Below are positions 1 to 64,000 of a DNA stretch of 64,000 nt, piece after piece. The stretch is from Marsupella aquatica (taxonomy: Eukaryota > Plantae > Marchantiophyta). The position numbers were made by a program, and so were the translations under genes. The stretch covers positions 434,001-498,000 of the forward strand of contig OZ316894.1 in NCBI GenBank assembly GCA_973895155.1, written 5' to 3'. The notes under the pieces were generated by a model. It saw only the letters and a program-made list of their open reading frames with translations. It ran no database searches and was not told where the DNA came from. Position 1 is the first letter of the stretch. The number at the start of each line of letters is the position of its first letter.

Positions 1-2
1 GT

Positions 3-1847
3 CAGGGAGAAGTAGAGTACTTTTTAGGAGATGCCGCTGATAGTGTTTTCGGCATCAGTGAGACTGGAGCACGAGACCTATCCAACAGACCTGCATCTCT
101 ATGGTCAGGGTTAAGGAACAATCCAGGAGAGATGTATCCTCGGATTATTCAGAACCCGTCAGTACCTCCTAGGCCGAATGTGCAAAGATTTGCGGCGTGC
201 TATAATTGTGGTCAACCTGGCCATTTTGCTAGAGAATGCCCGAATGCACGCAAACAGGGTGATGGACAACCAGCTCAGCTATGTATGGGATGCCGACAGG
301 AAGGTCATATGCTAGGGCAATGTCCTACTTGGTTGGCAGGCCTGGCCGCAAATCATAAGCTTTTGCCGATCAAGATCTTACCGCCAGGTACTACCCCCGG
401 AGGAGTTCAAATCAACCACATCGAACTAGGATGGCAAGAGGATGCCGAGGCAGAGTTCGTACCATCTGATGATGAGGCCGAAGCCCTATCAACCTTCTCA
501 GAGGAGGATTTAGATCATGATTGCTGCCGGGTCTCTACTCGATCTACCAGAAGGAAGGAAAGGTGGGATGGGCTGGCCAAAAATAAAGGGAAGGTTACGG
601 AGGAAAGGATCGACTCTTCGTCAACATCAACAGAAGGAGAAGGGAGGGCTCCGGCAATACAGGTAAGCCATGAGCCCACCAGTGAAACCAATCCTTCACA
701 AGATAGCGACTTCAATCGAGATCATCCTAAGTTGTTCTACCCCTCTGTTACGGCTAGTGTTAAGGAACAACTAAGAGAATTAGAAACCCTGGAGAATACC
801 GAAGCCATTGCCAAGGATGTAAAACGAGCAAAAGCATTGTTTGCTTCGGAAGACCCAACAGCTGTGGAGACTAGCGTGGCAAAACTGGCCGAATCCAAGA
901 CGGAAACACCACCAGAGGAGAAGCCGATTGTTCCCTATGACCTGGCTAAAGATGTACTAGAATCTAGAGTCTCGGCAACAGTAGGTCAACTATTGAAAAA
1001 TAGCCCGTACTTCCGGAAGCAATTAAGGAAGGCTATTCTCGGCAAGCCGAGGTTACCCAAGGTAGCAACCAGATCCGACGTACTAATGATAGAAGAAGAT
1101 CAAGGAGCCCCAACATTACCCTTAATGATTCAAGGAGAATTATTACTACGGGTACCCATCAATGGAGGATCAGGGGTATGTATTATGATTGATTCAACAG
1201 CAAAAGGGTGGGGTCTAACACCGGAGATGACTGGAAGAGTGTTGAACATGGCCAATGGATATCAGGTCATTCCCACGGGAGTGTTAACCGGCATCAAGAC
1301 AGAGATAGGAGGTATCTTCTTTAGCATTAACTATGTAGTAATGAAGCCGGTAAATCCTACGTCATTCCGGCTATTGATTGGTAGGCCATGGCTGTACCTA
1401 GCCGAGGTAATAGAAGATTGGGGTAAAAAGCAGTTCACTTTCGGGACCCCCTCTATCACGGTATCCTGGGACACTAAGGATGACCGTAGGAAAAGCATAA
1501 GGGAAGTAGATGGGTACGACAGTGGACTGGAGTCAGCCGATGAAGTACGTTGGTTAGAATGCCTCACTAACCTAACCGAAGAAGGTGTCTTTGGACCAGA
1601 GGTACCCCCCAGCGGATTATGGCAAGAACCAATGGAAGGTGACTTGGAAGAAGAAGACGAAGAGGTCGAGGACTGCTTTACAATAGAATCCACCTTTTTA
1701 GCTGCAATTCCGGAGGAAGTAAAGGATGTAGACCAATTGGATGAAACGGCTAAGTGGGGAGCAGTAGCAGGGACAGTGGATTTTCTGCAGGCGTTGTGGC
1801 AGAGCCGGCAGGGTTCACAACGCCATCGATCATCGGCAAGGAATTAA
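3..1847 (+). CDS. gag: Gag C-terminus (two CCHC zinc knuckles) plus aspartic protease; frame is open from the window edge
   Basis: CYNCGQPGHFAREC and CMGCRQEGHMLGQC; protease motif INGGSG (catalytic D appears mutated to N) and LLIGRPWL. Confidence 0.85.
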   Translation, partial: QGEVEYFLGDAADSVFGISETGARDLSNRPASLWSGLRNNPGEMYPRIIQNPSVPPRPNVQRFAACYNCGQPGHFARECPNARKQGDGQPAQLCMGCRQEGHMLGQCPTWLAGLAANHKLLPIKILPPGTTPGGVQINHIELGWQEDAEAEFVPSDDEAEALSTFSEEDLDHDCCRVSTRSTRRKERWDGLAKNKGKVTEERIDSSSTSTEGEGRAPAIQVSHEPTSETNPSQDSDFNRDHPKLFYPSVTASVKEQLRELETLENTEAIAKDVKRAKALFASEDPTAVETSVAKLAESKTETPPEEKPIVPYDLAKDVLESRVSATVGQLLKNSPYFRKQLRKAILGKPRLPKVATRSDVLMIEEDQGAPTLPLMIQGELLLRVPINGGSGVCIMIDSTAKGWGLTPEMTGRVLNMANGYQVIPTGVLTGIKTEIGGIFFSINYVVMKPVNPTSFRLLIGRPWLYLAEVIEDWGKKQFTFGTPSITVSWDTKDDRRKSIREVDGYDSGLESADEVRWLECLTNLTEEGVFGPEVPPSGLWQEPMEGDLEEEDEEVEDCFTIESTFLAAIPEEVKDVDQLDETAKWGAVAGTVDFLQALWQSRQGSQRHRSSARN

Positions 1848-3197
1848 ATACCAAGGGATCGGCATACAAGCCGATTACGAGGGCAGAACAAATTGAGGCC
1901 CTATTAGAAGCCGAGAGAGCACATCGGCCTAACTCTCAGGAGCAAGAGGTGGATGAGATGGACAGACACGATCCAGAGCCAAGGCAGGAAGGGGAGCCGA
2001 CCACCAATTCAAAACCGAATAGACCGGCAAGGGGACAATCTATGGACACCAAGGAAGGGACCGACTCGGCTAGTCCAGCCGAGATTCCAGTTTATGGAGG
2101 CATGAGATTAGAGAGACTAGAAGCCGAACTGGACCCGAATTTGAAGAAGCAGATTAATATGATCCAAGCACGGCAATATCGGAAGCTCGACTTAGGAGAG
2201 GGAAGAGAACTGAACTTAGGGAGAAACCTAGCACCTGAGCTCGAGAAAGAGATCAGTGACTTATTGATTGAATTTCAGGATGTGTTTGCATGGAGTCACC
2301 AAGATCTAAAGGGAGTAGATCCAACACTAGGGGAACATCGAATTGATCTCATGTTAGGAGCCAAATCATTTCGACAACCAATTCGAAGGATGAACCCGAA
2401 ATATTCCCTGCTGGTCAAAACAGAAATCGACAAACTAGTGGAAGCTGGATTCATCACTCCAGTCCTGCATTCAGACTGGGTGTCTCCAATTGTGATAGTT
2501 CCCAAGAAAGCTGGACCCGATGGTAAACCCAAGATCCGGGTTTGTCAGGATTACAGGAAGCTGAATGAAGCAACATTAAAAGACCATTTTCCTTTACCGT
2601 TTACTGATATGGTACTAGACATGGTAGCCAGTCATGAACTATATTCATTCATGGATGGATACTCTGGTTATAACCAAATCAGGATTCGGCAGGAAGACCA
2701 AATCAAGACGGCCTTCATCACGGAATGGGGAATCTATGTCTTCAATCGTATGCCGTTTGGACTCTGCAACGCACCAGCTATGTTTCAACGATTAATGGTG
2801 AACATTTTTCATGATTACTTGAGAAAGTTCATGGAAATCCTCATTGACGACTTTGCAGTATTCGGGAAGGCATCGAAACATGCTAAATACCTCAGGAAAA
2901 CCTTCATGAGATGTAGAGAGGTGGGTCTCAAGTTACACCCAGATAAATGTTTCTTTGCAGTAACCGAGGGGGTGCTACTAGGTCACAAGGTATCAAGGAA
3001 GGGCATTGAGATTGACAAAGGTAAGCTAGCAGTATGGCTAGATATCATGCAACCTAAGAACATAAAGGATGTAAGATCCTTCTTGGGATGCATTGGTTAC
3101 TATCGCCGGTTCATCAAGGATTTTGCCAAGCTAGCTTTACCATTAACCAACATGCTCAAGGCAGGAGCAGACTTCGAACCCACACCCGAACGAGTCA
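1754..3197 (+). CDS. pol: Pol part 1: reverse transcriptase, in the -1 frame relative to gag-PR; interrupted at 3197
   Basis: WVSPIVIVPKK, CQDYRKLN, DGYSGYNQI, MPFGLCNAPAMFQR, IDDF motifs. Confidence 0.92.
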
Positions 3198-3304
3198 TGT
3201 AGATAGGCAGTAATTCCAAAGTCATGAAGAAAACCGGAAAATTTTTAAATTTTTGAAGTAGTTAAACTATATTTGCTGATAACTCGAGTAAACTAAACCC
3301 TGCC

Positions 3305-3490
3305 GAAGATTAAGAGTTTAAGAGTTGAAGAGTTGAAGTGTTTAAGAGTTTACGGGTTTACGAGTAAACCCTACTTTAATAGTTTAAGAGTTTAAGAGTT
3401 GAAGAGTTGAAGTGTTTAATAGTTTAAGAGTTTAAAGGTTTACGAGTAAACCCTACTTTAAGACTTTACGACTTTAAGAGTTACGACTTG
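3305..3490 (+). repeat. Degenerate 9-bp tandem repeats (AAGAGTTTA/AAGAGTTGA) with a larger ~80-bp duplication
   Basis: Repeated ttaagagttt/gaagagttg; same motif recurs at ~12183-12248. Confidence 0.75.
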
Positions 3491-3685
3491 CGAACTGGCG
3501 AGCCCCGCGATTGTGACAGGCTACGGCTAACTCCAACGGGACTTTGCAACAAAACGAGGAGCAGGCCTTGAAGGGGGAGGAATCCAGAACATAGGCGCTC
3601 ACTCCTGACTTCTTTTCCGCTGCATCTTTCATCGCTCTCGACTCCAAACAATTCTTCGCGTAGCTCAGTGAGCAGAATTTGAGCT

Positions 3686-6100
3686 ATGGCTGACTTGAAC
3701 GCTGATGCACAGTATCGTGTTCAAACTCTGGCAATTCCTAAGAGTGTGGTCGCTCGAATTCCTTTGGCGCCCGACAGTTGTGAAAATTTGAGAACATCGT
3801 TACAGCAGCTCGGATTGGAACATCTACTCGCAATCCCTTGGAATGTGGAGCTCGACTCTTATTTACAGGATTTTGTGAGAGGATCACTGATTGCCCCTGA
3901 ATTTCGACAAACCATTCGAGCTCGGCCAAGTTTATGGACAGTTGAGCAAGTAGCTCATGCCTTCCGCTGCCCCTTAGATGGAGAAGGATTATATTCAAAG
4001 AAAAAAGATTTGTCCACTCCTTACTTTTCAGGGATTCGCCATCCTACCAATGGCTGGAATGTGACACAATGTACCTATCCGGATTTGAGGATTCTTTTAG
4101 AATTTCTAGTGCCCATTCTCCATCCGAAGAGACCAACTATCTGCCCTGTGGCATTGGCGAATACTATCGTAGCTTCTCACAGTGGAGCTATCCAAGTAAA
4201 TTGGGCGTTGTTACTTTTCAATGTGATGCACGATCAGGTGAGAAGTATGAAGGCAGGCAGACCTACTTGTCTACAAGTCTATCTATCTCAGCTGTATCAA
4301 GCACATGACTGTTTACATCCGGAGGAGAAAACAGAAAGGGGATTACTTCTGATCGAGTTGGACATTGAGGAAGAAATTAGTGTAGCAGAATCAGAACAGG
4401 ACATTCTGCTGAATTCCACTGATCAGGATGTTAATATGGACATCGATGTTAATATGGAGGATGTCTCGATAGGTGGTTCGGAATTTCCCCCTGAACACAA
4501 CATGGAGGTCATTTTATACTCTCCAAGAGAAATCAGTGGAGCAGATCAACTTGAAGCTGAAGGAGACGAGATTTTTCCTGAGCAACAAGAAGTCGTTGTT
4601 GAACCAACTATTACTGCCATACGAGGAGTCACCATGCCCCCTTTTTCGAAAGCAGAGTCAAATCAGCAGCTTATTGATAAGTTAATCTCTCTCTTCGGTT
4701 GCAGTGATGTTGAACTCTACGATGTTGTCTGTGATTTGAGATCCGAGGCAGTTAGCTTATCCTCTCCATTTCCAGATCAGCTAACCCCTGTCAGGACCGC
4801 TTCTCCCATTGAGAGGTCAGCACCAGAAGAATTTGTTGCTCTCACTCCTACTGTCCCACAGAATCTACCTCCAGAGCCAAGTGAACCTGTCTCAAGGATA
4901 GGAAACACAAGTTGTGTTGCAATTGTAACTGACCTACTGGAATTGCTTCAGTGTGAACCTGAGAAGATAATCTCTGTGGTTAGTGACTTAATTCCGAAGT
5001 ACACAGAATTCAAAGGCCCTTCCAACCCGGGTGACTGCATTTATAGTCCAGATTCCAATTATGAGCCAACCGAGGGACCTATTTATACCCAACCACAGTA
5101 TGAACATCCTTCTGTTAGACAGGATCTTCCTGAGGATTCTGATCCACCCTCTGATTTTGATTCCATCCGATCTTATGACAACTCTGTCGAGTCGTCACCA
5201 AGGCAAGGATTTGAGGATGTTGACACTACCTTAAGATCTGATCCAAATTTAGTGGCAGTTGTCACCTCCTCTACTCAAACACCCCGGTATTCTGTCATTG
5301 AGAAAAGATATACACGACATCCAGAGTCTCAAGTGCAGAGGTACGTGGAGACTTGTAAGATAATGCAGGCCAACAGACCCCCAATTGGAGAGTTTTGGAG
5401 ATACTACTACCTTAAGAAGACTGAGGCCAGTTACATATTTGACCTCAGAAGTTTCGGAACTTCAAGAGTGGAGATGGCTCAATTTGATGAGTTCTGGACT
5501 GACTCAATCTACTTCCGACCCATCCTTGCTATGATGCTACTTCAAGGGGATGTAGAAGTAGAAGATCCAGATTTGGTTTTGGCCTATTTCGGGAATTTTG
5601 CAGCTTACGCTCTGGACTTTGTGATTTCTTTTCTCATGCAGAGTAAGAAATCCACTTCTCACCAGAACTCTTACATTCCACGAGAGCCGAAGGTTGTCCT
5701 TGTTTCCACCAGTTCCCTAGCTGAGAAACAGAGGATCTGGAATAATGTCACTACTCAGACCCTGGCTCATTTCAACCGATATTTTAAAGATGTCAGATGG
5801 AGACTTCGACCCTTCTATTCCAGGATGATGAATAGTGATGAGTTTCTGCATCACTATCCCCAAGTATATGCTGCCACCTGCAACAACTATGATGTACTAG
5901 GGATATACAGAGAAGCTCTTCGTATAGATTCCTGTTATTTGATGAAGCGAATGCCTTTGATGTATCCTGAGAGACAACTAAGGTGCCTACCCTACTCTCG
6001 AGGATCACCACGTCAGACTGAGCTGATGGAGGTAACACAGAATCGGACTGTCACCTACGTGGAGCTGCTCGAATCCGATGATATTCGACAACAAGCTTGA
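3686..6100 (+). CDS. 804-aa accessory protein of cassette D; N-terminal plant-retrotransposon accessory-type domain, acidic/Pro-rich linker, unknown C-terminal domain
   Basis: Uninterrupted ORF; LGLEHLLAIPW...DFVRG...VAHAFRCP resembles the A and B ORFs. Confidence 0.75.
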   Translation: MADLNADAQYRVQTLAIPKSVVARIPLAPDSCENLRTSLQQLGLEHLLAIPWNVELDSYLQDFVRGSLIAPEFRQTIRARPSLWTVEQVAHAFRCPLDGEGLYSKKKDLSTPYFSGIRHPTNGWNVTQCTYPDLRILLEFLVPILHPKRPTICPVALANTIVASHSGAIQVNWALLLFNVMHDQVRSMKAGRPTCLQVYLSQLYQAHDCLHPEEKTERGLLLIELDIEEEISVAESEQDILLNSTDQDVNMDIDVNMEDVSIGGSEFPPEHNMEVILYSPREISGADQLEAEGDEIFPEQQEVVVEPTITAIRGVTMPPFSKAESNQQLIDKLISLFGCSDVELYDVVCDLRSEAVSLSSPFPDQLTPVRTASPIERSAPEEFVALTPTVPQNLPPEPSEPVSRIGNTSCVAIVTDLLELLQCEPEKIISVVSDLIPKYTEFKGPSNPGDCIYSPDSNYEPTEGPIYTQPQYEHPSVRQDLPEDSDPPSDFDSIRSYDNSVESSPRQGFEDVDTTLRSDPNLVAVVTSSTQTPRYSVIEKRYTRHPESQVQRYVETCKIMQANRPPIGEFWRYYYLKKTEASYIFDLRSFGTSRVEMAQFDEFWTDSIYFRPILAMMLLQGDVEVEDPDLVLAYFGNFAAYALDFVISFLMQSKKSTSHQNSYIPREPKVVLVSTSSLAEKQRIWNNVTTQTLAHFNRYFKDVRWRLRPFYSRMMNSDEFLHHYPQVYAATCNNYDVLGIYREALRIDSCYLMKRMPLMYPERQLRCLPYSRGSPRQTELMEVTQNRTVTYVELLESDDIRQQA

Positions 6101-6281
6101 AGGAGACTATCTTTTTAGCTAGTATTGAAAAGTATAGTACTTTTACCAATTTTTCTAAATGTGTTGTAGAGCTTTAAAAGCTATGAGACTTCTTTAGGCT
6201 GTAGTCTGTACCTAGGAAACCCTACTGGAAAAATTTCAGAGTTTTCCGAACCAGGAGTAGAAAGTTAAAAATAGTTGAATC

Positions 6282-6478
6282 TGTTGTAAACCCTAGTTTA
6301 CCCCTTAACCATAGGGCGAGAACCCTTAACCATAGTATGAGAACTCCTAACCATAGGACCAGTATAAGGGCATTTGCCTACCATGTAACCAAGGGGATAT
6401 ATATATCCCCTCATCAATAGTAATGGATCTATCTTGTTGGAGTATCTTTGAGTGTTCCTTTAGTTGTCTATTACAACA
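6282..6478 (+). repeat. 5' LTR of copia
   Basis: TGTTGTAA...TTACAACA; matches 11957-12153. Confidence 0.95.
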
Positions 6479-6492
6479 CGTTATCAGCACGA
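6479..6492 (+). promoter_or_regulatory. Primer binding site complementary to the anticodon arm of tRNA-Ile (half-molecule priming)
   Basis: CGTTATCAGCACGA directly after the LTR; complementary to UCGUGCU-IAU-AACG; this PBS type is described for the Bianca lineage. Confidence 0.75.
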
Positions 6493-6837
6493 GCCAGTCT
6501 CTAAAAATCATTTTTTTTCAAGCAGATGCAATCGAGTTTTACACGAGGAGAATGCTCGTAAAGTGGCATTTTTTTTAGAAACTGCCATAACCGTTTTTTT
6601 TCTTGGTCTCCATTCTTTTGCCTCAGAGTTGAATTTTTTTTACAAAACACGAAATTTCACATAGAGCATCAATTCGGGACCAGCATATCGAGAGTCCAAA
6701 GGACTAATACTTTATTGGCATGATTGAAAGCTCCCTCAGCTCCATATACAAGCTTCCAACCGGTCAATTGTACAATCGAGATACTTCACTCGATTCAATC
6801 TTCACCAAAGTTCTTAAACCAACTGACATCCCGAATA

Positions 6838-9800
6838 ATGAATACAGTCGAAAAATTATTATGGCCAGCACTTAAAGTCGACGGATCCAACTATTTGACG
6901 TGGATCACAGATGTCGAAACTTACTTTACATCACAAGACCTTGAAGACACCTTAGATATCGACATCGATGTCACGCTCAAACAAAAGGCTAAGGCAGCGT
7001 TTCTACTCAGGCAACATCTAACCCCTCAACTAAAGAATGAGTATATGAACGAAATTAATCCAAGAAAACTATGGGATCTCCTCAAAGCCCGATTTGATCA
7101 TATGAGGGAGATATGGCTCCCAGAGGCAAGAAGGGATTGGCATAACCTGCGCGTCATGGACCACACCACAATTGCCAATTACAATAGCGCACTGTGCAGA
7201 ATTACATCTCAATTAGAAATGTGTGGACATCCAATAAATGACATAGATAGAATCGATAAGACACTATCGACATTCCCTGAATCTAATATCACATTAGGTA
7301 CACAATATAGGAACATGCGTTTCACTAAGTACTCAGATCTGATTGCTCACTTACTTGTGGAAGAGAAGCAACAGATCGTGGCCTTGCAAAACGCCAGAAA
7401 GCGCCCAGCAGGATCAGACCCCCCACCACATCGACCTGAAACCCACTACACCAATTATGAAGACAAACAACGAGGAAATTACCGGGGCGGACGAACTCAA
7501 TTCAGAGGCGGAAGAAACCAATTCAGGGGCGGGAGAAATCAATTCAGAGGACAAGGCAAACCTTATAACCGACCCTCCGGATCCAATAACACGTGGCGCA
7601 GAGGCACCATGAATAATAGAGGAAGAGGACGAAGCAACCAATACGACACTGCAAACAATTCCCAGAAAATGTGTTACCGATGTGGCAAAATTGGCCACAT
7701 TAGAAACGCATGTGCAGCCACAGCACAAGAGGCCCACAGATACATAAACGACAGAAATAAGTCCAGACAAAACCCCCAAGGACATTATATGGAGATAGAA
7801 GAAGAATTGATTGCCTCTCAGAGAGAAGAAACACAAGAACAGATAGAAGTACATACCTCTCTTACTGACTGGAAATACCCGACATTAGACGACCCCGATA
7901 CGGGCATCATCGACAGCGGAACCTCACATACTATCTTAAAACACAGCAAGTATTTCGAGGCCATCACCCCATCATCCCGCGCTATCACCACCATAGCAGG
8001 ACTTAATCATATAGAAGAAGGCAAAGGACGAGCCACATTTATACTACCAGGAGGAACTAAAATCACCGTGAAGTCAGCAATTTATGCCCCGAAAGCAACC
8101 CGAAACCTCATCAGCTTCCAGGATATCAGATCCAATAACCTCCAACTGCGCACGAATACTCAGGGCAAAACAGAGACATTACAGATCATACAAGACATAC
8201 AGGGTAAGCCATCCATTAGAGAAACATTTGCATTGATCCCCCCAGGCCTATACGCAACCAGTATCCAAACATTCCATATACACCAAGAATCAGAGGATAT
8301 GACATACATCTGGCACTGTCGACTGGGCCACCCGGGTACCACTATGTACAACAGGATTATAAGGGACTCCAAAGGAATCCCCAAGACAGTCAAGCCAAAG
8401 GTAAAAACAGCCTGCATAGCGTGCTCACAAGGAAAAATGACCATACGACCATCAATACCAAAAACAATATTTTCAATACCACAGTTCCTAGAGCAGATCA
8501 ATGCAGATATCTGCGGACCTATAGACCCCCCGAGCGGCCCTTTCAAATATTTCCTGGTAATCATCGACTCATCAACTAAATGGCTGCAGATTTCATTGCT
8601 ATCTACCCGCAACTTGGCATTTGCGCGGATCTTAGCACATATTCTTAAATTAAGAGCACAGTTCCCAGAGTATCCTACAAGAAGATTAAGAGTAGATGGA
8701 GCTGGCGAGTTCACATCAAGAACATTCGACGACTTTTGCTGGGCAGCGGGCATCGATACTCAATATCCAGTTCCCCACGTTCATTTTCAGAACGGTATAG
8801 CTGAGTCGGTTATTAAGAGACTTCAAATGGTGGCAAGACCACTGTTAATGAAGTCAAACTTACCCACATCAGCATGGGGACATGCCATCCTTCACGCAGC
8901 TGCACTAATCCAATATAGACCGTCAGCATATAACTCTAAGACACCATACCACCTGGCGTTCGGCATACCACCGGACCTGTCCCACCTACGCATTTTCGGA
9001 TGCCAGGTAATGGTGCCTACCTTAGGACCAAAGAGAACAAAACTCGGACCCCAACGGAATGCAGGTATCTATGTTGGGTTTGACTCTACTTCGATCATTA
9101 GATACCTTGAACCGACTACGGCAGACCTGTTCAAGGCAAGACATCAGGACTGCCATTTTTATGAAGATCAATTCCCACAGCTCACGAATACAGCATCAAC
9201 ACAATCCAAGGACACAACGAAAATGCCCATAAATTGGAAAGCAGACCAAAACAGAAATGACCCCAGAACCAAGCAGGCAGACGAAGAAGTCAGAAGACTT
9301 CTCCACCTACATGAAATGCTCGAAAAGATTCCAGACTCATTTAACGACGCTGCAAATGTCACAAGATCCCACAACTTAGCAGCTAATGCGCCATCGCGAG
9401 TACAAACCTCCTCGACACCGGCCAATGTAACAGCCCCCAGAGCAAAGCGAGGCAGACCACCAGGGATCAAGGACTCCCAGCCTCGCCAACATAACACTCC
9501 AGCAGCAAACTTGGGTACACCCGCGCTGGAACCAGCGATCACACTTAACGTGACAGCGATAAATCAAAACGACCCACTGAGCGAAGAAAACGAGGAAATG
9601 TCAATCACATACATGCAAACAGGTAACATATATAAACGACCGACAACCCAAATTGATGAACAATTTGCCTATAACGTAATACAGGAAATCACCAACGATA
9701 TTCCTGATCCGCTCACTATAAACGAGGCAAAGAAACAACCAGATTGGCCAAAGTGGCAAGCAGCAATACATACCGAGATGGACGCCCTCATCAAGCGACA

Positions 9801-11448
9801 AGTATTCGGACCATTTAAAATGGCATTACCAGGTACACATTACACCGACTCTCGATTTACATTCTTGAAAAAACGAAATGAGAAAGGCATAGTAGTAAGA
9901 TATCGAGCCCGGCTAGTAGCCAAAGGCTACACACAAATCCCGGGCAGGGACTACGATTTAACATACTCACCAGTAATGGACGCTACTACATATCGCTATC
10001 TCACAGCACATTCAGTCCACCATAAACTGGTTAATAACCTTATGGACGTGGTAACCGCGTACCTTTACGGCACACTCGATACTGAGATATACATGACTGC
10101 CCCCCCGGAACTGATAGAGAGGGTCAAGCAGCACATTCAGGGGGAGACGTCCCAGAACCTGAATACAGAGATTAAAAAGGGCATCAGCCAAATAATACCT
10201 GATGGGGATACAAAGGCCCTCTTGATGCAAAGTGGAAATACACAGGCAATGCATACCAGAGGAAAGAAATTAACAACAAAACTTACAGTCCAAGTGTTAC
10301 GTTCCATCAACGGACTTAAACAGAGCGGCAGAATCTGGTATCAGAAATTCCAGACAGAGATGCTCGCCCTCGGATTTACAAATAGCGGACTGGCCCCCTG
10401 CATCTTCATCAAAAAGCATATGGACGAAGTCCTGATACTAGCACTGTACGTGGACGATGTGAACTTATTCGGGACTAAACAGATGATGAAAGACACAATA
10501 CATACACTGAAAGGAGTCTTCGAGATGAAGGACCTTGGAAGACCCAACCACTGCCTAGGCCTGCAGATCGAACACTTAGAAACAGGCATATTCCTTTACC
10601 AATCGACATACACGCAGAAGATACTTCATCAATTCAACATGCAGAAATCCTACCCTGTCTCCACCCCGATGGAACTCAGATCTCTAGACCCGATCAAAGA
10701 TATGTTTCGGAAGCGCCAAGAAGACGAACCCATACTGGGATCAGAAAAACCGTACCTATCAGCGGTGGGCGCCCTTATGTATCTAGCGAACCAGACGAGA
10801 CCTGACATATCGTTCGCCGTCAGTCTCTTAGCGAGACACAGCGCACAGCCCACCATCAGGCATTGGAACGGCATCAAGAGGATCATGAGATACCTACAAG
10901 GGACGATCGACCTTGGACTATTCTTTCCTAAGAATAGCCCCGATACGCTTACCGGTTACACTGATGCCGGCTACCTGTCGGACCCCCAGGACTCCAAATC
11001 ACAGACTGGGTACGTGTTCTTACAGGGGACGACAGCAATATCTTGGCGAAGTTCAAAGCAAACGATGACCACAACGTCATCCAACCACTCGGAAATCATA
11101 GCGTTATACGAGGCGTGCAGAGAAGCTGTATGGCTACGAAGCATTATCAATCATATTAGGTCCAGCACCGGTAAACCACAGATAACAGAGCCAACCACAA
11201 TCTACGAAGACAATAAGGCGTGTATCGACCAGATAACCAACGGAATCCTGAAGACCGAGAGGACCAAGCATATTGACCCCAAGTATTTCTTCACGCAAGA
11301 ACAACAAGGGAAAAGTATCAATGTTGCATGGATCAAATCTCAGGACAATCGAGCAGACATGTTTACGAAACCACTACCAGCCGGATTGCACAGAGCGCAC
11401 CTCGAAGGTATAGGCATGAGCAGATTGTCCACGATCAAGCCCACCTAA
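6838..11448 (+). CDS. gag-pol: Copia Gag-Pol polyprotein (gag, CCHC, PR, IN, RT, RNase H), single intact frame
   Basis: CYRCGKIGHIRNAC, IDSGTSHT, WHCRLGH...CIAC, ADICGP/RVDGAGEF/NGIAE, RLVAKGY, YVDD, YTDAG; first ATG at 6838. Confidence 0.95.
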   Translation: MNTVEKLLWPALKVDGSNYLTWITDVETYFTSQDLEDTLDIDIDVTLKQKAKAAFLLRQHLTPQLKNEYMNEINPRKLWDLLKARFDHMREIWLPEARRDWHNLRVMDHTTIANYNSALCRITSQLEMCGHPINDIDRIDKTLSTFPESNITLGTQYRNMRFTKYSDLIAHLLVEEKQQIVALQNARKRPAGSDPPPHRPETHYTNYEDKQRGNYRGGRTQFRGGRNQFRGGRNQFRGQGKPYNRPSGSNNTWRRGTMNNRGRGRSNQYDTANNSQKMCYRCGKIGHIRNACAATAQEAHRYINDRNKSRQNPQGHYMEIEEELIASQREETQEQIEVHTSLTDWKYPTLDDPDTGIIDSGTSHTILKHSKYFEAITPSSRAITTIAGLNHIEEGKGRATFILPGGTKITVKSAIYAPKATRNLISFQDIRSNNLQLRTNTQGKTETLQIIQDIQGKPSIRETFALIPPGLYATSIQTFHIHQESEDMTYIWHCRLGHPGTTMYNRIIRDSKGIPKTVKPKVKTACIACSQGKMTIRPSIPKTIFSIPQFLEQINADICGPIDPPSGPFKYFLVIIDSSTKWLQISLLSTRNLAFARILAHILKLRAQFPEYPTRRLRVDGAGEFTSRTFDDFCWAAGIDTQYPVPHVHFQNGIAESVIKRLQMVARPLLMKSNLPTSAWGHAILHAAALIQYRPSAYNSKTPYHLAFGIPPDLSHLRIFGCQVMVPTLGPKRTKLGPQRNAGIYVGFDSTSIIRYLEPTTADLFKARHQDCHFYEDQFPQLTNTASTQSKDTTKMPINWKADQNRNDPRTKQADEEVRRLLHLHEMLEKIPDSFNDAANVTRSHNLAANAPSRVQTSSTPANVTAPRAKRGRPPGIKDSQPRQHNTPAANLGTPALEPAITLNVTAINQNDPLSEENEEMSITYMQTGNIYKRPTTQIDEQFAYNVIQEITNDIPDPLTINEAKKQPDWPKWQAAIHTEMDALIKRQVFGPFKMALPGTHYTDSRFTFLKKRNEKGIVVRYRARLVAKGYTQIPGRDYDLTYSPVMDATTYRYLTAHSVHHKLVNNLMDVVTAYLYGTLDTEIYMTAPPELIERVKQHIQGETSQNLNTEIKKGISQIIPDGDTKALLMQSGNTQAMHTRGKKLTTKLTVQVLRSINGLKQSGRIWYQKFQTEMLALGFTNSGLAPCIFIKKHMDEVLILALYVDDVNLFGTKQMMKDTIHTLKGVFEMKDLGRPNHCLGLQIEHLETGIFLYQSTYTQKILHQFNMQKSYPVSTPMELRSLDPIKDMFRKRQEDEPILGSEKPYLSAVGALMYLANQTRPDISFAVSLLARHSAQPTIRHWNGIKRIMRYLQGTIDLGLFFPKNSPDTLTGYTDAGYLSDPQDSKSQTGYVFLQGTTAISWRSSKQTMTTTSSNHSEIIALYEACREAVWLRSIINHIRSSTGKPQITEPTTIYEDNKACIDQITNGILKTERTKHIDPKYFFTQEQQGKSINVAWIKSQDNRADMFTKPLPAGLHRAHLEGIGMSRLSTIKPT

Positions 11449-11956
11449 TAACACTGAAGCTCGAAAGGATTACCCAACGACGAAGCTGTCGCCCGATGAA
11501 GCCGCCTCCAGATGCCCGACCACCACACTCGGCGAGCGCCACACCACATCCCCGACGTGAAACAACGCAAACCAACGCAAAAACGCCCGACTTGGCCTCA
11601 CTAACCCAAAGCACAACACGAAGCGAAGCGCAATACGCAAAACGACATGAAGAACAACACGAGGCGCACACCAGGCAACGAGCTGAGGGGGAGACTAGAC
11701 ACCCATTAGGAACATTCACATAACCCCACTTAGCACATACGATCAACACTAACTAAGACATGGCAAAAAAGGCTTAACCAGGACATTAGATATGGGAAAC
11801 CACCTATATAAGTGATGGTAGCACTCTTTCCTCGAGAAGAAAGCGGCGAGGTTTTAATGAGGCTACATCACACAGGTGGACCCCTAAACCGGATTATACC
11901 CTAGGTTCAAGAGATGTGGTTACTTTATGCTCCTCCATAAACTAACCAAGGGGGAG

Positions 11957-12153
11957 TGTTGTAAACCCTAGTTTACCCCTTAACCATAGGGCGAGAACCC
12001 TTAACCATAGTATGAGAACTCCTAACCATAGGACCAGTATAAGGGCATTTGCCTACCATGTAACCAAGGGGATATATATATCCCCTCATCAATAGTAATG
12101 GATCTATCTTGTTGGAGTATCTTTGAGTGTTCCTTTAGTTGTCTATTACAACA
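11957..12153 (+). repeat. 3' LTR of copia
   Basis: Matches 6282-6478; preceded by PPT, followed by TSD. Confidence 0.95.
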
Positions 12154-13156
12154 GAATCTACTCAATTTTTAGTATACTGAAATTAAGAGTTTAAGAGTTT
12201 AAGTTTTTACGTTTTTAAGAGTTTAAGTTTTTAAGAGTTTAAGAGTTCATACTTAGCCATTTTTTCCGGCTTTCCACTTATTGAATCGTCGTTTTGACTT
12301 TTTGAGGGTTATGAAGAGGCATGTATCTTCGACCCTGTGACCTCTTATTCTGTAGTTCATCACTATTTATACCTCTTCCCCTAGTGTAGAGAGATGGTTA
12401 AGTTCTGCATTTTTGCCTCCCTTTTGTTAAGTCTATTGATTCTGAACCTACGAGTTCTAAATCAGACTTAATAATTGGAGAGACTTACCTCCTTCTTGTA
12501 TTTTGGAACCCAAATACTTGAAGTAAAACCTCAGTTATGAATCTCGTGAATTATAATGTCAGATTCCGCTTTGGTGACACATTATAATCTCACAAGTTCT
12601 TAGAGTTAACTCATTGAGTTTAAGTTACATTGGAAATGATGTTTTCACCTTCATGTTGCTTAGTACCATCTAAATGCTGAAGTATTTATCCTTTTAGATC
12701 TTGACTAAGTATCACTTAGGAAGAAAGGTCAAGACATGTTGCCGGCATTTTAAAAGGATACTCTAGTATGCAGTTTAGATCTGAAAAGCCGTGTGGATTT
12801 GAATTTCCTTAAAGTCATTCCATTATTACTTATGTCTAAGGAGTAACCTTGGTCTATTCCAGACTCCCTTAAGCATACTCTGAGAGATTTTTCCTTGTGT
12901 TTTGTTAATTGCAATCTTTTGCTTAATTGAAGGTTATCTGATGTTGAGTTATCATCAAAAACTACTCACCGCTGTGGAGCGATCTTCAAAGTACCTGATT
13001 AAAGTAATCAAGATTGATTACTATGTGTGACACAAGAGCTTAAAGCTTTGTTTTTAGTTTGTTACATCAAACCAACCCCATCTTGTTCTTAAAGGGAACG
13101 AATACCGAGTTTGGAGACTTTAAAATGTGATTTTTGGTTCTCTATGGCAAACTACA

Positions 13157-14984
13157 AGTCACAGCGGTGGTAGAATTGAAGCAGATGTTAGTAGAGGCCC
13201 CAGTCATGATAGCACCGGACTGGAACAAAGATTTTCATGTTTTTGTAGATGTCTCGGGCTTCTGTATTGGCTCAGTACTAAGTCAGTTGGATGAAAAAGG
13301 AAGGGACCATCCCATATACTTCGCAAGCCGTCAGCTTGCCGATGCCGAACGGAACTACTCTACCACAGAAAGAGAAGCATTAGGAGTCATTTATTCTTGT
13401 AAAAAGTTTAAGCATTATTTACTAGGGTACAAGGTAATCTTTCATACCGATCATGAAAGTTTGAAGTACCTAGTCAATAAGCCGGACCTTACAGGCAGAG
13501 TAGCAAGATGGATTTTGCTATTACAGGAGTTTGACTATGAGCTGAGAATCAAGCCGGGAAAGTTACATGCCAATGCCGACTTCTTTTCAAGGATCACAGG
13601 TAAACCTGCCACGGATTGCATCGATGATCGATTCCCCGACGAGGAGCTATTCGTTGTGGAAATAGCTGGTACATGGTACCCTGAGATTTTACAATTTCTC
13701 AGCACTTCCAGATTACAGCCAGGATTAAGCCGAGAGCAAGCCGCAGTCTTTGTGCGGAAGGTCAGACAGTATCAGTGCATTAAAGGCATACTGCACAAGC
13801 ATGGAATCAACGGCACGATTCAAAGATGTTTGGAAAAGAGAGAGGTAAAACGAGTCCTACGGGCCATGCATGGAGAGGAGGCCGGAGGACATTTTGCCCC
13901 AGTAACCACGTCTAAGAAGATATTAAATGCCGGTTACTGGTGGCCCACCTTGCACAAAGATGTCTATCAGTTTATCAAACAATGCGATCCTTGTCAACGA
14001 GCGGGAGGACCAAGGGCGTCCACCAGGCATCCACTGCACCCTATTCTACCTCTGGCACCATTTGAGAAGTGGGGTATTGATTACATTGGACCTCTGAAAC
14101 CACTGACCCACCCTCGACGGAACAAGTACATAATCCTGGCTACAGATTATGCAACTAAATGGGTAGAGGCCAGACCAACAATGAAGGATGATGCAATTAC
14201 TACGGCTAGATTCATGTATGAGCAGATCTTCACCAGGTATGGAGCACCCCTAGAATTAGTTAGTGATAGAGGAACCCATTTTTTGAATGATATAATTAGT
14301 CGTTTAAATGAGCAGTATTTAGTTAAACATAGGCCTACTACTCCCTACCATCCAAAGGCAAACGGGTTGACAGAACGAGCAAACGGAATTATAGGAAAGA
14401 TATTGAACAAAACAGTAGCGCAGAACAAACTTGATTGGGACGATAAATTGTTTGCTGCTGTTTTTGCTTACAATCTTGCCTATAAATCCACTACCGGTCA
14501 TACACCCTTCTTCTTAACCTTTGGACAAGAAGCCCTGGTACCCATGCAACTTGAGATACCGACATTTCAAGTTACAATTGAGGAAAGAGCCTCAGCGGAG
14601 GAGAGCCTAAAGGAGCGAGAATATAGGTTAGAAGCTTTAGAGGAAGCGAGAATGATTTCAGCCGAGAGAGTAGAATATAGACAGAATATCATGAAGCAGC
14701 AGTATGATAAAAAGTTGAAAGTAGTTAGTATTCATACCGGTGATCTTGTGCTACTTTATGACAGTAGGTATAGTAGGTTTCCAGGAAAGCTTTACACTCG
14801 CTGGTTAGGACCCTTTAGAGTAACCATGATGTTCCCCAATGGCTCCGTACAATTGGCCAACATTACGGGAGAGGTATATCCAGTTCGCATCCATTATGAC
14901 CGCCTCAAGAAATACTATATGGACGAAGATGAAGTTGTTCGCGAGGACGCTTCACAATTAAGTGGGGAGCTATGTGATGCCTAG
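13157..14984 (+). CDS. pol: Pol part 2 of A1: RNase H and integrase
   Basis: YSTTEREAL, HTDH; H...H...CDPC zinc finger; GIDY, SDRG, LTERAN triad; WLGPF; stop codon falls inside the LTR. Confidence 0.92.
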
Positions 14985-17900
14985 ACAGGAATCACTCGGC
15001 CGGTTAAGTGGGTAAAGCAGGAAGGCACCCTAGGAACACCTTAGTATAGGGACAAAACAAGGAAAATATAAACCATTAGGGGCAACCATGGAACCCGGGC
15101 CGAGGCCGGAGGTAAGGATGCTGAGGGTGAAAACTCGATTAGGGTTAGGGCGCGTTAAGCGTCGGCGGCTAGGAAGGATCAACGGGAAGAAGGACCGGCA
15201 GAGGAGAGGGGTAAGGAGCGCTTGCAGGAGATGGTGGCTCATTTGCAAGCACGAACTAGGCAGACGACTACGGGAGGCCAACTACTGTCAGCTGCTTAGG
15301 CAAGCACTCGGGGAGAGAGTAGATACCGACGATCGACCTAAGGAGGGTATGAGCAACGTCAATCAAGCGGCACATTTCTGGGGATGCCTGTTCGAACGGG
15401 CAACTGAGTACATCAAGACTTACGAGGACGAGGAATCAGAAAGGGCAGCTCGAGAACGGCAGGAGCTCGCTCGATTGTGGGAGCTGCAGAAGACGGCTTT
15501 CTTAGGAGGCGAACTCATCAAGGACGAGTTCCTGTGGACGCCTACTTCCAATCAACTCGACGATCTTCTGTTTTGCAAAGACAGCGTCGTCGGCATCCGA
15601 GAGGCCATCAAGAACTGCAACGACATACACTGGGAATTAAAGGGTAGCACGGAAAGGTGGACCCAGGCAACGGTGCTAGGAGAAACCTCCACAGCAGCAG
15701 AGATGAAGAGGAAGGGAGCCGTCAACGATGAAGCCACCCCGGCAAAAAGAACGAGGTCGGCGGCACCAAAGAAGCCAGCCGAGCAGCAGAGCAGGAGGCA
15801 GGGAGAAGCCGAAGAGGAGGAGGTCGATCCCATCAAGGCCATTCCAACCAGGGATGACACCTGGAAGGGCTGGGCGGCAACCCTACCGGTGGAGGTGCAA
15901 CTACATTTTGCACGGGAGGAGGATGCATGCTTTACGGCCATGCAGACCAAGAAGTACCAAGGCTTCATGGCCGGATCTGGCTTAGAGGCCTTTGTAAGAT
16001 TACCATGGCTGAAGCCGGAGGTACCGGAGTCAGACCTATTAGAATTCGTGGGGTCATGGGAACCCGAGACCAATTGCACGAGGATATATGGGAAGGATTT
16101 CTATCTTACTCCCAAGGTAATTGCCGAAGTGTTTGGCTTGCCGATAGGCAATAAGACCAAAGTTGATACCAGGAAGACCTTGCCTGACAAGGAGTTCCGG
16201 TCGTTCCCCGGGCCATCAACGAAGAATGGCTTCTTCCGGAACACCTGCACCAACCCGCACATAGGAGAGATGATCGACTTCTTGCGGGTGACCATGCATT
16301 GTAACTTGCCGAGGGCAGAGATCGGCAAGGCACAGGTCTATCTGGCAGAAAGGCCAGACCCAAGCCGGGACTACAACGGGTACCTCCTCAACCAATTGAA
16401 GAAGATCTTAAAGGAGGAGCAACAGGTAATCGGCATGGGGAGCGTGTCGCGGCTTGGCTATCACATGCCGCTGTTGTGCCGGTATGCCAGAGGTCAGACT
16501 TTTGCCCCGGTACTTCCCCTGCAGGTAAGGGCACCCGAGGAAGCTCCAACGCCGAGGCCGTTGGCTGAGAAGCCTCAACCACCTGTTAGCCCTACGATCG
16601 AGCAGGTGTTTAGGCCCAGGAAGGAGGACTTGCCGATGCAGCAACCAGGCATGCAGAGTCTGCTGAAACTACTGGAGAACGAAAAGAAATTGGCATCGGC
16701 AACAACAACGGCAACGGCAACAATGCACGACACTACTACAGAGGTAGGCCTACACCGGCTCACAAGAGAAAACCCCTTTGCTGGAGACAAGGAGAGAATC
16801 AGGCCGGAATCCAAGCCCGGTGTTCGAATGTATGTGGGAATCTCAAGCTCCGAATCTGAGGCAGAATTGCCTGAAGCTCCTACCGACGAAGAGGAGAGGG
16901 AGAAGCCGGACGGCCAAGAAGTAGAGGAGGCAGTGGAGGACTGCAGCCATGATAATTCCGGCTATGGGTCGGACCATCACGTCCCAGGAGTAAGGACCTG
17001 TGGCCGGTTTGTCCCCACACTTCCAAGGGTAGTGCGAGGGGACCCCAACCAGCAGAGTAGCCCTGAGTCTCCCCCACCAGATGTTGCTCCCCCGAGCTTC
17101 GACGGCATAAAATAGACGGTGCAGGAATTTCAGGAGCGAATCAAGCACGAGGAGGAGGCAGCCCTGGCTAAGGAAAAGGATTTACCAGGAGAAGATTGGC
17201 CGGAGGACATCAGGCGGCTAGCCAAAAAAGGAAGCAAACCTCTAGCCACGATTGAAGAGATCCGCAGGACGGCTTGGGAGCAGAGGCCGCGATGGGCGAT
17301 GCCGATCACTTCTACTTACTCCACCTACGCTAAGAATAGAGCCATGGAGTATGGTGAGATGTGTGGGGAACTTGCGCTCGGCATCTTTGGAGAGGAGTTG
17401 GAGGTAGGACCCTTTTTCCATAGGGAGCAGTTGGAGAAGCACCAATTAGAAGAAGCGGTGGCTTTAGAGAGAAGCAAGAAGGACGAGGTCATTCGGCGGC
17501 TTAGGAGGATGGAAGCCGAGATTGAAGATCTAAGGGCGGCCAAGAAAGCCCAAGATGAACTGCAGATTAAACGACATGAGCTGAACATCATGCAGGGGCA
17601 GTTGGACACCGCGCAGGCTGATAATCAGAATATCAAGGATAAACTGACTCAGACGCAGGGAGAGTTGGCCGACACGATCAAAGAGAGGGAGAAGTGGAAG
17701 CAAGAGCTGAAGAATACAGAGGAGGCCCACATAACAGCCAACAGCCGGGCCATGGCGGAGACCCAAAGAAAGGAATGGGCGTTGAAAGGGGAGCTCGAGA
17801 AAATCCGTGGAGCCCTTGAGCAGAAGGAGGCCGAGTTAGGGAAATCCTATCAAGGGATTATGGCGCTGCAGCAGGAGCTTGCGTCCCTGACGGCCAGCTT

Positions 17901-19632
17901 CAAGGCCGACCTAAGGGAGAAGGACGAGATGCTCGAACAGACTTACGCCAAGATGAACCAGATGGAGTCTGTCATCATTGCAGAGCTCGACAAGGAGCTA
18001 AAAGCAACCCAGGAGGAGAGGACTACCTTGAAACAAGAGCGGGAGGAAGCCCAGAAGGAACTAGAGGAGGCACGCAAGGACCTGGATGAGACCCAGGAGG
18101 AGTTGGAGGAAATCACGAGGAAGATGGAGAACCTCCAGCGGCGGGCCGACAACCAAACGGAGCGGCTGAAGAAACAAGCCGCAGTATTTAAGTGCTTGTC
18201 TTCATCAGGCCCAACTCCAATTGGGGCAACCAAGTTACCAGGAGTGGTACTGGCCGAAAAAGCCGCGCCACCTGCACCAGTGCCGGAAGTAAGTGGGAAG
18301 GGGAAGGGACCAGCTGCCGAACCAGAAAAGAAGAAGAAGCGGAAACCTTCAGGGTCAAAGAGTAATCCGACTCCACAAGCCGTGGTGACCAAAGAGGTAG
18401 AACCAGCACCATCCTCCGACATGAATACGGCAATAGATCCCGCTATGATCACAGGTGGGGGTGGTGCGGCCCAAGCCGAACTACTCAGTAAGGAGGCCGG
18501 TATTCCAGATCCGCCTCTTGAGCAGGCCGGGGAGACCGTAGCCGAGGCTGAGGCCGTAACCGATTCCCGAGCCGATGCCGACGCTGATGGTGGACCCAGT
18601 CAGGCCGATGGAGAGTTGACTCAGTCAAGGGCAGGTAATCTGTCAGGGAATGAGCCTACGGCAGTGGCTGAGGAGGAAGCGTTGGGGGCGTCCATTAAGG
18701 ATCCACCACCGGTGTCGTGACGGTGCAAGGGCGCCGTTCCTTTTAGGGAGGGCGGACGTGGAGGGAGGAGGCGTGAGTGGGCAGGGCGGGCGCGGATCTC
18801 CACGTTTAGGATTAGGATCAGAACCAGGAGCGGCCCTGACACTTAGCTTAGTGGGATTGCGGTCCCACTGGTAGGAGCAACACTTGTGCTCCTGCCTTGC
18901 TGTACATAGGTAGATTCAGGCAAGTAGATTACTGTTAAGTAGATTAGGCTTACGATGCAAAGAATGGCGGATCCACTACCAGGATAAGTACCTGGGCAGC
19001 GGGGAGCTCAGGGCCTCTTCTTTAGCAAGTTTTTAGTTTGCACCAGCCGGGCTGGGATCAAGTAGTACGAGAAGCTCTCGGTTAGTCATACAGTGACCCT
19101 TGTGTATATTCATGTTTCCTCATGCCTAAGAGCTGAATAGAGTTGGCCTCACGGCTTAGTTCGCAGAACTTGTGTATGAGATGTACTGTTTGTATGGCAA
19201 GTGCATGGTATGACTCAGTCAGAATGAGTCATTTTGCTATTTGTGTGTCGCATTAACTTGTGTGAAGAGTGCCCACATCAACCAAAAGGAAGGAAAGTAA
19301 GCAGGGGAGTGAGAGTTGGATGTGTCGAGCTGAGAGAGGTCTTAGCGGCTTAACCAAGCCTATTGGGGATCATTCCGGCGGCGGAATCCAAACATACCTA
19401 ACAAGATGGAGGGGAAGACAGGGGAAGGCCTAGATTAGGCCGGCTACGTATCTCATGACCCGATGAAGGATCTGTCCAGTATATGTGTGTAAAATGTTAA
19501 TAGTAGTAGTAGAAGGTTAGCAGCGTCCCATGCCGCTAAGCCGCGGAAACGGCCTCGCCAAGCGCGAAACCCGCGGGAATCGGCTTGAGCTGGGGGGTTT
19601 CTTGGGTTTAGGGAGCCATGGGACGCACCACA
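14973..19632 (+). repeat. Giant (~4.66-kb) 3' LTR of gypsy A1 containing an accessory ORF
   Basis: Starts TGTGATGC just after the PPT; ends GCACCACA (7/8 inverted match); the same start is a clean integration junction at 25502 and follows the PPT again at 36209. Confidence 0.8.
15088..18720 (+). CDS. LTR-encoded accessory protein (~1210 codons, one in-frame TAG at 17113-17115): accessory domain, long coiled coil, basic NLS-like motif
   Basis: ORFs 15088-17115 and 17119-18720 are in the same frame; conserved in copies at 23618-25392 (-) and 36314-37657; E/K/Q/L-rich heptads; KKKKRK. Confidence 0.75.
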
Positions 19633-20007
19633 CTGCTCTGCTGTGACGCCGCTGGTATGGCGGGTAATGAATAATTCGGTCTAACCGCGCTTAGCACGCG
19701 CGTTAGGGGTATCTTAGGCAATTATTATTAGCATACGACAATATTTAAGTAGCCATTATGAGTAGGAAATCATTAGGCAATAAGGAGAGTCCGTGTTCGG
19801 GCTGGCGGCGGGTCGCCATTCGCACGCCCGGGTTGCGAGCGTGTAATGGGCCCCATTTTCCCCTCCCTCGGATCCGTATAACAAACTCCGGAAGGTGGTC
19901 ACTGACACGAGCTGACCCGGACCGGCGAAGTGGTCGGTACACTGCGAGCATGAAAGGCTCGGCCTATAAGCGACGAGGAGGAGTCGGGCGACCGACAAGC
20001 TCTCAGG

Positions 20008-20015
20008 GTATAAAA
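20008..20015 (+). promoter_or_regulatory. Candidate TATA box ~105 bp upstream of the B ORF
   Basis: TATAAAAA; conserved in B2 (TTTTATA at ~35603-35609, minus strand). Confidence 0.5.
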
Positions 20016-20114
20016 AGGGGGCTGATCCTTTGCAGTGCACCAGTTCTTCAGACCATGCGCCAGCTTTGACCCCAGCTCGCTCGTTCATCCTTAGTCACCT
20101 GCTATCTCCTCTAA

Positions 20115-22740
20115 ATGTTGCACACGATCCTTTCTAGTTCGGCTATACGATTCTGGACACAGTTCTTGTCTATCGGAGGGCACTTGGCCGACTCATTGAA
20201 ACATGCCAACCCGCGCTGATACAAGATCGAACGCGAATACGAGAGGGCCATCCGCCTAGCAGGCCGCCACCACTATCTCCTTAACTTTGATTACCCGTCC
20301 CAGAGCGAGCTCTACCGACCCGAAGAAATCTCGGGGTACTTCTTCAACTGGGGCAAATACATTGGATTCTGGAAAGCATTACTTTGGCTTCCAGACGCGG
20401 TCTTCTCTATCCCGGGCATGATCGATTTACAGTGGCACCACTTTGACCACATCCCCGCTCGGGTCCAGGCCATCATTAACAGCAAGTTTAGCATGACCCG
20501 GTCGACAAGACCGTCTACACTTGCTTTGGAAGATCTCTACCGGCACCTGCAGCACTTCATGGGAACCAGACCATCAACCAACGGTGCCGACTCAGCCGAG
20601 CCCGGGCCTGTGCCCGTGCCTGCACCTACACCTACACCTCCTTGATCTCAACCAAGCCGGTCCCACCACCGGTCCCACCCCCTCTCCGAGTATGGTCCGT
20701 GGTGAACGCGGTGAACATTAGTTCCAAAGATGAGGAGGCTCACCCTCCTTTGAATCGACGGCCATGGGGTACGACTCAACAAACGCCAAACACCCCAGCA
20801 CCACTCGAGCAAGCCTGAGGGGATAACGCGGTAACTCTAGTGGCCTCGACACCAATACTCACGGCAGTCGCGCTACCACCACCTGACCGGGAAGAAGGAG
20901 AGATGTCCCCCTCTTCTAGTCACCTCGGGAATCAGTCTCGGGGTAGGAAGAGGAAGGAACCCGGATCCGTATCCGGGTTGCCGTTTGCCACGGTTGCGGT
21001 AGCCAAGCTGACCATGCATCGCATGGGGGACAACATTCATAAGAACATCCTCCACCCCAAGCATGCATGTTATCTGAAGACCCAAGGGTTTGAGCACCTC
21101 GCCTCTCTCCCTTGGAACGTAAGCAGGTACTACGGACAGGATATGACGGAGTTCATTCAGAAATTTGACGAGGCCCGTCAACAAACCCGAGCGCACGGGA
21201 GAGTGATGTGTCTCAATGAGGCACGTCTGAAGATGATTTTTGGCTTACCCGAGGGGATAAACCAAGTTGAATCACGGGCTCCTGGAGGCAAGGGAGCTAA
21301 ATACCAGTCCTCTAGCTTCTTGGCCGAGGGGGTAGTGGACAATGGGTTCTTAATGAGGACGTGCCTCATCCCGGAGGTAGCAAAATGCTTGGAGTTCCAG
21401 CATTATGCCCTCCATATGATGGAACCCAAAGGCAAAATATTGGCCGCCCAGGTCATCCAGGTGGAGAATTATCGGCCCAGGAAGTGGGCGTCCTACTTCG
21501 TCAAGAAGTTCCACAAGGAGATGGAGCGGAGGAGAAAGACTTTGAACCTTGGCGGCAGGGCATACTTTGCTAGCCACATCAAAATAATCATCGAGTGGTA
21601 CGCTCGTTTAGACCGCCGCAGCCTCCCGCGTAGCAACGAGCCCGAGCTGACCCCGTCAAGATGGGTGTTCCCAGCCCAGGTGAGGTGACCGCAGCCCGAG
21701 GCCCAAAGTCTGGCAGCTGCAAGCCCTACTACCCCGACCCCGCAACCCGCCGTTGCTGCCCCGCCAAGCACACCCATAGATGTCATCGCAACCTTAGACG
21801 CAATCAATCGGGGCAATACAATTGAAGCCGGGCCGGATGAAGCCATACCCGAAGCAGAGGCCACGGTAGCCGAGGGGATTCAGTCACCCCCCACGGGTGT
21901 ACCGGAGAACCACCCAACTCTAGTGGAACCAGCCCCTTTGACCAACTTACCTCAAGGGCTGGATGTATCCACTCCTACACCCCACGGGTTGGAGTCTGCC
22001 CGTGCCCGAATCCAGATGGACACAGTCTAGACCATCCGGAACTCTTTGCGCCGGGCATGTTTCTAAACGGGTTGTTGGGAGATTTCTCTCAACAGATCTC
22101 TCGGGATACCGGGGAATACATGGCCCGGAGGGTGGCCTACTTCTTCAACCAGGAGTTGGTTGCGGTTGTAAGGGCGGGACATGCGCAGGCAGAAATGGCG
22201 CAGAGAATAGAGTGATATCGGGTTGAGTCTGCCTACCTGAAGGACAAAGTGGCAACCCTGGAGGCTGAACTCCAGCAGCTGCGGCCTCAGGTAACGGCCA
22301 CGGAGGACCAGGTTGCCGAGGCTAGGGCCCAGGCAGTTTTAGCAATACAGGCCGGGCTCGGGAAGGACGCCAAGATCACGCGGCTCCGGACCAAGATTGA
22401 CGGTTTGAAGGGACAAGCTGTCAGGTGGCAGAAGGATTTGGAAGAAGCTGACTCCAGGTCTCAACGGGACACAGCCAAGATTGACACCCTGAAGGCAGAG
22501 GTGGCGCGGCTTCAAGAAGAAGCCATGAAACAGGCCCAGTTGGAGGACAAGCTGACGAGCAACACCCAACAATTGGAGGAGGCATGTTAGGAGGCCGCGG
22601 AAGAGGCAAACACGGCGAAGCAGGAGAACAAATCTCTGCTGGACCAGGTCCAGCTACTTAAGCAGGACGCCGACAGGCTCATAAGGCAGCGGGATAGCCG
22701 CTCCCACTTGGGCGGTTCTGGCAAGCGTGCCAGGCATTAG
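20115..22740 (+). pseudogene. Decayed ~870-codon accessory ORF of B1 (several nonsense codons)
   Basis: MLHTILSS...GFEHLASLPW...MIFGLP...coiled coil...GKRARH; colinear with the B2 ORF. Confidence 0.75.
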
Positions 22741-23617
22741 GGGCGGGGTAGGATTATGATAGAGTTAGGATATTGAGACAAGCACCTGCCCTAGTTAAAG
22801 CAGTACTGCCATGCCAGCCAGCCTGCGTAAATTAGGATCTTCTAATAAGACAAGCCGTCTTCCGGCCTGACAGTCAGCTTAGATTAGGACCTTAGATTAG
22901 CGAATCTTCGGGTGCGAGGGCACTCCGCCCTTACTATTTAGTGCACCCCTCGATAGAGGCAAGGGGGGGTGTTTTTAGTCTCAGAGTTGGGCATCCGCGC
23001 TATGTGCGGGGAGTCCCAACCTCTGGGAGTGAAAGAGTACCAAGGGGAGGGGGTAGGACTAAGCTCGTTGGGCAAGTGCGGAGCCAGGCTTCGTTGTAGT
23101 GTACTCCCTCGGCCTTGGACCTGTTCATTCCAGAGCTGTCGGGTCAGCCAAGTGTACGCGTATGTCCCCTATGTAGTAAAATCCTTTCCATTCATTTCCT
23201 TCGTGTAAATTGAGATTGTATGCTTATGCGTGTGTATATGTGTGCGCATCTCGTGTATAGGTGCCAATGTCGGGCCGAATGCACTACCCAAGTCGTGCAC
23301 GGGGTGCAGCCTGTGGGTAAGTGGTTGCAAGCACGGGTTGAGTACCCGTATCATCAAATCCGGATCGAAGGCGGACAACACGAAGGCTTAGAAGCCTTAA
23401 GCTGGGGTCAATCCTGCTATCGTCTAAGGTACATTCCGGCGGCGGAACACAAACCATACCTAGGAGGTGTCCGTATTTAACAGTAGGCGCACTTAGCGCT
23501 AGTTTACGTGAATTAGGTGCATTCCGTGCTTCCCTCCCTGCCCGAACCCTCATATTTACGAAGGATGTGCCTGTCTAAGCTGAAGCCCGAATTAAGGTCA
23601 AGGCTAACAACGTGACA

Positions 23618-25502
23618 TCTGCCTCGGATTCGGGGCTGCAGGCTCCCACATACATTCGAACTCCCGGCTCATGTTCTGGCCTCCTTCTCTCCTTGGCTCC
23701 GGTAAAGGGGTTTTCCCTCCTGAGTTGGCTTAGGCCAACTTCTGGGGCAGTGTCCTGTACCGGTGGCGTTGCCGTTGCCGGTCTCTTCTCCTTCTCCAGC
23801 AATTTCAGCAGATTCTGCATGCCTGGTTGCTGCATCGGCAAGTCTTCTTTCCTTGGCCGAAACACTTGCTCGATCGTAGGACTGGCGGGCTGGTTGGGCT
23901 TCTCTGCTACCGGCCTCTGTTCTGGAACTTCCTCGGGTGCCCTTGCCTATAGGGGAAGTACTGGGGCAAAGATCTGACTTCGGGCATATCAGCACAATAG
24001 CGGCATGTGATAGCCAAGCCGCAACATGCTTCCCATGCCAATCACCTGCTGCTCCTCCTTCAAGATTTTCTTCAGTTGGTTGAGGAGGTACCCGTTGTAG
24101 TCCCGACTTGGGTCTGGCCTTTCTGCCAGGTAGACCTATGCCTTGCCGATCTCTGCCCTCGGCAAGTTGCAATGCATGGTCACCCGCAAGAAATCGATCA
24201 TCTTTCCGATGTGCGGGTTGGTGCAGGTGTTTTGGGAAGAAGCCATTCTTCGTTGATGGCCCTGGGAACAACCGGAACTCCTTGTTAGGCAAGGTCTTCC
24301 TGGTATCTACTTTGGTCTTATTGCCCATCGGCAAGCCAAACACTTCGGCAATCACCCGGGGAGTGAGATAGAAATCCTTCCCATACACCCTTGTGGAATT
24401 GGTCTCGGGCTCCCATGATCCCACAAATTCTAATGAGTCTGAATCTGGCACCTCCGGCTTCAACCATGGTAATTTTACAAAGGCTTCCAAGGTGGATCCG
24501 GCCATGAAGCCCTGGTACTTCTTGGTCTGCATGGCCATAAAGCATGCATCCTCCTCGCATGCAAAATATAGTTGCACTTCCTTGGGAAGGGTCGCCGCCT
24601 AGCCTTTCCAAGTGTCATCTTTTGTTGGAATGGCATTGATGGGATCGACCTCCTCCTCTTTGGCTTCTCCCTGCTTCTTGCTCCCCTGCTCCGCTGGCTT
24701 CCTGGGTGCTGCCGACCTCGTTCTTTTTGCCGGGGTGGCCTCTTCGTTGTTGTTTCCTTTCCTCTTCATCGCGGCTGCCATGGATGTTTCTCCTAGCACG
24801 GTTGCCTTCGTCCACCCCTCCGTGCTACCCTTCAACTCCCAGTGCACGTTGTTGCAGCGGTTGATGGCTTCTCGGATACCGATGATTCTGTTTTTGCAAA
24901 ACAGAAGGTCGTCGAGCTGATTGGCAATAGGAGTCCACAAGAACTCGGCCTTGATAAGTTCTCCTCCTAAGAAGGCAGACTTTTGCAGCTCCCACAGTCG
25001 AGCAAGCTCCTGCCGTTCTTGAGCTGCTCTCTCCGATTCTTTGTCCTCGAAAGTCCCAATGTGTACTCAGTTGCCCGTTCAAATAGGCATCCCCAGAAAT
25101 GAGCAGCTTGATTGACGTTGCTCATACCCTCCTTGAATTGATCGTCGGTATCTGCTCCCGCCCAGAGTGCTTGCCTAAGCAGCTGATAGTAGTTGGCCTC
25201 ACGTAGTCGTCTGCCTAGTTCGTGCTTGCAAATGAGCCACCATTCCTCGCGAGCGGTCCTTACCCCTCTCCTCCTCTGGTCTTCCCTCCCGTTGGTTACC
25301 CCTAGCCGCCGACACCTAGCGCGCCCTAACCCTAATTGTTCTCTCTCCCCCGGCGTCCTTACTTCCGGCCTCGGCCCGGGTTCCATAGTCACCCTTAATT
25401 GTTTATATTTTCCTTGTTTTTTGTTACTATACTAATGTGTTTCCAGGGTACACTCCCATTTTCCCACTTAATTGGCCTAGTGATTCCTGGCTAAGCATCA
25501 CA
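23618..25502 (-). mobile_element. Gypsy A3: antisense LTR 5' portion inserted into the RT of copy A2
   Basis: Reverse complement begins TGTGATGCTTAGCCAGGAATCAC at 25502, abutting RT sequence GTATTCCC; frameshifted copy of the 15088 ORF. Confidence 0.85.
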
Positions 25503-28500
25503 GTATTCCCTGATGGTCAAAACTGAAATCGACAAGCTAGTGGAAGCCGGATTCATCACTCCAGTCCTACACTCGGGCTGGGTATCTCCAATTGTGATAG
25601 TTCCCAAGAAAGCGGGACCCGATGGTAAACCCAGAATCCGGGTTTGTCAAGATTACAAGAAGTTAAATGAGGCTACATTGAAAGACCATTTTCCTTTACC
25701 CTTTACTGATATGGTGCTAGACATGGTAGTCAGTCATGAACTATATTCATTCATGGATGGGTACTCTGGTTATAACCAAATCAGGATTAGGCAGGAGGAC
25801 CAAATCAAGCGGCTTTCATCACGGAATGGGGGATCTATGTCTTCAATCGTATGCCGTTTGGACTCTGTAACGCACCAGCTATGTTCCAACAATTAATGGT
25901 GAACATTTTCCATGATTACTTGAGAAAGTTCATGGAAATCTTCAGTGATGACTTTGCAGTATTCAGGAAGGCATCAAAACATGCTAAATACCTAAGGAAG
26001 ACCTTCATGAGATGCAGAGAGGTAGGTCTCAAGTTACACCCAGATAAATGTTTCTTTGGAGTAACAGAGGGTGTGCTGCTAGGTCACAAGGTATCTAAGA
26101 AGGGCATTGAGATTGACAAGGGTAAGCTAGCAGTATGGCTAGATATTATGCAACCTAAGAACATAAAGGATGTGAGATCCTTCTTGGGGTGCATTGGGTA
26201 GTATCGCCGGTTCATCAAGGATTTTGCCAAGCTAGCTTTACCGTTGACCAACATGCTCAAGGCAGGTGCGGACTTCAAACCCACACTAGAAAGAGTAACA
26301 GCTGTGGTGGAATTAAAGCAAATGTTAGTGGAGGCCCCAGTCATGATAGCACCAGACTGGAACAAGGATTTTCATGTCTTCGTAGATGTCTCAGGCTTCT
26401 GTATCGGCTCAGTACTAAGTCAGTTGGATGAGAAAGGAAGGGACCATCCCAGATACTTTGCAAGCCGCCAGCTTGCCGATGCCGAACGAAACTACTCCAC
26501 CACAGAAAGAGAAGCATTAGGAGTCATTTATTCTTGTAAAAAGTTTAGGCATTATTTGCTAGGGTACAAAGTAATCTTTCATACTGATCATGAAAGTTTG
26601 AAGTACCTAGTAAATAAGCCGGACCTTACAGGCAGGGTAGCAAGATGGATTTTTCTATTACAGGAATTTGACTATGAGCTAAAAATCAAGTCGGGAAAGC
26701 TGCACGCCAATGCCGATTTCTTTTCAAGGATCACAGGTGAACCTACCACAGATTGCATCGATGACCCTGATACATGGTACCCTGAGATTTTGCAATTTCT
26801 CAGCACGACCAGATTTCAGCCAGGGCTAACCCGAGAACAAGCCGCAGTCTTTCTGCAGAAGGTTAGACAGTATCAGTGCATTAAAGGCGTGCTCCACAGG
26901 TTTGGAATCAGCGGCATGATTCAAAGGTGTTTGGAGAAGGGAGAGGTAAAACGAGTCTTACGAGCTATGCATGGAGAGGAAGCCGGAGGACATTTTTCTC
27001 CAATAACCACGTCTAAAAAGATATTAGATGCCGATTACTGGTGGCCCACCTTGCACAAAGATGTCTATCAGTTTATCAAACAATGCAATCCTTGTCAACG
27101 AGCGGGAGGACCAAGGGCGTCCACAAGACATCCTCTGCACCCTATTCTACCTCTGGCACCATTCGAGAAGTGGGGTATTGATTTCATTGGACCTCTGAAA
27201 CCATTGACCCATCCTCGGAGAAACAAGTACATAATCCTGGCCACGGATTATGCAACTAAGTGGGTGGAGGCCAGGCCGACAACGAAGGATGATGCAATTA
27301 CTACGGCTCAATTCATGTATGAGCAGATCTTCACCAGGTATGGCGCACCCCTAGAATTAGTTAGTGATAGAGGAACCCATTTTCTGAATGATATAATTAG
27401 TCGTTTAAATGAGCAGTATTTAGTTAGACATAGGCCTACTACTCCTTACCACCCAAAGGCAAATGGGTTGACAGAACAAGCCAACGGGATTATAGGAAAA
27501 ATATTAAACAAGACTGTAGCTCAGAACAAACTCGATTGGGATGATAAATTGTTTGCTGTTGTTTTTGCTTACAATTTAGCCTATAAATCCACTACCGATC
27601 ATACACCCTTTTTCTTAACCTTTGGGCAGGAAGCTCTGGTACCCCTGCAACTTGAGATACCTACATTTCAAGTTACAATTGAGGAAAGAGTCTCAGAGGA
27701 GGAAAGCCTAAAGGAGCAAGAATATAGATTAGAAGCTTTAGAAGAGGCAAGAATGATTTCAGCCGAGAGAGTAGAATATAGACAAAATACCATGAAGCAA
27801 CAGTATGATAAAAAGTTGAAACCAGTTAGTATTCATGTCACGTCGTAGGCTTCGGCCTTAACTCAGACTTCAGCTTAGACGGGCACATCCCTCGTAAATC
27901 TGAGGGTTCGGGCAGGAAGGGAAGCACGTAATGCACCTTATTCTCGTAAACTAGCGCTAAGTGCGCATACTGCTAAATACGGACACCTCCTAGGTATGGT
28001 TTGTGTTCCGCCGCCGGAACGTACCTTAGTCGATAGCAGGATCGACCCCGGCTTAAGGGCTTCTAAGCCTTCGTGCTGTCCGCCTTCGATCCGGATTCGA
28101 TGATACAGGTCCTCAACCCGTGCTCGCAACCACTTACCCGCAGGCTGCACCCTGTGCACATCTCGGGTAGTGCGTTCGGCCCGGCGCTGCCACCCATATA
28201 CGAGAAACCCACACACATATGCGCACACATGCATACAATCTCGATTTACACGAAGGAAAAATGATGGGAAAGGATTTTACTACAAAGGGAACATATGCGT
28301 ACACTTAGTTGACACGACAGCCCTGGAATGCACAGGTTCAAGGCCAAGGGTGCACACTACAACGGAGCCCGGCTCCGCACTCGCCCGGCGAGCTTAGTCC
28401 TACCCCCTCCCCTTGGTACTCTGTCATTCCCAGAGGTCGGGACTCCCCGCATGTCCCGCGGATGTCCGACTCTGAAACTAAAACCCCCCCCCTTGCCTCT

Positions 28501-30377
28501 ACCGAGGGGTGCACTAAATACTAAGAGCCGAGGAACGGGGTGTCCTCCCGCCGAAGATTCGCTGACCAAGGTCCTAACTAAGCTGACAGTCAGGCCGGAA
28601 AACGGCTGTGTCTTATTAGAAGATCCTAATCTACGCAGGCTGGACAGCAGGGCAGCGCTGTACCTAAGGCAGGTGCCTGTCCCAAGAGCCTGACTAAGCC
28701 AATCCTAATCCTAATCTATTCCTACTCCGCCGCTAATGCCTGGCACGCTTGCCAGAGCCGCCCGAATGGGAACGGCCATCCCGCTGCCTTCGAAGCCTGT
28801 CATTGTCCGCTTTGAGGAGCTGGACCTGGTCCAGCAGAGATTCGTTCTCTCGCCTCGCCGCGTCCGTCTCCTCTGCTGCCTCCTGACATGCCTCCTCCAG
28901 CTGCTGGGCGTCGCTCGTCAGTTTACTCGCCAGCTGGTCCTGCTTCTCGGCCTCGGTTTGGAGCCGCGCCATCTCGGCCTGCAGAGTGGCTATCTCCGTC
29001 GCGTCCCGCTGGGCTCGCTCCTCGGCCTCCTCCAGGTCTTTCTGCCAGGTGACAGCTTGTTTCTTCAAACTGTCAATCTGGTTCCGGAGTCGTGTAATCT
29101 CGGCCTCGTTCCCAGCTTTGGCCTGTTTGGCTAGGGCGGTAAGAGTGTACGCCTTTGCTAACAACTCATCGGCGGCTGCAACCTTGGGTTGTAGTTGCAG
29201 AAGCTCAGCCTCTTGAGCCGCCACTTCGTTCTTTAGGTACACGGACTCCACCCGGTACCGCTCTATCCTCTGAAGGGCCTCCGACTGGGCCCGACCTGCC
29301 TTTACGGCGGCAACCAACTCCTGATTGAAGAAACAGGCTACCTTCCGGGCCATGAACTCCCCGGTATCCCGGGCAATTTGATGAGAGAAATCTCCCAGAA
29401 GCCCGTTCAGAAACGTACCCTGTACGAAGAGTTCCGGGTGGTCCAAGTTGTGCCTGTCCGGATTTGGGCACGGGCAGACATCAACACGCGCAGGGGCCGG
29501 GGCAGTGACGTCCAGCCCTGGGGACATAACGTTGGAAGGGGCCGGAGTGTCCTCCTGCAGCGATGTCCGGTTCTCCGGAATTGCCACCGGCGGGTCCTTG
29601 GGAGACCCGGGTTCGGGTAAGACCTATGCCGTACCAACTTATGTACTTAGCCTGGCTAGTTGGGTCGCATCAACGGTTGCGATGACCGACCCCTCCGGCG
29701 CCTCCTCGGTTACGATTACAGCTATTTTTGGAGGTGGGGTGGGTGAAGCTGGCGTGTCCACTGGACTTCGGGCCTCGGGTTGGGGCCGTCTCTCCAATGC
29801 CGGAAAAACCCACCTAGCTGGGACCAGCTTTGTAACGTTGATGCGGGGAAGGGTTCGTCGATCAAACCGGGCGTACCATGTGACGGGTACCCCGTCACGG
29901 GAAGTCACACATAACTGGTTGCAAAGGCCGATACCTTGTTAATAGTCAATGTAAATAAGCCATTTTTTAATTTTTAGTTAATTCCGTCATTATAGGTTGA
30001 TGATGCCCCAGGTGACTTTATATTCTTTCTCTCATAATAGTTCTAAGATTTGCGGCGACCTAAGTGGGCAAATATTTTGGGACCTTGAAACTAGCCAGGA
30101 CCAGCCCCATAGGACTTACCGTTTTGCTTCAAGAGCTATTGTTGAGACCCCCATTGCAAAGTCAGGAGAGGGGGGGGTTTTTTTTTAAATAAATCCCTCC
30201 TCAGGAGGGCGAGTCCCATTAGTGGCCGTCCGAGAGAAAGAGGGGCTGCCTCGCGAGCCCATAGGGCTGCGTGCCCGGGCGATTAATGGGGCTCCGCGAG
30301 CTGAAGGGGCTGCCTCGCGAGCCCATAGGGCTGCGTGCCCGGGCAATTAATGAGGCTCCGCGAGCTGAAGGAGCGCA

Positions 30378-30615
30378 AGCGAGCGGGGGGGGGGGGGAGT
30401 TAAAGGGCCTCCCGCAAGCTGGGAGGATCACGCGAGCGGGGGGGAGTTAAAGGGCCTCCCGCGAGCTGGGAGGATCACGCGAGCGGGGGGGAGTTAAAGG
30501 GCCTCCCGCGAGCTGGGAGGATCACGCGAGCGGGGGGGAGTTAAAGGGCCTCCCGCGAGCTGGGAGGATCACGCGAGCGGGGGGGAGTTGAAGGGCCTCC
30601 CGCGAGCCGGGAGGA
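30378..30615 (+). repeat. 47-bp tandem repeat, ~5 copies (preceded by a ~63-bp duplication at ~30242-30368)
   Basis: GCGAGCGGGGGGGAGTTAAAGGGCCTCCCGCGAGCTGGGAGGATCAC, period 47. Confidence 0.9.
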
Positions 30616-31037
30616 ATGGCCGCGCGCCCTGCATAGGGCCGCGCGCAGGAGGACGCAAGGGTAAGGCCCGAGAAATGGGCCGGGGCGCATGGCGAAGGCG
30701 CCAGGAGTTTTTTCGGTTCTATTTTTTTTCCTTCCTTTTTCTTTCCCTCTTCCTTTTGCACGACCCTCTCATTGCCGAAAGCAAAAACGGGGTTCTTCTC
30801 TCTCTTGCCGGAAGCTCTCTCCAGATTCTAATTATTTTTGAAGCTCTCTCTTTCATGGTGGATTAGTGGGGCTTGCTGGCGTCATTCTTCCAGGCATTAG
30901 TGGCGGCCGCACGGAGTAGTGACGGGAAATTGAGAGAATTTAAGTGATCGGGCTACGGGGGCTGTTTCGGGCCAGGGAATTGACATTGCCACGGGTGACG
31001 GGATTGGTGATTGAGAAATTGATTTCGGGATGCATGG

Positions 31038-32894
31038 ATGCTAGATCAACCAGAGTTTAGTGCGTCACGCATTCGGAGATACAAGGCTGCTTACCGTGAC
31101 TACGTGGAGACTCGGATTACACGGGAAAGGGAAGAGAGAGAAGTTATGATGAGCACGGGATTGGCAGCGGGTTCCTCACCGGTGGGTAGGAAGATTTTTC
31201 GTCGAATTTATCCCAAGACCTCCACCAAGGTGATGGAGGATTGTCGGAACATTTTCCAAGCCACCGGGCTTACAGAATTCATGAAGGTGGAGATTACCAT
31301 CCCTTCAGGGAAGAGCTGGGACATTGAGGCCGGGATGGAGTTCCGAACGGAGGGAATCTACTTTGAATGTCTCAAACGTGTAGTGCCCCATGTGGAGTTG
31401 GCTAAGCTATTGTTTCTTGAGAATCAGAAATTCTCATTCACACCTCGGAATATCAGGGGAGAACTCACGTTGAAAATGGTGGCCACTTGGGTGACCAATC
31501 CTACCTCCACCACCGCCATCCCTCTTTCTGCTGTCAAGCATGTTGAGTATAAGGGCTTCCTGGCCAAGGTGCATCAACGGGTTCTTGGCAACGTGCAATC
31601 CGGAGTGCTGAATGAGGAGCATTTCGTGGTAGCTATGGACATCAAGAACTACCCAGCCCATGTGTACGGATGGTGGTGCTACGGATTGAAGAAGCTATTG
31701 GCCGCTGAGCCCGGGAGTGTGAAACCAGGTGGGGCTGTACATTTGATGGGGTCATTTGTATTGGCCAGGGCAGAAGGGTTGATTGGTTCTCCGGGGCATG
31801 AAGACACGGGATCATCTCTCACCACGGAGATCCGGAGTATTGCCACTACCGTTTTAGGGAAGCTCACGGAGGAATCATTGTCTGCTGGTGGGGAGGATAA
31901 TAGAGAAGAAGAGAACCAGGAGGATGATTGCACATTGGAGTGGCTTGAATCACTCGTGGGAGATCCGAAACAGCCTCTGGAATACAACATTCCGGATGTT
32001 TACTTGGCAGAGCTACGGGATTTCAGAGAGGGAGTCCACGAGGGACTCAAGCTAGTCCACGCATTGAGGGAGTCTCTCAAGCACGCCACAGTCAAAGTAG
32101 AGACGTTAGAGCAGAGCATCCTGTCACTGAAGGAGGTGATCAAGACCAAGGAGCAGACCATTCATGAGAAGGTCAGGCACATCAATGCAGCTCACGTAGA
32201 GATCACCAACTTGAAGGGAGCTTTGTCCACCAAGGCCAAGGAAGCAGAAGAAGTAGGAGCGTTGAGGCAAGCATTGGCCAAAGAGAAGCAAAATTCTGGA
32301 GAAGTGATGGAGTGGAGGAACCAGGTGGGAGCACTACGGAGTCAGGTGGCAGCCTTTGAGACACGAGCGAAGAGAAGTGAGGCCCTGAGTCTAGGGAAAC
32401 GGAAGAGTCCCGGCACACCTGGCTCCACACTTTCCCCGGATGTGATCTCCCAAGCTATCGAGATGGTGGTGAAGGAGGTTAGTGGGAAGTATGGACCCTT
32501 GTTGGATGGAGCCAAGAAGAGTCAGGAGAAGAGTAAGAGCTTGGAGAAGAAGCTCCGGGAGGTACGGAAATCGTTACGGGAGGCTCAGGTCAGTACGGGG
32601 ATGCCACCCAGGTCTGACACCCCCGGGACTCCCATGGCCACGGGGCAAGTTCTACCGTTGGAGTTGCGGTCCGGAGAAGAGGCTACCCTCTGGAAGGACA
32701 CAATTGGTGAGGGGTACATCAAGGCGTGGCAGGCCTTGGCTGCTTTGAGGAAGCGCGGGAGCAGCAGCACTAAGAGTACTCCGTCGAAGAAGAAGAAAAG
32801 TACGGTGGCACTCACTCCCGTGAGTGATGAGGAGGAGGACCACTCACGGGGCACAAGTCCGGGCACCGAGAGCGAAGAAGAAGAGGAGGATTAG
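31038..32894 (+). CDS. 618-aa accessory protein of cassette C: globular N-terminus, coiled coil, basic/acidic tail
   Basis: Uninterrupted ORF; FQATGLTEF motif; heptad-rich region; KKKKS and EEEEED at the C-terminus. Confidence 0.75.
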   Translation: MLDQPEFSASRIRRYKAAYRDYVETRITREREEREVMMSTGLAAGSSPVGRKIFRRIYPKTSTKVMEDCRNIFQATGLTEFMKVEITIPSGKSWDIEAGMEFRTEGIYFECLKRVVPHVELAKLLFLENQKFSFTPRNIRGELTLKMVATWVTNPTSTTAIPLSAVKHVEYKGFLAKVHQRVLGNVQSGVLNEEHFVVAMDIKNYPAHVYGWWCYGLKKLLAAEPGSVKPGGAVHLMGSFVLARAEGLIGSPGHEDTGSSLTTEIRSIATTVLGKLTEESLSAGGEDNREEENQEDDCTLEWLESLVGDPKQPLEYNIPDVYLAELRDFREGVHEGLKLVHALRESLKHATVKVETLEQSILSLKEVIKTKEQTIHEKVRHINAAHVEITNLKGALSTKAKEAEEVGALRQALAKEKQNSGEVMEWRNQVGALRSQVAAFETRAKRSEALSLGKRKSPGTPGSTLSPDVISQAIEMVVKEVSGKYGPLLDGAKKSQEKSKSLEKKLREVRKSLREAQVSTGMPPRSDTPGTPMATGQVLPLELRSGEEATLWKDTIGEGYIKAWQALAALRKRGSSSTKSTPSKKKKSTVALTPVSDEEEDHSRGTSPGTESEEEEED

Positions 32895-35800
32895 ATAGGC
32901 GTACGGACGTGGGTGTACGGCCTCCAGATTTCCAACATTTTAGTGGGGGGTCACTCATGGGCTTGTTGGGATGAGCTCGCGGAGCTGATTCCAACAAGAG
33001 GCGGCGCTCCTCAAACGGAGCCAGGATGAGCAAGTTATGGCCTGGAGAACTTATGTTTTTGCGGTACGGAAACGGCCATAACTCAGGCGTCTGAAGTCCG
33101 TTGAGGGAGCGACTTAGTGATTCGGAAGCAGGAAAAGAAGAGCTATCCAGGGGTGAGCTCAGGTGTGCACTTGGAAGGGCACCTAGTTTCGGCCATTTTG
33201 GGGTGCCTCTCACTTTCAGGGTTCACGTGTACTGTTGGGGCGCCGTCGAAGGCACCGTCGGCCCCCTTGTTTTGGGTTTAGGGTTTTAGCAGCATGTGTG
33301 TGCCGCATGCTCCTCTTCAGTTTAAGGATTTCTCTTAGTGCAAGGTTTTAGCGGCGCCGCTAGGGTAGCCGCCACCGTTGTGACCCTGTGAGGGGTGCTT
33401 TGGTGTGATTTTTCAGTATTTAGGGGGATAGCCCCGAAGTAGTTAGGGGGACTCAGTGTGAAGTTAGCAAGGAGGGATAGAGTGGAGCCTGAGGAGTTTG
33501 AAAGCGTGTTCAGAGTAGTGAGGGGGAGCCATACTCATTGTCCGGAGAGGCAGGAGTTGAGTAGACGGCAGGAGGCCGGGTTACTCATGCAATGTGTATC
33601 GTTTTTCCCAAGAGATATGGATCTGTACATTTGACTTGATGGGCTTTTGTTGTGTGTTCCTTCTCCCTTTTTCGCTTTCCGAATTGTGTTCTCCCGTTCT
33701 ATGATTTGAAGAAACTTGCTTGGTTTGAGTCGGCCTTGTGAGTAGGGGTGGTGACAGCACTCTTTGGGTGACTCCGAGTGAAGGTGTAGTGGGGTAGTCG
33801 GCAGGACTTGATCAAAAGCTGTGGGGTGAGGGTAGTCGGTAGACTTGATCAAAACCTACATTTCCGGGAGCGGAAACCAAAATACTCATCCTGGTGTGAA
33901 AAGAATCCAAATAGCGTCCCTCCACGACCCCGTAATACGATACCAACGGTTTAAGCGAAGAAAAGTGCGGTTTGCACGTATTAACCGTTGGAGAGGCAAG
34001 TGACATACCACTCAAGAATGATTTCGATGTGGCTAGCGAAATACGCCTTCCCGCCAATGTACAGCGTCTTCCTTCGCCGCTCCATCTCTTCATGGAATTT
34101 CTTAGCGAAGTACGACGCCCATTTCCTAGGTCGATAGTTCTCGACCTGGATGACCTGGGCGGCGGAGATCTCCCCCCGGGGTTCCATCATGTGGAGAGCG
34201 TACCTCTGGAACTCCAGCCGCTCAGCTATCTCGGGCATGAGGCAGGTCCTCATCACGAACCCGTTGTCTACTGATCCCTCTGAGGGAAAACTTGAAGATT
34301 GGTACTTGGCCCCCTTGCCCCCGAGAGCCCGTGATTCGACTCGATGGTCACCTTCGGGTAACCCGAAGATCATCTTGAGCCGTTCTTCTGTGAGGGACAT
34401 ATTCCTTCCCCGCAGCCGAGTCTGTTGACGTACGTCGTCATAATTCTTGACGAATTCTGTCATGTCCTCCCCGTAGTACCTGCAAGTGTTCCAGGGGAGA
34501 GAGGCGAGGTGCTCAAATCCCTGAGTCTTCAGGTACACCGCATACTTGGGATGGAGGATGTTGCTGTGAACGTTTTCCCCCATGCGATGCATCGTTACCT
34601 TGGCTACGGCTACCGTGGCCAACGGTAACCCGGATGCACTGGCGGATTCCTTCCTCTTCTTTCCCCGTGACTGACTCGGGGAAGGTGATACTTCCCCATC
34701 CTCCCGATCGGGCCTGGGGAGTGCCACTGCGGTTGGTAACGGGCCCGGGGCGGCCACGGTCACCATGTTGTCTGCTGGGGCCGCTCCTGGGGTTAGAGCA
34801 GGGGGTGGGGACGATATAGTGTCGGCCCCCCGAGCGCTTGTTCCTCTGGGCCGCCTGGTCAAGGGTGGGGTAGCCTCGTCGTCATCGCTAAGATCCACAG
34901 CGTTGATGACGGAGCGTACCTGTGCTGGCTGGGTGATAGGTGGTGGGGTTTGGCTAGGCTGCGGCTGAGGCTGAAGCTGAAGCTGAGGTTGCATGGGCAC
35001 GGGTACGGGTACGGGCCCGGCTGAGTTGGTCATGTTGGTTGATGGCCGAGTTCCCATGAAGCTCTGTAGGTGCTGGTAGAAGTTCTCCGAAGCGAGTGCG
35101 GACGCCCTTGTCGAACGGTTGGTACTGGACTCGCCGTTAATGATAGCCCGAACCTGGGCAGGGATGTGGTCGAAGTGATGTCGCTGCAGGTCGATTGTAC
35201 CCGGGATATTGAAGACCTCATCCGGAAGCCGAAGCAATGCTTCCCAGAACCCGATATATTTGTCTCCGTTGAAGAAGTACCCAGATACCTCAGCTGGTCG
35301 GTAAAGCTCGCTCTGAGACGGGTAGTCAAAGTTAAGGACGTAGTGGTGTCGTCCTGCTAGGCGGATGGCTCTCTCGTATTCGCGTTCGATCTCGTATCGG
35401 CGCGGGTTGGCGTGTTTCAATTAATCGGCCAAGTGCCTTCCGGTAGATAGGAACTGCGTCCAAAATCGAATGGCCGAGCTGGAGAGGATCGTGTGCGACA
35501 TTCAGAGGAGATAGTAGTGGCGACCTAGAGAGAACGAGAGAGCTGGGGTCGAAGCTGGCGCGCGGACTGATGGACTGGTGCACTACAAAGGGTTGGCTCC
35601 CCTTTTATACTTTGAGGGCTTGTCGATCCCCGACGTCTCCTCGACGCCCATAGGTTGAACCGCTCACGCTTGTGGTGTACCGGCCACTCCGCCGGTCTGA
35701 GTCAGCGTGCGTCAGTGGCCGCTTCCTTAAGTTCGTTATACGGACCCGAGGGAGGGGCCCCTCCACGCTCGTAACCCGGGTGTGCGAATAGTGACCCGCC

Positions 35801-37814
35801 GCCAGCCCGAACCTGAAGTCCCCCTTATTGCCTAATGATGTCCTACCCCTAATGATTACCTAAATACTATCGTTATGCTAATAATAGCGGCCTAAGACCC
35901 ACCTAACGCGCGTGCCGAGCGCAGTTAGACTGAATCACTCATTAACCGCCGTACCGGTGGCGTCACAATTCACACAGGAGATCTTATATTACTTTATGAC
36001 AGTAGATATAGCAGGTTCCCAGGTAAACTTTACACTCGCTGGTTAGGACCCTTCAGGGTAAACATGAAGTTCTCCAATGGCTCCGTGCAATTGGCCAACA
36101 TTACTGGAGAAATATACCCAGTTTATTCACTACAGCCGCCTCAAGAAATACTATATGGACGAAGATGAAGTTGTTCGCGAGGACGCTTCACAATTAAGTG
36201 GGGAGCTATGTGATGCCTAGCCAGGAATCACTAGGCCAATTAAATGGTAAGGAGTGTACCTTGGAAACACCTTAGTATAGTAACAAAAAGATGGAAAATA
36301 TAAACAATTAAGGGTGACTATGGAACCCGAGCCAAGGCTGGAAGTAAGGACACCGAGGGAGGGAACACGATTAGGGTTAGGGCACGCTAAGTGCCGGCGG
36401 CTATGGGTAACCAACGGGAAGGAAGACCAGGCAATGAGGGGGGTAAGGACCGATCGCAAGGAATGGTGGCTCATTTGCAAGCACGAACTGAGCAGACGAC
36501 TACGGGAGGCCAAATACTGTCAACTGCTTAGGCAAGCACTCTGGGCGGGAACAGATACCGACGATCAACTCAAGGAGGGTATGAGCAACGTCAATCAAAC
36601 GGCACATGTTTGGGGATGCCTGTTCGAACGGGCAACTGAGTACATTGGGACCTACAAAGACCAAGAATCGGAGAGAGCAGCTCGACTGTGGGAGCTGCAG
36701 AAGTCTGCCTTCTTAGGAGGAGAACTCATCAAGGCTGAATTCCTCTGGACACCTACTGGCTACGAGCTGGACGACCTTCTGTTTTGCGAGAACAGAATCA
36801 TCGGCATCCGGGAAGCCATCAACCGCTGCAACGACGTACACTGGGAGTTGAAGGGTAGCACAGAGGGGTGGATGAAGGCAACCATGCTAGGAGAAACATC
36901 CACGGCAGCCGCTATGAAGAGGAAAGGGAACAACAACGAAGAGGCCACCCCGGCAAAAAGAACGAGGTCGGCGGCACCAAGGAAGCCAGTTGAGCAGGGG
37001 AGCAAGAGGCAGGCAGAAGCCGAAGAGGAGGAGGCCGACCCCATCAATGTTGTTCCAACAAGAGATGACACCTGGAAAGGCTGGGCGGCGACCCTCTCCG
37101 AGGAAGTGCAATTACACTTTGCACGTGAAGAGGATGCATGCTTGACGGCTATGTAGACTCGGAAGTACCAGGGCTTCATGGCCGGATCCGGCTTGGAAGC
37201 CTTTGTGAAATTACCATGGCTGAAGCTGGAGGTGCCAGATTCAGACTTATTAGAATTCATGGGATCATGGGATCCCGAGACAAATTCCATAAGAGTGTAC
37301 GGGAAGGATTTCTATCTCACTCCCCGGGTGATTGCCGAAGCGTTTGGCTTGCCGATGGGCAATAAGACCAAAGTAGATACCAGGAAGACCTTGCCTGACA
37401 AGGAGTTTTGGTCATTCCCAGGGCCATCAACGAAGAATGGCTTCTTCCGGAACACCTGCACCAACCCGCACATTGGGGAGATGATCGACTTCTTGCGGGT
37501 AACCATGCATTGCAACTTGCCGAGGCCAGAGATTGGCAAGGCACAGGTTTACTTGGCGGAGAAGCCAGACCCCAAGCCGGGACTACAACGGATACCTCCT
37601 CACCCAATTGAAGAAAATCTTGAAGGAGGAACAGCAGGTGATCGGCAAGGGAAGCGTTCATTGTGTTACTCCAATCCTTTTTCTTTTTATCCCATTTCAT
37701 TCACTCTTGCTTCGACTATGTGACTCTTTTTCATTCACACTAAACTAAATTTTATAGTGTGCATGCAAGGAGAGTGTACACACACATTCCCCCTTGGTAC
37801 CCACCATTTTTTAC

Positions 37815-38305
37815 TTCACGACATCTTTGGAAAAATGACTTAGTTTTTCTGAACGACATCTTTTTACAGTTTAATTACATTACATCTTTCATTTAACGAC
37901 ATCTTGGGTACACATCAACTTTGCAGTTCACGACATTTGGGCATCACGACACCTTTTTTCTTAATGACAATCATCCTCTTTCTTAGTGACATTTTGGGTG
38001 CCAAGACATCTTTTTTCTTAAGAACGTTGTGGGAGCGACACGACATCTTATTTCTTAGCGACATCTTGGGCAACACGACAAATTTCATTTTTTCAAGACA
38101 TAAAGATATCTTGGCTGACACAATAATATATGTTTTCTTAAAACCCTAAACCCTATTTAAACATCCTTTTTTTCATGACATCTTGGGCACCAGGATACCT
38201 TGTTTCTTAATTAACAACATCTTGGGTGACATGATGTCTTTTTTCTTGTGACATATTGGGCGACATGACAACAACACATTGGGCGACACGACATCTTGTT
38301 TTCAA
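37815..38305. repeat. Dispersed array of (AC)GACATCTT-like motifs, possibly subterminal repeats of a DNA transposon
   Basis: More than ten GACATCTT/GACATTT variants in ~500 bp. Confidence 0.5.
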
Positions 38306-39560
38306 TGCTCGGGTATTGAGCTACTCTTAGTTGTAAAGCGTGAACTCCAAGCTGGAGGTGGGGTGTAGGCTTCTAGACTGAAGCCTCTAGACCGTAACTT
38401 TGAGGCCCACCAAAATGGAGAGAATGATAAGGCGCTGCCAAAATTCATGTGCATGGCAAAAAGGATGTGCATGGAGAGTTTTGAACAATGTATGTGAAAA
38501 CTATGACATGTAGCATGGTTTCCATCATCATTTCAAAGCTCACAATGACTCTTGGTAAACACAAAACTGAAAGTATGCTGGACCCAAAAATGGGGCAAAC
38601 GTACATGAAAGAGAAATAGGGTAGGATTTATTTTTTGGCATTGTTTTGTACGTTTTCATAGATCTAAGGGGGAATGAATCAAAATCTGGGGTGGGAGTAC
38701 AAAAGAGGATTGGGTGGAGGGTTTCTGATGCAGCTAAATCAAGCTTCTTGTGTGCAGCAACATAATTTATAATACAAGCAGAATCCTAACTTTATTTTTT
38801 ACAAATTATCGAATAGAGGCATAAAGAACTGTAATTGTTTGGTATATTGCTGGTGGAAAGCAAGATCGAGGGGTACTGAAAAGTCTCCCATTTTCTCCAC
38901 AAAAAGGACCTAGTCCTTGCTATAATTCCAAGAATATTCCCAAGTGACCAAAATGTGACATGGAATGGCCCAGATTTGTTTAGTACCCATCCTAAGGTCA
39001 GATTTGAATATGATTCCAAACATGCATTGAATGTAGGGCCTCGAAAGAAAAGTAGTGGCCCCAAAACCAGCTGGTCCGTGATTAAGGATGTTTGTCTCAT
39101 TAGAGCCGCTGGTTTGAGGACTCTCAAAATTCAAAATACTCACCACTTAATGGGCATCCCGGACAAATATCATTTAATGGGCCACCCGCACTTTGTGCTA
39201 AGTCAAATTAGAAGGACTGACACACAAGGACTCTTTTTGCGGTGCTTTTTTTTTAAATGCACGGTGCTCTGTACTCTAAGCCCCAAGGGATTCAAGCAAG
39301 CCTACTGTCACTGTTTTCAAATCCCATTTTCTATCAAAAGCTTGGAGGAACAAAGCCTTTGTCGATAGTTTTGTTTATCCATGAGAGGCGACAATGTTGA
39401 AGGGAGACATTTGATGAATCTTTTGAGCTGTGCCACCGCCATAGCAACTTCTGGTAACCCATGATCGATGGCAATCCTGTGTGAAGTAGAAGATGAATTA
39501 CAAAAATAGAAGAGAGAGGAAAGAAACTATTGAAGGTGCCAGAAATATTACGACAGGACT

Positions 39561-42500
39561 GTGAGGAAGCAGAAGGATGCAACAACTCAATGCAGTAGCG
39601 CAAGCAATGAGCTTGACTCTATGGACATGCTTTTTGATGCAGAGGAGCAACGTCAAGTAATCCTTGCCGAGGCAGAGCAAGAAGGTCAACAATTGCTTCT
39701 TCTCGTGAAGCAACAATGTGAAGAACTGACGACTGCTGCTACGAATGAGACACGAGAAACAACTCTGCAGACGCGTTTAGAGGTGGCTCAGCTCTCTGAT
39801 ACCATGCGCTTAAACTTACAAAAGGAATTAGTTGAAGGCAGAGAACGATTGTCTATTTTGAAAGTGAGCATAGGTAGAAGCAAAGCCCGTCTTCATACAT
39901 TGAATAGACGAGTACAGTCTTATAGCAAGCTTGGCAAGCCACAGTTTCCGGTGAATCATTTCAATAGCGCTGCAACATTCTGGACACGAGACGCAACAAG
40001 GAAAAGAGCTCGATATAGGGAGGCGCACCCGTATTGCTCATGGACGACAAGAATGTCCAACATATCTAATGATGAAGGTGATCCAGGTGATCCATGTCCT
40101 AATAGGAAGCGAAGGTGTATCAATAGTTTAATCTCTTGTGTAGTTAGGGATTTAATGGTTCAAATGAAGGATTATAATATGGCTGCTAGAAAGCTTGTCC
40201 TGGAGAGATTATGGTTGCATAGTTCGTTGAGAGATTACCAGCCTGCAGCGCTTGGTTGTGCAAAGCTTGATGCATCTGTAGCTTCTGCTGTGGGTGATCT
40301 TATTCAATCCCTACATATAGTGAAATCAGGTAGGCAAAAAGATCATCTAGCTACAAAGCAAGCATTGTTGAACGCATTGGTAGGAGAGTCAATAGTCGGG
40401 AAAAGATACCAAACTTCATTAGCCACAGCATTGGGTATTAAACGGCAAAACATCCATAGAGCAGGGGCTGTGAGAAAACAGCTAGATCAAGATCCATGTA
40501 AGAGATATACTATGGATGAAAGGAGTGACCGGATTTCTGCTGAAGTGCAGCAGATTGTCGAAGGATTTTGGGAAGCCCACACTCAAATTTCTCCCTGCAA
40601 GAAGGATGTGGCCACATTGCGACTAGCCGTGAACAAGTATGAGAACCATTCCAAGCATTGGCTTGAGGATACAGAGGTACGACTAGTTATTTCAATGCCA
40701 ATTATCTTAAAATTCTAGTATCTAAAGTGCAAGGATGGAGCTGATAAGTAGAATGTTGTCTTGTCAATGGATTTCATAATATGATTTGGCCTAAGTACAA
40801 CCTATTGGGTATTTTGTAGGTTGAGTTCTTCATGAAATCCGTGATTGGTGCACATCGGAGGGGAATGGAGTCTCAATAGGTCTCAGATCTTTCCAACAAC
40901 TAAAGCCGTATTACATTTGCACTATGAAAGATCGAATGGTTTGCTGTTGCAAACAACATGTTGAGATAGACCTGCTGAAAGAGGCACTCAACAAATTTAG
41001 GAGGCACCACCACCGAAAGGATTGTACTTGTGAATGTTGTATATGTAGATCTGAAAATGCTCCTATAGAGGGTAGTTCCTGCATAGCTTCTAAGCCCTCC
41101 ATTACATCTGTACGAGAATGGATGGAGGGAGCAGTTTGTCCCAAGCTTGAGGGGCAGGAATGGCATCAAAAGAGTTGTATTTTTGGTAGTTGTGAAATAT
41201 GTGGAGTTCATAAGTTGGTGTGGTGTGAAACGGAGCTAGACGTCACAGAGAACCTTTCTATTGATTGGGAAACCTTTCAGTATGTTGATTAGATGAGACG
41301 GCACAGAACAAGAGAGAGAAGAAGAAAGGAACTGCTGAAAGCGCACAGCAAAAGGTGAAGCGCTTGAGGCTGGTGCATAAGAGAACTACTCTTCCAGATT
41401 TCAAGTTGCAAGTATTGGATACAATGAAGACATTTCTTGTTCATAATTTCAGAGCCCGTTGGCAAGGTAATCAGTCCAAACTGTGCCTGAAAACTTTTCC
41501 AAGGGGAACTATAGTCTCTTCCATAGACTTTTCTGAGAATTATACTTTCAAGGTTCAGAATGAGATTCAAACTCAACATTGGGATAATAAGCAGATCACG
41601 TTGTTGATTCTTGTGACCTATAGATATCACGAGGATGTCCAGTCTATTGAGGCTGTTGTGGGTAGGTCTGTAGGAATGGCACAGGATGACACTGGGAATC
41701 GAGACATCATAGCTGATTATCATTTTTATATTAGTGACGACAATACCCACGACACCCTGTTTGTGCAACACTGTATGGATTCACATGCAGCATGGATGAA
41801 GGGTGAAAAAATCACATTCAATCAGCATTGGGTTTGGTCAGATGGAGCAGCTCCACAGTTTAAGGCTTGCAGGCCTTTCTATTACGTCTCGAGATACTAC
41901 AAACGACACTGTGCTAGAATGAAGTGGTTCTTCCATGCTTCAGGACATGGGAAAGGTGTTGCTGTGAGTTTCTTAACACTACCTCTAGTTTCTGACTTAA
42001 GCAACCCTAAACACTAGTATAGTGCTCTGCATACTAGTATAGTGCTATGCTCTACTATGTTGTACATTCTGAATTCACTCTTTGATAAATATATTGTAAT
42101 TCGTGTTCTGATTTTAGGATGCTCTTGGTGGTCACATTAAGAGCGGAATTGAGAAGGAGCAGCTGAAAGGGATTCATGGAGCTCGGTTGGAGAATGCAGC
42201 TGATGTAGTTGCATTTTGCAAAGACAAATTTGCTCTTGGCCAAGAGAAGGAATACGGTGATGTTCAATTGGTGAGACGCGTGTTTTGGGAAATTGACGCA
42301 CATGATGTGAATCGCAGAAAGAAATGGGATTGTGATCCAATCAAGGGAAGTAGATCCTTACATTGCTTTGATGGTTTTAGTAATCGTCTGTCAACTCTTC
42401 TGCAAGTAAGGGAGCTCTCCTACTTCTGTGCTCATTGTGTAGATGATGAACCAGCAAAATGTGAGAATGTAGAATGGGTAGGACATTTCAAACTTGAGAT

Positions 42501-42987
42501 GGTGAGAGGGATACTGCCAACTGATGTGACTGCTGACATAGACAACATTGGAGTAGGGGAAGGAGCATTTGAATGCAAGGATGGCTCGTTGGCACAACTG
42601 GTGCAACTTGGTGATTTTTACGCTGTGGAAGCTGAGCAACCCAATAAGTGGGCTGCTGATTTCTACATCCTTCAATGTGAGGAGGTGCTGCACACAATTA
42701 AAGAGGGATTTACAGACGGGTATGAGGTGGAGTTTGATACAAGCGACTTAGCATTGAAGGGAAGGTGGTTTCAACCAATTCCAAAGTCAGAAACCAAATT
42801 TGTGTTCAATGACACTGCACCCGCAAGCTATACCCATGCAAAGTCTATAGTTCATATTAGATTTGCTCTGAATCCGTGTGAGGTGGGAAGGGGTCACAAG
42901 GGTGGCAGCCGAATGTACAACTTAGACTTAGATACACTAGCAGCAATCACTACTTCCTTGATCTCGCAAGTCTTGGTTAGAACTTAA
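39561..42987 (+). pseudogene. Intron-containing DDD transposase, Sola2-like, with frameshifts and a stop
   Basis: DFSENY..Q.EIQ..HW, WSDGAAPQFK, HGKGVA^DALGG (joined over GT-AG intron 41964-42117); intron 40677-40819; Cys-rich CCCxxH region. Confidence 0.7.
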
Positions 42988-44089
42988 ATTGTGCAGACAG
43001 GGATTGGAAGGGAATTTGCTTTGAAGCGTGAGTAACCTGGCGCCTAGCAACAATTCAGGTATGGCGTCCACAAGTTACCTTTATTATACTTCTCTTTGCT
43101 TTCGTGGTGTATGTATGCTCATACAATGCTATACCTATTGCTTAAAATTGGCTTGTACTTAGAGTCAGGGGGTATGACATGCGTGACAGTAAACAGGAAA
43201 CAGGTTTACTGGTACCAGCAAAAATTTACTGTTACCAAAAAAATGACAATGTAAAAATATTTCCTAAAAAATCACATTTTCCATACCCTTTTGTACAATT
43301 ACGATGCAAGAAAGTAAAGCCGTGAAAAGCACCGAGTGCTATTTTGAATTGATCTCAGTGCTCATTCAGCAAAATGTGGACTATGTTGTCTGGTGTTCTC
43401 AATGATGGTCCATCTACCAATATTTAATCCAGAATCTGTAACAGCCCTCTCAGCTGAGCAACGCTGAAATTTGATTAAAGGAGCGTCTTTGTTTTGCATA
43501 GTTGACTTGAAAGGCCAGACTACTTTTGATCACCTTCCTTAGCAGCTTAGCCTGTATCCCTACAGAGCATGATCTTGTGGTCAAATTGATTGTGAGTGGA
43601 GAGAATTGAGAGGCAGGGGGTCACAAATAATGCCTAGCTTCAAGTCGTGCCTTCACTACTAGTGGCTGATAACTTTAGACTTGGGAGGGGAAAGGTCTGC
43701 GGTCAGTGAGGGGTGCTCAGAAAGCCCTTTACTGCCCTCAGTTCATAGATGATGAGGCTGTTACTGTAGCACAGTATGTTGATGATTCGACTGAGGAGAC
43801 TGATAGGGAGTCGAGTAGCGATCCTAGTAATTCCTCAGATGATTTGGAATCAGAGGATTCTCAATGACTCATGGTCAATTTCAGATGCAATCTCATTCCA
43901 GAAAATATTTGTCATAACAAAGCTTTATTAAAGATGGATTGTGAAAGGGTTTTTGAACTAGTTTTGTTGACAGTGATGATGTCTTTTCATTCAGTTCAGT
44001 GTTGTAAAGATCTCGAGTTTTTCAGTTGTGAATATTTCAGGATCTGCATTTCACTTTTTCATAACTGTTTCACAATATATATCGTCAAT

Positions 44090-44191
44090 CTTACTTGGGA
44101 ATCCACCTTAACTACCCTGAAGGTACCCACAAACTTGCCTCTTACTTGGGAATCCGCCTTAACTACCCTGAAGGTACCCACAAACTTGCCT
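44090..44191 (+). repeat. 51-bp tandem duplication
   Basis: CTTACTTGGGAATCC(A/G)CCTTAACTACCCTGAAGGTACCCACAAACTTGCCT twice. Confidence 0.85.
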
Positions 44192-45251
44192 AGCTAGCCT
44201 GCTGTCCTCGCTAGCAAAACTCCTGTTTGCTAGCACAATAGAATACCTCCTGTAGGAGCAGAGAAGTACATTAAAGTATGCTTACATGTGGAGCATCACT
44301 CAATTTGTGCCTCTAGTTGCTACTTCCTATCCTGTTCCATAAAAATAATGGTATGATCGAAGGCAAAGTTCTGGCAAGGCAGAGTGAAAAAGGGGGCAAC
44401 GTGGCTCTCGTCTGCCATCTTCGTGCAAATTTTGCATACCAACAATGCTATGCAAATTGTGTATACTAACTGCATTAGACTCAATTTTGGACAGTCAAGT
44501 CCATGTCATATGGTGACAACTGATTCACCCATAGTTTCTCTGGCTTCTCCTATATGGGGACACCTGATCCTATGGTTTCTCTGACTTCTCCAACTACAAT
44601 TGGGTTTTGTTATTGCATCTGTCAGTCAATGAAGATTTGGAGAAGAAAAAACATAGGGCAGTCTCCTCCAAGGAGAGACAGTTGATGCCAATCAACAGCA
44701 ATCGACTTGACAGAACTCAACAAATATGGAAGATAGAAATGTATCAGTTATACTTGCGTGTCAAGAAGTAAAATTTAATACAAAAATGTTAAATGTTCTC
44801 TTAGGGTGTCATCAGTTGATCGTTGATTGTGTCTTCAAAGTTGGCCACCAACTGTCACTCCAACACACCCCTCTCATGAAATGTGAACTATAGTCATCAC
44901 TATCTTCAGGGTTTTGAGGCCCAAATCTCAGCAAGGAATGCGGTCTTGGCATTGCCTGAGAAACAAGAAGCACCTACTTTTCAGACTAACTGAAACAGAC
45001 ACACAACACCAGAAAACAGCAGATCAACACTATCATGCCTGCCACCTAACGTATCCATGTGAAGTGCATTGGAGATTGAAAAGATCAACATCCACAAGAA
45101 GTGACCGAGTTGTAGTCATCTAGAGTAAGATCAATGGGCAAAACGAAGGGTAAACCACCCAAGATGAGTATGCTGATGAGAATTGAACACTAATTTCAGG
45201 GAAAGCAGATCACCTTCCAATGAGTTACTGATACGAGTATCAGAATCCTGT

Positions 45252-47340
45252 CTACAGCTGTGTGCCAAGCATGCGACATCGTTCGCAACCTTTCTTGCAG
45301 ACATCCTCAAGCACCTTCGATGCTGCTGTACGATCCTGCTGCATTTGTTTTGCCAGGGATCTCATCACTTGACGTTCTTCCTTACCGCCTACAGAAAAGT
45401 TATTGAGCCATCCAGCTATAAGTTTCCCGAGTTGGTACACGTCCGATCCTTTGGTGTATCTTTTCCTTTTGTCATTGTCTTCTTCCAACGTTTCCGCATC
45501 CCAACCAAATAACCATTCATCAACCCATACTTCATTGTCGGGTCCAGCAGCTTCCAAGTCTATGATCACCCATTTCCAGTGACTCTTATCATTTACCTTG
45601 ATGCAGTTGTCCCATCTTAAATCCCTGTGGGTGTAGCCTTTGCCGTGCAAGTCCGCAAGGCCGTGTAACATGTCATGCGTGGCATTTCCCAAATCCTTGC
45701 AATCCCTAGGCTGAGCGAACGGGTCACCCACAGGTTGTAGTTGCAATACTGTTCCACCCCTGGATGATCGGTTGGATACAAGTTGGATCAGGTACCTGGA
45801 ACCAGCGATTGAATCATACAGCAATTTTATCGCGGTAACCCGATCTTTCTTCAATCCTGGGATTTTCTTCGTCACGCAGTCAGGATAGATCGTCACTACA
45901 ACACCAGCTTTTTCTTTTGGCTTATACAACTGCACACGGATTTCATTATCGATGTTTTCCTGTAGTTTCTGTAGGACACAGTGCATCCGAATGGTGCTAT
46001 GTAGGAACTTGGCTACACCGGACGGCAAATTCAAGTCAAATTCGTCTGAGATTAAATCATGAACAATTTCCTTGCCTTTCGGAGAGAGCTTCAACCATTG
46101 AAACCGCCTTCCAGCGCAGCCACCACCAATCACATAAGGGAGCTTACCATAGAACAGAGGGCTCCATGCCTTTAATTTGGACCTGTTCTCATCTACAGCG
46201 TCTGCCAGAAGTGTGTCGTTTATCTTATTCTCCCATCGGAGAATGAGACAATCTTTCACAAACAGCTGAAAATCTGGTCTTAATAGCGGTTCCAGTGGTT
46301 GCGATGCTGCACTAGTAGTCGTGCGATTGGGTGAATCCTGTCTAAATTGCAAACTTAGTAATTGTTTGCTTTCTGGAGCTATGTCATTTAACAATCTGAG
46401 GAAGTGTCCAGTGAGAATACATAATTCAGTTGAGCTGGTGGCCTCGTTGTCTGGAAGGGAATGTTTCATCAATCGGAACACAGTTTCACAAAAAGTTGCC
46501 AACTGACTCGCCCCTTCGGAAGTATCAAGTACCACCAGATTAGGCTGGCCCAAGTTCTCGTTAGTTAGCTCATAGAGTACTGGGAGCTTTACTGGTGTCA
46601 GGGACAAAAACTCCTTCAGTTGATTGACACTTACGGGGAGCTCAGCAGGGGCTTCCAACAGTTTCCCAAAATAGCTACTTCTAGCAGAAATTCTTTCTTC
46701 CGAGGACAGGAATTTTGCTTTCTTTGAAGGTCGAGCTCCCTCTGCATACACATCGGTCTCTAAGTGTTGAAGAGGATGAGAAAAACAGGAAAGTCATCCA
46801 ATAATCACTCGAGCAATGAGCCCTACAAATTTGGCACGATTCCGGCAGAAATGCTTTATCGGTTCGGCAAAGCAGGAAGAGACACAGGACACCTGTTATT
46901 GCAACAGTACTTTCCAAACAAATGCCAGAGCAAGGGCGACAGCTGCTGTCCATGATACCCTTGATCACTTTTCAGCAAAGAAAACCAAGCAGCAACAGAG
47001 GGGTGCTCAAAGGAAAAAACTCAACGAAAAGACAAACCAGAACAAGAACGAGAAGATACTGACGAGAAACACATTGCTGTGAAATTCAGTTGGAATTACC
47101 ATCCGTAGAGTTTCGTTTTTGAAGCTGAATTGCCGACTCAACTGCCAGTATCAATCCGCCAGGTGCCTTTGGGAACAGGCGCTGGATTAAGTCTTCGAGG
47201 CGCTTTTCCGACATCACTAGCAACGTAGATACTCCGACGCAGTCAAGCCATAGTTTCGCAGCAACGTCTCTCAGTCGTGCTTCGTCAGGAATAGTTCTCC
47301 GAAGCAGGTTCATAATATTTTCTTCTTCACCACTCGCCAT
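45252..47340 (-). CDS. Crinkler-like protein: small helical header, restriction-endonuclease-fold domain and protein kinase (exons 47340-47100, 46759-45252; ~582 aa)
   Basis: Phase-matched G|GTAATT...TTAG intron; RPDF...WENK (PD-ExK); HRDLRWDN, IIDLE, SDVYQLG kinase motifs; RPSKKAK NLS-like. Confidence 0.75.
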
Positions 47341-47448
47341 TGGATCTTGCAGGCTGAACAATATAGTGCTTACTTCTTCTTAAGATATATGCTATGAAAC
47401 CAGGCAGAGACAAGACAGCCACAAACGCGCAAGTTATAACAAAACAAA

Positions 47449-48820
47449 GCACATACAAATGACAAGCAGAAACGAAACCCTCGGGTTGACAGAAATCGTA
47501 GCAACAGAGGAAGCGACAGAGGAACGAGCACACACAAGGATGAAAACTACGGTACAAGGCCGTGAAACTCACCATCCACCAAACCCTGGATCACCGAAAA
47601 CCCAGTCCAAATCCTGCAACCGCACGATGTAAGGCCTTTTGATCCGCAGCGTATCATGACAATCAATTAAACATGCAACGATTCACCACCTCAAAATTTC
47701 CAAACCCTACTGCTAGCGAATCCGCCTCACTTCACTACTTCAGCCTATGCCGAACAGACCAGTGTACCGAATGCTCGGACTCTTTATGCAGACGGCCTCC
47801 TCTCCTCTCCTCGGTCGGCAGACAAGGAGTTGATCCGTTCCGTTCTAGGCGCAACGGGTTCAGATCTCAGGTTTCTCGACGCAACTGAGCTTCCCGCCCC
47901 GACAGAGAGCTTCTCTCCCGAAAACGATCACCGTGTGTAGCTTTTGTGGGACCCAAAGCCATATCTATTCATCCATCTATTCTTGCAACCGTCGTATTTG
48001 AAACTACTACTGAATACCTGTGTTCTATCCATCTATCCTATTCCTGCATATATCTTCTTTAACCTACTGCCGAATACCTGGGTTCTGTCCATCCATATAT
48101 TCGTGCATCTATTGTATTTGAACCTACTACTGAATACATAGGTTTTTGTCAAGCTTTTGTGTCAAGAAAAACATCTTACTTATTTACTTATTTCACCTGA
48201 AATTAATAGTATTTGAGACCTCCCAATGTTATCCGTTGCCGACCTGTTGTGCCTTGTGTAAAACCCCCGGGTCTATATATTTGAGAACCCCTAATGTATA
48301 TGTTTATGGTCCTTCCTTACTCCTTAATGATGTATTATTGGTGGCACATACAAATGACAAGCAGAAACGAAACCCTCGGGTTGACAGAAATCGTAGCAAC
48401 AGAGGAAGCGACAGAGGAAAGAGCACCACAAGGATGAAAACTACGGTACAAGGCCGTGAAACTCACCATCCACCAAACCCTGGATCACCGAAAACCCAGT
48501 CCAAATCCTGCAAACGCACGATGTAAGGCCATTTGATCCGCAGTGTATCATGACAATCAATTAAACATGCAACGATTCACCACCTCGAAATTTCCAAACC
48601 AGACTGCTAGCGAATCCGCCTCACTTCAGTCTATGCCGAACAGACCAGTATACCGAATGCTCGGACTCTTTATGCCGACGGCCTCCTCGGTCGGCAGACA
48701 AGGAGTTGATCCCGTTCCCGACCAGTTGTGCCTTGTGTAAACCCCCGGGCCTATATTTGAGACCCCCTAATGTATATGTTTATGGTCCTACCTTACTCCT
48801 TAATGAGGTATTGGTATTGG
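47449..48820. repeat. Local segmental duplications: X (47449-47835 ~ 48344-48712) and Y (48231-48341 ~ 48709-48820)
   Basis: Near-identical direct repeats visible in sequence. Confidence 0.85.
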
Positions 48821-50153
48821 CCCTCCATTCAGGATCTCCCTTCTCGAGGCAGATCTTGCCCTCCATTCGGGATCGCCCTTCACGATGGAAATCTTGGTCC
48901 TTCATTCAGGCTGCTCTACCCGCGGCCAATCTGGGGTGTCCATTCAGGGTGCTCAATCCGCAGCTAATCTCCGCCCTCCATTTAAAAATGAACGGCCAGA
49001 TTGTTAGGATTTAGGACATTCCTGCATCACCATCCAACGGACAGCTGCTATTGGACGGCCCAGATTTTGTTCACCGGGCCGGTGGTTTCCTGGGCAGGCG
49101 TTACTTAATCTAGGAGAGCAGCAGGATGCGGCCACTTCCCATTTCACTTTCTGGAAACGCCGTCAGGTTGGAAGTTTGTCGTCTGTGCAGGAGCCATTTC
49201 CATCTCGGCCGGGATGAGCTTTCTCTCGCATTCTAGTCATTCTCCTTCATGCCTCTCATTCCGTGTTCATCGAGAGCTTGAGTAGATTCGGGTGTTTTGT
49301 CTAGGCTCGAGATGACCGGCTGCGGTGAATGTGGGTGCGGCTGTGAGTTGACGGTTGGAGCACAACTCAGCTTTGAGTGGCCTGGTTTTTATTTCTCTTT
49401 CCATATCAATTGCTTTGGATGTATGCCATCTTTTTGAATGTGTGCCATACTTGTTTTTTTATATGCTTATGTCGGTCATTCTAATGAACATTTGCCGCTC
49501 TATTTGGAATCTGTTAATGTTGATGCTGAACATGACTGCTGAAGGTTTTTCTCTTTTGTTACTCCCGTTCTGACCTATGTTGCCGCTGTGTAGCAATAAG
49601 ATCTAGTGGAGTTAAGGACAAAGTCGCTCAATCATGCCTCCGAAAACATTCCAAGGTGTTTTGACTGTTTTAATTCTTGCATTCGGTTTTGTTCAGTACT
49701 CCCTCAATGAAGATGAGGGGCGTTCGGGCCGCTTCAGATGTAGACTGCTGGGGGTCGCTTGACACTCGTTCATCTCTTCCCTTGTAGGACTCATCTTGAA
49801 TCGTTATAGACCCAAAACGAGGCTTCGGCTAACTGATCAATGCTTTCCCCATGAATGATGAAGCAGAGATCGCCAGAGAGCTTGCGCCTTTGATGCAAGT
49901 GGAGTTTGATAGTTTAAACATCAGTGCGAGAGGAGCTTAATAATGGTTTAATGATTGCCAGCCAGATTCCAGATTCCAGACCAGAATTTGAACTCCCAGA
50001 ATTACTAGATAATTTATTTGATTGTGCCTGTGTTTTGTTAGGTATTTACTGTTACATCTAGGTTAGGTACGACGTGGTTTGGTACAACAACATGGTTAGG
50101 TTAACTAAGTTGCACACTATATCATAAGAGGTGTGTGCTTGGATAAGGAGAAC

Positions 50154-50800
50154 TGTAGTAGTTGATAAAAGACTAAAAACACAATTTTATCTCTATCGAC
50201 TCGGTATTCGTTCCCTTTAAGAACAAGATGGGGTTGATTTGATAAATAAAACACAAATGAGAGTTTAAAGATACTCTCTAACACATAGTAATCAAAATTG
50301 ATTACTTTACTCAGGTATTTTGAAGATCGCTCCACAGCGGTGAGTAGTTTTTAATGGTAACTTAGCATTTGGTAACCATCAAATAATAAAATGAAACAAT
50401 TAATAAAACAAAAGGAAAATATCTTAACGTATGATAAGGGAGTCTGGAATTTACCAAGGTTACTCCTTATTCATAAGTCTAAATGAAAAGACTTTAAAGG
50501 AATCCAAATCCATAATGCTTTTCGGATCTAAAAGTGCTTACTAGAGTACTCTTTTAAAGTGTCGTCAACACATCTTGACTTTTCTTCCTAAGTGATACTT
50601 ATTCAAGATCTAAAAGGGTAATTACTTCAGCATTTAGATGGTACTAAGCAACATGAAAGTGAAGACATCAATTCCATTTTGACTAAACTCAATGAGTTAA
50701 CTCTAAAAAAGAATTTGAGAGATTATAATGTGTCACCAACAGGGAGTCTGACATCACAACTCTCGAGATTTGCACTTTGAAGTTTTACTTCCATGATTTA
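50154..50800 (-). mobile_element. 3'-terminal fragment (D2) of a diverged D-family cassette
   Basis: Reverse complement aligns to ~12510-13156 (e.g. CAACCCCATCTTGTTCTTAAAGGGAACGAATACCGAGT) and ends CTACA. Confidence 0.8.
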
Positions 50801-51071
50801 TGTGATACCTAGCCAGGAATCACTTCAGGGTTAGGGTTTAGGGTGTCATCCCCAGTTTTCCTTGGAATGGATTTTTTATAAATTTTAATACCGTGAAACC
50901 CCACGGATAGGGGGGGGACAACAAAGGCCAATGCAGCCAGAACCTAACAACACAGCAGGGGCAACAGTCCGGGGCCAACACACCCCAGCAGCCCCACACC
51001 CCCAACAGGGCCCCTGGGAGCCCAAGAAAACTAATGAGCAACTAACAATGACACTACCACGCCAAAAGACA

Positions 51072-54000
51072 TCACACCACACCACCACCAAAGCGAAGCT
51101 GACCAGCCCGAAACCAATCCTGACGATGAAAAGCAAGCCATTCGCCGGCCCGGCTCACCTGGGCATGACGTCTGCCAAGCGGAAAACGGCAGCCCACAGC
51201 AAACAAATGATCTACCGTCTCAGTGAGCACCAAACCAAAATCGAATTTCCTACCAACACCGGCCTGGAACATATGATCATTACGGGCCTTCCAAATCATC
51301 CACAACATTTGGTAAAGCATAAACAGCTTCACAGAATGAGTAACTTCCTTCCCCAGGGAATCATCCAACAGGGGCAGTAGACCAACACCCAAAGGCACCC
51401 GCAGAGTCCCAAGCACATCCCTATACATCTGCCAGCACCTGATAGCAAACCTGCATTGAACAAACAGATGTGGCATCGACTCCAGCAGCCCACTGCAATA
51501 CTTGCATTCGCCGTTACTAGCTTTAATTCTAAGAGCCCTCTCACCCGTGAACAGACCCCCAACAATCACCCTCCATATGAAGGTCTTGGCCCTGCAAGAG
51601 AGATCGGACCTCCACAGCTGACTCCATCTCTTATTCCACTCCATCTCAGTCCCATTCGATGACCAGATACAGTTCAGACGCTCATAGAATGACATAGATG
51701 GTCTAAGAAACTCATACACCCTGCAATTGGCAATATCAAAGTTCTTCAAGGGCCCAACCTTATCAGCCCATCTCCACCTCCGAGCCCCAGGGTCCAGGTT
51801 CAGGGTACAGGAGCCAGACGCCCAGATCTTCGCCAAAAATGCCTTAGTCAAACCGCGTTGCTCCTCAGAGAAACCCCTCATTTGATGCCACCGCAGGGGC
51901 ATCTCCTTCCAACCAGCACTCTCCGTACACCATCCATCCCTAATACTTCTCAAGCCCAGCCTGCCACAAATGGCAGTGATCCCTAATATATCCTCGTTTG
52001 GCAGCGAGTTAAACTCTGTAATGCATCTCAGGGTATCCTGAATGCTCCAGCGCCCAGGAATACCCCACATCCCAGGTTCAAACAAGAGATGTGCTCTCAC
52101 CTGCTCCCAGGCCTTCCACAGACCAGCGGTATATGAAAGACCACCTCCGGTGCGGGGAGAACACAACAAAAGCTTATCCTTGAGCGAATACTGATTCCTG
52201 CGTATGACTTTGTAATTCAACCAGCCCATTAAGGAGAGGTTGCAGCAAGCATTCTAGCCCATTCCAGATCAGGGGAATTCAGAGCTTTAATAAACCATTG
52301 TGACAAAAGAGCATCTGAGTGGCTCTTAAAGTCTTTAAAGCCCAGGCCACCTTCGACCTTTGGCAGAGACATCTTTGCCCAAGCAACCAACGGAATTTTC
52401 CTCCCTCCAGCAGGATTATAACCCCACAAGAAGTTGCGACTGAGAGCACTCAGTTTCATTGCCAACTCGGCTGAAGCTTTGAAATGCATGACGTGATAAA
52501 TTGGGATTGCCTGCAACACATGTTTTACTAATAAGGTCCTCCCTGTAAATGAGAGCAGCTTGTTAGTCCAAGATGCTAGCCGACCACTCACTTTATCCAG
52601 ACAGAATTTGTGAAGTTGCTCCATCCTCAAACCCACACCAATGGGGGCCCCAAGGTACTTTTGTATCTCCCCTCTCTGGCAACGTGACATCCAACTTCCA
52701 GCAGCCACCGTGGGATGACATTAAGAGCCAGCGGGATCACCACAGATTTACGCAGGTTCAACCGGGCTCCAAAGGCCGTCTCATAGCACGCCAACGCCAC
52801 CGTGGCCTCCTTGAAAGCCTGCTCTGAGGCAGGAATAAACATACCCACATCATCCGCAAACAGACGATAACAGATAGTCAATGTTTCTGAAATTGCAATA
52901 CCACTCATCCTACCCGCAGCCAACTCCGCATCTAGGAAGTCCATTAATGGTTGGGTTGAAATGACAAAAAGCAGTGGCGATAGAGGACAGCCTTGACGCA
53001 CACCCCTTAGCAATTCAATCGGCCCAGAGCAATAACCATTCACCAAAACCCTCGATGAAGCTTGCAAAAGAAGAGCTTGTGCAAGCTTAATGAAATGACT
53101 GCTTATGCCCAATACGTGCATAGTCTCCCATATATACTCATGGTTAACTCGATCAAACGCCTTTTCAAAGTCCAACTTAAGAAAAAGTGATTCAGCCTTC
53201 TGCTTCTGCACCCAATCGCACGCCAACCATGCCAGTGAAATGTTCTCCAGGATATGACGACCTGGGATAAAACCAGTCTGCTGCGGGCTGATCATCTGGT
53301 TCAATAGAGGCTTCAGCCGCAAAGCCAAGATCTTGGCAATGATCTTGTATACCGTGTTGAGCATCGTGAGCGGTCGCCAGTCTTTAAGGAGTCATTTATC
53401 AGGTTTTTTCGGAATAAGCTTGATGATCCCCTCCTTGATCCCCCTGTCCAGCTCCCCAGTAAGCCAGAATGCTTGAATCATCTCTACCAGATCTTCTCCA
53501 ATAAAGTCCCAACAAGCACGGTACACCTCTGCAGTCATCCCGTCCGGCCCAGGTGATTTGTCGCAAGGGAGCATCCATAATACATCTTTCACTTCCTTAG
53601 TTGTGGGCAAAGCATCCATTCTCCTCATTGCCCCATTCGAAAGTGTTCTGCAGAAGCCTTGACCGTTCCCTCCTTTGCACCACTCCCTCGTCCCAGGTCA
53701 TTTCAGGAGGAGAGTAAAGAGCCGAGCACATCCGCTGTACTTCCTTCAGTATAATCCGTGGTTCTGTAATCTCCGTTCCATCATCTCTTATCAGCAACTT
53801 CATTGCTTCCCGAGCTTGCTTTGCTCTGATAGTGGCAAAAAAGAATTTAGAAGATTCCTCTCCTTCTCCCAGCCATTTAACTCTTGCAAGTCTACGGCCT
53901 CTGTTCGCCACTTCAAATTCTGTCGAATGCAAAGTATCCTCCATTAACACGTAATCCAGAATGTCTGTCTCAGTCTGTGAGTCCAAAATGGCATTTTTAA

Positions 54001-54982
54001 GAGCGCACAATTTTTCCCTTAAGAACTCCAGTTCTTCCTCTGCCTCCTTTGGTCGTGCCTGCAGCGCCTTATAAGTACTTCTTAGTTGCATACTTTCCTT
54101 GGCAAACCGAAGGTGAGGTCCATGAATCCTCTCCTCCCCTCCTTCCAGGCCAACTCGAGCAGCTCCACGTCGGCCTGCCTCCTAAGTAAAGCCGGATTTG
54201 CCTTGAAAAACTTTGCTTTACCTCTCTCCCCATCAGTACAATTTCCTTGCAGCCAAACCCACAACATAATCGGGTCATGATCCGATAATGCAGAACCCCC
54301 CTCATGTCGCAACTCCATAATTTTGCCTAGCCACCAGCCTTTGCCGCTAATATAAAAACGGTCCAGTCTGGACTACAACCAAACTCCATTCCGGTTCCTT
54401 CTCCATGTGAACTTAGCTCCCACAGCACCACCTCTTAGTGTGTACACATCTTCCATGTCAAACCAAACTTTAAGAAATCTCCAGAACTCCGCCTCCCGGC
54501 CACCGATAAGAGATGAGCCACCAGTTGAGTCCTGTTGCAACTCAGTCATGTTGAAGTCCCCACAGAGAATCCAATTCTCCGTTGGTAGCCCCACCTTGAG
54601 GTCATACCACAGCACGGCCCTTTGTTGTGCTGAATTACGCGCATAAATTGATACTACTCCCGTCCTTTCTCCATCAATCTCCAGGATAATCCACACCGCC
54701 CGCCCCAGTTTTAACAGTCCCGATGCCACTACCTTCAACTCCGGGTGAACTAGCAGAGCTGCCTCCTCTGCCCTCATCACGAGCCGACGAGAAGAATTGA
54801 TACGTAGGGAGGATAGCCCTCAAAGCCAAATCCAGGCAAAATTGTTCAGCTTTAACTTCTTGTAGAGCCAGGATGCTGATAGGGGCCCGTAATGACTGCA
54901 CCCAATTCTTTACTACATGCTTACGATTTGTCTCACATAAACCACACACATTCCATGACGCCAACAACAGCAATTCGCCCAT
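51072..54982 (-). pseudogene. LINE ORF2 (AP endonuclease, RT, zf-RVT), multiple frameshifts
   Basis: SWNVCGL, LQE, GDFN, SDH; KSPGPDG, LDFEKAFD, GVRQGCPLSP, FADD; CKYC...HLFVQC. Confidence 0.9.
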
Positions 54983-55038
54983 CTAGCCTAAATTTGAATC
55001 ACCGAAGCAGCAGTCTCCATCTCTGCCTCCGAGTTGAG

Positions 55039-57209
55039 TTAAATTTGAGCGCGTCCCCCTGGAGACATCTCCACATCCGAGCTAATTCTCAGGTTGCCTG
55101 AGACCGCAGCAAAAGGTATCAACTTAAGCCAGTTACCACCCCTGTTTACACCAGAGGACCCCTCTCCCACAACCTTACCTATCTCCTCTCCATCGGATCG
55201 CTCGGTACCTGCCAGCCCTTTGTGTCCCCGTGAGGACCTGTCACCGCCACCTGCATCAGACAAGCATCCTCGTGAGAAGCTTAGGGAACGTTGTTTCTTG
55301 GAATCACCTTTCAGTTTGTCTTTGGTAACAGTGGGAGGAGTTCTCAGCTCCTGCTTCCGTGCTCTGGCCTTGAGTTTACTGTTTGAAATGTAAGTCTCAT
55401 ATTCAGACATCTCAGCGTCCGAATCACCATGATACGAGAAAGCTTCTTTGCCAGAGTCCCCCCAATTAAAGTCAGAGGCCTGTAGCAGTCTAGAGTTCCC
55501 TTGCTCCGCAGGAAAAGGGGGCGGCTCAAAAATCAAAGCCTTGGCATCCAGCACAGTCTCCTTCCTTCCATACTCGCTCCTGCACGCCAATGGGAGAACC
55601 ACCTCCACCGGAGCCAACTCATTTCTAGCCACCACTGCCAAGGGCATCCCCGCATTCAGATGAACAGGCTCACCTGTCATTAAGCCCGAACCCTCAGCCC
55701 GGTTTTTGTGCCTGCTACTCTCAGAGACCATCCTCTCGATCTGCTCCATATCTACCTCCACAGCCTTCCTCTGCTGGTTTTCCACCTGCAATGCCCTGGC
55801 CTCCCTGAATTCCGCCCTGGCCTTGGCGTTATCCAAAGCCCGTTGAGCCTCTTCCGCATCTGCTTCTGAATGGCGTTCATCATCCTTCTCATCTGGAATC
55901 TCTGCTTCAACCACCACAGGCGGCTCATATGCCCCTGATTCTCCGCAATTACGCGCCAGGTGACCCTTCTTATTACATTTATAACAGTGATATGGAATGT
56001 TGCGAAATGTCACTGGTTGCCATATCACGATATCATCCCTAATTCAAATTCTAACACTAGCAGGGACCTCCCGATCCGTGTCCCAGAGAATGCACGCTCT
56101 ATCATGGGGGAAGGAGCTAAACTGATCTCCCTGGATGTAGTAAAGCAGAGGGCCCAGTGAGCAAGCAATCTGCCTCCTGCATCCCTCCAATGCAAGATCC
56201 CGAAAAGGAAGCTCTATCCATACCGGCAGCTTAGTGAATGTCTCATTTTTAATGTCAAAAGAGGGGTCCCATGGGAACGTGTATACAAATCTATCCATAA
56301 ACCATGGGGCAGAGTTTAGCGCCATGTCCCGATGATCCGGATGCTCAAAGACAATCATATAAAACCCCTTCCCCACAAATTTAATCTGGAGGACTGGCCA
56401 ATTACCTTGGCTAGTCATCACCTCCTCCACCCACTCTCGAAACACCTGTAGCAGAGGTGGCCTGTCCGCGAAGAAGCACATAAGTGCACAATTATACAGT
56501 TGTCTCACGTTGAGAGCAGCTTCCGCCATAGTCCAATCAAGAGTTGTGAAAAGCTTCTTATCAAGATTCCCTTTAGATCGAATCCCAATATTTTGTAGAA
56601 TTCGCACACATTCCTCAGAAGCCTCCTCAACAGGAATCCTCAGCTCCCCCAGTGCAGACTCCCGTCGGCCCACATCTCTCAGCGCATTTTCTAAGTCCAG
56701 CCATATATGCCCCCTACTACAGGATCACCTCCAGGCATCTCGCTTTCCACCTCCATCAGATCCCCCCAGTCCAGACGCGCTTGTGAGTCTACAATGCTTC
56801 TAATCCCGATAGCCGAGCTACTGCCACCTCTGACCGGCAGTAAACCCCGACTCACCTCCGAATCTCGCCTGGCATCTTGAGCCGAGAATCGCTCCCGCAA
56901 CCCCCCGTTTTTGTCCCCTGAATGCTCCTTTCTTCCAGGGTCCTCTGCCTCGCTAGTGCCACCATACTGAAGCTCCGCGGGCCCCCTCTCAAGCTGCCTC
57001 CCGAACTCACCCATCTCCCTACCGGTCGTAGGAATGCGTCCGCCTCTCACCCCTCTATCTTGCACCAAGGGTTCCACCTTTCCGTAGTAATCCATTGTTG
57101 CCATAGTATCTTCCCTGCTTCCACAGTCACAAGGTAACAACAATGCAACCAAGCGAAAGGTAAGAAAACAAATCGGACGTACCTTCTCCCACTTCAGAGC
57201 GACTCCCAA
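55039..57209 (-). pseudogene. LINE ORF1 (DUF4283-type RNA-binding region and CCHC knuckle), frameshifted
   Basis: APWFMDR...PVWIELP, CYKCNKKGHLARNC. Confidence 0.75.
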
Positions 57210-57954
57210 TCAGAATCCCCGCATCTCCCAATCACTTACATACATATGATCTCTGGAGTCACGATGAGCTGCTCCACCACGATTTCAGAGTGACACCGCA
57301 ATAGTGCTCCTTTGAGATCCTAGTGAAGAATCCCACAGTACAGCGCAAATGCCCACCTATCATCTAGAGTCAGAATCCACCAGAACATTCCTCCCGTTTT
57401 GACTCTCGAAAAAGACGTGGTATAGCATCCTCCTGGTGCAGCGGCCCTGTGCCAATGTCACCCTTATACCCCACCAAACGCGCTTCACGGGGACCAACCT
57501 CAGCAAGAAAGTGTCCCCTCATCCACCGCCTTGAAGTGGCAGAGTCCACCGTTGCGTTGTGACCTTACTGGCACAACCTAAATCTTGCTACAGCCGCGAT
57601 AACCCCCAGCCAAGATACCTGGGTCAAATCAACTCTCACTTGTCACCGCCTACCTAAATGCTTATGCCATCCTTCTGGGCAGCACAGCTCGAGTCTCCGC
57701 ATTCCAATCCGGATCCCTTCCTATCACTCGTTAAGTGTATACACAGCCCACACGTTAAGTGTATACACAGCCCGGCGCCGCCTGTGCGCCTTTTCAGTTC
57801 AGCTCAGTCCCCTTCCAATCCCACATCACATTGTCATCCCCAGTTTTCACATGTGGCATACCAGTTTTTTAAGTACTGGTGTTATTTGGGAATATTGGGG
57901 GTCAGTTTCACCCCCAGTTTGTTGTGTGCGCATTTTGGAGGGGTTAGGGGTGGG

Positions 57955-58645
57955 GGTACCCCCCAATTTTTGGGGTGCGTGTACTAGGGGGCGAGTGCCA
58001 CCCTACTGTAGCATTTGGGGGTGTAACGAGTTGGGGGTGAGGGTGGGGGGGGGTTCCATGGAGGTTGAGGATGAGGGTGGCCCCAAGTTTTGGGGGTGCG
58101 TGCACATGGGGGCATGTGCAACCCTAATTGAGCATTGGGGGTGTAACAAGCTGGGGGTGAGGGTGGGGGAGGGGTTCCATGGGGGTTGAGGATGAGGGTG
58201 GCCCCCAGTTTTGGGGGTGCGTGCACATGGGGGCGTGTGCAACCCTAATGTAGCATTGGGGGTGTAACGAGCTGGGGTGAGGGTGGGGGAGGGGTTCCAT
58301 GGGGGTTGAGGGTGAGGGTGGCCCCCAGTTTTGGGGGTGGGTGTACTAGGGGGCGAGTGCCACCCTACTATAGCATTTGGGGGTGTAACGAGCTGGGGGT
58401 GAGGGTGGGGGAGGGGTTCCATGGGGGTTGAGGGTGAGGGTGGCCCCCAATTTTGGGGGTGCGTGCACATGGGGGCGTGTGCAACCCTAATTGAGCATTG
58501 GGGGTGTAACAAGCTGGGGGTGAGGGTGGGGGAGCGGTTCTATGGGGGTTGAGGGTGAGGGCGGCCCCTAGTTTTGGGGGTGCATGCACATGGGGGTGAG
58601 GGTGCTCCAAATTGGGGGTGAGGGTGATCCAAATTGGGGATGAAT
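57955..58645 (+). repeat. G-rich ~120-bp minisatellite, ~5 copies in two variants
   Basis: Units containing GGGGGTGTAAC...GGGGGTGAGGGTGGGGGAGGGGTTCCATGG at ~120-bp period. Confidence 0.9.
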
Positions 58646-58667
58646 CATCCCCAATGTATGCATACTA

Positions 58668-61090
58668 TGTTAGGGTTTCGACTCAACCTTGGCTAGGTTA
58701 ACTAGAGTAAGTTAACCGGAGTTAACATTAGTTGACTAGACTCTTCATGAAGGGATAACCCTCTTGGTGTCCCATGGAGAAAGAACACTTAGTTGAGAAC
58801 TTTGAGAGAGAGAGAGAGAGCTTGGACCATGGAGCTATGGTGATATGTACTTTTTGTGTTCATAGTGAAGCTCTTGGTGCAGCCGTGGACGTAGCCCTGA
58901 CAGGGTGAACCATGTATCTTTGCGTCGGTGTACCGGAGTGTTGTATGACTGATGATTATGAGACGTCATGCTGTCTGTTTTGATCCTACAATTGGTATCA
59001 GAGCTTTGGTTCGGGATCAGCTGATGTCTTAACGGTTTATCGTGATTGATTGATGGTTTTTGGGGGCACGGTGGAAGTGTGACATACGAAGTGGTGATCG
59101 GATAAGGAGGTCTACGGAGTGGAAACTTGCACGTTTAGTTGAGAGATTATTCACATATGGCTGAGAAATTTCAATCTTCATATTAGATGGTTTTTCGACG
59201 GTTTTTGAGGTCCCGACTTGATTACCGAGGGGAACGTGGCTTCCGTGATATGATTTTGGTTTCTTGTAAGATGTTCGTGATCGTTAAAGGAAAATTGGTG
59301 TGAGTGGTGTTGCTATGGAATGCGGTGGTGAAGAAATCAATGTGTTTCATTGAGTTGTCGCAAAGAACTCTTGGATTGAGTTGAGCTTGAAAGTCCCGGC
59401 TATGGTGGCTAGGTCAAAATCAGTGATCTTAATCGAATTCTATCTCCCTCAATTCTTCACCGTTTTCATAGTTCTTTACATTGATTTGAAGCGCCTTGAA
59501 GTCTAGTTTCAGAATCTGAAATCGGTTTTGCTTTTTGTTAAAACCCCAAAGAGCTATCTTAGATATCCCGCCGGGGGGGTAAGTCTGCCGCGAGTATTTA
59601 CTCGCGCGGGATGGCGCGCGGACGCGAAAAAAGGGTCGAGGGGAGTGACAGGGGGTTCGAGGGGGCCAAGGGGGCACGTGGCAGCCCCTGGGCAGCTCTG
59701 AAAATTTTCCCAAAGGGCCTGTACAAGGGTTGCGGGAATTTAAGGAAAATATACTTTTTCCAGCAAACTCGTTTTGCGACGGAATCAAAATTTCGGCAAA
59801 TCATTCAATGTTGTATTGACAAAATATTTTTCAAGGGCATACTTGAGGGAGTTGAGTAGGGGCTTGTGCAAACGATTTGTCAAACCGACTTCTCTTGCGG
59901 ATTTGAGTGAATTGATTATCCTCGGGGGTCCAATTTTGATGTTTTAACCCCCTCTTACTCGGCGGTAAAAATATCTCAACTGAGATATGTTTTTGCCAAA
60001 CGGATTTTGGGACAAAATCCGATACCTTCTAGGGTACCCAGGAGTGCTCTTGGATTTCAATTTCAGAAACTTTCATTTTTGGTCATTTTGTGGCTGATGC
60101 TGTCGTGCTGCCGTGTGCTGTTTGCAAATTTGCGTGAAATTGAGAAGCTACAAAGTGATTTTTGGCACTTCAAGGTCCTAGGGGTGTACAATGGCTCCAT
60201 CAAAAGTTACTAGTGCCAAATATGAGGTGGAGAAGTTTACCGGCCACAATAATTTTACGTTATGGCAAGTTCAAATGCAAGACGTGTTAGTTTTGCAAGG
60301 TTTGGGTGCAGCATTGAAAAGTCAACCATCGGCAATGTCTGAGGAGGATTGGGAGGACATCTGTGCACGAGCTCTCAGCTTAATCCGGTTGCACTTGGCA
60401 TCTGATGTTCTACTCCAAGTGTTGACTGAGGATTCACCGACAAAGCTATGGGAACGACTCAAACAGATGTACCAAAAGAAATTCTTGGTAACTCGCTTAT
60501 ACACTACCTTGAAGTTGATGACACTGCACATGATGGAAGGTACAAAACTTGCCGATCATATTGATACCTTTAACTTGATAGTGTTCGAGTTGGCCACTCT
60601 CAATCTTATCTCCTTCTTCTTATCTCCTTGCCCAAATCGTACAAGCATTTGACTCAGACCGTACTCTATGGTAAGGATCAGATTTCCTATGATGAGATGG
60701 TGAGCACTCTTCTTGCGGATGACAGTAGGAAGAAAATGCATGTAACCTCTCATGCTTCCTCTTCTGCTTTATCAGTAATGAAGAGTCGATTTAAACCAAA
60801 AACATCAATTCCTCAACGCTCTCGATCCAAGATTTTGGATTCAAAAGGTGTGGAGTGTTGGAATTGTGGCAAGACAGGCCACATCAAAAGGAATTGAAAA
60901 AACAAACCAAAGCTTGCTTTTCATCAGTCTAGTTTGGTTGTGTCTGATGATGAAGGACTTTCTTTGTGCACCGATTCTTCTATCGTGCATGAACTTGATT
61001 GGATTTTGGATTCTGCTTGTTCTTATCACATGACTCCGACAAGAGCCTTTTTTCATTCCTATGAATCCACTACCGGAAGTGTCTTCATCA
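58668..61090 (+). mobile_element. 3'-truncated Ty1/copia: 5' LTR (~58668-58990), tRNA-iMet PBS, decayed gag-PR
   Basis: TGTTAGG...CCTACA; TGGTATCAGAGC at 58993-59004; EKFTGHNNFTLWQ, CWNCGKTGHIKRN, WILDSACSYHMT. Confidence 0.8.
60191..61090 (+). pseudogene. gag: Copia gag and protease remnant
   Basis: Gag N-terminal motif, zinc knuckle broken by a stop, frameshift ~60600, LDSAC protease site. Confidence 0.8.
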
Positions 61091-61509
61091 GTTATCAGTG
61101 ACTTTCATCAGTCACTGATATCAGTCTGTGCCCAAAACTCAGCGACGCCGCCGACATGGACTTAATTCACACCCACAGTCAAACCCTATGTCGGCGTCCA
61201 CTCCGACATTGTTTTGGTTTGGACAATTAGTAATGTCGGCTGCCTCTTTGACCATCTTGGTGCCCTTTCTAACCATCTTGGCGCCCTCTCTAAGATATCC
61301 TTGGAGTGTTGTTCCATCTCGGCTGAGCTCGCCAAGATAAAAATATACCCAGCAACGTGTACAACATAGCATATCAAATAGGAGCCACATTAAGAACGTT
61401 TGGATGACACACTTTTTATTAAGCTTTGTACCAAACTTTACAACGATGTTGTCTATCTCAATTTTCTGAACTAAATTCCACTAGGCTGCGTCTCCATCTT
61501 CCATCCTCT

Positions 61510-62316
61510 CTACAGGGTAATTGTCTGGCAGACAAGGTCCACAACAATCTTTTGCCGCATGATGTCTATAAGTGCAAGGTCAAAGTTCAGTACGCCGCCT
61601 CCAGAAATACGCTCCATGTAGATAATGATATATACACCACAATTGTAATCATCCCCTTGACCTAGAATGTTGTCTCGGTAAATGCATGGCCATTCTAATG
61701 GACATAACAAGGTACGACCCCGCAAGATGGAGAGGACCGAAAGAAACTGAGCTACTTTGAACACTTCTGTGCCATCCTGTGCTTTGGGCACAAGCGGATC
61801 AAGTAAATGCAGTTGCCGCAAGGCAGTATCAACCACAACTAGTACCCAGTGTTTTGGCCGGTAGACGGGGATTAAAACGTACTCGTGCTCCCACATTTGA
61901 ATGCCCCGCCAATATGCCAACGCTGCGTTGAAGTTATATTCTGGAGTTGTCATCACTTGGTAAAAATGTGTTGGCAATAACATGGCCTTGGGTTTATGAA
62001 GGGTTTGTGCTCTTCGTTCGGACAGTAAAGCAATGTAAGCATTGATGACATCGCAAGTGATCCATTCTTTTGGCCTCAAGCATTTTAAATGTGCCCTCGT
62101 CAAGTGCACATCCTCGATTGTCACTATGACCTCTTTTTGGTCCGCCTTGGGGTCCAATGCCTTCTTCACTATTGCCAAAAATTTGGATGGTTGCTGTTGT
62201 GCGGGCACTCCTTTGTTTGCAAGCCCCACCTCTTTCACTCCTGCCCAGGGAGTCAGCCCCTCATTCACTGGTTGCTCAGGTCTCTCCTGAGCTGCAATGA
62301 AGGTAAATTCATTCAA
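61510..62316 (-). CDS. Ulp1/SENP-like cysteine protease (C48), probably transposon cargo; 5' structure uncertain
   Basis: LRPKEWITCDVINAY, HWVLVVVD, LLDPL, QGDDYNCGVY: His/Asp/Gln/Cys catalytic residues present. Confidence 0.82.
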   Translation of the reverse strand: MNEFTFIAAQERPEQPVNEGLTPWAGVKEVGLANKGVPAQQQPSKFLAIVKKALDPKADQKEVIVTIEDVHLTRAHLKCLRPKEWITCDVINAYIALLSERRAQTLHKPKAMLLPTHFYQVMTTPEYNFNAALAYWRGIQMWEHEYVLIPVYRPKHWVLVVVDTALRQLHLLDPLVPKAQDGTEVFKVAQFLSVLSILRGRTLLCPLEWPCIYRDNILGQGDDYNCGVYIIIYMERISGGGVLNFDLALIDIMRQKIVVDLVCQTITL

Positions 62317-62730
62317 ACATTACTCTTCGGAACTGGAGCTTGATAATCTTATACTTACATGGTGAGTTTGGAGACTGTCACTTCCTACCGAGCTACTCAT
62401 CCGATTGAGCTTCTTTTGCCCTATCATCGATAAATTTGAGAGTTTTCCTTTTTCTCTCTTTCACACAGCGAGGCACTATTTCTTCATGATAGGTATCAAT
62501 AGCGTAGCACGGAAGGGTTAACTTCTCTGGCGAGAATAATGCCAAAGCTTCCTCCCACGCGAGCTTGACAAGCCGTCTGTCCTGGCTGTCCCATTCCGCT
62601 GTAGTTGACTCGGTAGTCCTGTCAGGAATTGCTACTTAGTTATACTTAAATCCAATCAAATAATGTATTGCGCCCAGAATAGACGTAAACAAGAAGGCAT
62701 CTGTCGGGGAAGGTAGTCGACATGGATCAA

Positions 62731-63049
62731 CGGATCTCGGAGAGGCCAGCCAAGATCACTCTTCCTGAGACGGATCTCGGAGAGGCCAGCCGAGATGACT
62801 ATTCCTAAGACAGATCTCAGAGAGGCCAACCAAGATTGACTATTCCTGAGACAGATCTTGGAGACGCCAGCCGAGATGATTTCCTGAGATGGATCTCGGA
62901 GAGGCTAGCCGAGATGATTGTTCCTGAGACGGATCTCAAAGAGGCCAGCCGAGATTGACTCATCCTGAGACGGATCTTGGAGAGGCCAGCCGAGATCACT
63001 CTTCCTCAGATGGATCTTGGAGAGGCCCGCCAAGATGACTCTTCCTGAG
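62731..63049 (+). repeat. 40-bp tandem repeat, ~8 copies
   Basis: CGGATCTCGGAGAGGCCAGCCGAGATCACTCTTCCTGAGA-like units. Confidence 0.9.
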
Positions 63050-63248
63050 TTGCATGTAGAGGAATGAATCCTGGCGAGGTCCGCCAACATGCATCTCAAG
63101 TTAGGACTTGCCCTCGCTTGTAGAGGAGGCCAGACACTATGAATGTCAGCGAGGTCAGCCGACATGCATACATATCGGTGAGGCCACTGACTTGTATCCC
63201 TCTATTGTCAACCATTGCGACGAGCAAGCAAATATGAAATGAACAACG

Positions 63249-64000
63249 TCAAACGCCAAAAAACTTACATGTTGTTGCCAAGAGTACTACTGGCTTTTTC
63301 TTCTTGCGCTTTTCTGGATTGGCTTTTGAACGGACCACCTCTTCCTCCTCCGGGGAGATCACTCCAACCAGTTGTGCCAGTTGGTCTTGCGCACAAGTTC
63401 CGAAGTGAGGATAGGATTCAGTCCCAAACACCATCCGCCCGCAATTTTCACCCGCCTTGAATATTGCCCCAAATTGTGCGTTGAAAGTGAGGATAGTTGC
63501 CCCAGGGTGTGTTGTATATTTGATGATACATTGGAGCGTTGTTGGTGACAATGTGCCCGCAAAAGGATCGTTAACCTGATTCTTCTTGGATGTATAGTTC
63601 GTTAGCCCATTCCTACTCTTCATATCAAGCTCTGCACTAATTGGTGCCACATCATCCTTTGGGCATATCTCCACAACAGATTGAAACCCCCATAGGTCTA
63701 GCTTGAGATATTCGCTCTAGATCGGCCAAACATATTCAGAGGTCAGACTTCCTCAGTTTAGGATAGTAAGTCATTGGAATAAAAAATAAATGAAGAAGTA
63801 GGTAATTGATGGGACTTACTCGCTTCCCAGTCCTACCATCGTAGGTGGATGTGTTGTTCTAGATAAAGAAGCTTTCTTTCAACCCCCAGTTGGTATTCTC
63901 GTAAACTAATGCATCATAAATGCAAGTTGAGTGCCGAAGCGAACCACTGTGCACGATGGCAAACAGTCCTTCAAAATCAAGGACATCTTGAGCAAACTCC
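63249..64000 (-). pseudogene. Possible divergent N6A/N4C DNA-methyltransferase-fold remnant; runs off the window
   Basis: LQCIIKYTTHPGATILTFNAQFGAIFKAGENCGRMVFGTE resembles the beta-class MTase C-terminus; upstream segment EFAQDVLDFEGLFAI with an in-frame stop and a GTAAGT donor. Confidence 0.45.

Follow-up and report, generated by a model that had tools for sequence, protein, structure and literature searches.

Introduction

Extra open reading frames (ORFs) are frequent in plant LTR retrotransposons, and the available sections of PMC7264820 treat their function as an open question. Whether such extra-ORF proteins alter the methylation of their elements remains to be investigated (PMC12844716). 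The Athila domain is predicted to form pentamers via coiled coils (PMC13547354, excerpt), and VANC proteins target short motifs within tandemly repeated non-coding DNA (PMC5735166, excerpt). Here we analysed a 64-kb stretch of Marsupella aquatica DNA (the window), in which the extra gene sits within the LTR, is under selection as strong as that on pol and offers a structural lead to a known DNA-binding anti-silencing protein.

Results

Gene-bearing units are nested in other retroelements

The window contained three copies of a gypsy family (A1 to A3), a copia element and four further units (D1, B1, B2 and C). Four of the units were inserted inside other retroelements. The pol genes seen in the 64 kb were those of family A and of copia, with none from the other families. 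The features are as follows.

132..3197, plus strand: 5' part of gypsy element A1 with gag (zinc knuckle), a protease-like stretch and RT; broken by D1
3193-3197 and 13157-13161: target-site duplication (TSD) of D1, AGTCA
3198..13156, plus strand: unit D1, TGTAG...CTACA; 4082 bp minus the nested copia
3310..3447, plus strand: D1 upstream array, 8-bp motif TTAAGAGT, about 17 copies (TRF); candidate binding sites
3686..6100, plus strand: D1 ORF, 804 aa, unbroken; shared domain at about 3734-4399
6282..12153, plus strand: full-length copia inside D1, not a part of D1; 197-bp LTRs 100% identical, TSD GAATC
12183..12247, plus strand: about 8 copies of the D1 8-bp motif, arrayed on the downstream side (TRF)
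13162..14984, plus strand: A1 RNase H and integrase (Pfam)
14960..14969, plus strand: A1 polypurine tract (PPT), 3 bases upstream of the LTR start
14973..19530, plus strand: A1 3' LTR, about 4558 bp; start observed, end inferred by comparison with the similar B1 end
15088..18720, plus strand: A1 accessory reading frame, within the LTR; 675 aa, stop, 534 aa
15895-16494, plus strand: A1 shared domain, inside the accessory frame, which also has a coiled coil
19642..23617, plus strand: unit B1, TGTGAC...GTGACA, TSD TCTGC; 3976 bp, decayed ORF
21002-21619, plus strand: B1 shared domain
23618..25502, minus strand: A2, LTR copy with ORF start and domain; adjoins pol interior
25503..36208, plus strand: A3 RT-RNase H-integrase, split by B2
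27836..35967, minus strand: unit B2, TSD ATTCA; 4000 bp minus C
29879..34005, plus strand: unit C, TGTGAC...GTGACA, TSD TACCA; 4127 bp, young multi-copy family
30241..30615, plus strand: CpG-rich tandem arrays upstream of the C ORF (64 bp x2, 47 bp x4.8)
31038..32894, plus strand: C ORF, 618 aa, unbroken; coiled coil, basic cluster
34002-34604, minus strand: B2 shared domain, interrupted by C
near 35420-35058, minus strand: B2 extra conserved N-terminal segment
36209..37657, plus strand: A3 3' LTR, truncated beyond most of the shared domain

A preliminary description of this DNA had presented D1, B1, B2 and C as TG...CA units with a 5-bp TSD each, free of RT and integrase and of an internal LTR pair. 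The junctions confirmed the ends and duplications (unit lengths 3.98-4.13 kb), no RT or integrase Pfam match was obtained in the ORFs scanned, and no internal LTR pair was present. The units had also been given one common orientation, which is incorrect, as B1, C and D1 are on the plus strand and B2 is on the minus strand. A single long ORF was found in C and D1 but not in B1, where it has several stops and frameshifts, nor in B2, where it is split by C and carries stops besides; the A1 accessory frame likewise has an in-frame stop at 17113-17115. Contigs with insert-free joins of both flanks were recovered for C in all four runs and for B2 in runs X1 and X4. B1 and B2 are about 76-78% identical, and a second D-like 3' end (50154-50799, minus strand) ends at the same CTACA as D1 in a different flank.

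The family A accessory gene lies inside its LTR

In both A1 and A3, integrase is followed by an identical PPT-to-TG junction (36196-36209 in A3). The left end of A2 is the same TG, in another flank and with the ORF attached, so the accessory gene sits within the 4.6-kb LTR of family A, as the preliminary description had proposed for gene-bearing LTRs. In runs X1 and X2, contigs were likewise found in which this LTR start base is joined to a different flank (joint 35282 to 36209). The ORF starts 115 bp beyond the PPT/LTR boundary, and a TATAAA occurs at 15067, 95 bp into the A1 LTR; in B1, a TATAAA lies 368 bp from the unit start.

The A ORF does not occupy the position typical of plant 3' extra ORFs, from pol to the 3' LTR. 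It would do so if the LTR start had been misplaced and the ORF were an ordinary Athila 3' extra ORF of the internal region. In Athila, the extra ORF is normally placed after pol and before the 3' LTR (PMC7264820, in the sections available), and the A1 5' LTR falls outside the window, as does family A's own TSD. However, two copies have the PPT ahead of the ORF, and A2, in unrelated surroundings, also starts at this TG and carries the ORF, which makes a misplaced boundary extremely improbable.

The domain order of family A, Gag-PR-RT-RH-IN, is the layout of the Athila lineage (non-chromovirus OTA), and its RT presumably resembles that of Athila. Neither a chromodomain nor a second (archaeal-type) RNase H was matched in A in the Pfam search. 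The TSD is 5 bp in B, C and D, as in the Athila lineage, versus 4 bp in Phygy and Selgy (PMC6317226). After the A2 end, neither a self-priming site nor a tRNA primer site was found.

Units B, C and D as probable solo LTRs

None of B, C or D was seen flanking gag-pol in the window. The protein and 3' end of B are the closest to those of A, and the alignment of the A1 and B1 3' ends scored above all 500 of 500 resamples. On this sequence evidence the B units are very probably solo LTRs, the reading given in the preliminary description. A motif located 150-185 bp before the 3' end is common to A, B1 and C and is missing from the D ends. C is probably a solo LTR too, with weak to moderate support coming from a recurring 3' flank. 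D, whose protein falls in a separate subfamily and whose ends are without the A/B/C motif, is assigned by parsimony only and with the same probability as C.

Past the terminal CA of C, one flank recurs in 3 of the 24 run-on contigs listed, from two runs: one contig in X1, and two in X4 that extend for about 11-13 letters. In X1 the contig shows a T run and, at 20 bases from the CA, TGGCGCCG, a motif that we take to resemble a tRNA-Asp primer site. In Athila, tRNA-Asp predominates as primer (72%), and a primer site usually lies 0-5 bases from the LTR, compared with 20 for the primer-like motif of C (PMC6317226). The recurring flank could be a shared insertion site. Read depth just past the C end was discarded as evidence, as random flanks sharing one or two letters can explain it.

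C is present in roughly 100 near-identical copies in X1, where its exact contigs had a depth of 1524-1599 compared to 12-23 for single-copy contigs. In X1, X2 and X4, most bins had an LTR-to-pol depth ratio above 2; the ratio was reversed in X5. If many of the C copies are solo LTRs, their number implies that solo formation must be fast. The copy number, together with the finding that four of four insertions are single units, would also suit movement of C, and perhaps of B and D, as a single interior-less TG...CA unit, for instance a one-LTR intermediate mobilised by a helper integrase. In contrast, two runs show a constant flank behind C, with a primer-like motif, and tRNA-primed reverse transcription requires two LTRs. 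Long LTRs moreover favour solo formation (PMC7251063, excerpt, citing Du 2012), and we regard single-unit movement as improbable.

Somewhat less improbable, though still unlikely, is that B, C or D derive, as solo LTRs, from LARD-like non-autonomous elements (two LTRs around a non-coding interior) that used an A-like gag-pol and supplied the accessory protein. Only family A and copia pol were seen in the window, and only 30 letters of the C flank are known, both of which such elements would accommodate. However, A itself is autonomous in layout, and the B protein is 24-28% identical to that of A, which fits a long separate history. The preferred reading is that the units are solo LTRs of other elements organised like family A.

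A, B and D share a domain, under purifying selection in A and B

The proteins of A, B and D have a common domain of ~190 aa. The A-B, A-D and B-D domain scores were reached in none of 2000 shuffles (z 10.6-36.9; 29-37 for A versus B), and a quick tree placed the D protein in a separate subfamily. The dN/dS of the domain was 0.10 (A1/A3), 0.13 (A1/A2) and 0.07 (B1/B2), compared to 0.11 for pol and to 1.7 and 2.1 for shifted frames used as controls. The A and B domain is under purifying selection as strong as that on pol.

The preliminary description had placed all four units in one protein family, with a weakly aligned N-terminus in C, and this was borne out for A, B and D; C showed no significant pairwise similarity to the others (z -0.8 to 0.5). 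Against an A/B/D profile, C scored 4.6 bits, confined to the first motif, with 500 shuffles reaching at most 2.5; hhalign gave a probability of 0.4%. The C protein returned Atlas leads at 0.84, below 0.9, to ATHILA and Transposase_32 clusters. Its single-sequence structure model (pLDDT 31.5) was too poor for a structure search, and no homologues of near-equal or shorter length were found. On balance we lean towards homology of the C protein with the A/B/D domain family.

A Transposase_32/ATHILA-like identity had also been suggested. The window proteins gave no direct Pfam match to Transposase_32 (PF20167) or ATHILA (PF03078) at E up to 10, but 9 of 107 aligned family members matched Transposase_32 at E up to 0.05 (best E 1.6e-7). 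The proteins are thus kin of that domain that fall outside the Pfam model. Relatives in Calypogeia and Riccia are filed as unnamed or hypothetical proteins. The homologue search with the D protein returned one relative (83%), and among metagenome contigs 137 pattern matches gave 0 confirmed related loci.

Coiled coils, called by an ad hoc heptad-like rule, and basic clusters were found in A, B and C, as described previously, and neither was found in D. No transmembrane helix was detected, in agreement with the same description: the highest 19-residue hydropathy per protein was 0.7-1.5 (top value 1.53, in D) and no segment of that length reached 1.6. An env-like role was rejected, there being no hydrophobic helix.

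VANC21 is the top structural match of the predicted D fold

The D domain, the only one of the window units on which the fold comparison rests, was modelled with a pLDDT of 94 (94.4). Its top structural match among 48,161 solved chains was the VANC21-DNA structure 9lnk_A, with an rmsd of 4.2 over 200 residues at 10% identity and a Z of 6.9, where the comparison tool describes Z < 8 as commonly seen for unrelated folds. The runner-up had a Z of 4.1 over 60 residues. At an E cutoff of 0.001, Foldseek returned nothing from the PDB or from viral models, none of its PDB rows had a Z of 2 or more when re-compared, and VANC21 surfaced only in the wide search. A profile search of PDB sequences retrieved coiled coils only. 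A Calypogeia relative gave Atlas leads below 0.9 to DUF1985 and to the plant mobile domain (PMD) at ranks 14 and 20 (PMD lead 0.85). Kinship of the A/B/D domain with the VANC/PMD/Transposase_32 fold is likely.

The non-coding DNA of D and C contains tandem arrays of short motifs. The top 8-mer of D occurred 12 times, compared to at most 5 times in 100 resamples; the non-coding DNA of A and B had no enriched 8-mer.

Discussion

We propose that the accessory gene would occupy U3 with its own promoter (TATAAA) at the left edge of the LTR. Being in U3, it would enter both LTRs with every round of reverse transcription. Gag-pol could then be lost when one 4-kb LTR recombines with the other, leaving one whole gene between TSDs. 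The accessory protein, a predicted nuclear and sequence-specific DNA-binding factor, would oligomerise through its coiled coil, its domain would read short motifs in the non-coding DNA of its own family, and silencing of that family would be prevented. A nuclear role such as anti-silencing had been put forward as speculation in the preliminary description; the VANC21 match gives it a structural lead, and anti-silencing stands at about even chances as the function of the protein. The whole reading, with gene-bearing LTRs, solo B, C and D units and a VANC-like nuclear DNA-binding anti-silencing factor, seems to us somewhat more probable than not.

The same architecture might serve another job, such as tethering integration to chosen chromatin, activating the LTR promoter or helping to assemble particles, with silencing left in place. 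Four of the units sit within other retroelements, A and B are without motif arrays, and a common fold does not establish function; the PMD proteins MAIN/MAIL oppose Polycomb at genes, with direct DNA binding unproven (10.1101/2024.09.27.615353, excerpt). On the other hand, nesting is commonplace in repeat-rich DNA, among solved structures the sole match is an anti-silencing factor bound to DNA, and D and C carry VANC-style arrays. We consider another job rather unlikely and continue to favour anti-silencing. Since D and C offer candidate target motifs, the question of function is directly testable.

If this reading is true, solo-LTR formation, the host's main deletion route, would leave one complete gene in place, along with promoter and target motifs, and any expression from solo LTRs would mean that such remnants are not inert. 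Such solo LTRs also resemble host genes, a warning for annotation. More tentatively, several liverwort retrotransposon lineages may have moved a VANC-like gene into the LTR, with hundreds of solo LTRs sustaining the family in trans, which would be the first such anti-silencing system among LTR retrotransposons.

Among known systems, VANC21 and VANC6 of the VANDAL Mu-like DNA transposons (PMC5735166, excerpt; PDB 9lnk) provide the best match to D, over nearly the whole domain. They have a coiled coil, as do A, B and C, and tandem arrays of short motifs in non-coding DNA, as do D and C but not A and B. VANC proteins come from eudicot DNA transposons, whereas the window domain is carried in a gypsy LTR. 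PMD proteins (MAIN/MAIL; Ogre PMD) are reported structural kin of VANC (excerpts of PMC13547354 and 10.1101/2024.09.27.615353). They are host genes or internal extra ORFs, and the window proteins had no direct PMD Pfam match. The LTR of MMTV is much shorter than the 4-kb units. Its accessory gene sag likewise lies in U3, and so in both LTRs, and solo LTRs exist (PMC12548423, excerpt), but the protein it encodes, a superantigen, is unrelated and belongs to a retrovirus of animals. Athila elements with a 3' extra ORF, such as sunflower Athila 14 (PMC11728184, PMC6317226), are likewise gypsy elements without a chromodomain and with a 5-bp TSD. They also have a sense extra ORF after pol, whose product combines a Transposase_32-related domain with helical extensions and has predicted nuclear signals. 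The Athila ORF is described as internal, present in one copy per element and lost on solo formation; unlike it, the family A ORF lies past the PPT, inside the LTR.

Nested retroelements of the window

The window opens with a 38-kb nest of retroelements. It consists of copies of the gypsy family A and of ~4-kb TG...CA gene units (B1, B2, C and D1), read as likely solo LTRs:

Gypsy A1: gag, RT, RNase H and integrase in that order, followed by a polypurine tract (14960-14969) and the TG at 14973
3198-13156, D1: TSD AGTCA, net 4082 bp, inserted in the A1 pol
6282-12153, copia element: full-length, inside D1, just past the D1 ORF
19642-23617, B1: TSD TCTGC, 3976 bp, adjoining the minus-strand A LTR (A2)
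25503-36208, A3: second pol copy, interrupted by B2
27836-35967, minus strand, B2: TSD ATTCA, net 4000 bp, interrupted by C
29879-34005, C: TSD TACCA, 4127 bp, inserted in B2

Contigs of public sequencing runs join the flanks without B2 in two runs (X1, X4) and without C in all four. These empty sites show that B2 and C are true insertions. The nested copia has 197-bp LTRs that are identical to each other and one polyprotein, unbroken over 1536 aa, and is judged from its sequence to be a very recent insertion. One long ORF had been described for every unit; it is unbroken in C and D1 and not in the rest.

Elsewhere the window holds:

39621-42987: ORFs without a Pfam match, resembling DNA transposon pieces, which we take to be like KDZ/EnSpm-type transposases
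45252-46469, minus: ORF of 405 aa, weakly matching protein kinases (E 0.002), presumably Crinkler-like
47449-48821: direct repeat pair, 894-bp spacing, around 60-bp repeats
50154-50799, minus: another D-like unit, present as its 3' part (82% to D1) with the same CTACA end, cut on its 5' side near the end of a LINE
51072-56529, minus: decayed L1-type LINE
57924-58600: 121-bp tandem array
60191-60652: copia gag fragment
61510-61983, minus: Ulp1 protease fragment (Peptidase_C48, E 1e-11)
62730-63077: 40/119-bp array

The accessory gene of A is located inside the LTR

The junction from polypurine tract to TG is identical in A1 and A3. A2 begins at this same TG, yet beside pol interior, and extends 1.9 kb from it, ORF included, at 85% to A1. 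A further flank is joined to the first base of the LTR in contigs of X1 and X2, and the ATG of the ORF lies 115 bp inside the boundary. The accessory gene of A is thus located inside the LTR. The right end of the LTR was set at 19530 because its last 200 bp in A1 align with the B1 end (score above each of 500 resamples); run against B2 and C, this test gave 7 and 8 of 500, and against the D end chance values. A short motif is common to A, B1 and C, 150-185 bp before the 3' end. Between the right end set for the A1 LTR and B1 lie 111 bases (19531-19641) that reach a high, LTR-like depth in each of the four runs and include the A1 LTR end as a 10-bp inverted copy; their comparison with the A1 LTR gave no match. 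The similarity of A2 to A1 ends at the TSD of B1.

Copies and flanks of C

Six C contigs in X1 (exact or one-mismatch, 289-483 bases) have depths of 1524-1599, far above the B1-specific contig (16.5) and single-flank contigs (12-23). With depth as a rough guide, C therefore has roughly 100 near-identical copies in this run. C depth was 11087 versus 76 in X2 and only 35-69 in X5. Contigs of the young C family begin at 29879 and end at 34005 exactly. Past the 3' end, 21 of the 24 listed run-on contigs enter varied flanks and three (one X1, two X4) share one. In X1 this flank includes a run of T and, 20 bases from the C end, TGGCGCCG, which we assume to be like a tRNA-Asp primer site. The recurrence is possibly that of a shared insertion site; our reading is that an internal region carrying a primer site begins here.

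A protein domain common to A, B and D

The preliminary description proposed an accessory family common to A, B, C and D. Pairwise tests with 2000 shuffles, using limits drawn by eye around its motifs, upheld this for A, B and D and placed C at chance. The z values were 29-37 for A-B and about 11 for A-D and B-D, with 0 of 2000 shuffles as high. A five-copy A/B/D profile matched 175 proteins among 1.84 billion representatives. A second profile, built from 119 of the best 150 of these, scored A at 114, B at 142 and 163 and D at 219 bits, a partly circular result. For C the score was 4.6 bits and came from the first motif alone (500 shuffles, at most 2.5), and hhalign gave C versus the family a probability of 0.4%.

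Five of the 20 relatives looked up carry a species name, all of liverworts (Calypogeia fissa, four; Riccia sorocarpa, one), which makes a liverwort host likely. In a quick tree of 111 rows (the four domains of the window plus 107 segments of hits, each at least 150 aa), A and B group with named liverwort proteins, and D belongs to a distinct 66-row group with support 100. D is thus likely carried by a different element lineage, in keeping with its differing ends. A home-made rule recovered the coiled coil expected in A, B and C, found none in D, and detected one in 28 of 44 profile matches of at least 450 aa. The C-terminal 300 aa of D (5150-6097) are aromatic-rich, well conserved in relative P0001 and without a Pfam match; they are possibly a second domain replacing the coiled coil.

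Domain dN/dS was 0.10 (A1/A3), 0.13 (A1/A2) and 0.07 (B1/B2; dS about 2, near saturation), with controls of 0.11 for pol and 1.7 and 2.1 for shifted frames. Therefore, the gene was needed while the A and B families replicated. All pairs are from A and B; the window has no second coding copy of C or D. Constraint was also found outside the domain (A N-terminus 0.32-0.37, B coiled coil 0.18). An extra B N-terminal segment of ~120 aa (35420-35058, minus, and 20220-20640) has a dN/dS of 0.13 and matches no Pfam family; it lacks an in-frame ATG where it starts, and may need an upstream exon or other start.

The D domain was modelled from 103 of the best 150 matches and the four window domains (pLDDT 94.4). 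A wide structural search of 48,161 chains ranked first VANC21, a known anti-silencing protein, bound to its target DNA (Z 6.9, a range below 8 that the search tool itself warns is common; rmsd 4.2, 200 of 235 residues, 10% identity). The runner-up reached Z 4.1 over 60 residues. For the predicted fold, the VANC21 match stands apart from other rows and spans the domain. The suggested Transposase_32 likeness was seen in 9 of 107 alignment members (best E 1.6e-7) and in no window protein. Atlas rows below 0.9, as leads only, connect C with ATHILA and Transposase_32, and a Calypogeia relative with DUF1985 and PMD.

Proposed mechanism and comparison with known systems

The gene-bearing LTR layout is real and unusual in A, and likely so in B, C and D. 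The accessory gene would lie in U3 with its promoter at the left edge of the LTR, where TATAAA occurs in A and B; none was found in C and D. Reverse transcription would copy U3 into both LTRs, and recombination between the 4-kb LTRs would lose gag-pol and leave one gene between TSDs. The protein may oligomerise, bind family motifs and, by analogy with VANC, hold off methylation.

VANC proteins bind 8-9-base motifs tandemly repeated in their own element's non-coding DNA (PMC5735166). D and C have possibly comparable repeat arrays: 8-bp motif arrays flank the D1 ORF on either side, and CpG-rich arrays lie upstream of the C ORF. These arrays are candidate target sites of their proteins. A and B yielded no enriched 8-mer. 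In the portions of the literature covered, the extra ORFs described are internal, on either side of gag-pol (PMC6317226, PMC7264820, PMC11963269, PMC11728184, PMC13547354, PMC12844716, PMC7251063, PMC12885004, 10.1101/2024.09.27.615353). Titles and abstracts from a mostly open-access literature included no plant LTR holding a whole accessory gene; supplementary element tables could hold cases. A known precedent is MMTV sag, a gene in U3 (PMC12548423), as proposed here for A.

Follow-up and report, generated by a model that had tools for sequence, protein, structure and literature searches.

Extra open reading frames (ORFs) of retrotransposons have been described upstream or downstream of gag-pol, within the internal region (PMC7264820, PMC6317226). 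In plant Ty3/gypsy elements other than chromoviruses, LTRs reach up to about 5 kb, and an additional RNase H domain is a feature of the Tat clade (PMC6317226). Transposase_32 has been found in an extra ORF of Athila, located in the internal region (PMC11728184), and the linkers of Athila4 and Calypso contain an extra purine tract (PMC2829016). The Athila, Phygy, and Tat lineages have been listed in a liverwort, and genes in LTRs go unmentioned in the available part of that report (PMC12885004). An ORF in an LTR is encountered in MMTV, where sag/naf lies in U3 and has its own promoter (PMC9412291).

A second set of relevant systems comes from proteins that act on transposon silencing. VANC, an accessory protein of transposons that oligomerises through a coiled-coil region, is a structural homolog of the plant-mobile-domain protein MAIN (PMC13547354). 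VANC binds family-specific motifs, which are often tandem repeats, and demethylates its own family (PMC5735166, PMC12844716). One plant-mobile-domain clade is Gypsy-encoded, and it has been speculated that copies on transposons act against silencing (PMC5418596). A plant LTR-resident gene of the kind considered below was not reported in the literature searched, which covered few subscription papers.

A Ty3/gypsy element with a large LTR

The window, a stretch of 64,000 nucleotides from the liverwort Marsupella aquatica, is a nest of plant retroelements. The first of these, element A1 of family A, and its 3' LTR comprise the following features.

3..1847, plus strand: gag-protease ORF of family A, still open where the window begins (zf-CCHC, E 9e-9; protease by eye)
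1754..3197, plus strand: 5' part of family A pol, with reverse transcriptase (RVT_1 match), interrupted by insertion Z
13157..14984, plus strand: 3' part of family A pol, with RNase H and integrase (Pfam)
14960..14969, plus strand: polypurine tract AAGTGGGGAG, followed by a 3-nt spacer and the LTR; layout matched in the metagenome locus L001
14973..19632, plus strand: 3' LTR of A1, 4,660 bp, TGTGATGC..GCACCACA (termini, contig depth, flanks, tail motif)
15067..15072, plus strand: TATAAA, the sole TATA consensus in the LTR and a candidate ORF promoter (motif scan)
15088..18720, plus strand: ORF, very probably LTR-resident, with the likely start at ATG 15349 (frame, dN/dS, relatives)
15877..16500, plus strand: conserved globular domain with a predicted VANC/plant-mobile-domain fold (relatives, structure models)
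17440..18200, plus strand: coiled-coil-like region, approximate limits (simple heptad score)
19073..19272, plus strand: T-/TG-rich patch, candidate 3'-end signal (inferred from composition)
19371..19400, plus strand: motif also present, and equally oriented, in the tail of family X (alignment against shuffles)
19633..19637, plus strand: CTGCT flank, predicted target duplication of A1 (its counterpart beyond the window) and part of A2 (flank reading)

The domain order of A1 pol as matched by Pfam (reverse transcriptase, RNase H, integrase) is the Ty3/gypsy arrangement. Pfam gave no second RNase H, the Tat clade feature, in A1 gag or in either part of pol at E 0.01, and no chromodomain, the chromovirus feature; A1 pol stops at 14984. 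The protease part of the gag ORF has no Pfam match and was read from the sequence. Among named relatives, the best matches to pol come from two liverworts, Calypogeia fissa (55-64% identity) and Riccia sorocarpa; matches from flowering plants are lower, at 38-39% identity. A metagenome scan with pol found two loci, and in the related locus L001 the integrase is 62% identical. At L001:880-1011 the TG follows a motif, a purine tract, and a short spacer as in A1; the AT-rich LTR start there resembles that of unit Z by eye, and the locus ends about 80 nt into the LTR.

Three further copies of family A occur in the window.

23618..25502, minus strand: A2, a second LTR copy, which resumes at 19641-19633 across unit X1
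25503..37657, plus strand: A3, a second element with pol, purine tract, and an incomplete LTR (36209-37657), split by unit X2
50801..50870, plus strand: A4, a short A-like left terminus on a Z fragment, right limit approximate

The LTR of A1 has inverted TG..CA termini, with TGTGATGC at 14973 and GCACCACA finishing at 19632. The left end recurs behind the same purine tract in A3, at 36209. In A2 (minus strand) the left end abuts pol DNA at 25502, and in A4 a fourth such end abuts unrelated DNA, the Z fragment, at 50801. The left terminus is thus preceded by the purine tract in two copies and joined to target DNA in the other two. A2 matches 14973-16865 at 85%, which is the first 1.9 kb of the unit and includes about 600 codons of the frame. 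These codons, lying behind a target-joined left end, provide the main proof of an ORF within the LTR.

The right end was examined in contigs of public sequencing runs. Their cover drops to nil at 19632 in three runs, and differing flanks are joined there in at least 30 records in run X4 (agreement 0.42-0.51), at least five in X3, and at least four in X6. So many different neighbours mark 19632 as a true element end. The summed contig depth, which is no measure of copy number, is high in each of the 15 bins between 15018 and 19652, and all four runs show a fall in the bin after these; in sequencing run X1 (not the unit X1) it is 289k-685k within the LTR and then 58k, with 56k in the integrase bin. 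The primer binding site is not legible in the summaries of contig loose ends, which are mixtures of flanks. Given a true right end at 19632, A1 lies within A2, and its target duplication is expected to be CTGCT.

Taken together, these junctions make it very probable that the ORF is LTR-resident in a Ty3/gypsy element, and it follows from the definition of an LTR that the gene would be present twice per element. The first-pass annotation had placed an integrase, a polypurine tract, and an LTR from 14973 to 19632 in succession, and the junction and flank data bear this out. Its observation that the same left end is target-joined at 25502 and follows the purine tract at 36209 holds in both cases, with 50801 as an addition. 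Its placement of the ORF inside the LTR is upheld by the codons carried behind the target-joined left end and by the differing flanks at the right end. That annotation includes neither the stop within the ORF nor its probable later start, and it does not mention families X, Y, and Z or the predicted fold.

The ORF frame spans 15034 to 18720 and is split by an in-frame TAG (17113-17115) into 693 and 534 codons. This TAG is codon 676 counted from ATG 15088, so the A1 copy does not encode a single protein of 1,200 residues; of the roughly 1200-codon protein claimed initially, the long frame within the LTR stands, and its continuity in this copy does not. The A2 frame has four stops and the A3 frame has one, together with frameshifts, and copies are 11-17% diverged. 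As an alternative to a break specific to this copy, programmed read-through at the TAG is less likely: in the relatives P0130 and P0135, one frame includes both the domain and a weak match of coiled-coil type.

The ORF is under purifying selection. In the part upstream of the TAG, which is the part that the family A comparisons cover, dN/dS in the ORF frame is 0.27 against A2 (580 codons) and 0.22 against A3 (443 codons), compared with 0.86-1.10 in three other frames and 0.11 in pol. The first 100 codons from ATG 15088 differ: their dN/dS relative to the two other copies is 1.13 and 0.79. In each of the five later segments that were usable it is 0.10-0.26, and in the domain region (15838-16438) 0.10-0.13. 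Values of 0.10-0.26 between copies indicate selection along the lineages that produced them.

The same comparison bears on the start codon. ATG 15088, 115 nt into the LTR and the start proposed in the first-pass annotation, is kept in all three copies, and the frame is open from there; constraint, however, begins near 15349, where a second ATG is likewise kept in all three. Database relatives align only from about residue 92 onward. Given the unconstrained first 100 codons and these matches, ATG 15349 is the likelier translation start, which would give about 1,120 codons. The ORF leader also has an out-of-frame ATG that is conserved (15231) and two GTAAG donor-like sites (15111 and 15211) kept in all three copies of family A; these may reflect splicing or an upstream ORF.

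Related LTR-like units in the window

Family A is not the only one with a long ORF. Four units of three other families were delimited.

19642..23617, plus strand: X1, solo-LTR-like, 3,976 bp, duplication TCTGC, with a broken homologous ORF
27836..35967, minus strand: X2, a second X unit, duplication ATTCA, interrupted by Y
29879..34005, plus strand: Y, TG..CA, 4,127 bp, duplication TACCA, with an unbroken 623-codon frame at 31023-32894
3198..13156, plus strand: Z, TG..CA, about 4.1 kb once the copia insert is excluded, duplication AGTCA

All four have TG..CA ends and perfect 5-bp duplications, measure 4.0-4.1 kb without inserts, and show no terminal direct repeat on self-comparison. In X, Y, and Z alike a long ORF is present, and behind it lies a tail of 0.9-1.2 kb. 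The ORF is broken in both X copies by stops or frameshifts, while Z has an unbroken frame of 805 codons (3683-6100) with the same domain as A (E 2.4e-8). A profile of 22 outside relatives, searched against 373 six-frame pieces, matches X2 (8e-55), X1 (9e-49), and Z (2e-8), and the Y ORF is not matched (E 2.1). The score of family A itself in this search is circular, because the relatives were found with the A sequence. At the level of sequence, the X and Z ORFs are shown to be homologous to the A ORF.

Judging by this homology and by the shape of the units, X, Y, and Z would be solo LTRs left by gag-pol elements. That the gene survives solo-LTR formation, as had been proposed initially, is supported by the same shape: TG..CA ends, a 5-bp duplication, and the lack of a terminal repeat. 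A purine tract remnant behind the ORF was seen, by pattern, in Y alone of the four families scanned.

The tails provide a further test of the right end of A. A 31-nt motif common to the A and X tails scores 47 and 43, against shuffled maxima of 36 and 39 (for the score of 47, the shuffled mean is 26.5 and the maximum 36 in 100 shuffles), while the tails in opposite orientation score just 26 and 28. When A, X, Y, and Z were compared, tail similarity above shuffles was confined to A and X, and the head regions had no DNA similarity above shuffles. Since the motif is held in common with X, which is bounded by target duplications, 19632 is unlikely to be the start of another element.

Signals around the ORF recur between families. 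In A1 the TATA at 15067 sits 21 nt upstream of ATG 15088, which is too short a distance for the usual start site. In X1 and X2 a TATA is found at nt 359-368 (nt 368 in X1), with an in-frame ATG about 110 nt further on. The T/TG-rich patch lies roughly 300-550 nt before the unit end in A, X1, and Y. The arrangement of TATA, ORF, and patch suggests that each LTR may hold one transcription unit.

The non-coding parts contain family-specific short repeats, with 12 copies in Z and 13 in Y, while family A has a weak repeated word alone (five hexamer copies). In Z the same 8-bp tandem repeat flanks the ORF on both sides (3310-3489 and 12183-12247), and tandem repeats of 47 and 64 bp that are rich in CGCGAGC occur in Y (30241-30615).

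Insertions are nested at least seven times within 1-37657: A1, as well as X1, in A2; A2 and X2 in A3; Y in X2; Z in A1; and a copia element in Z. Public contigs likewise join A and X ends into A LTRs. The Ty1/copia element (6282-12153) is complete, with 197-bp LTRs that are 100% identical, the duplication GAATC, and an unbroken frame of 1,574 codons; the identical LTRs and the intact frame indicate a very recent insertion into the Z tail. On the minus strand, a degraded LINE (51072-56724) with matches to DUF4283, zf-CCHC, RT, and zf-RVT adjoins terminus A4. A cluster of ORFs without Pfam matches (38880-42987) gives the impression of a decayed DNA-transposon transposase, judging by the sequence. 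A 513-codon ORF (45252-46793, minus strand) has a weak protein kinase match (E 0.004, below the cut-off), and an Ulp1 peptidase ORF (61510-62319, minus strand; E 5e-15) has tandem arrays of 121 bp and 40 bp near it (57940-58596 and 62730-63049).

Predicted fold of the encoded protein

Relatives of the encoded protein were sought in 1.84 billion representatives, of which 22 matched at E 0.001, and Calypogeia proteins are present in four of the ten relative clusters looked up. A word-indexed protein search with the first 675 codons gave no match, while a profile search retrieved two Calypogeia proteins. No Pfam family matched the A, X, and Z domains or 14 relatives at E 10, and this includes the Transposase_32 and plant mobile domain profiles. 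In an atlas lookup, Transposase_32 clusters appeared at 0.90 with 150 features in common, where true members typically have 170; this resemblance is a lead only. The domain has no sequence match in the PDB, and a search for viral folds gave no match at E 0.001.

AlphaFold models of the domain have a pLDDT of 84.6 (A) and 90.3 (X), and the two have most alignment rows in common. Against 48,161 chains, VANC21 ranked first for the A model (Z 8.3, 198 aligned, rmsd 3.9; next row 2.3) and for the X model (Z 7.6, 184 aligned, rmsd 4.0; next row 2.1). Foldseek gave TMq of 0.52 and 0.56 for VANC21, with E-values of 0.74 and 0.14 that are not significant. In all four PDB structure searches VANC21 was the top, isolated match and spanned the whole domain; identity is 7-11%, and the Z-scores of 7.6-8.3 are middling, in a range considered common.

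Downstream of the domain, coiled-coil Pfam rows for the ORF are weak and below the cut-off. A KKKKRK basic cluster is found near 18330, after the coiled-coil-like region. A transmembrane helix, an env-like feature, is absent, the highest 19-residue hydropathy being 0.82. The predicted protein would consist of a VANC/plant-mobile-domain fold plus a coiled coil.

Possible role, alternative readings, and comparison with known systems

These observations can be assembled into a mechanism. Each LTR would form a small transcription unit, with a TATA near its 5' end, the ORF, and a 3'-end signal about 400 nt before its end, and so 5', 3', and solo LTRs would all keep the gene. The protein would be a nuclear DNA-binding regulator serving its own family, most likely against silencing; a regulatory role is suggested mainly by the models. 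The combination of the domain, the coiled-coil-like region, and the basic cluster, together with the lack of a membrane helix, is in favour of this proposal, while the broken state of all three A copies in the window counts against it. Overall, we consider it somewhat probable that the LTR carries a conserved gene, likely with its own promoter, for a likely nuclear DNA-binding anti-silencing regulator.

As for how the gene came to be there, an extra ORF of Athila type, at first located between pol and LTR, might have become part of the LTR once plus-strand priming shifted to a purine tract ahead of this ORF. Because such a shift would put the gene in U3, this is the location we lean towards; as the tails have no TATA consensus, a location in R is credible at a lower probability, and U5 is improbable. 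A bolder and rather doubtful extension is that the LTR is a self-contained counter-silencing module. Solo LTRs would then also encode a VANC-like factor beside its target motifs, and LTR-LTR deletion would not disarm the family. An R region of 4 kb might even contain the gene, and early polyadenylation within the 5' LTR would then decide whether accessory mRNA or genomic RNA is made.

The LTR-resident gene could instead serve another nuclear step, such as activation or dampening of transcription, integration targeting, or nuclear import, in the manner of other plant-mobile-domain or Athila ORF1 proteins. The predicted fold is also that of MAIN, a silencing factor (PMC13547354, PMC5418596), the function of extra ORFs in retrotransposons is described as unknown (PMC7264820), and family A has no clear repeated target. 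However, the sole match to a solved structure is to VANC21 with DNA, the layout of domain plus coiled coil is VANC-like, and family-specific repeats do occur in Y and Z. Such a role is possible, and we hold it less probable than one against silencing.

That the gene is a decayed passenger, formerly useful and now just carried in LTRs, would account for the stops or frameshifts in all three A copies and both X copies of the window and for the 11-17% divergence of copies. Yet the dN/dS between copies, the unbroken frames of Y and Z, and the existence of relatives in another liverwort argue against such a passenger, which is improbable. Least probable is an ordinary internal extra ORF, with either a short LTR or another element starting at 19632 on the minus strand: the 5' LTR and primer binding site fall outside the window, GCACCACA, located within A2, could be taken for a minus-strand TG start, and one contig links 19632 back to 18787, but the left terminus occurs both behind the purine tract and joined to target DNA, the A/X tail motif is in the orientation of the ORF, depth has no break inside the unit, and X, Y, and Z each form a complete TG..CA unit that includes an ORF.

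Solo LTRs are usually regarded as non-coding remnants. In the preferred reading of an LTR-resident regulatory gene, the LTRs of several families contain a gene of 600-1,100 codons that is under selection, and this alters what solo-LTR formation removes. Such LTR units may also pass for host genes in annotation, given that relatives are listed as unnamed Calypogeia proteins. The predicted fold would tie the question of extra-ORF function in retrotransposons to a testable activity, sequence-specific counter-silencing. Counter-silencing by a sequence-specific factor has been described for DNA transposons (PMC5735166, PMC12844716).

Several known systems can be compared with this locus. Athila ORF1 (Transposase_32, PF20167) and the Ogre ORF (plant mobile domain, PF10536) resemble it as sense accessory ORFs downstream of pol, and the likeness to these extra ORFs extends to the Transposase_32 look-alike in the atlas and to the large LTR. 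In contrast, those ORFs are internal (PMC7264820, PMC6317226, PMC11728184), whereas that of A1 is, very probably, inside the LTR and has no Pfam match. MMTV sag/naf is alike in being an ORF inside an LTR, but MMTV is an animal retrovirus, and the protein is unrelated and has an immune function; the A1 ORF, at about 1,120 codons, takes up about 70% of a 4.7-kb LTR.

VANC21 of VANDAL21, an Arabidopsis Mutator-like DNA transposon, is the best structural match for both models. VANDAL21, however, is a DNA transposon described as dicot-specific, identity is 7-11%, and the likeness here is one of predicted fold. The family-specific repeats in the non-coding parts of Y and Z resemble VANC targets (PMC5735166). 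MAIN and MAIL1 differ in being host genes that silence, and the survey of their family covered angiosperms (PMC5418596). If the prediction is true, the VANC/plant-mobile-domain fold would be present on retroelements beyond flowering plants.
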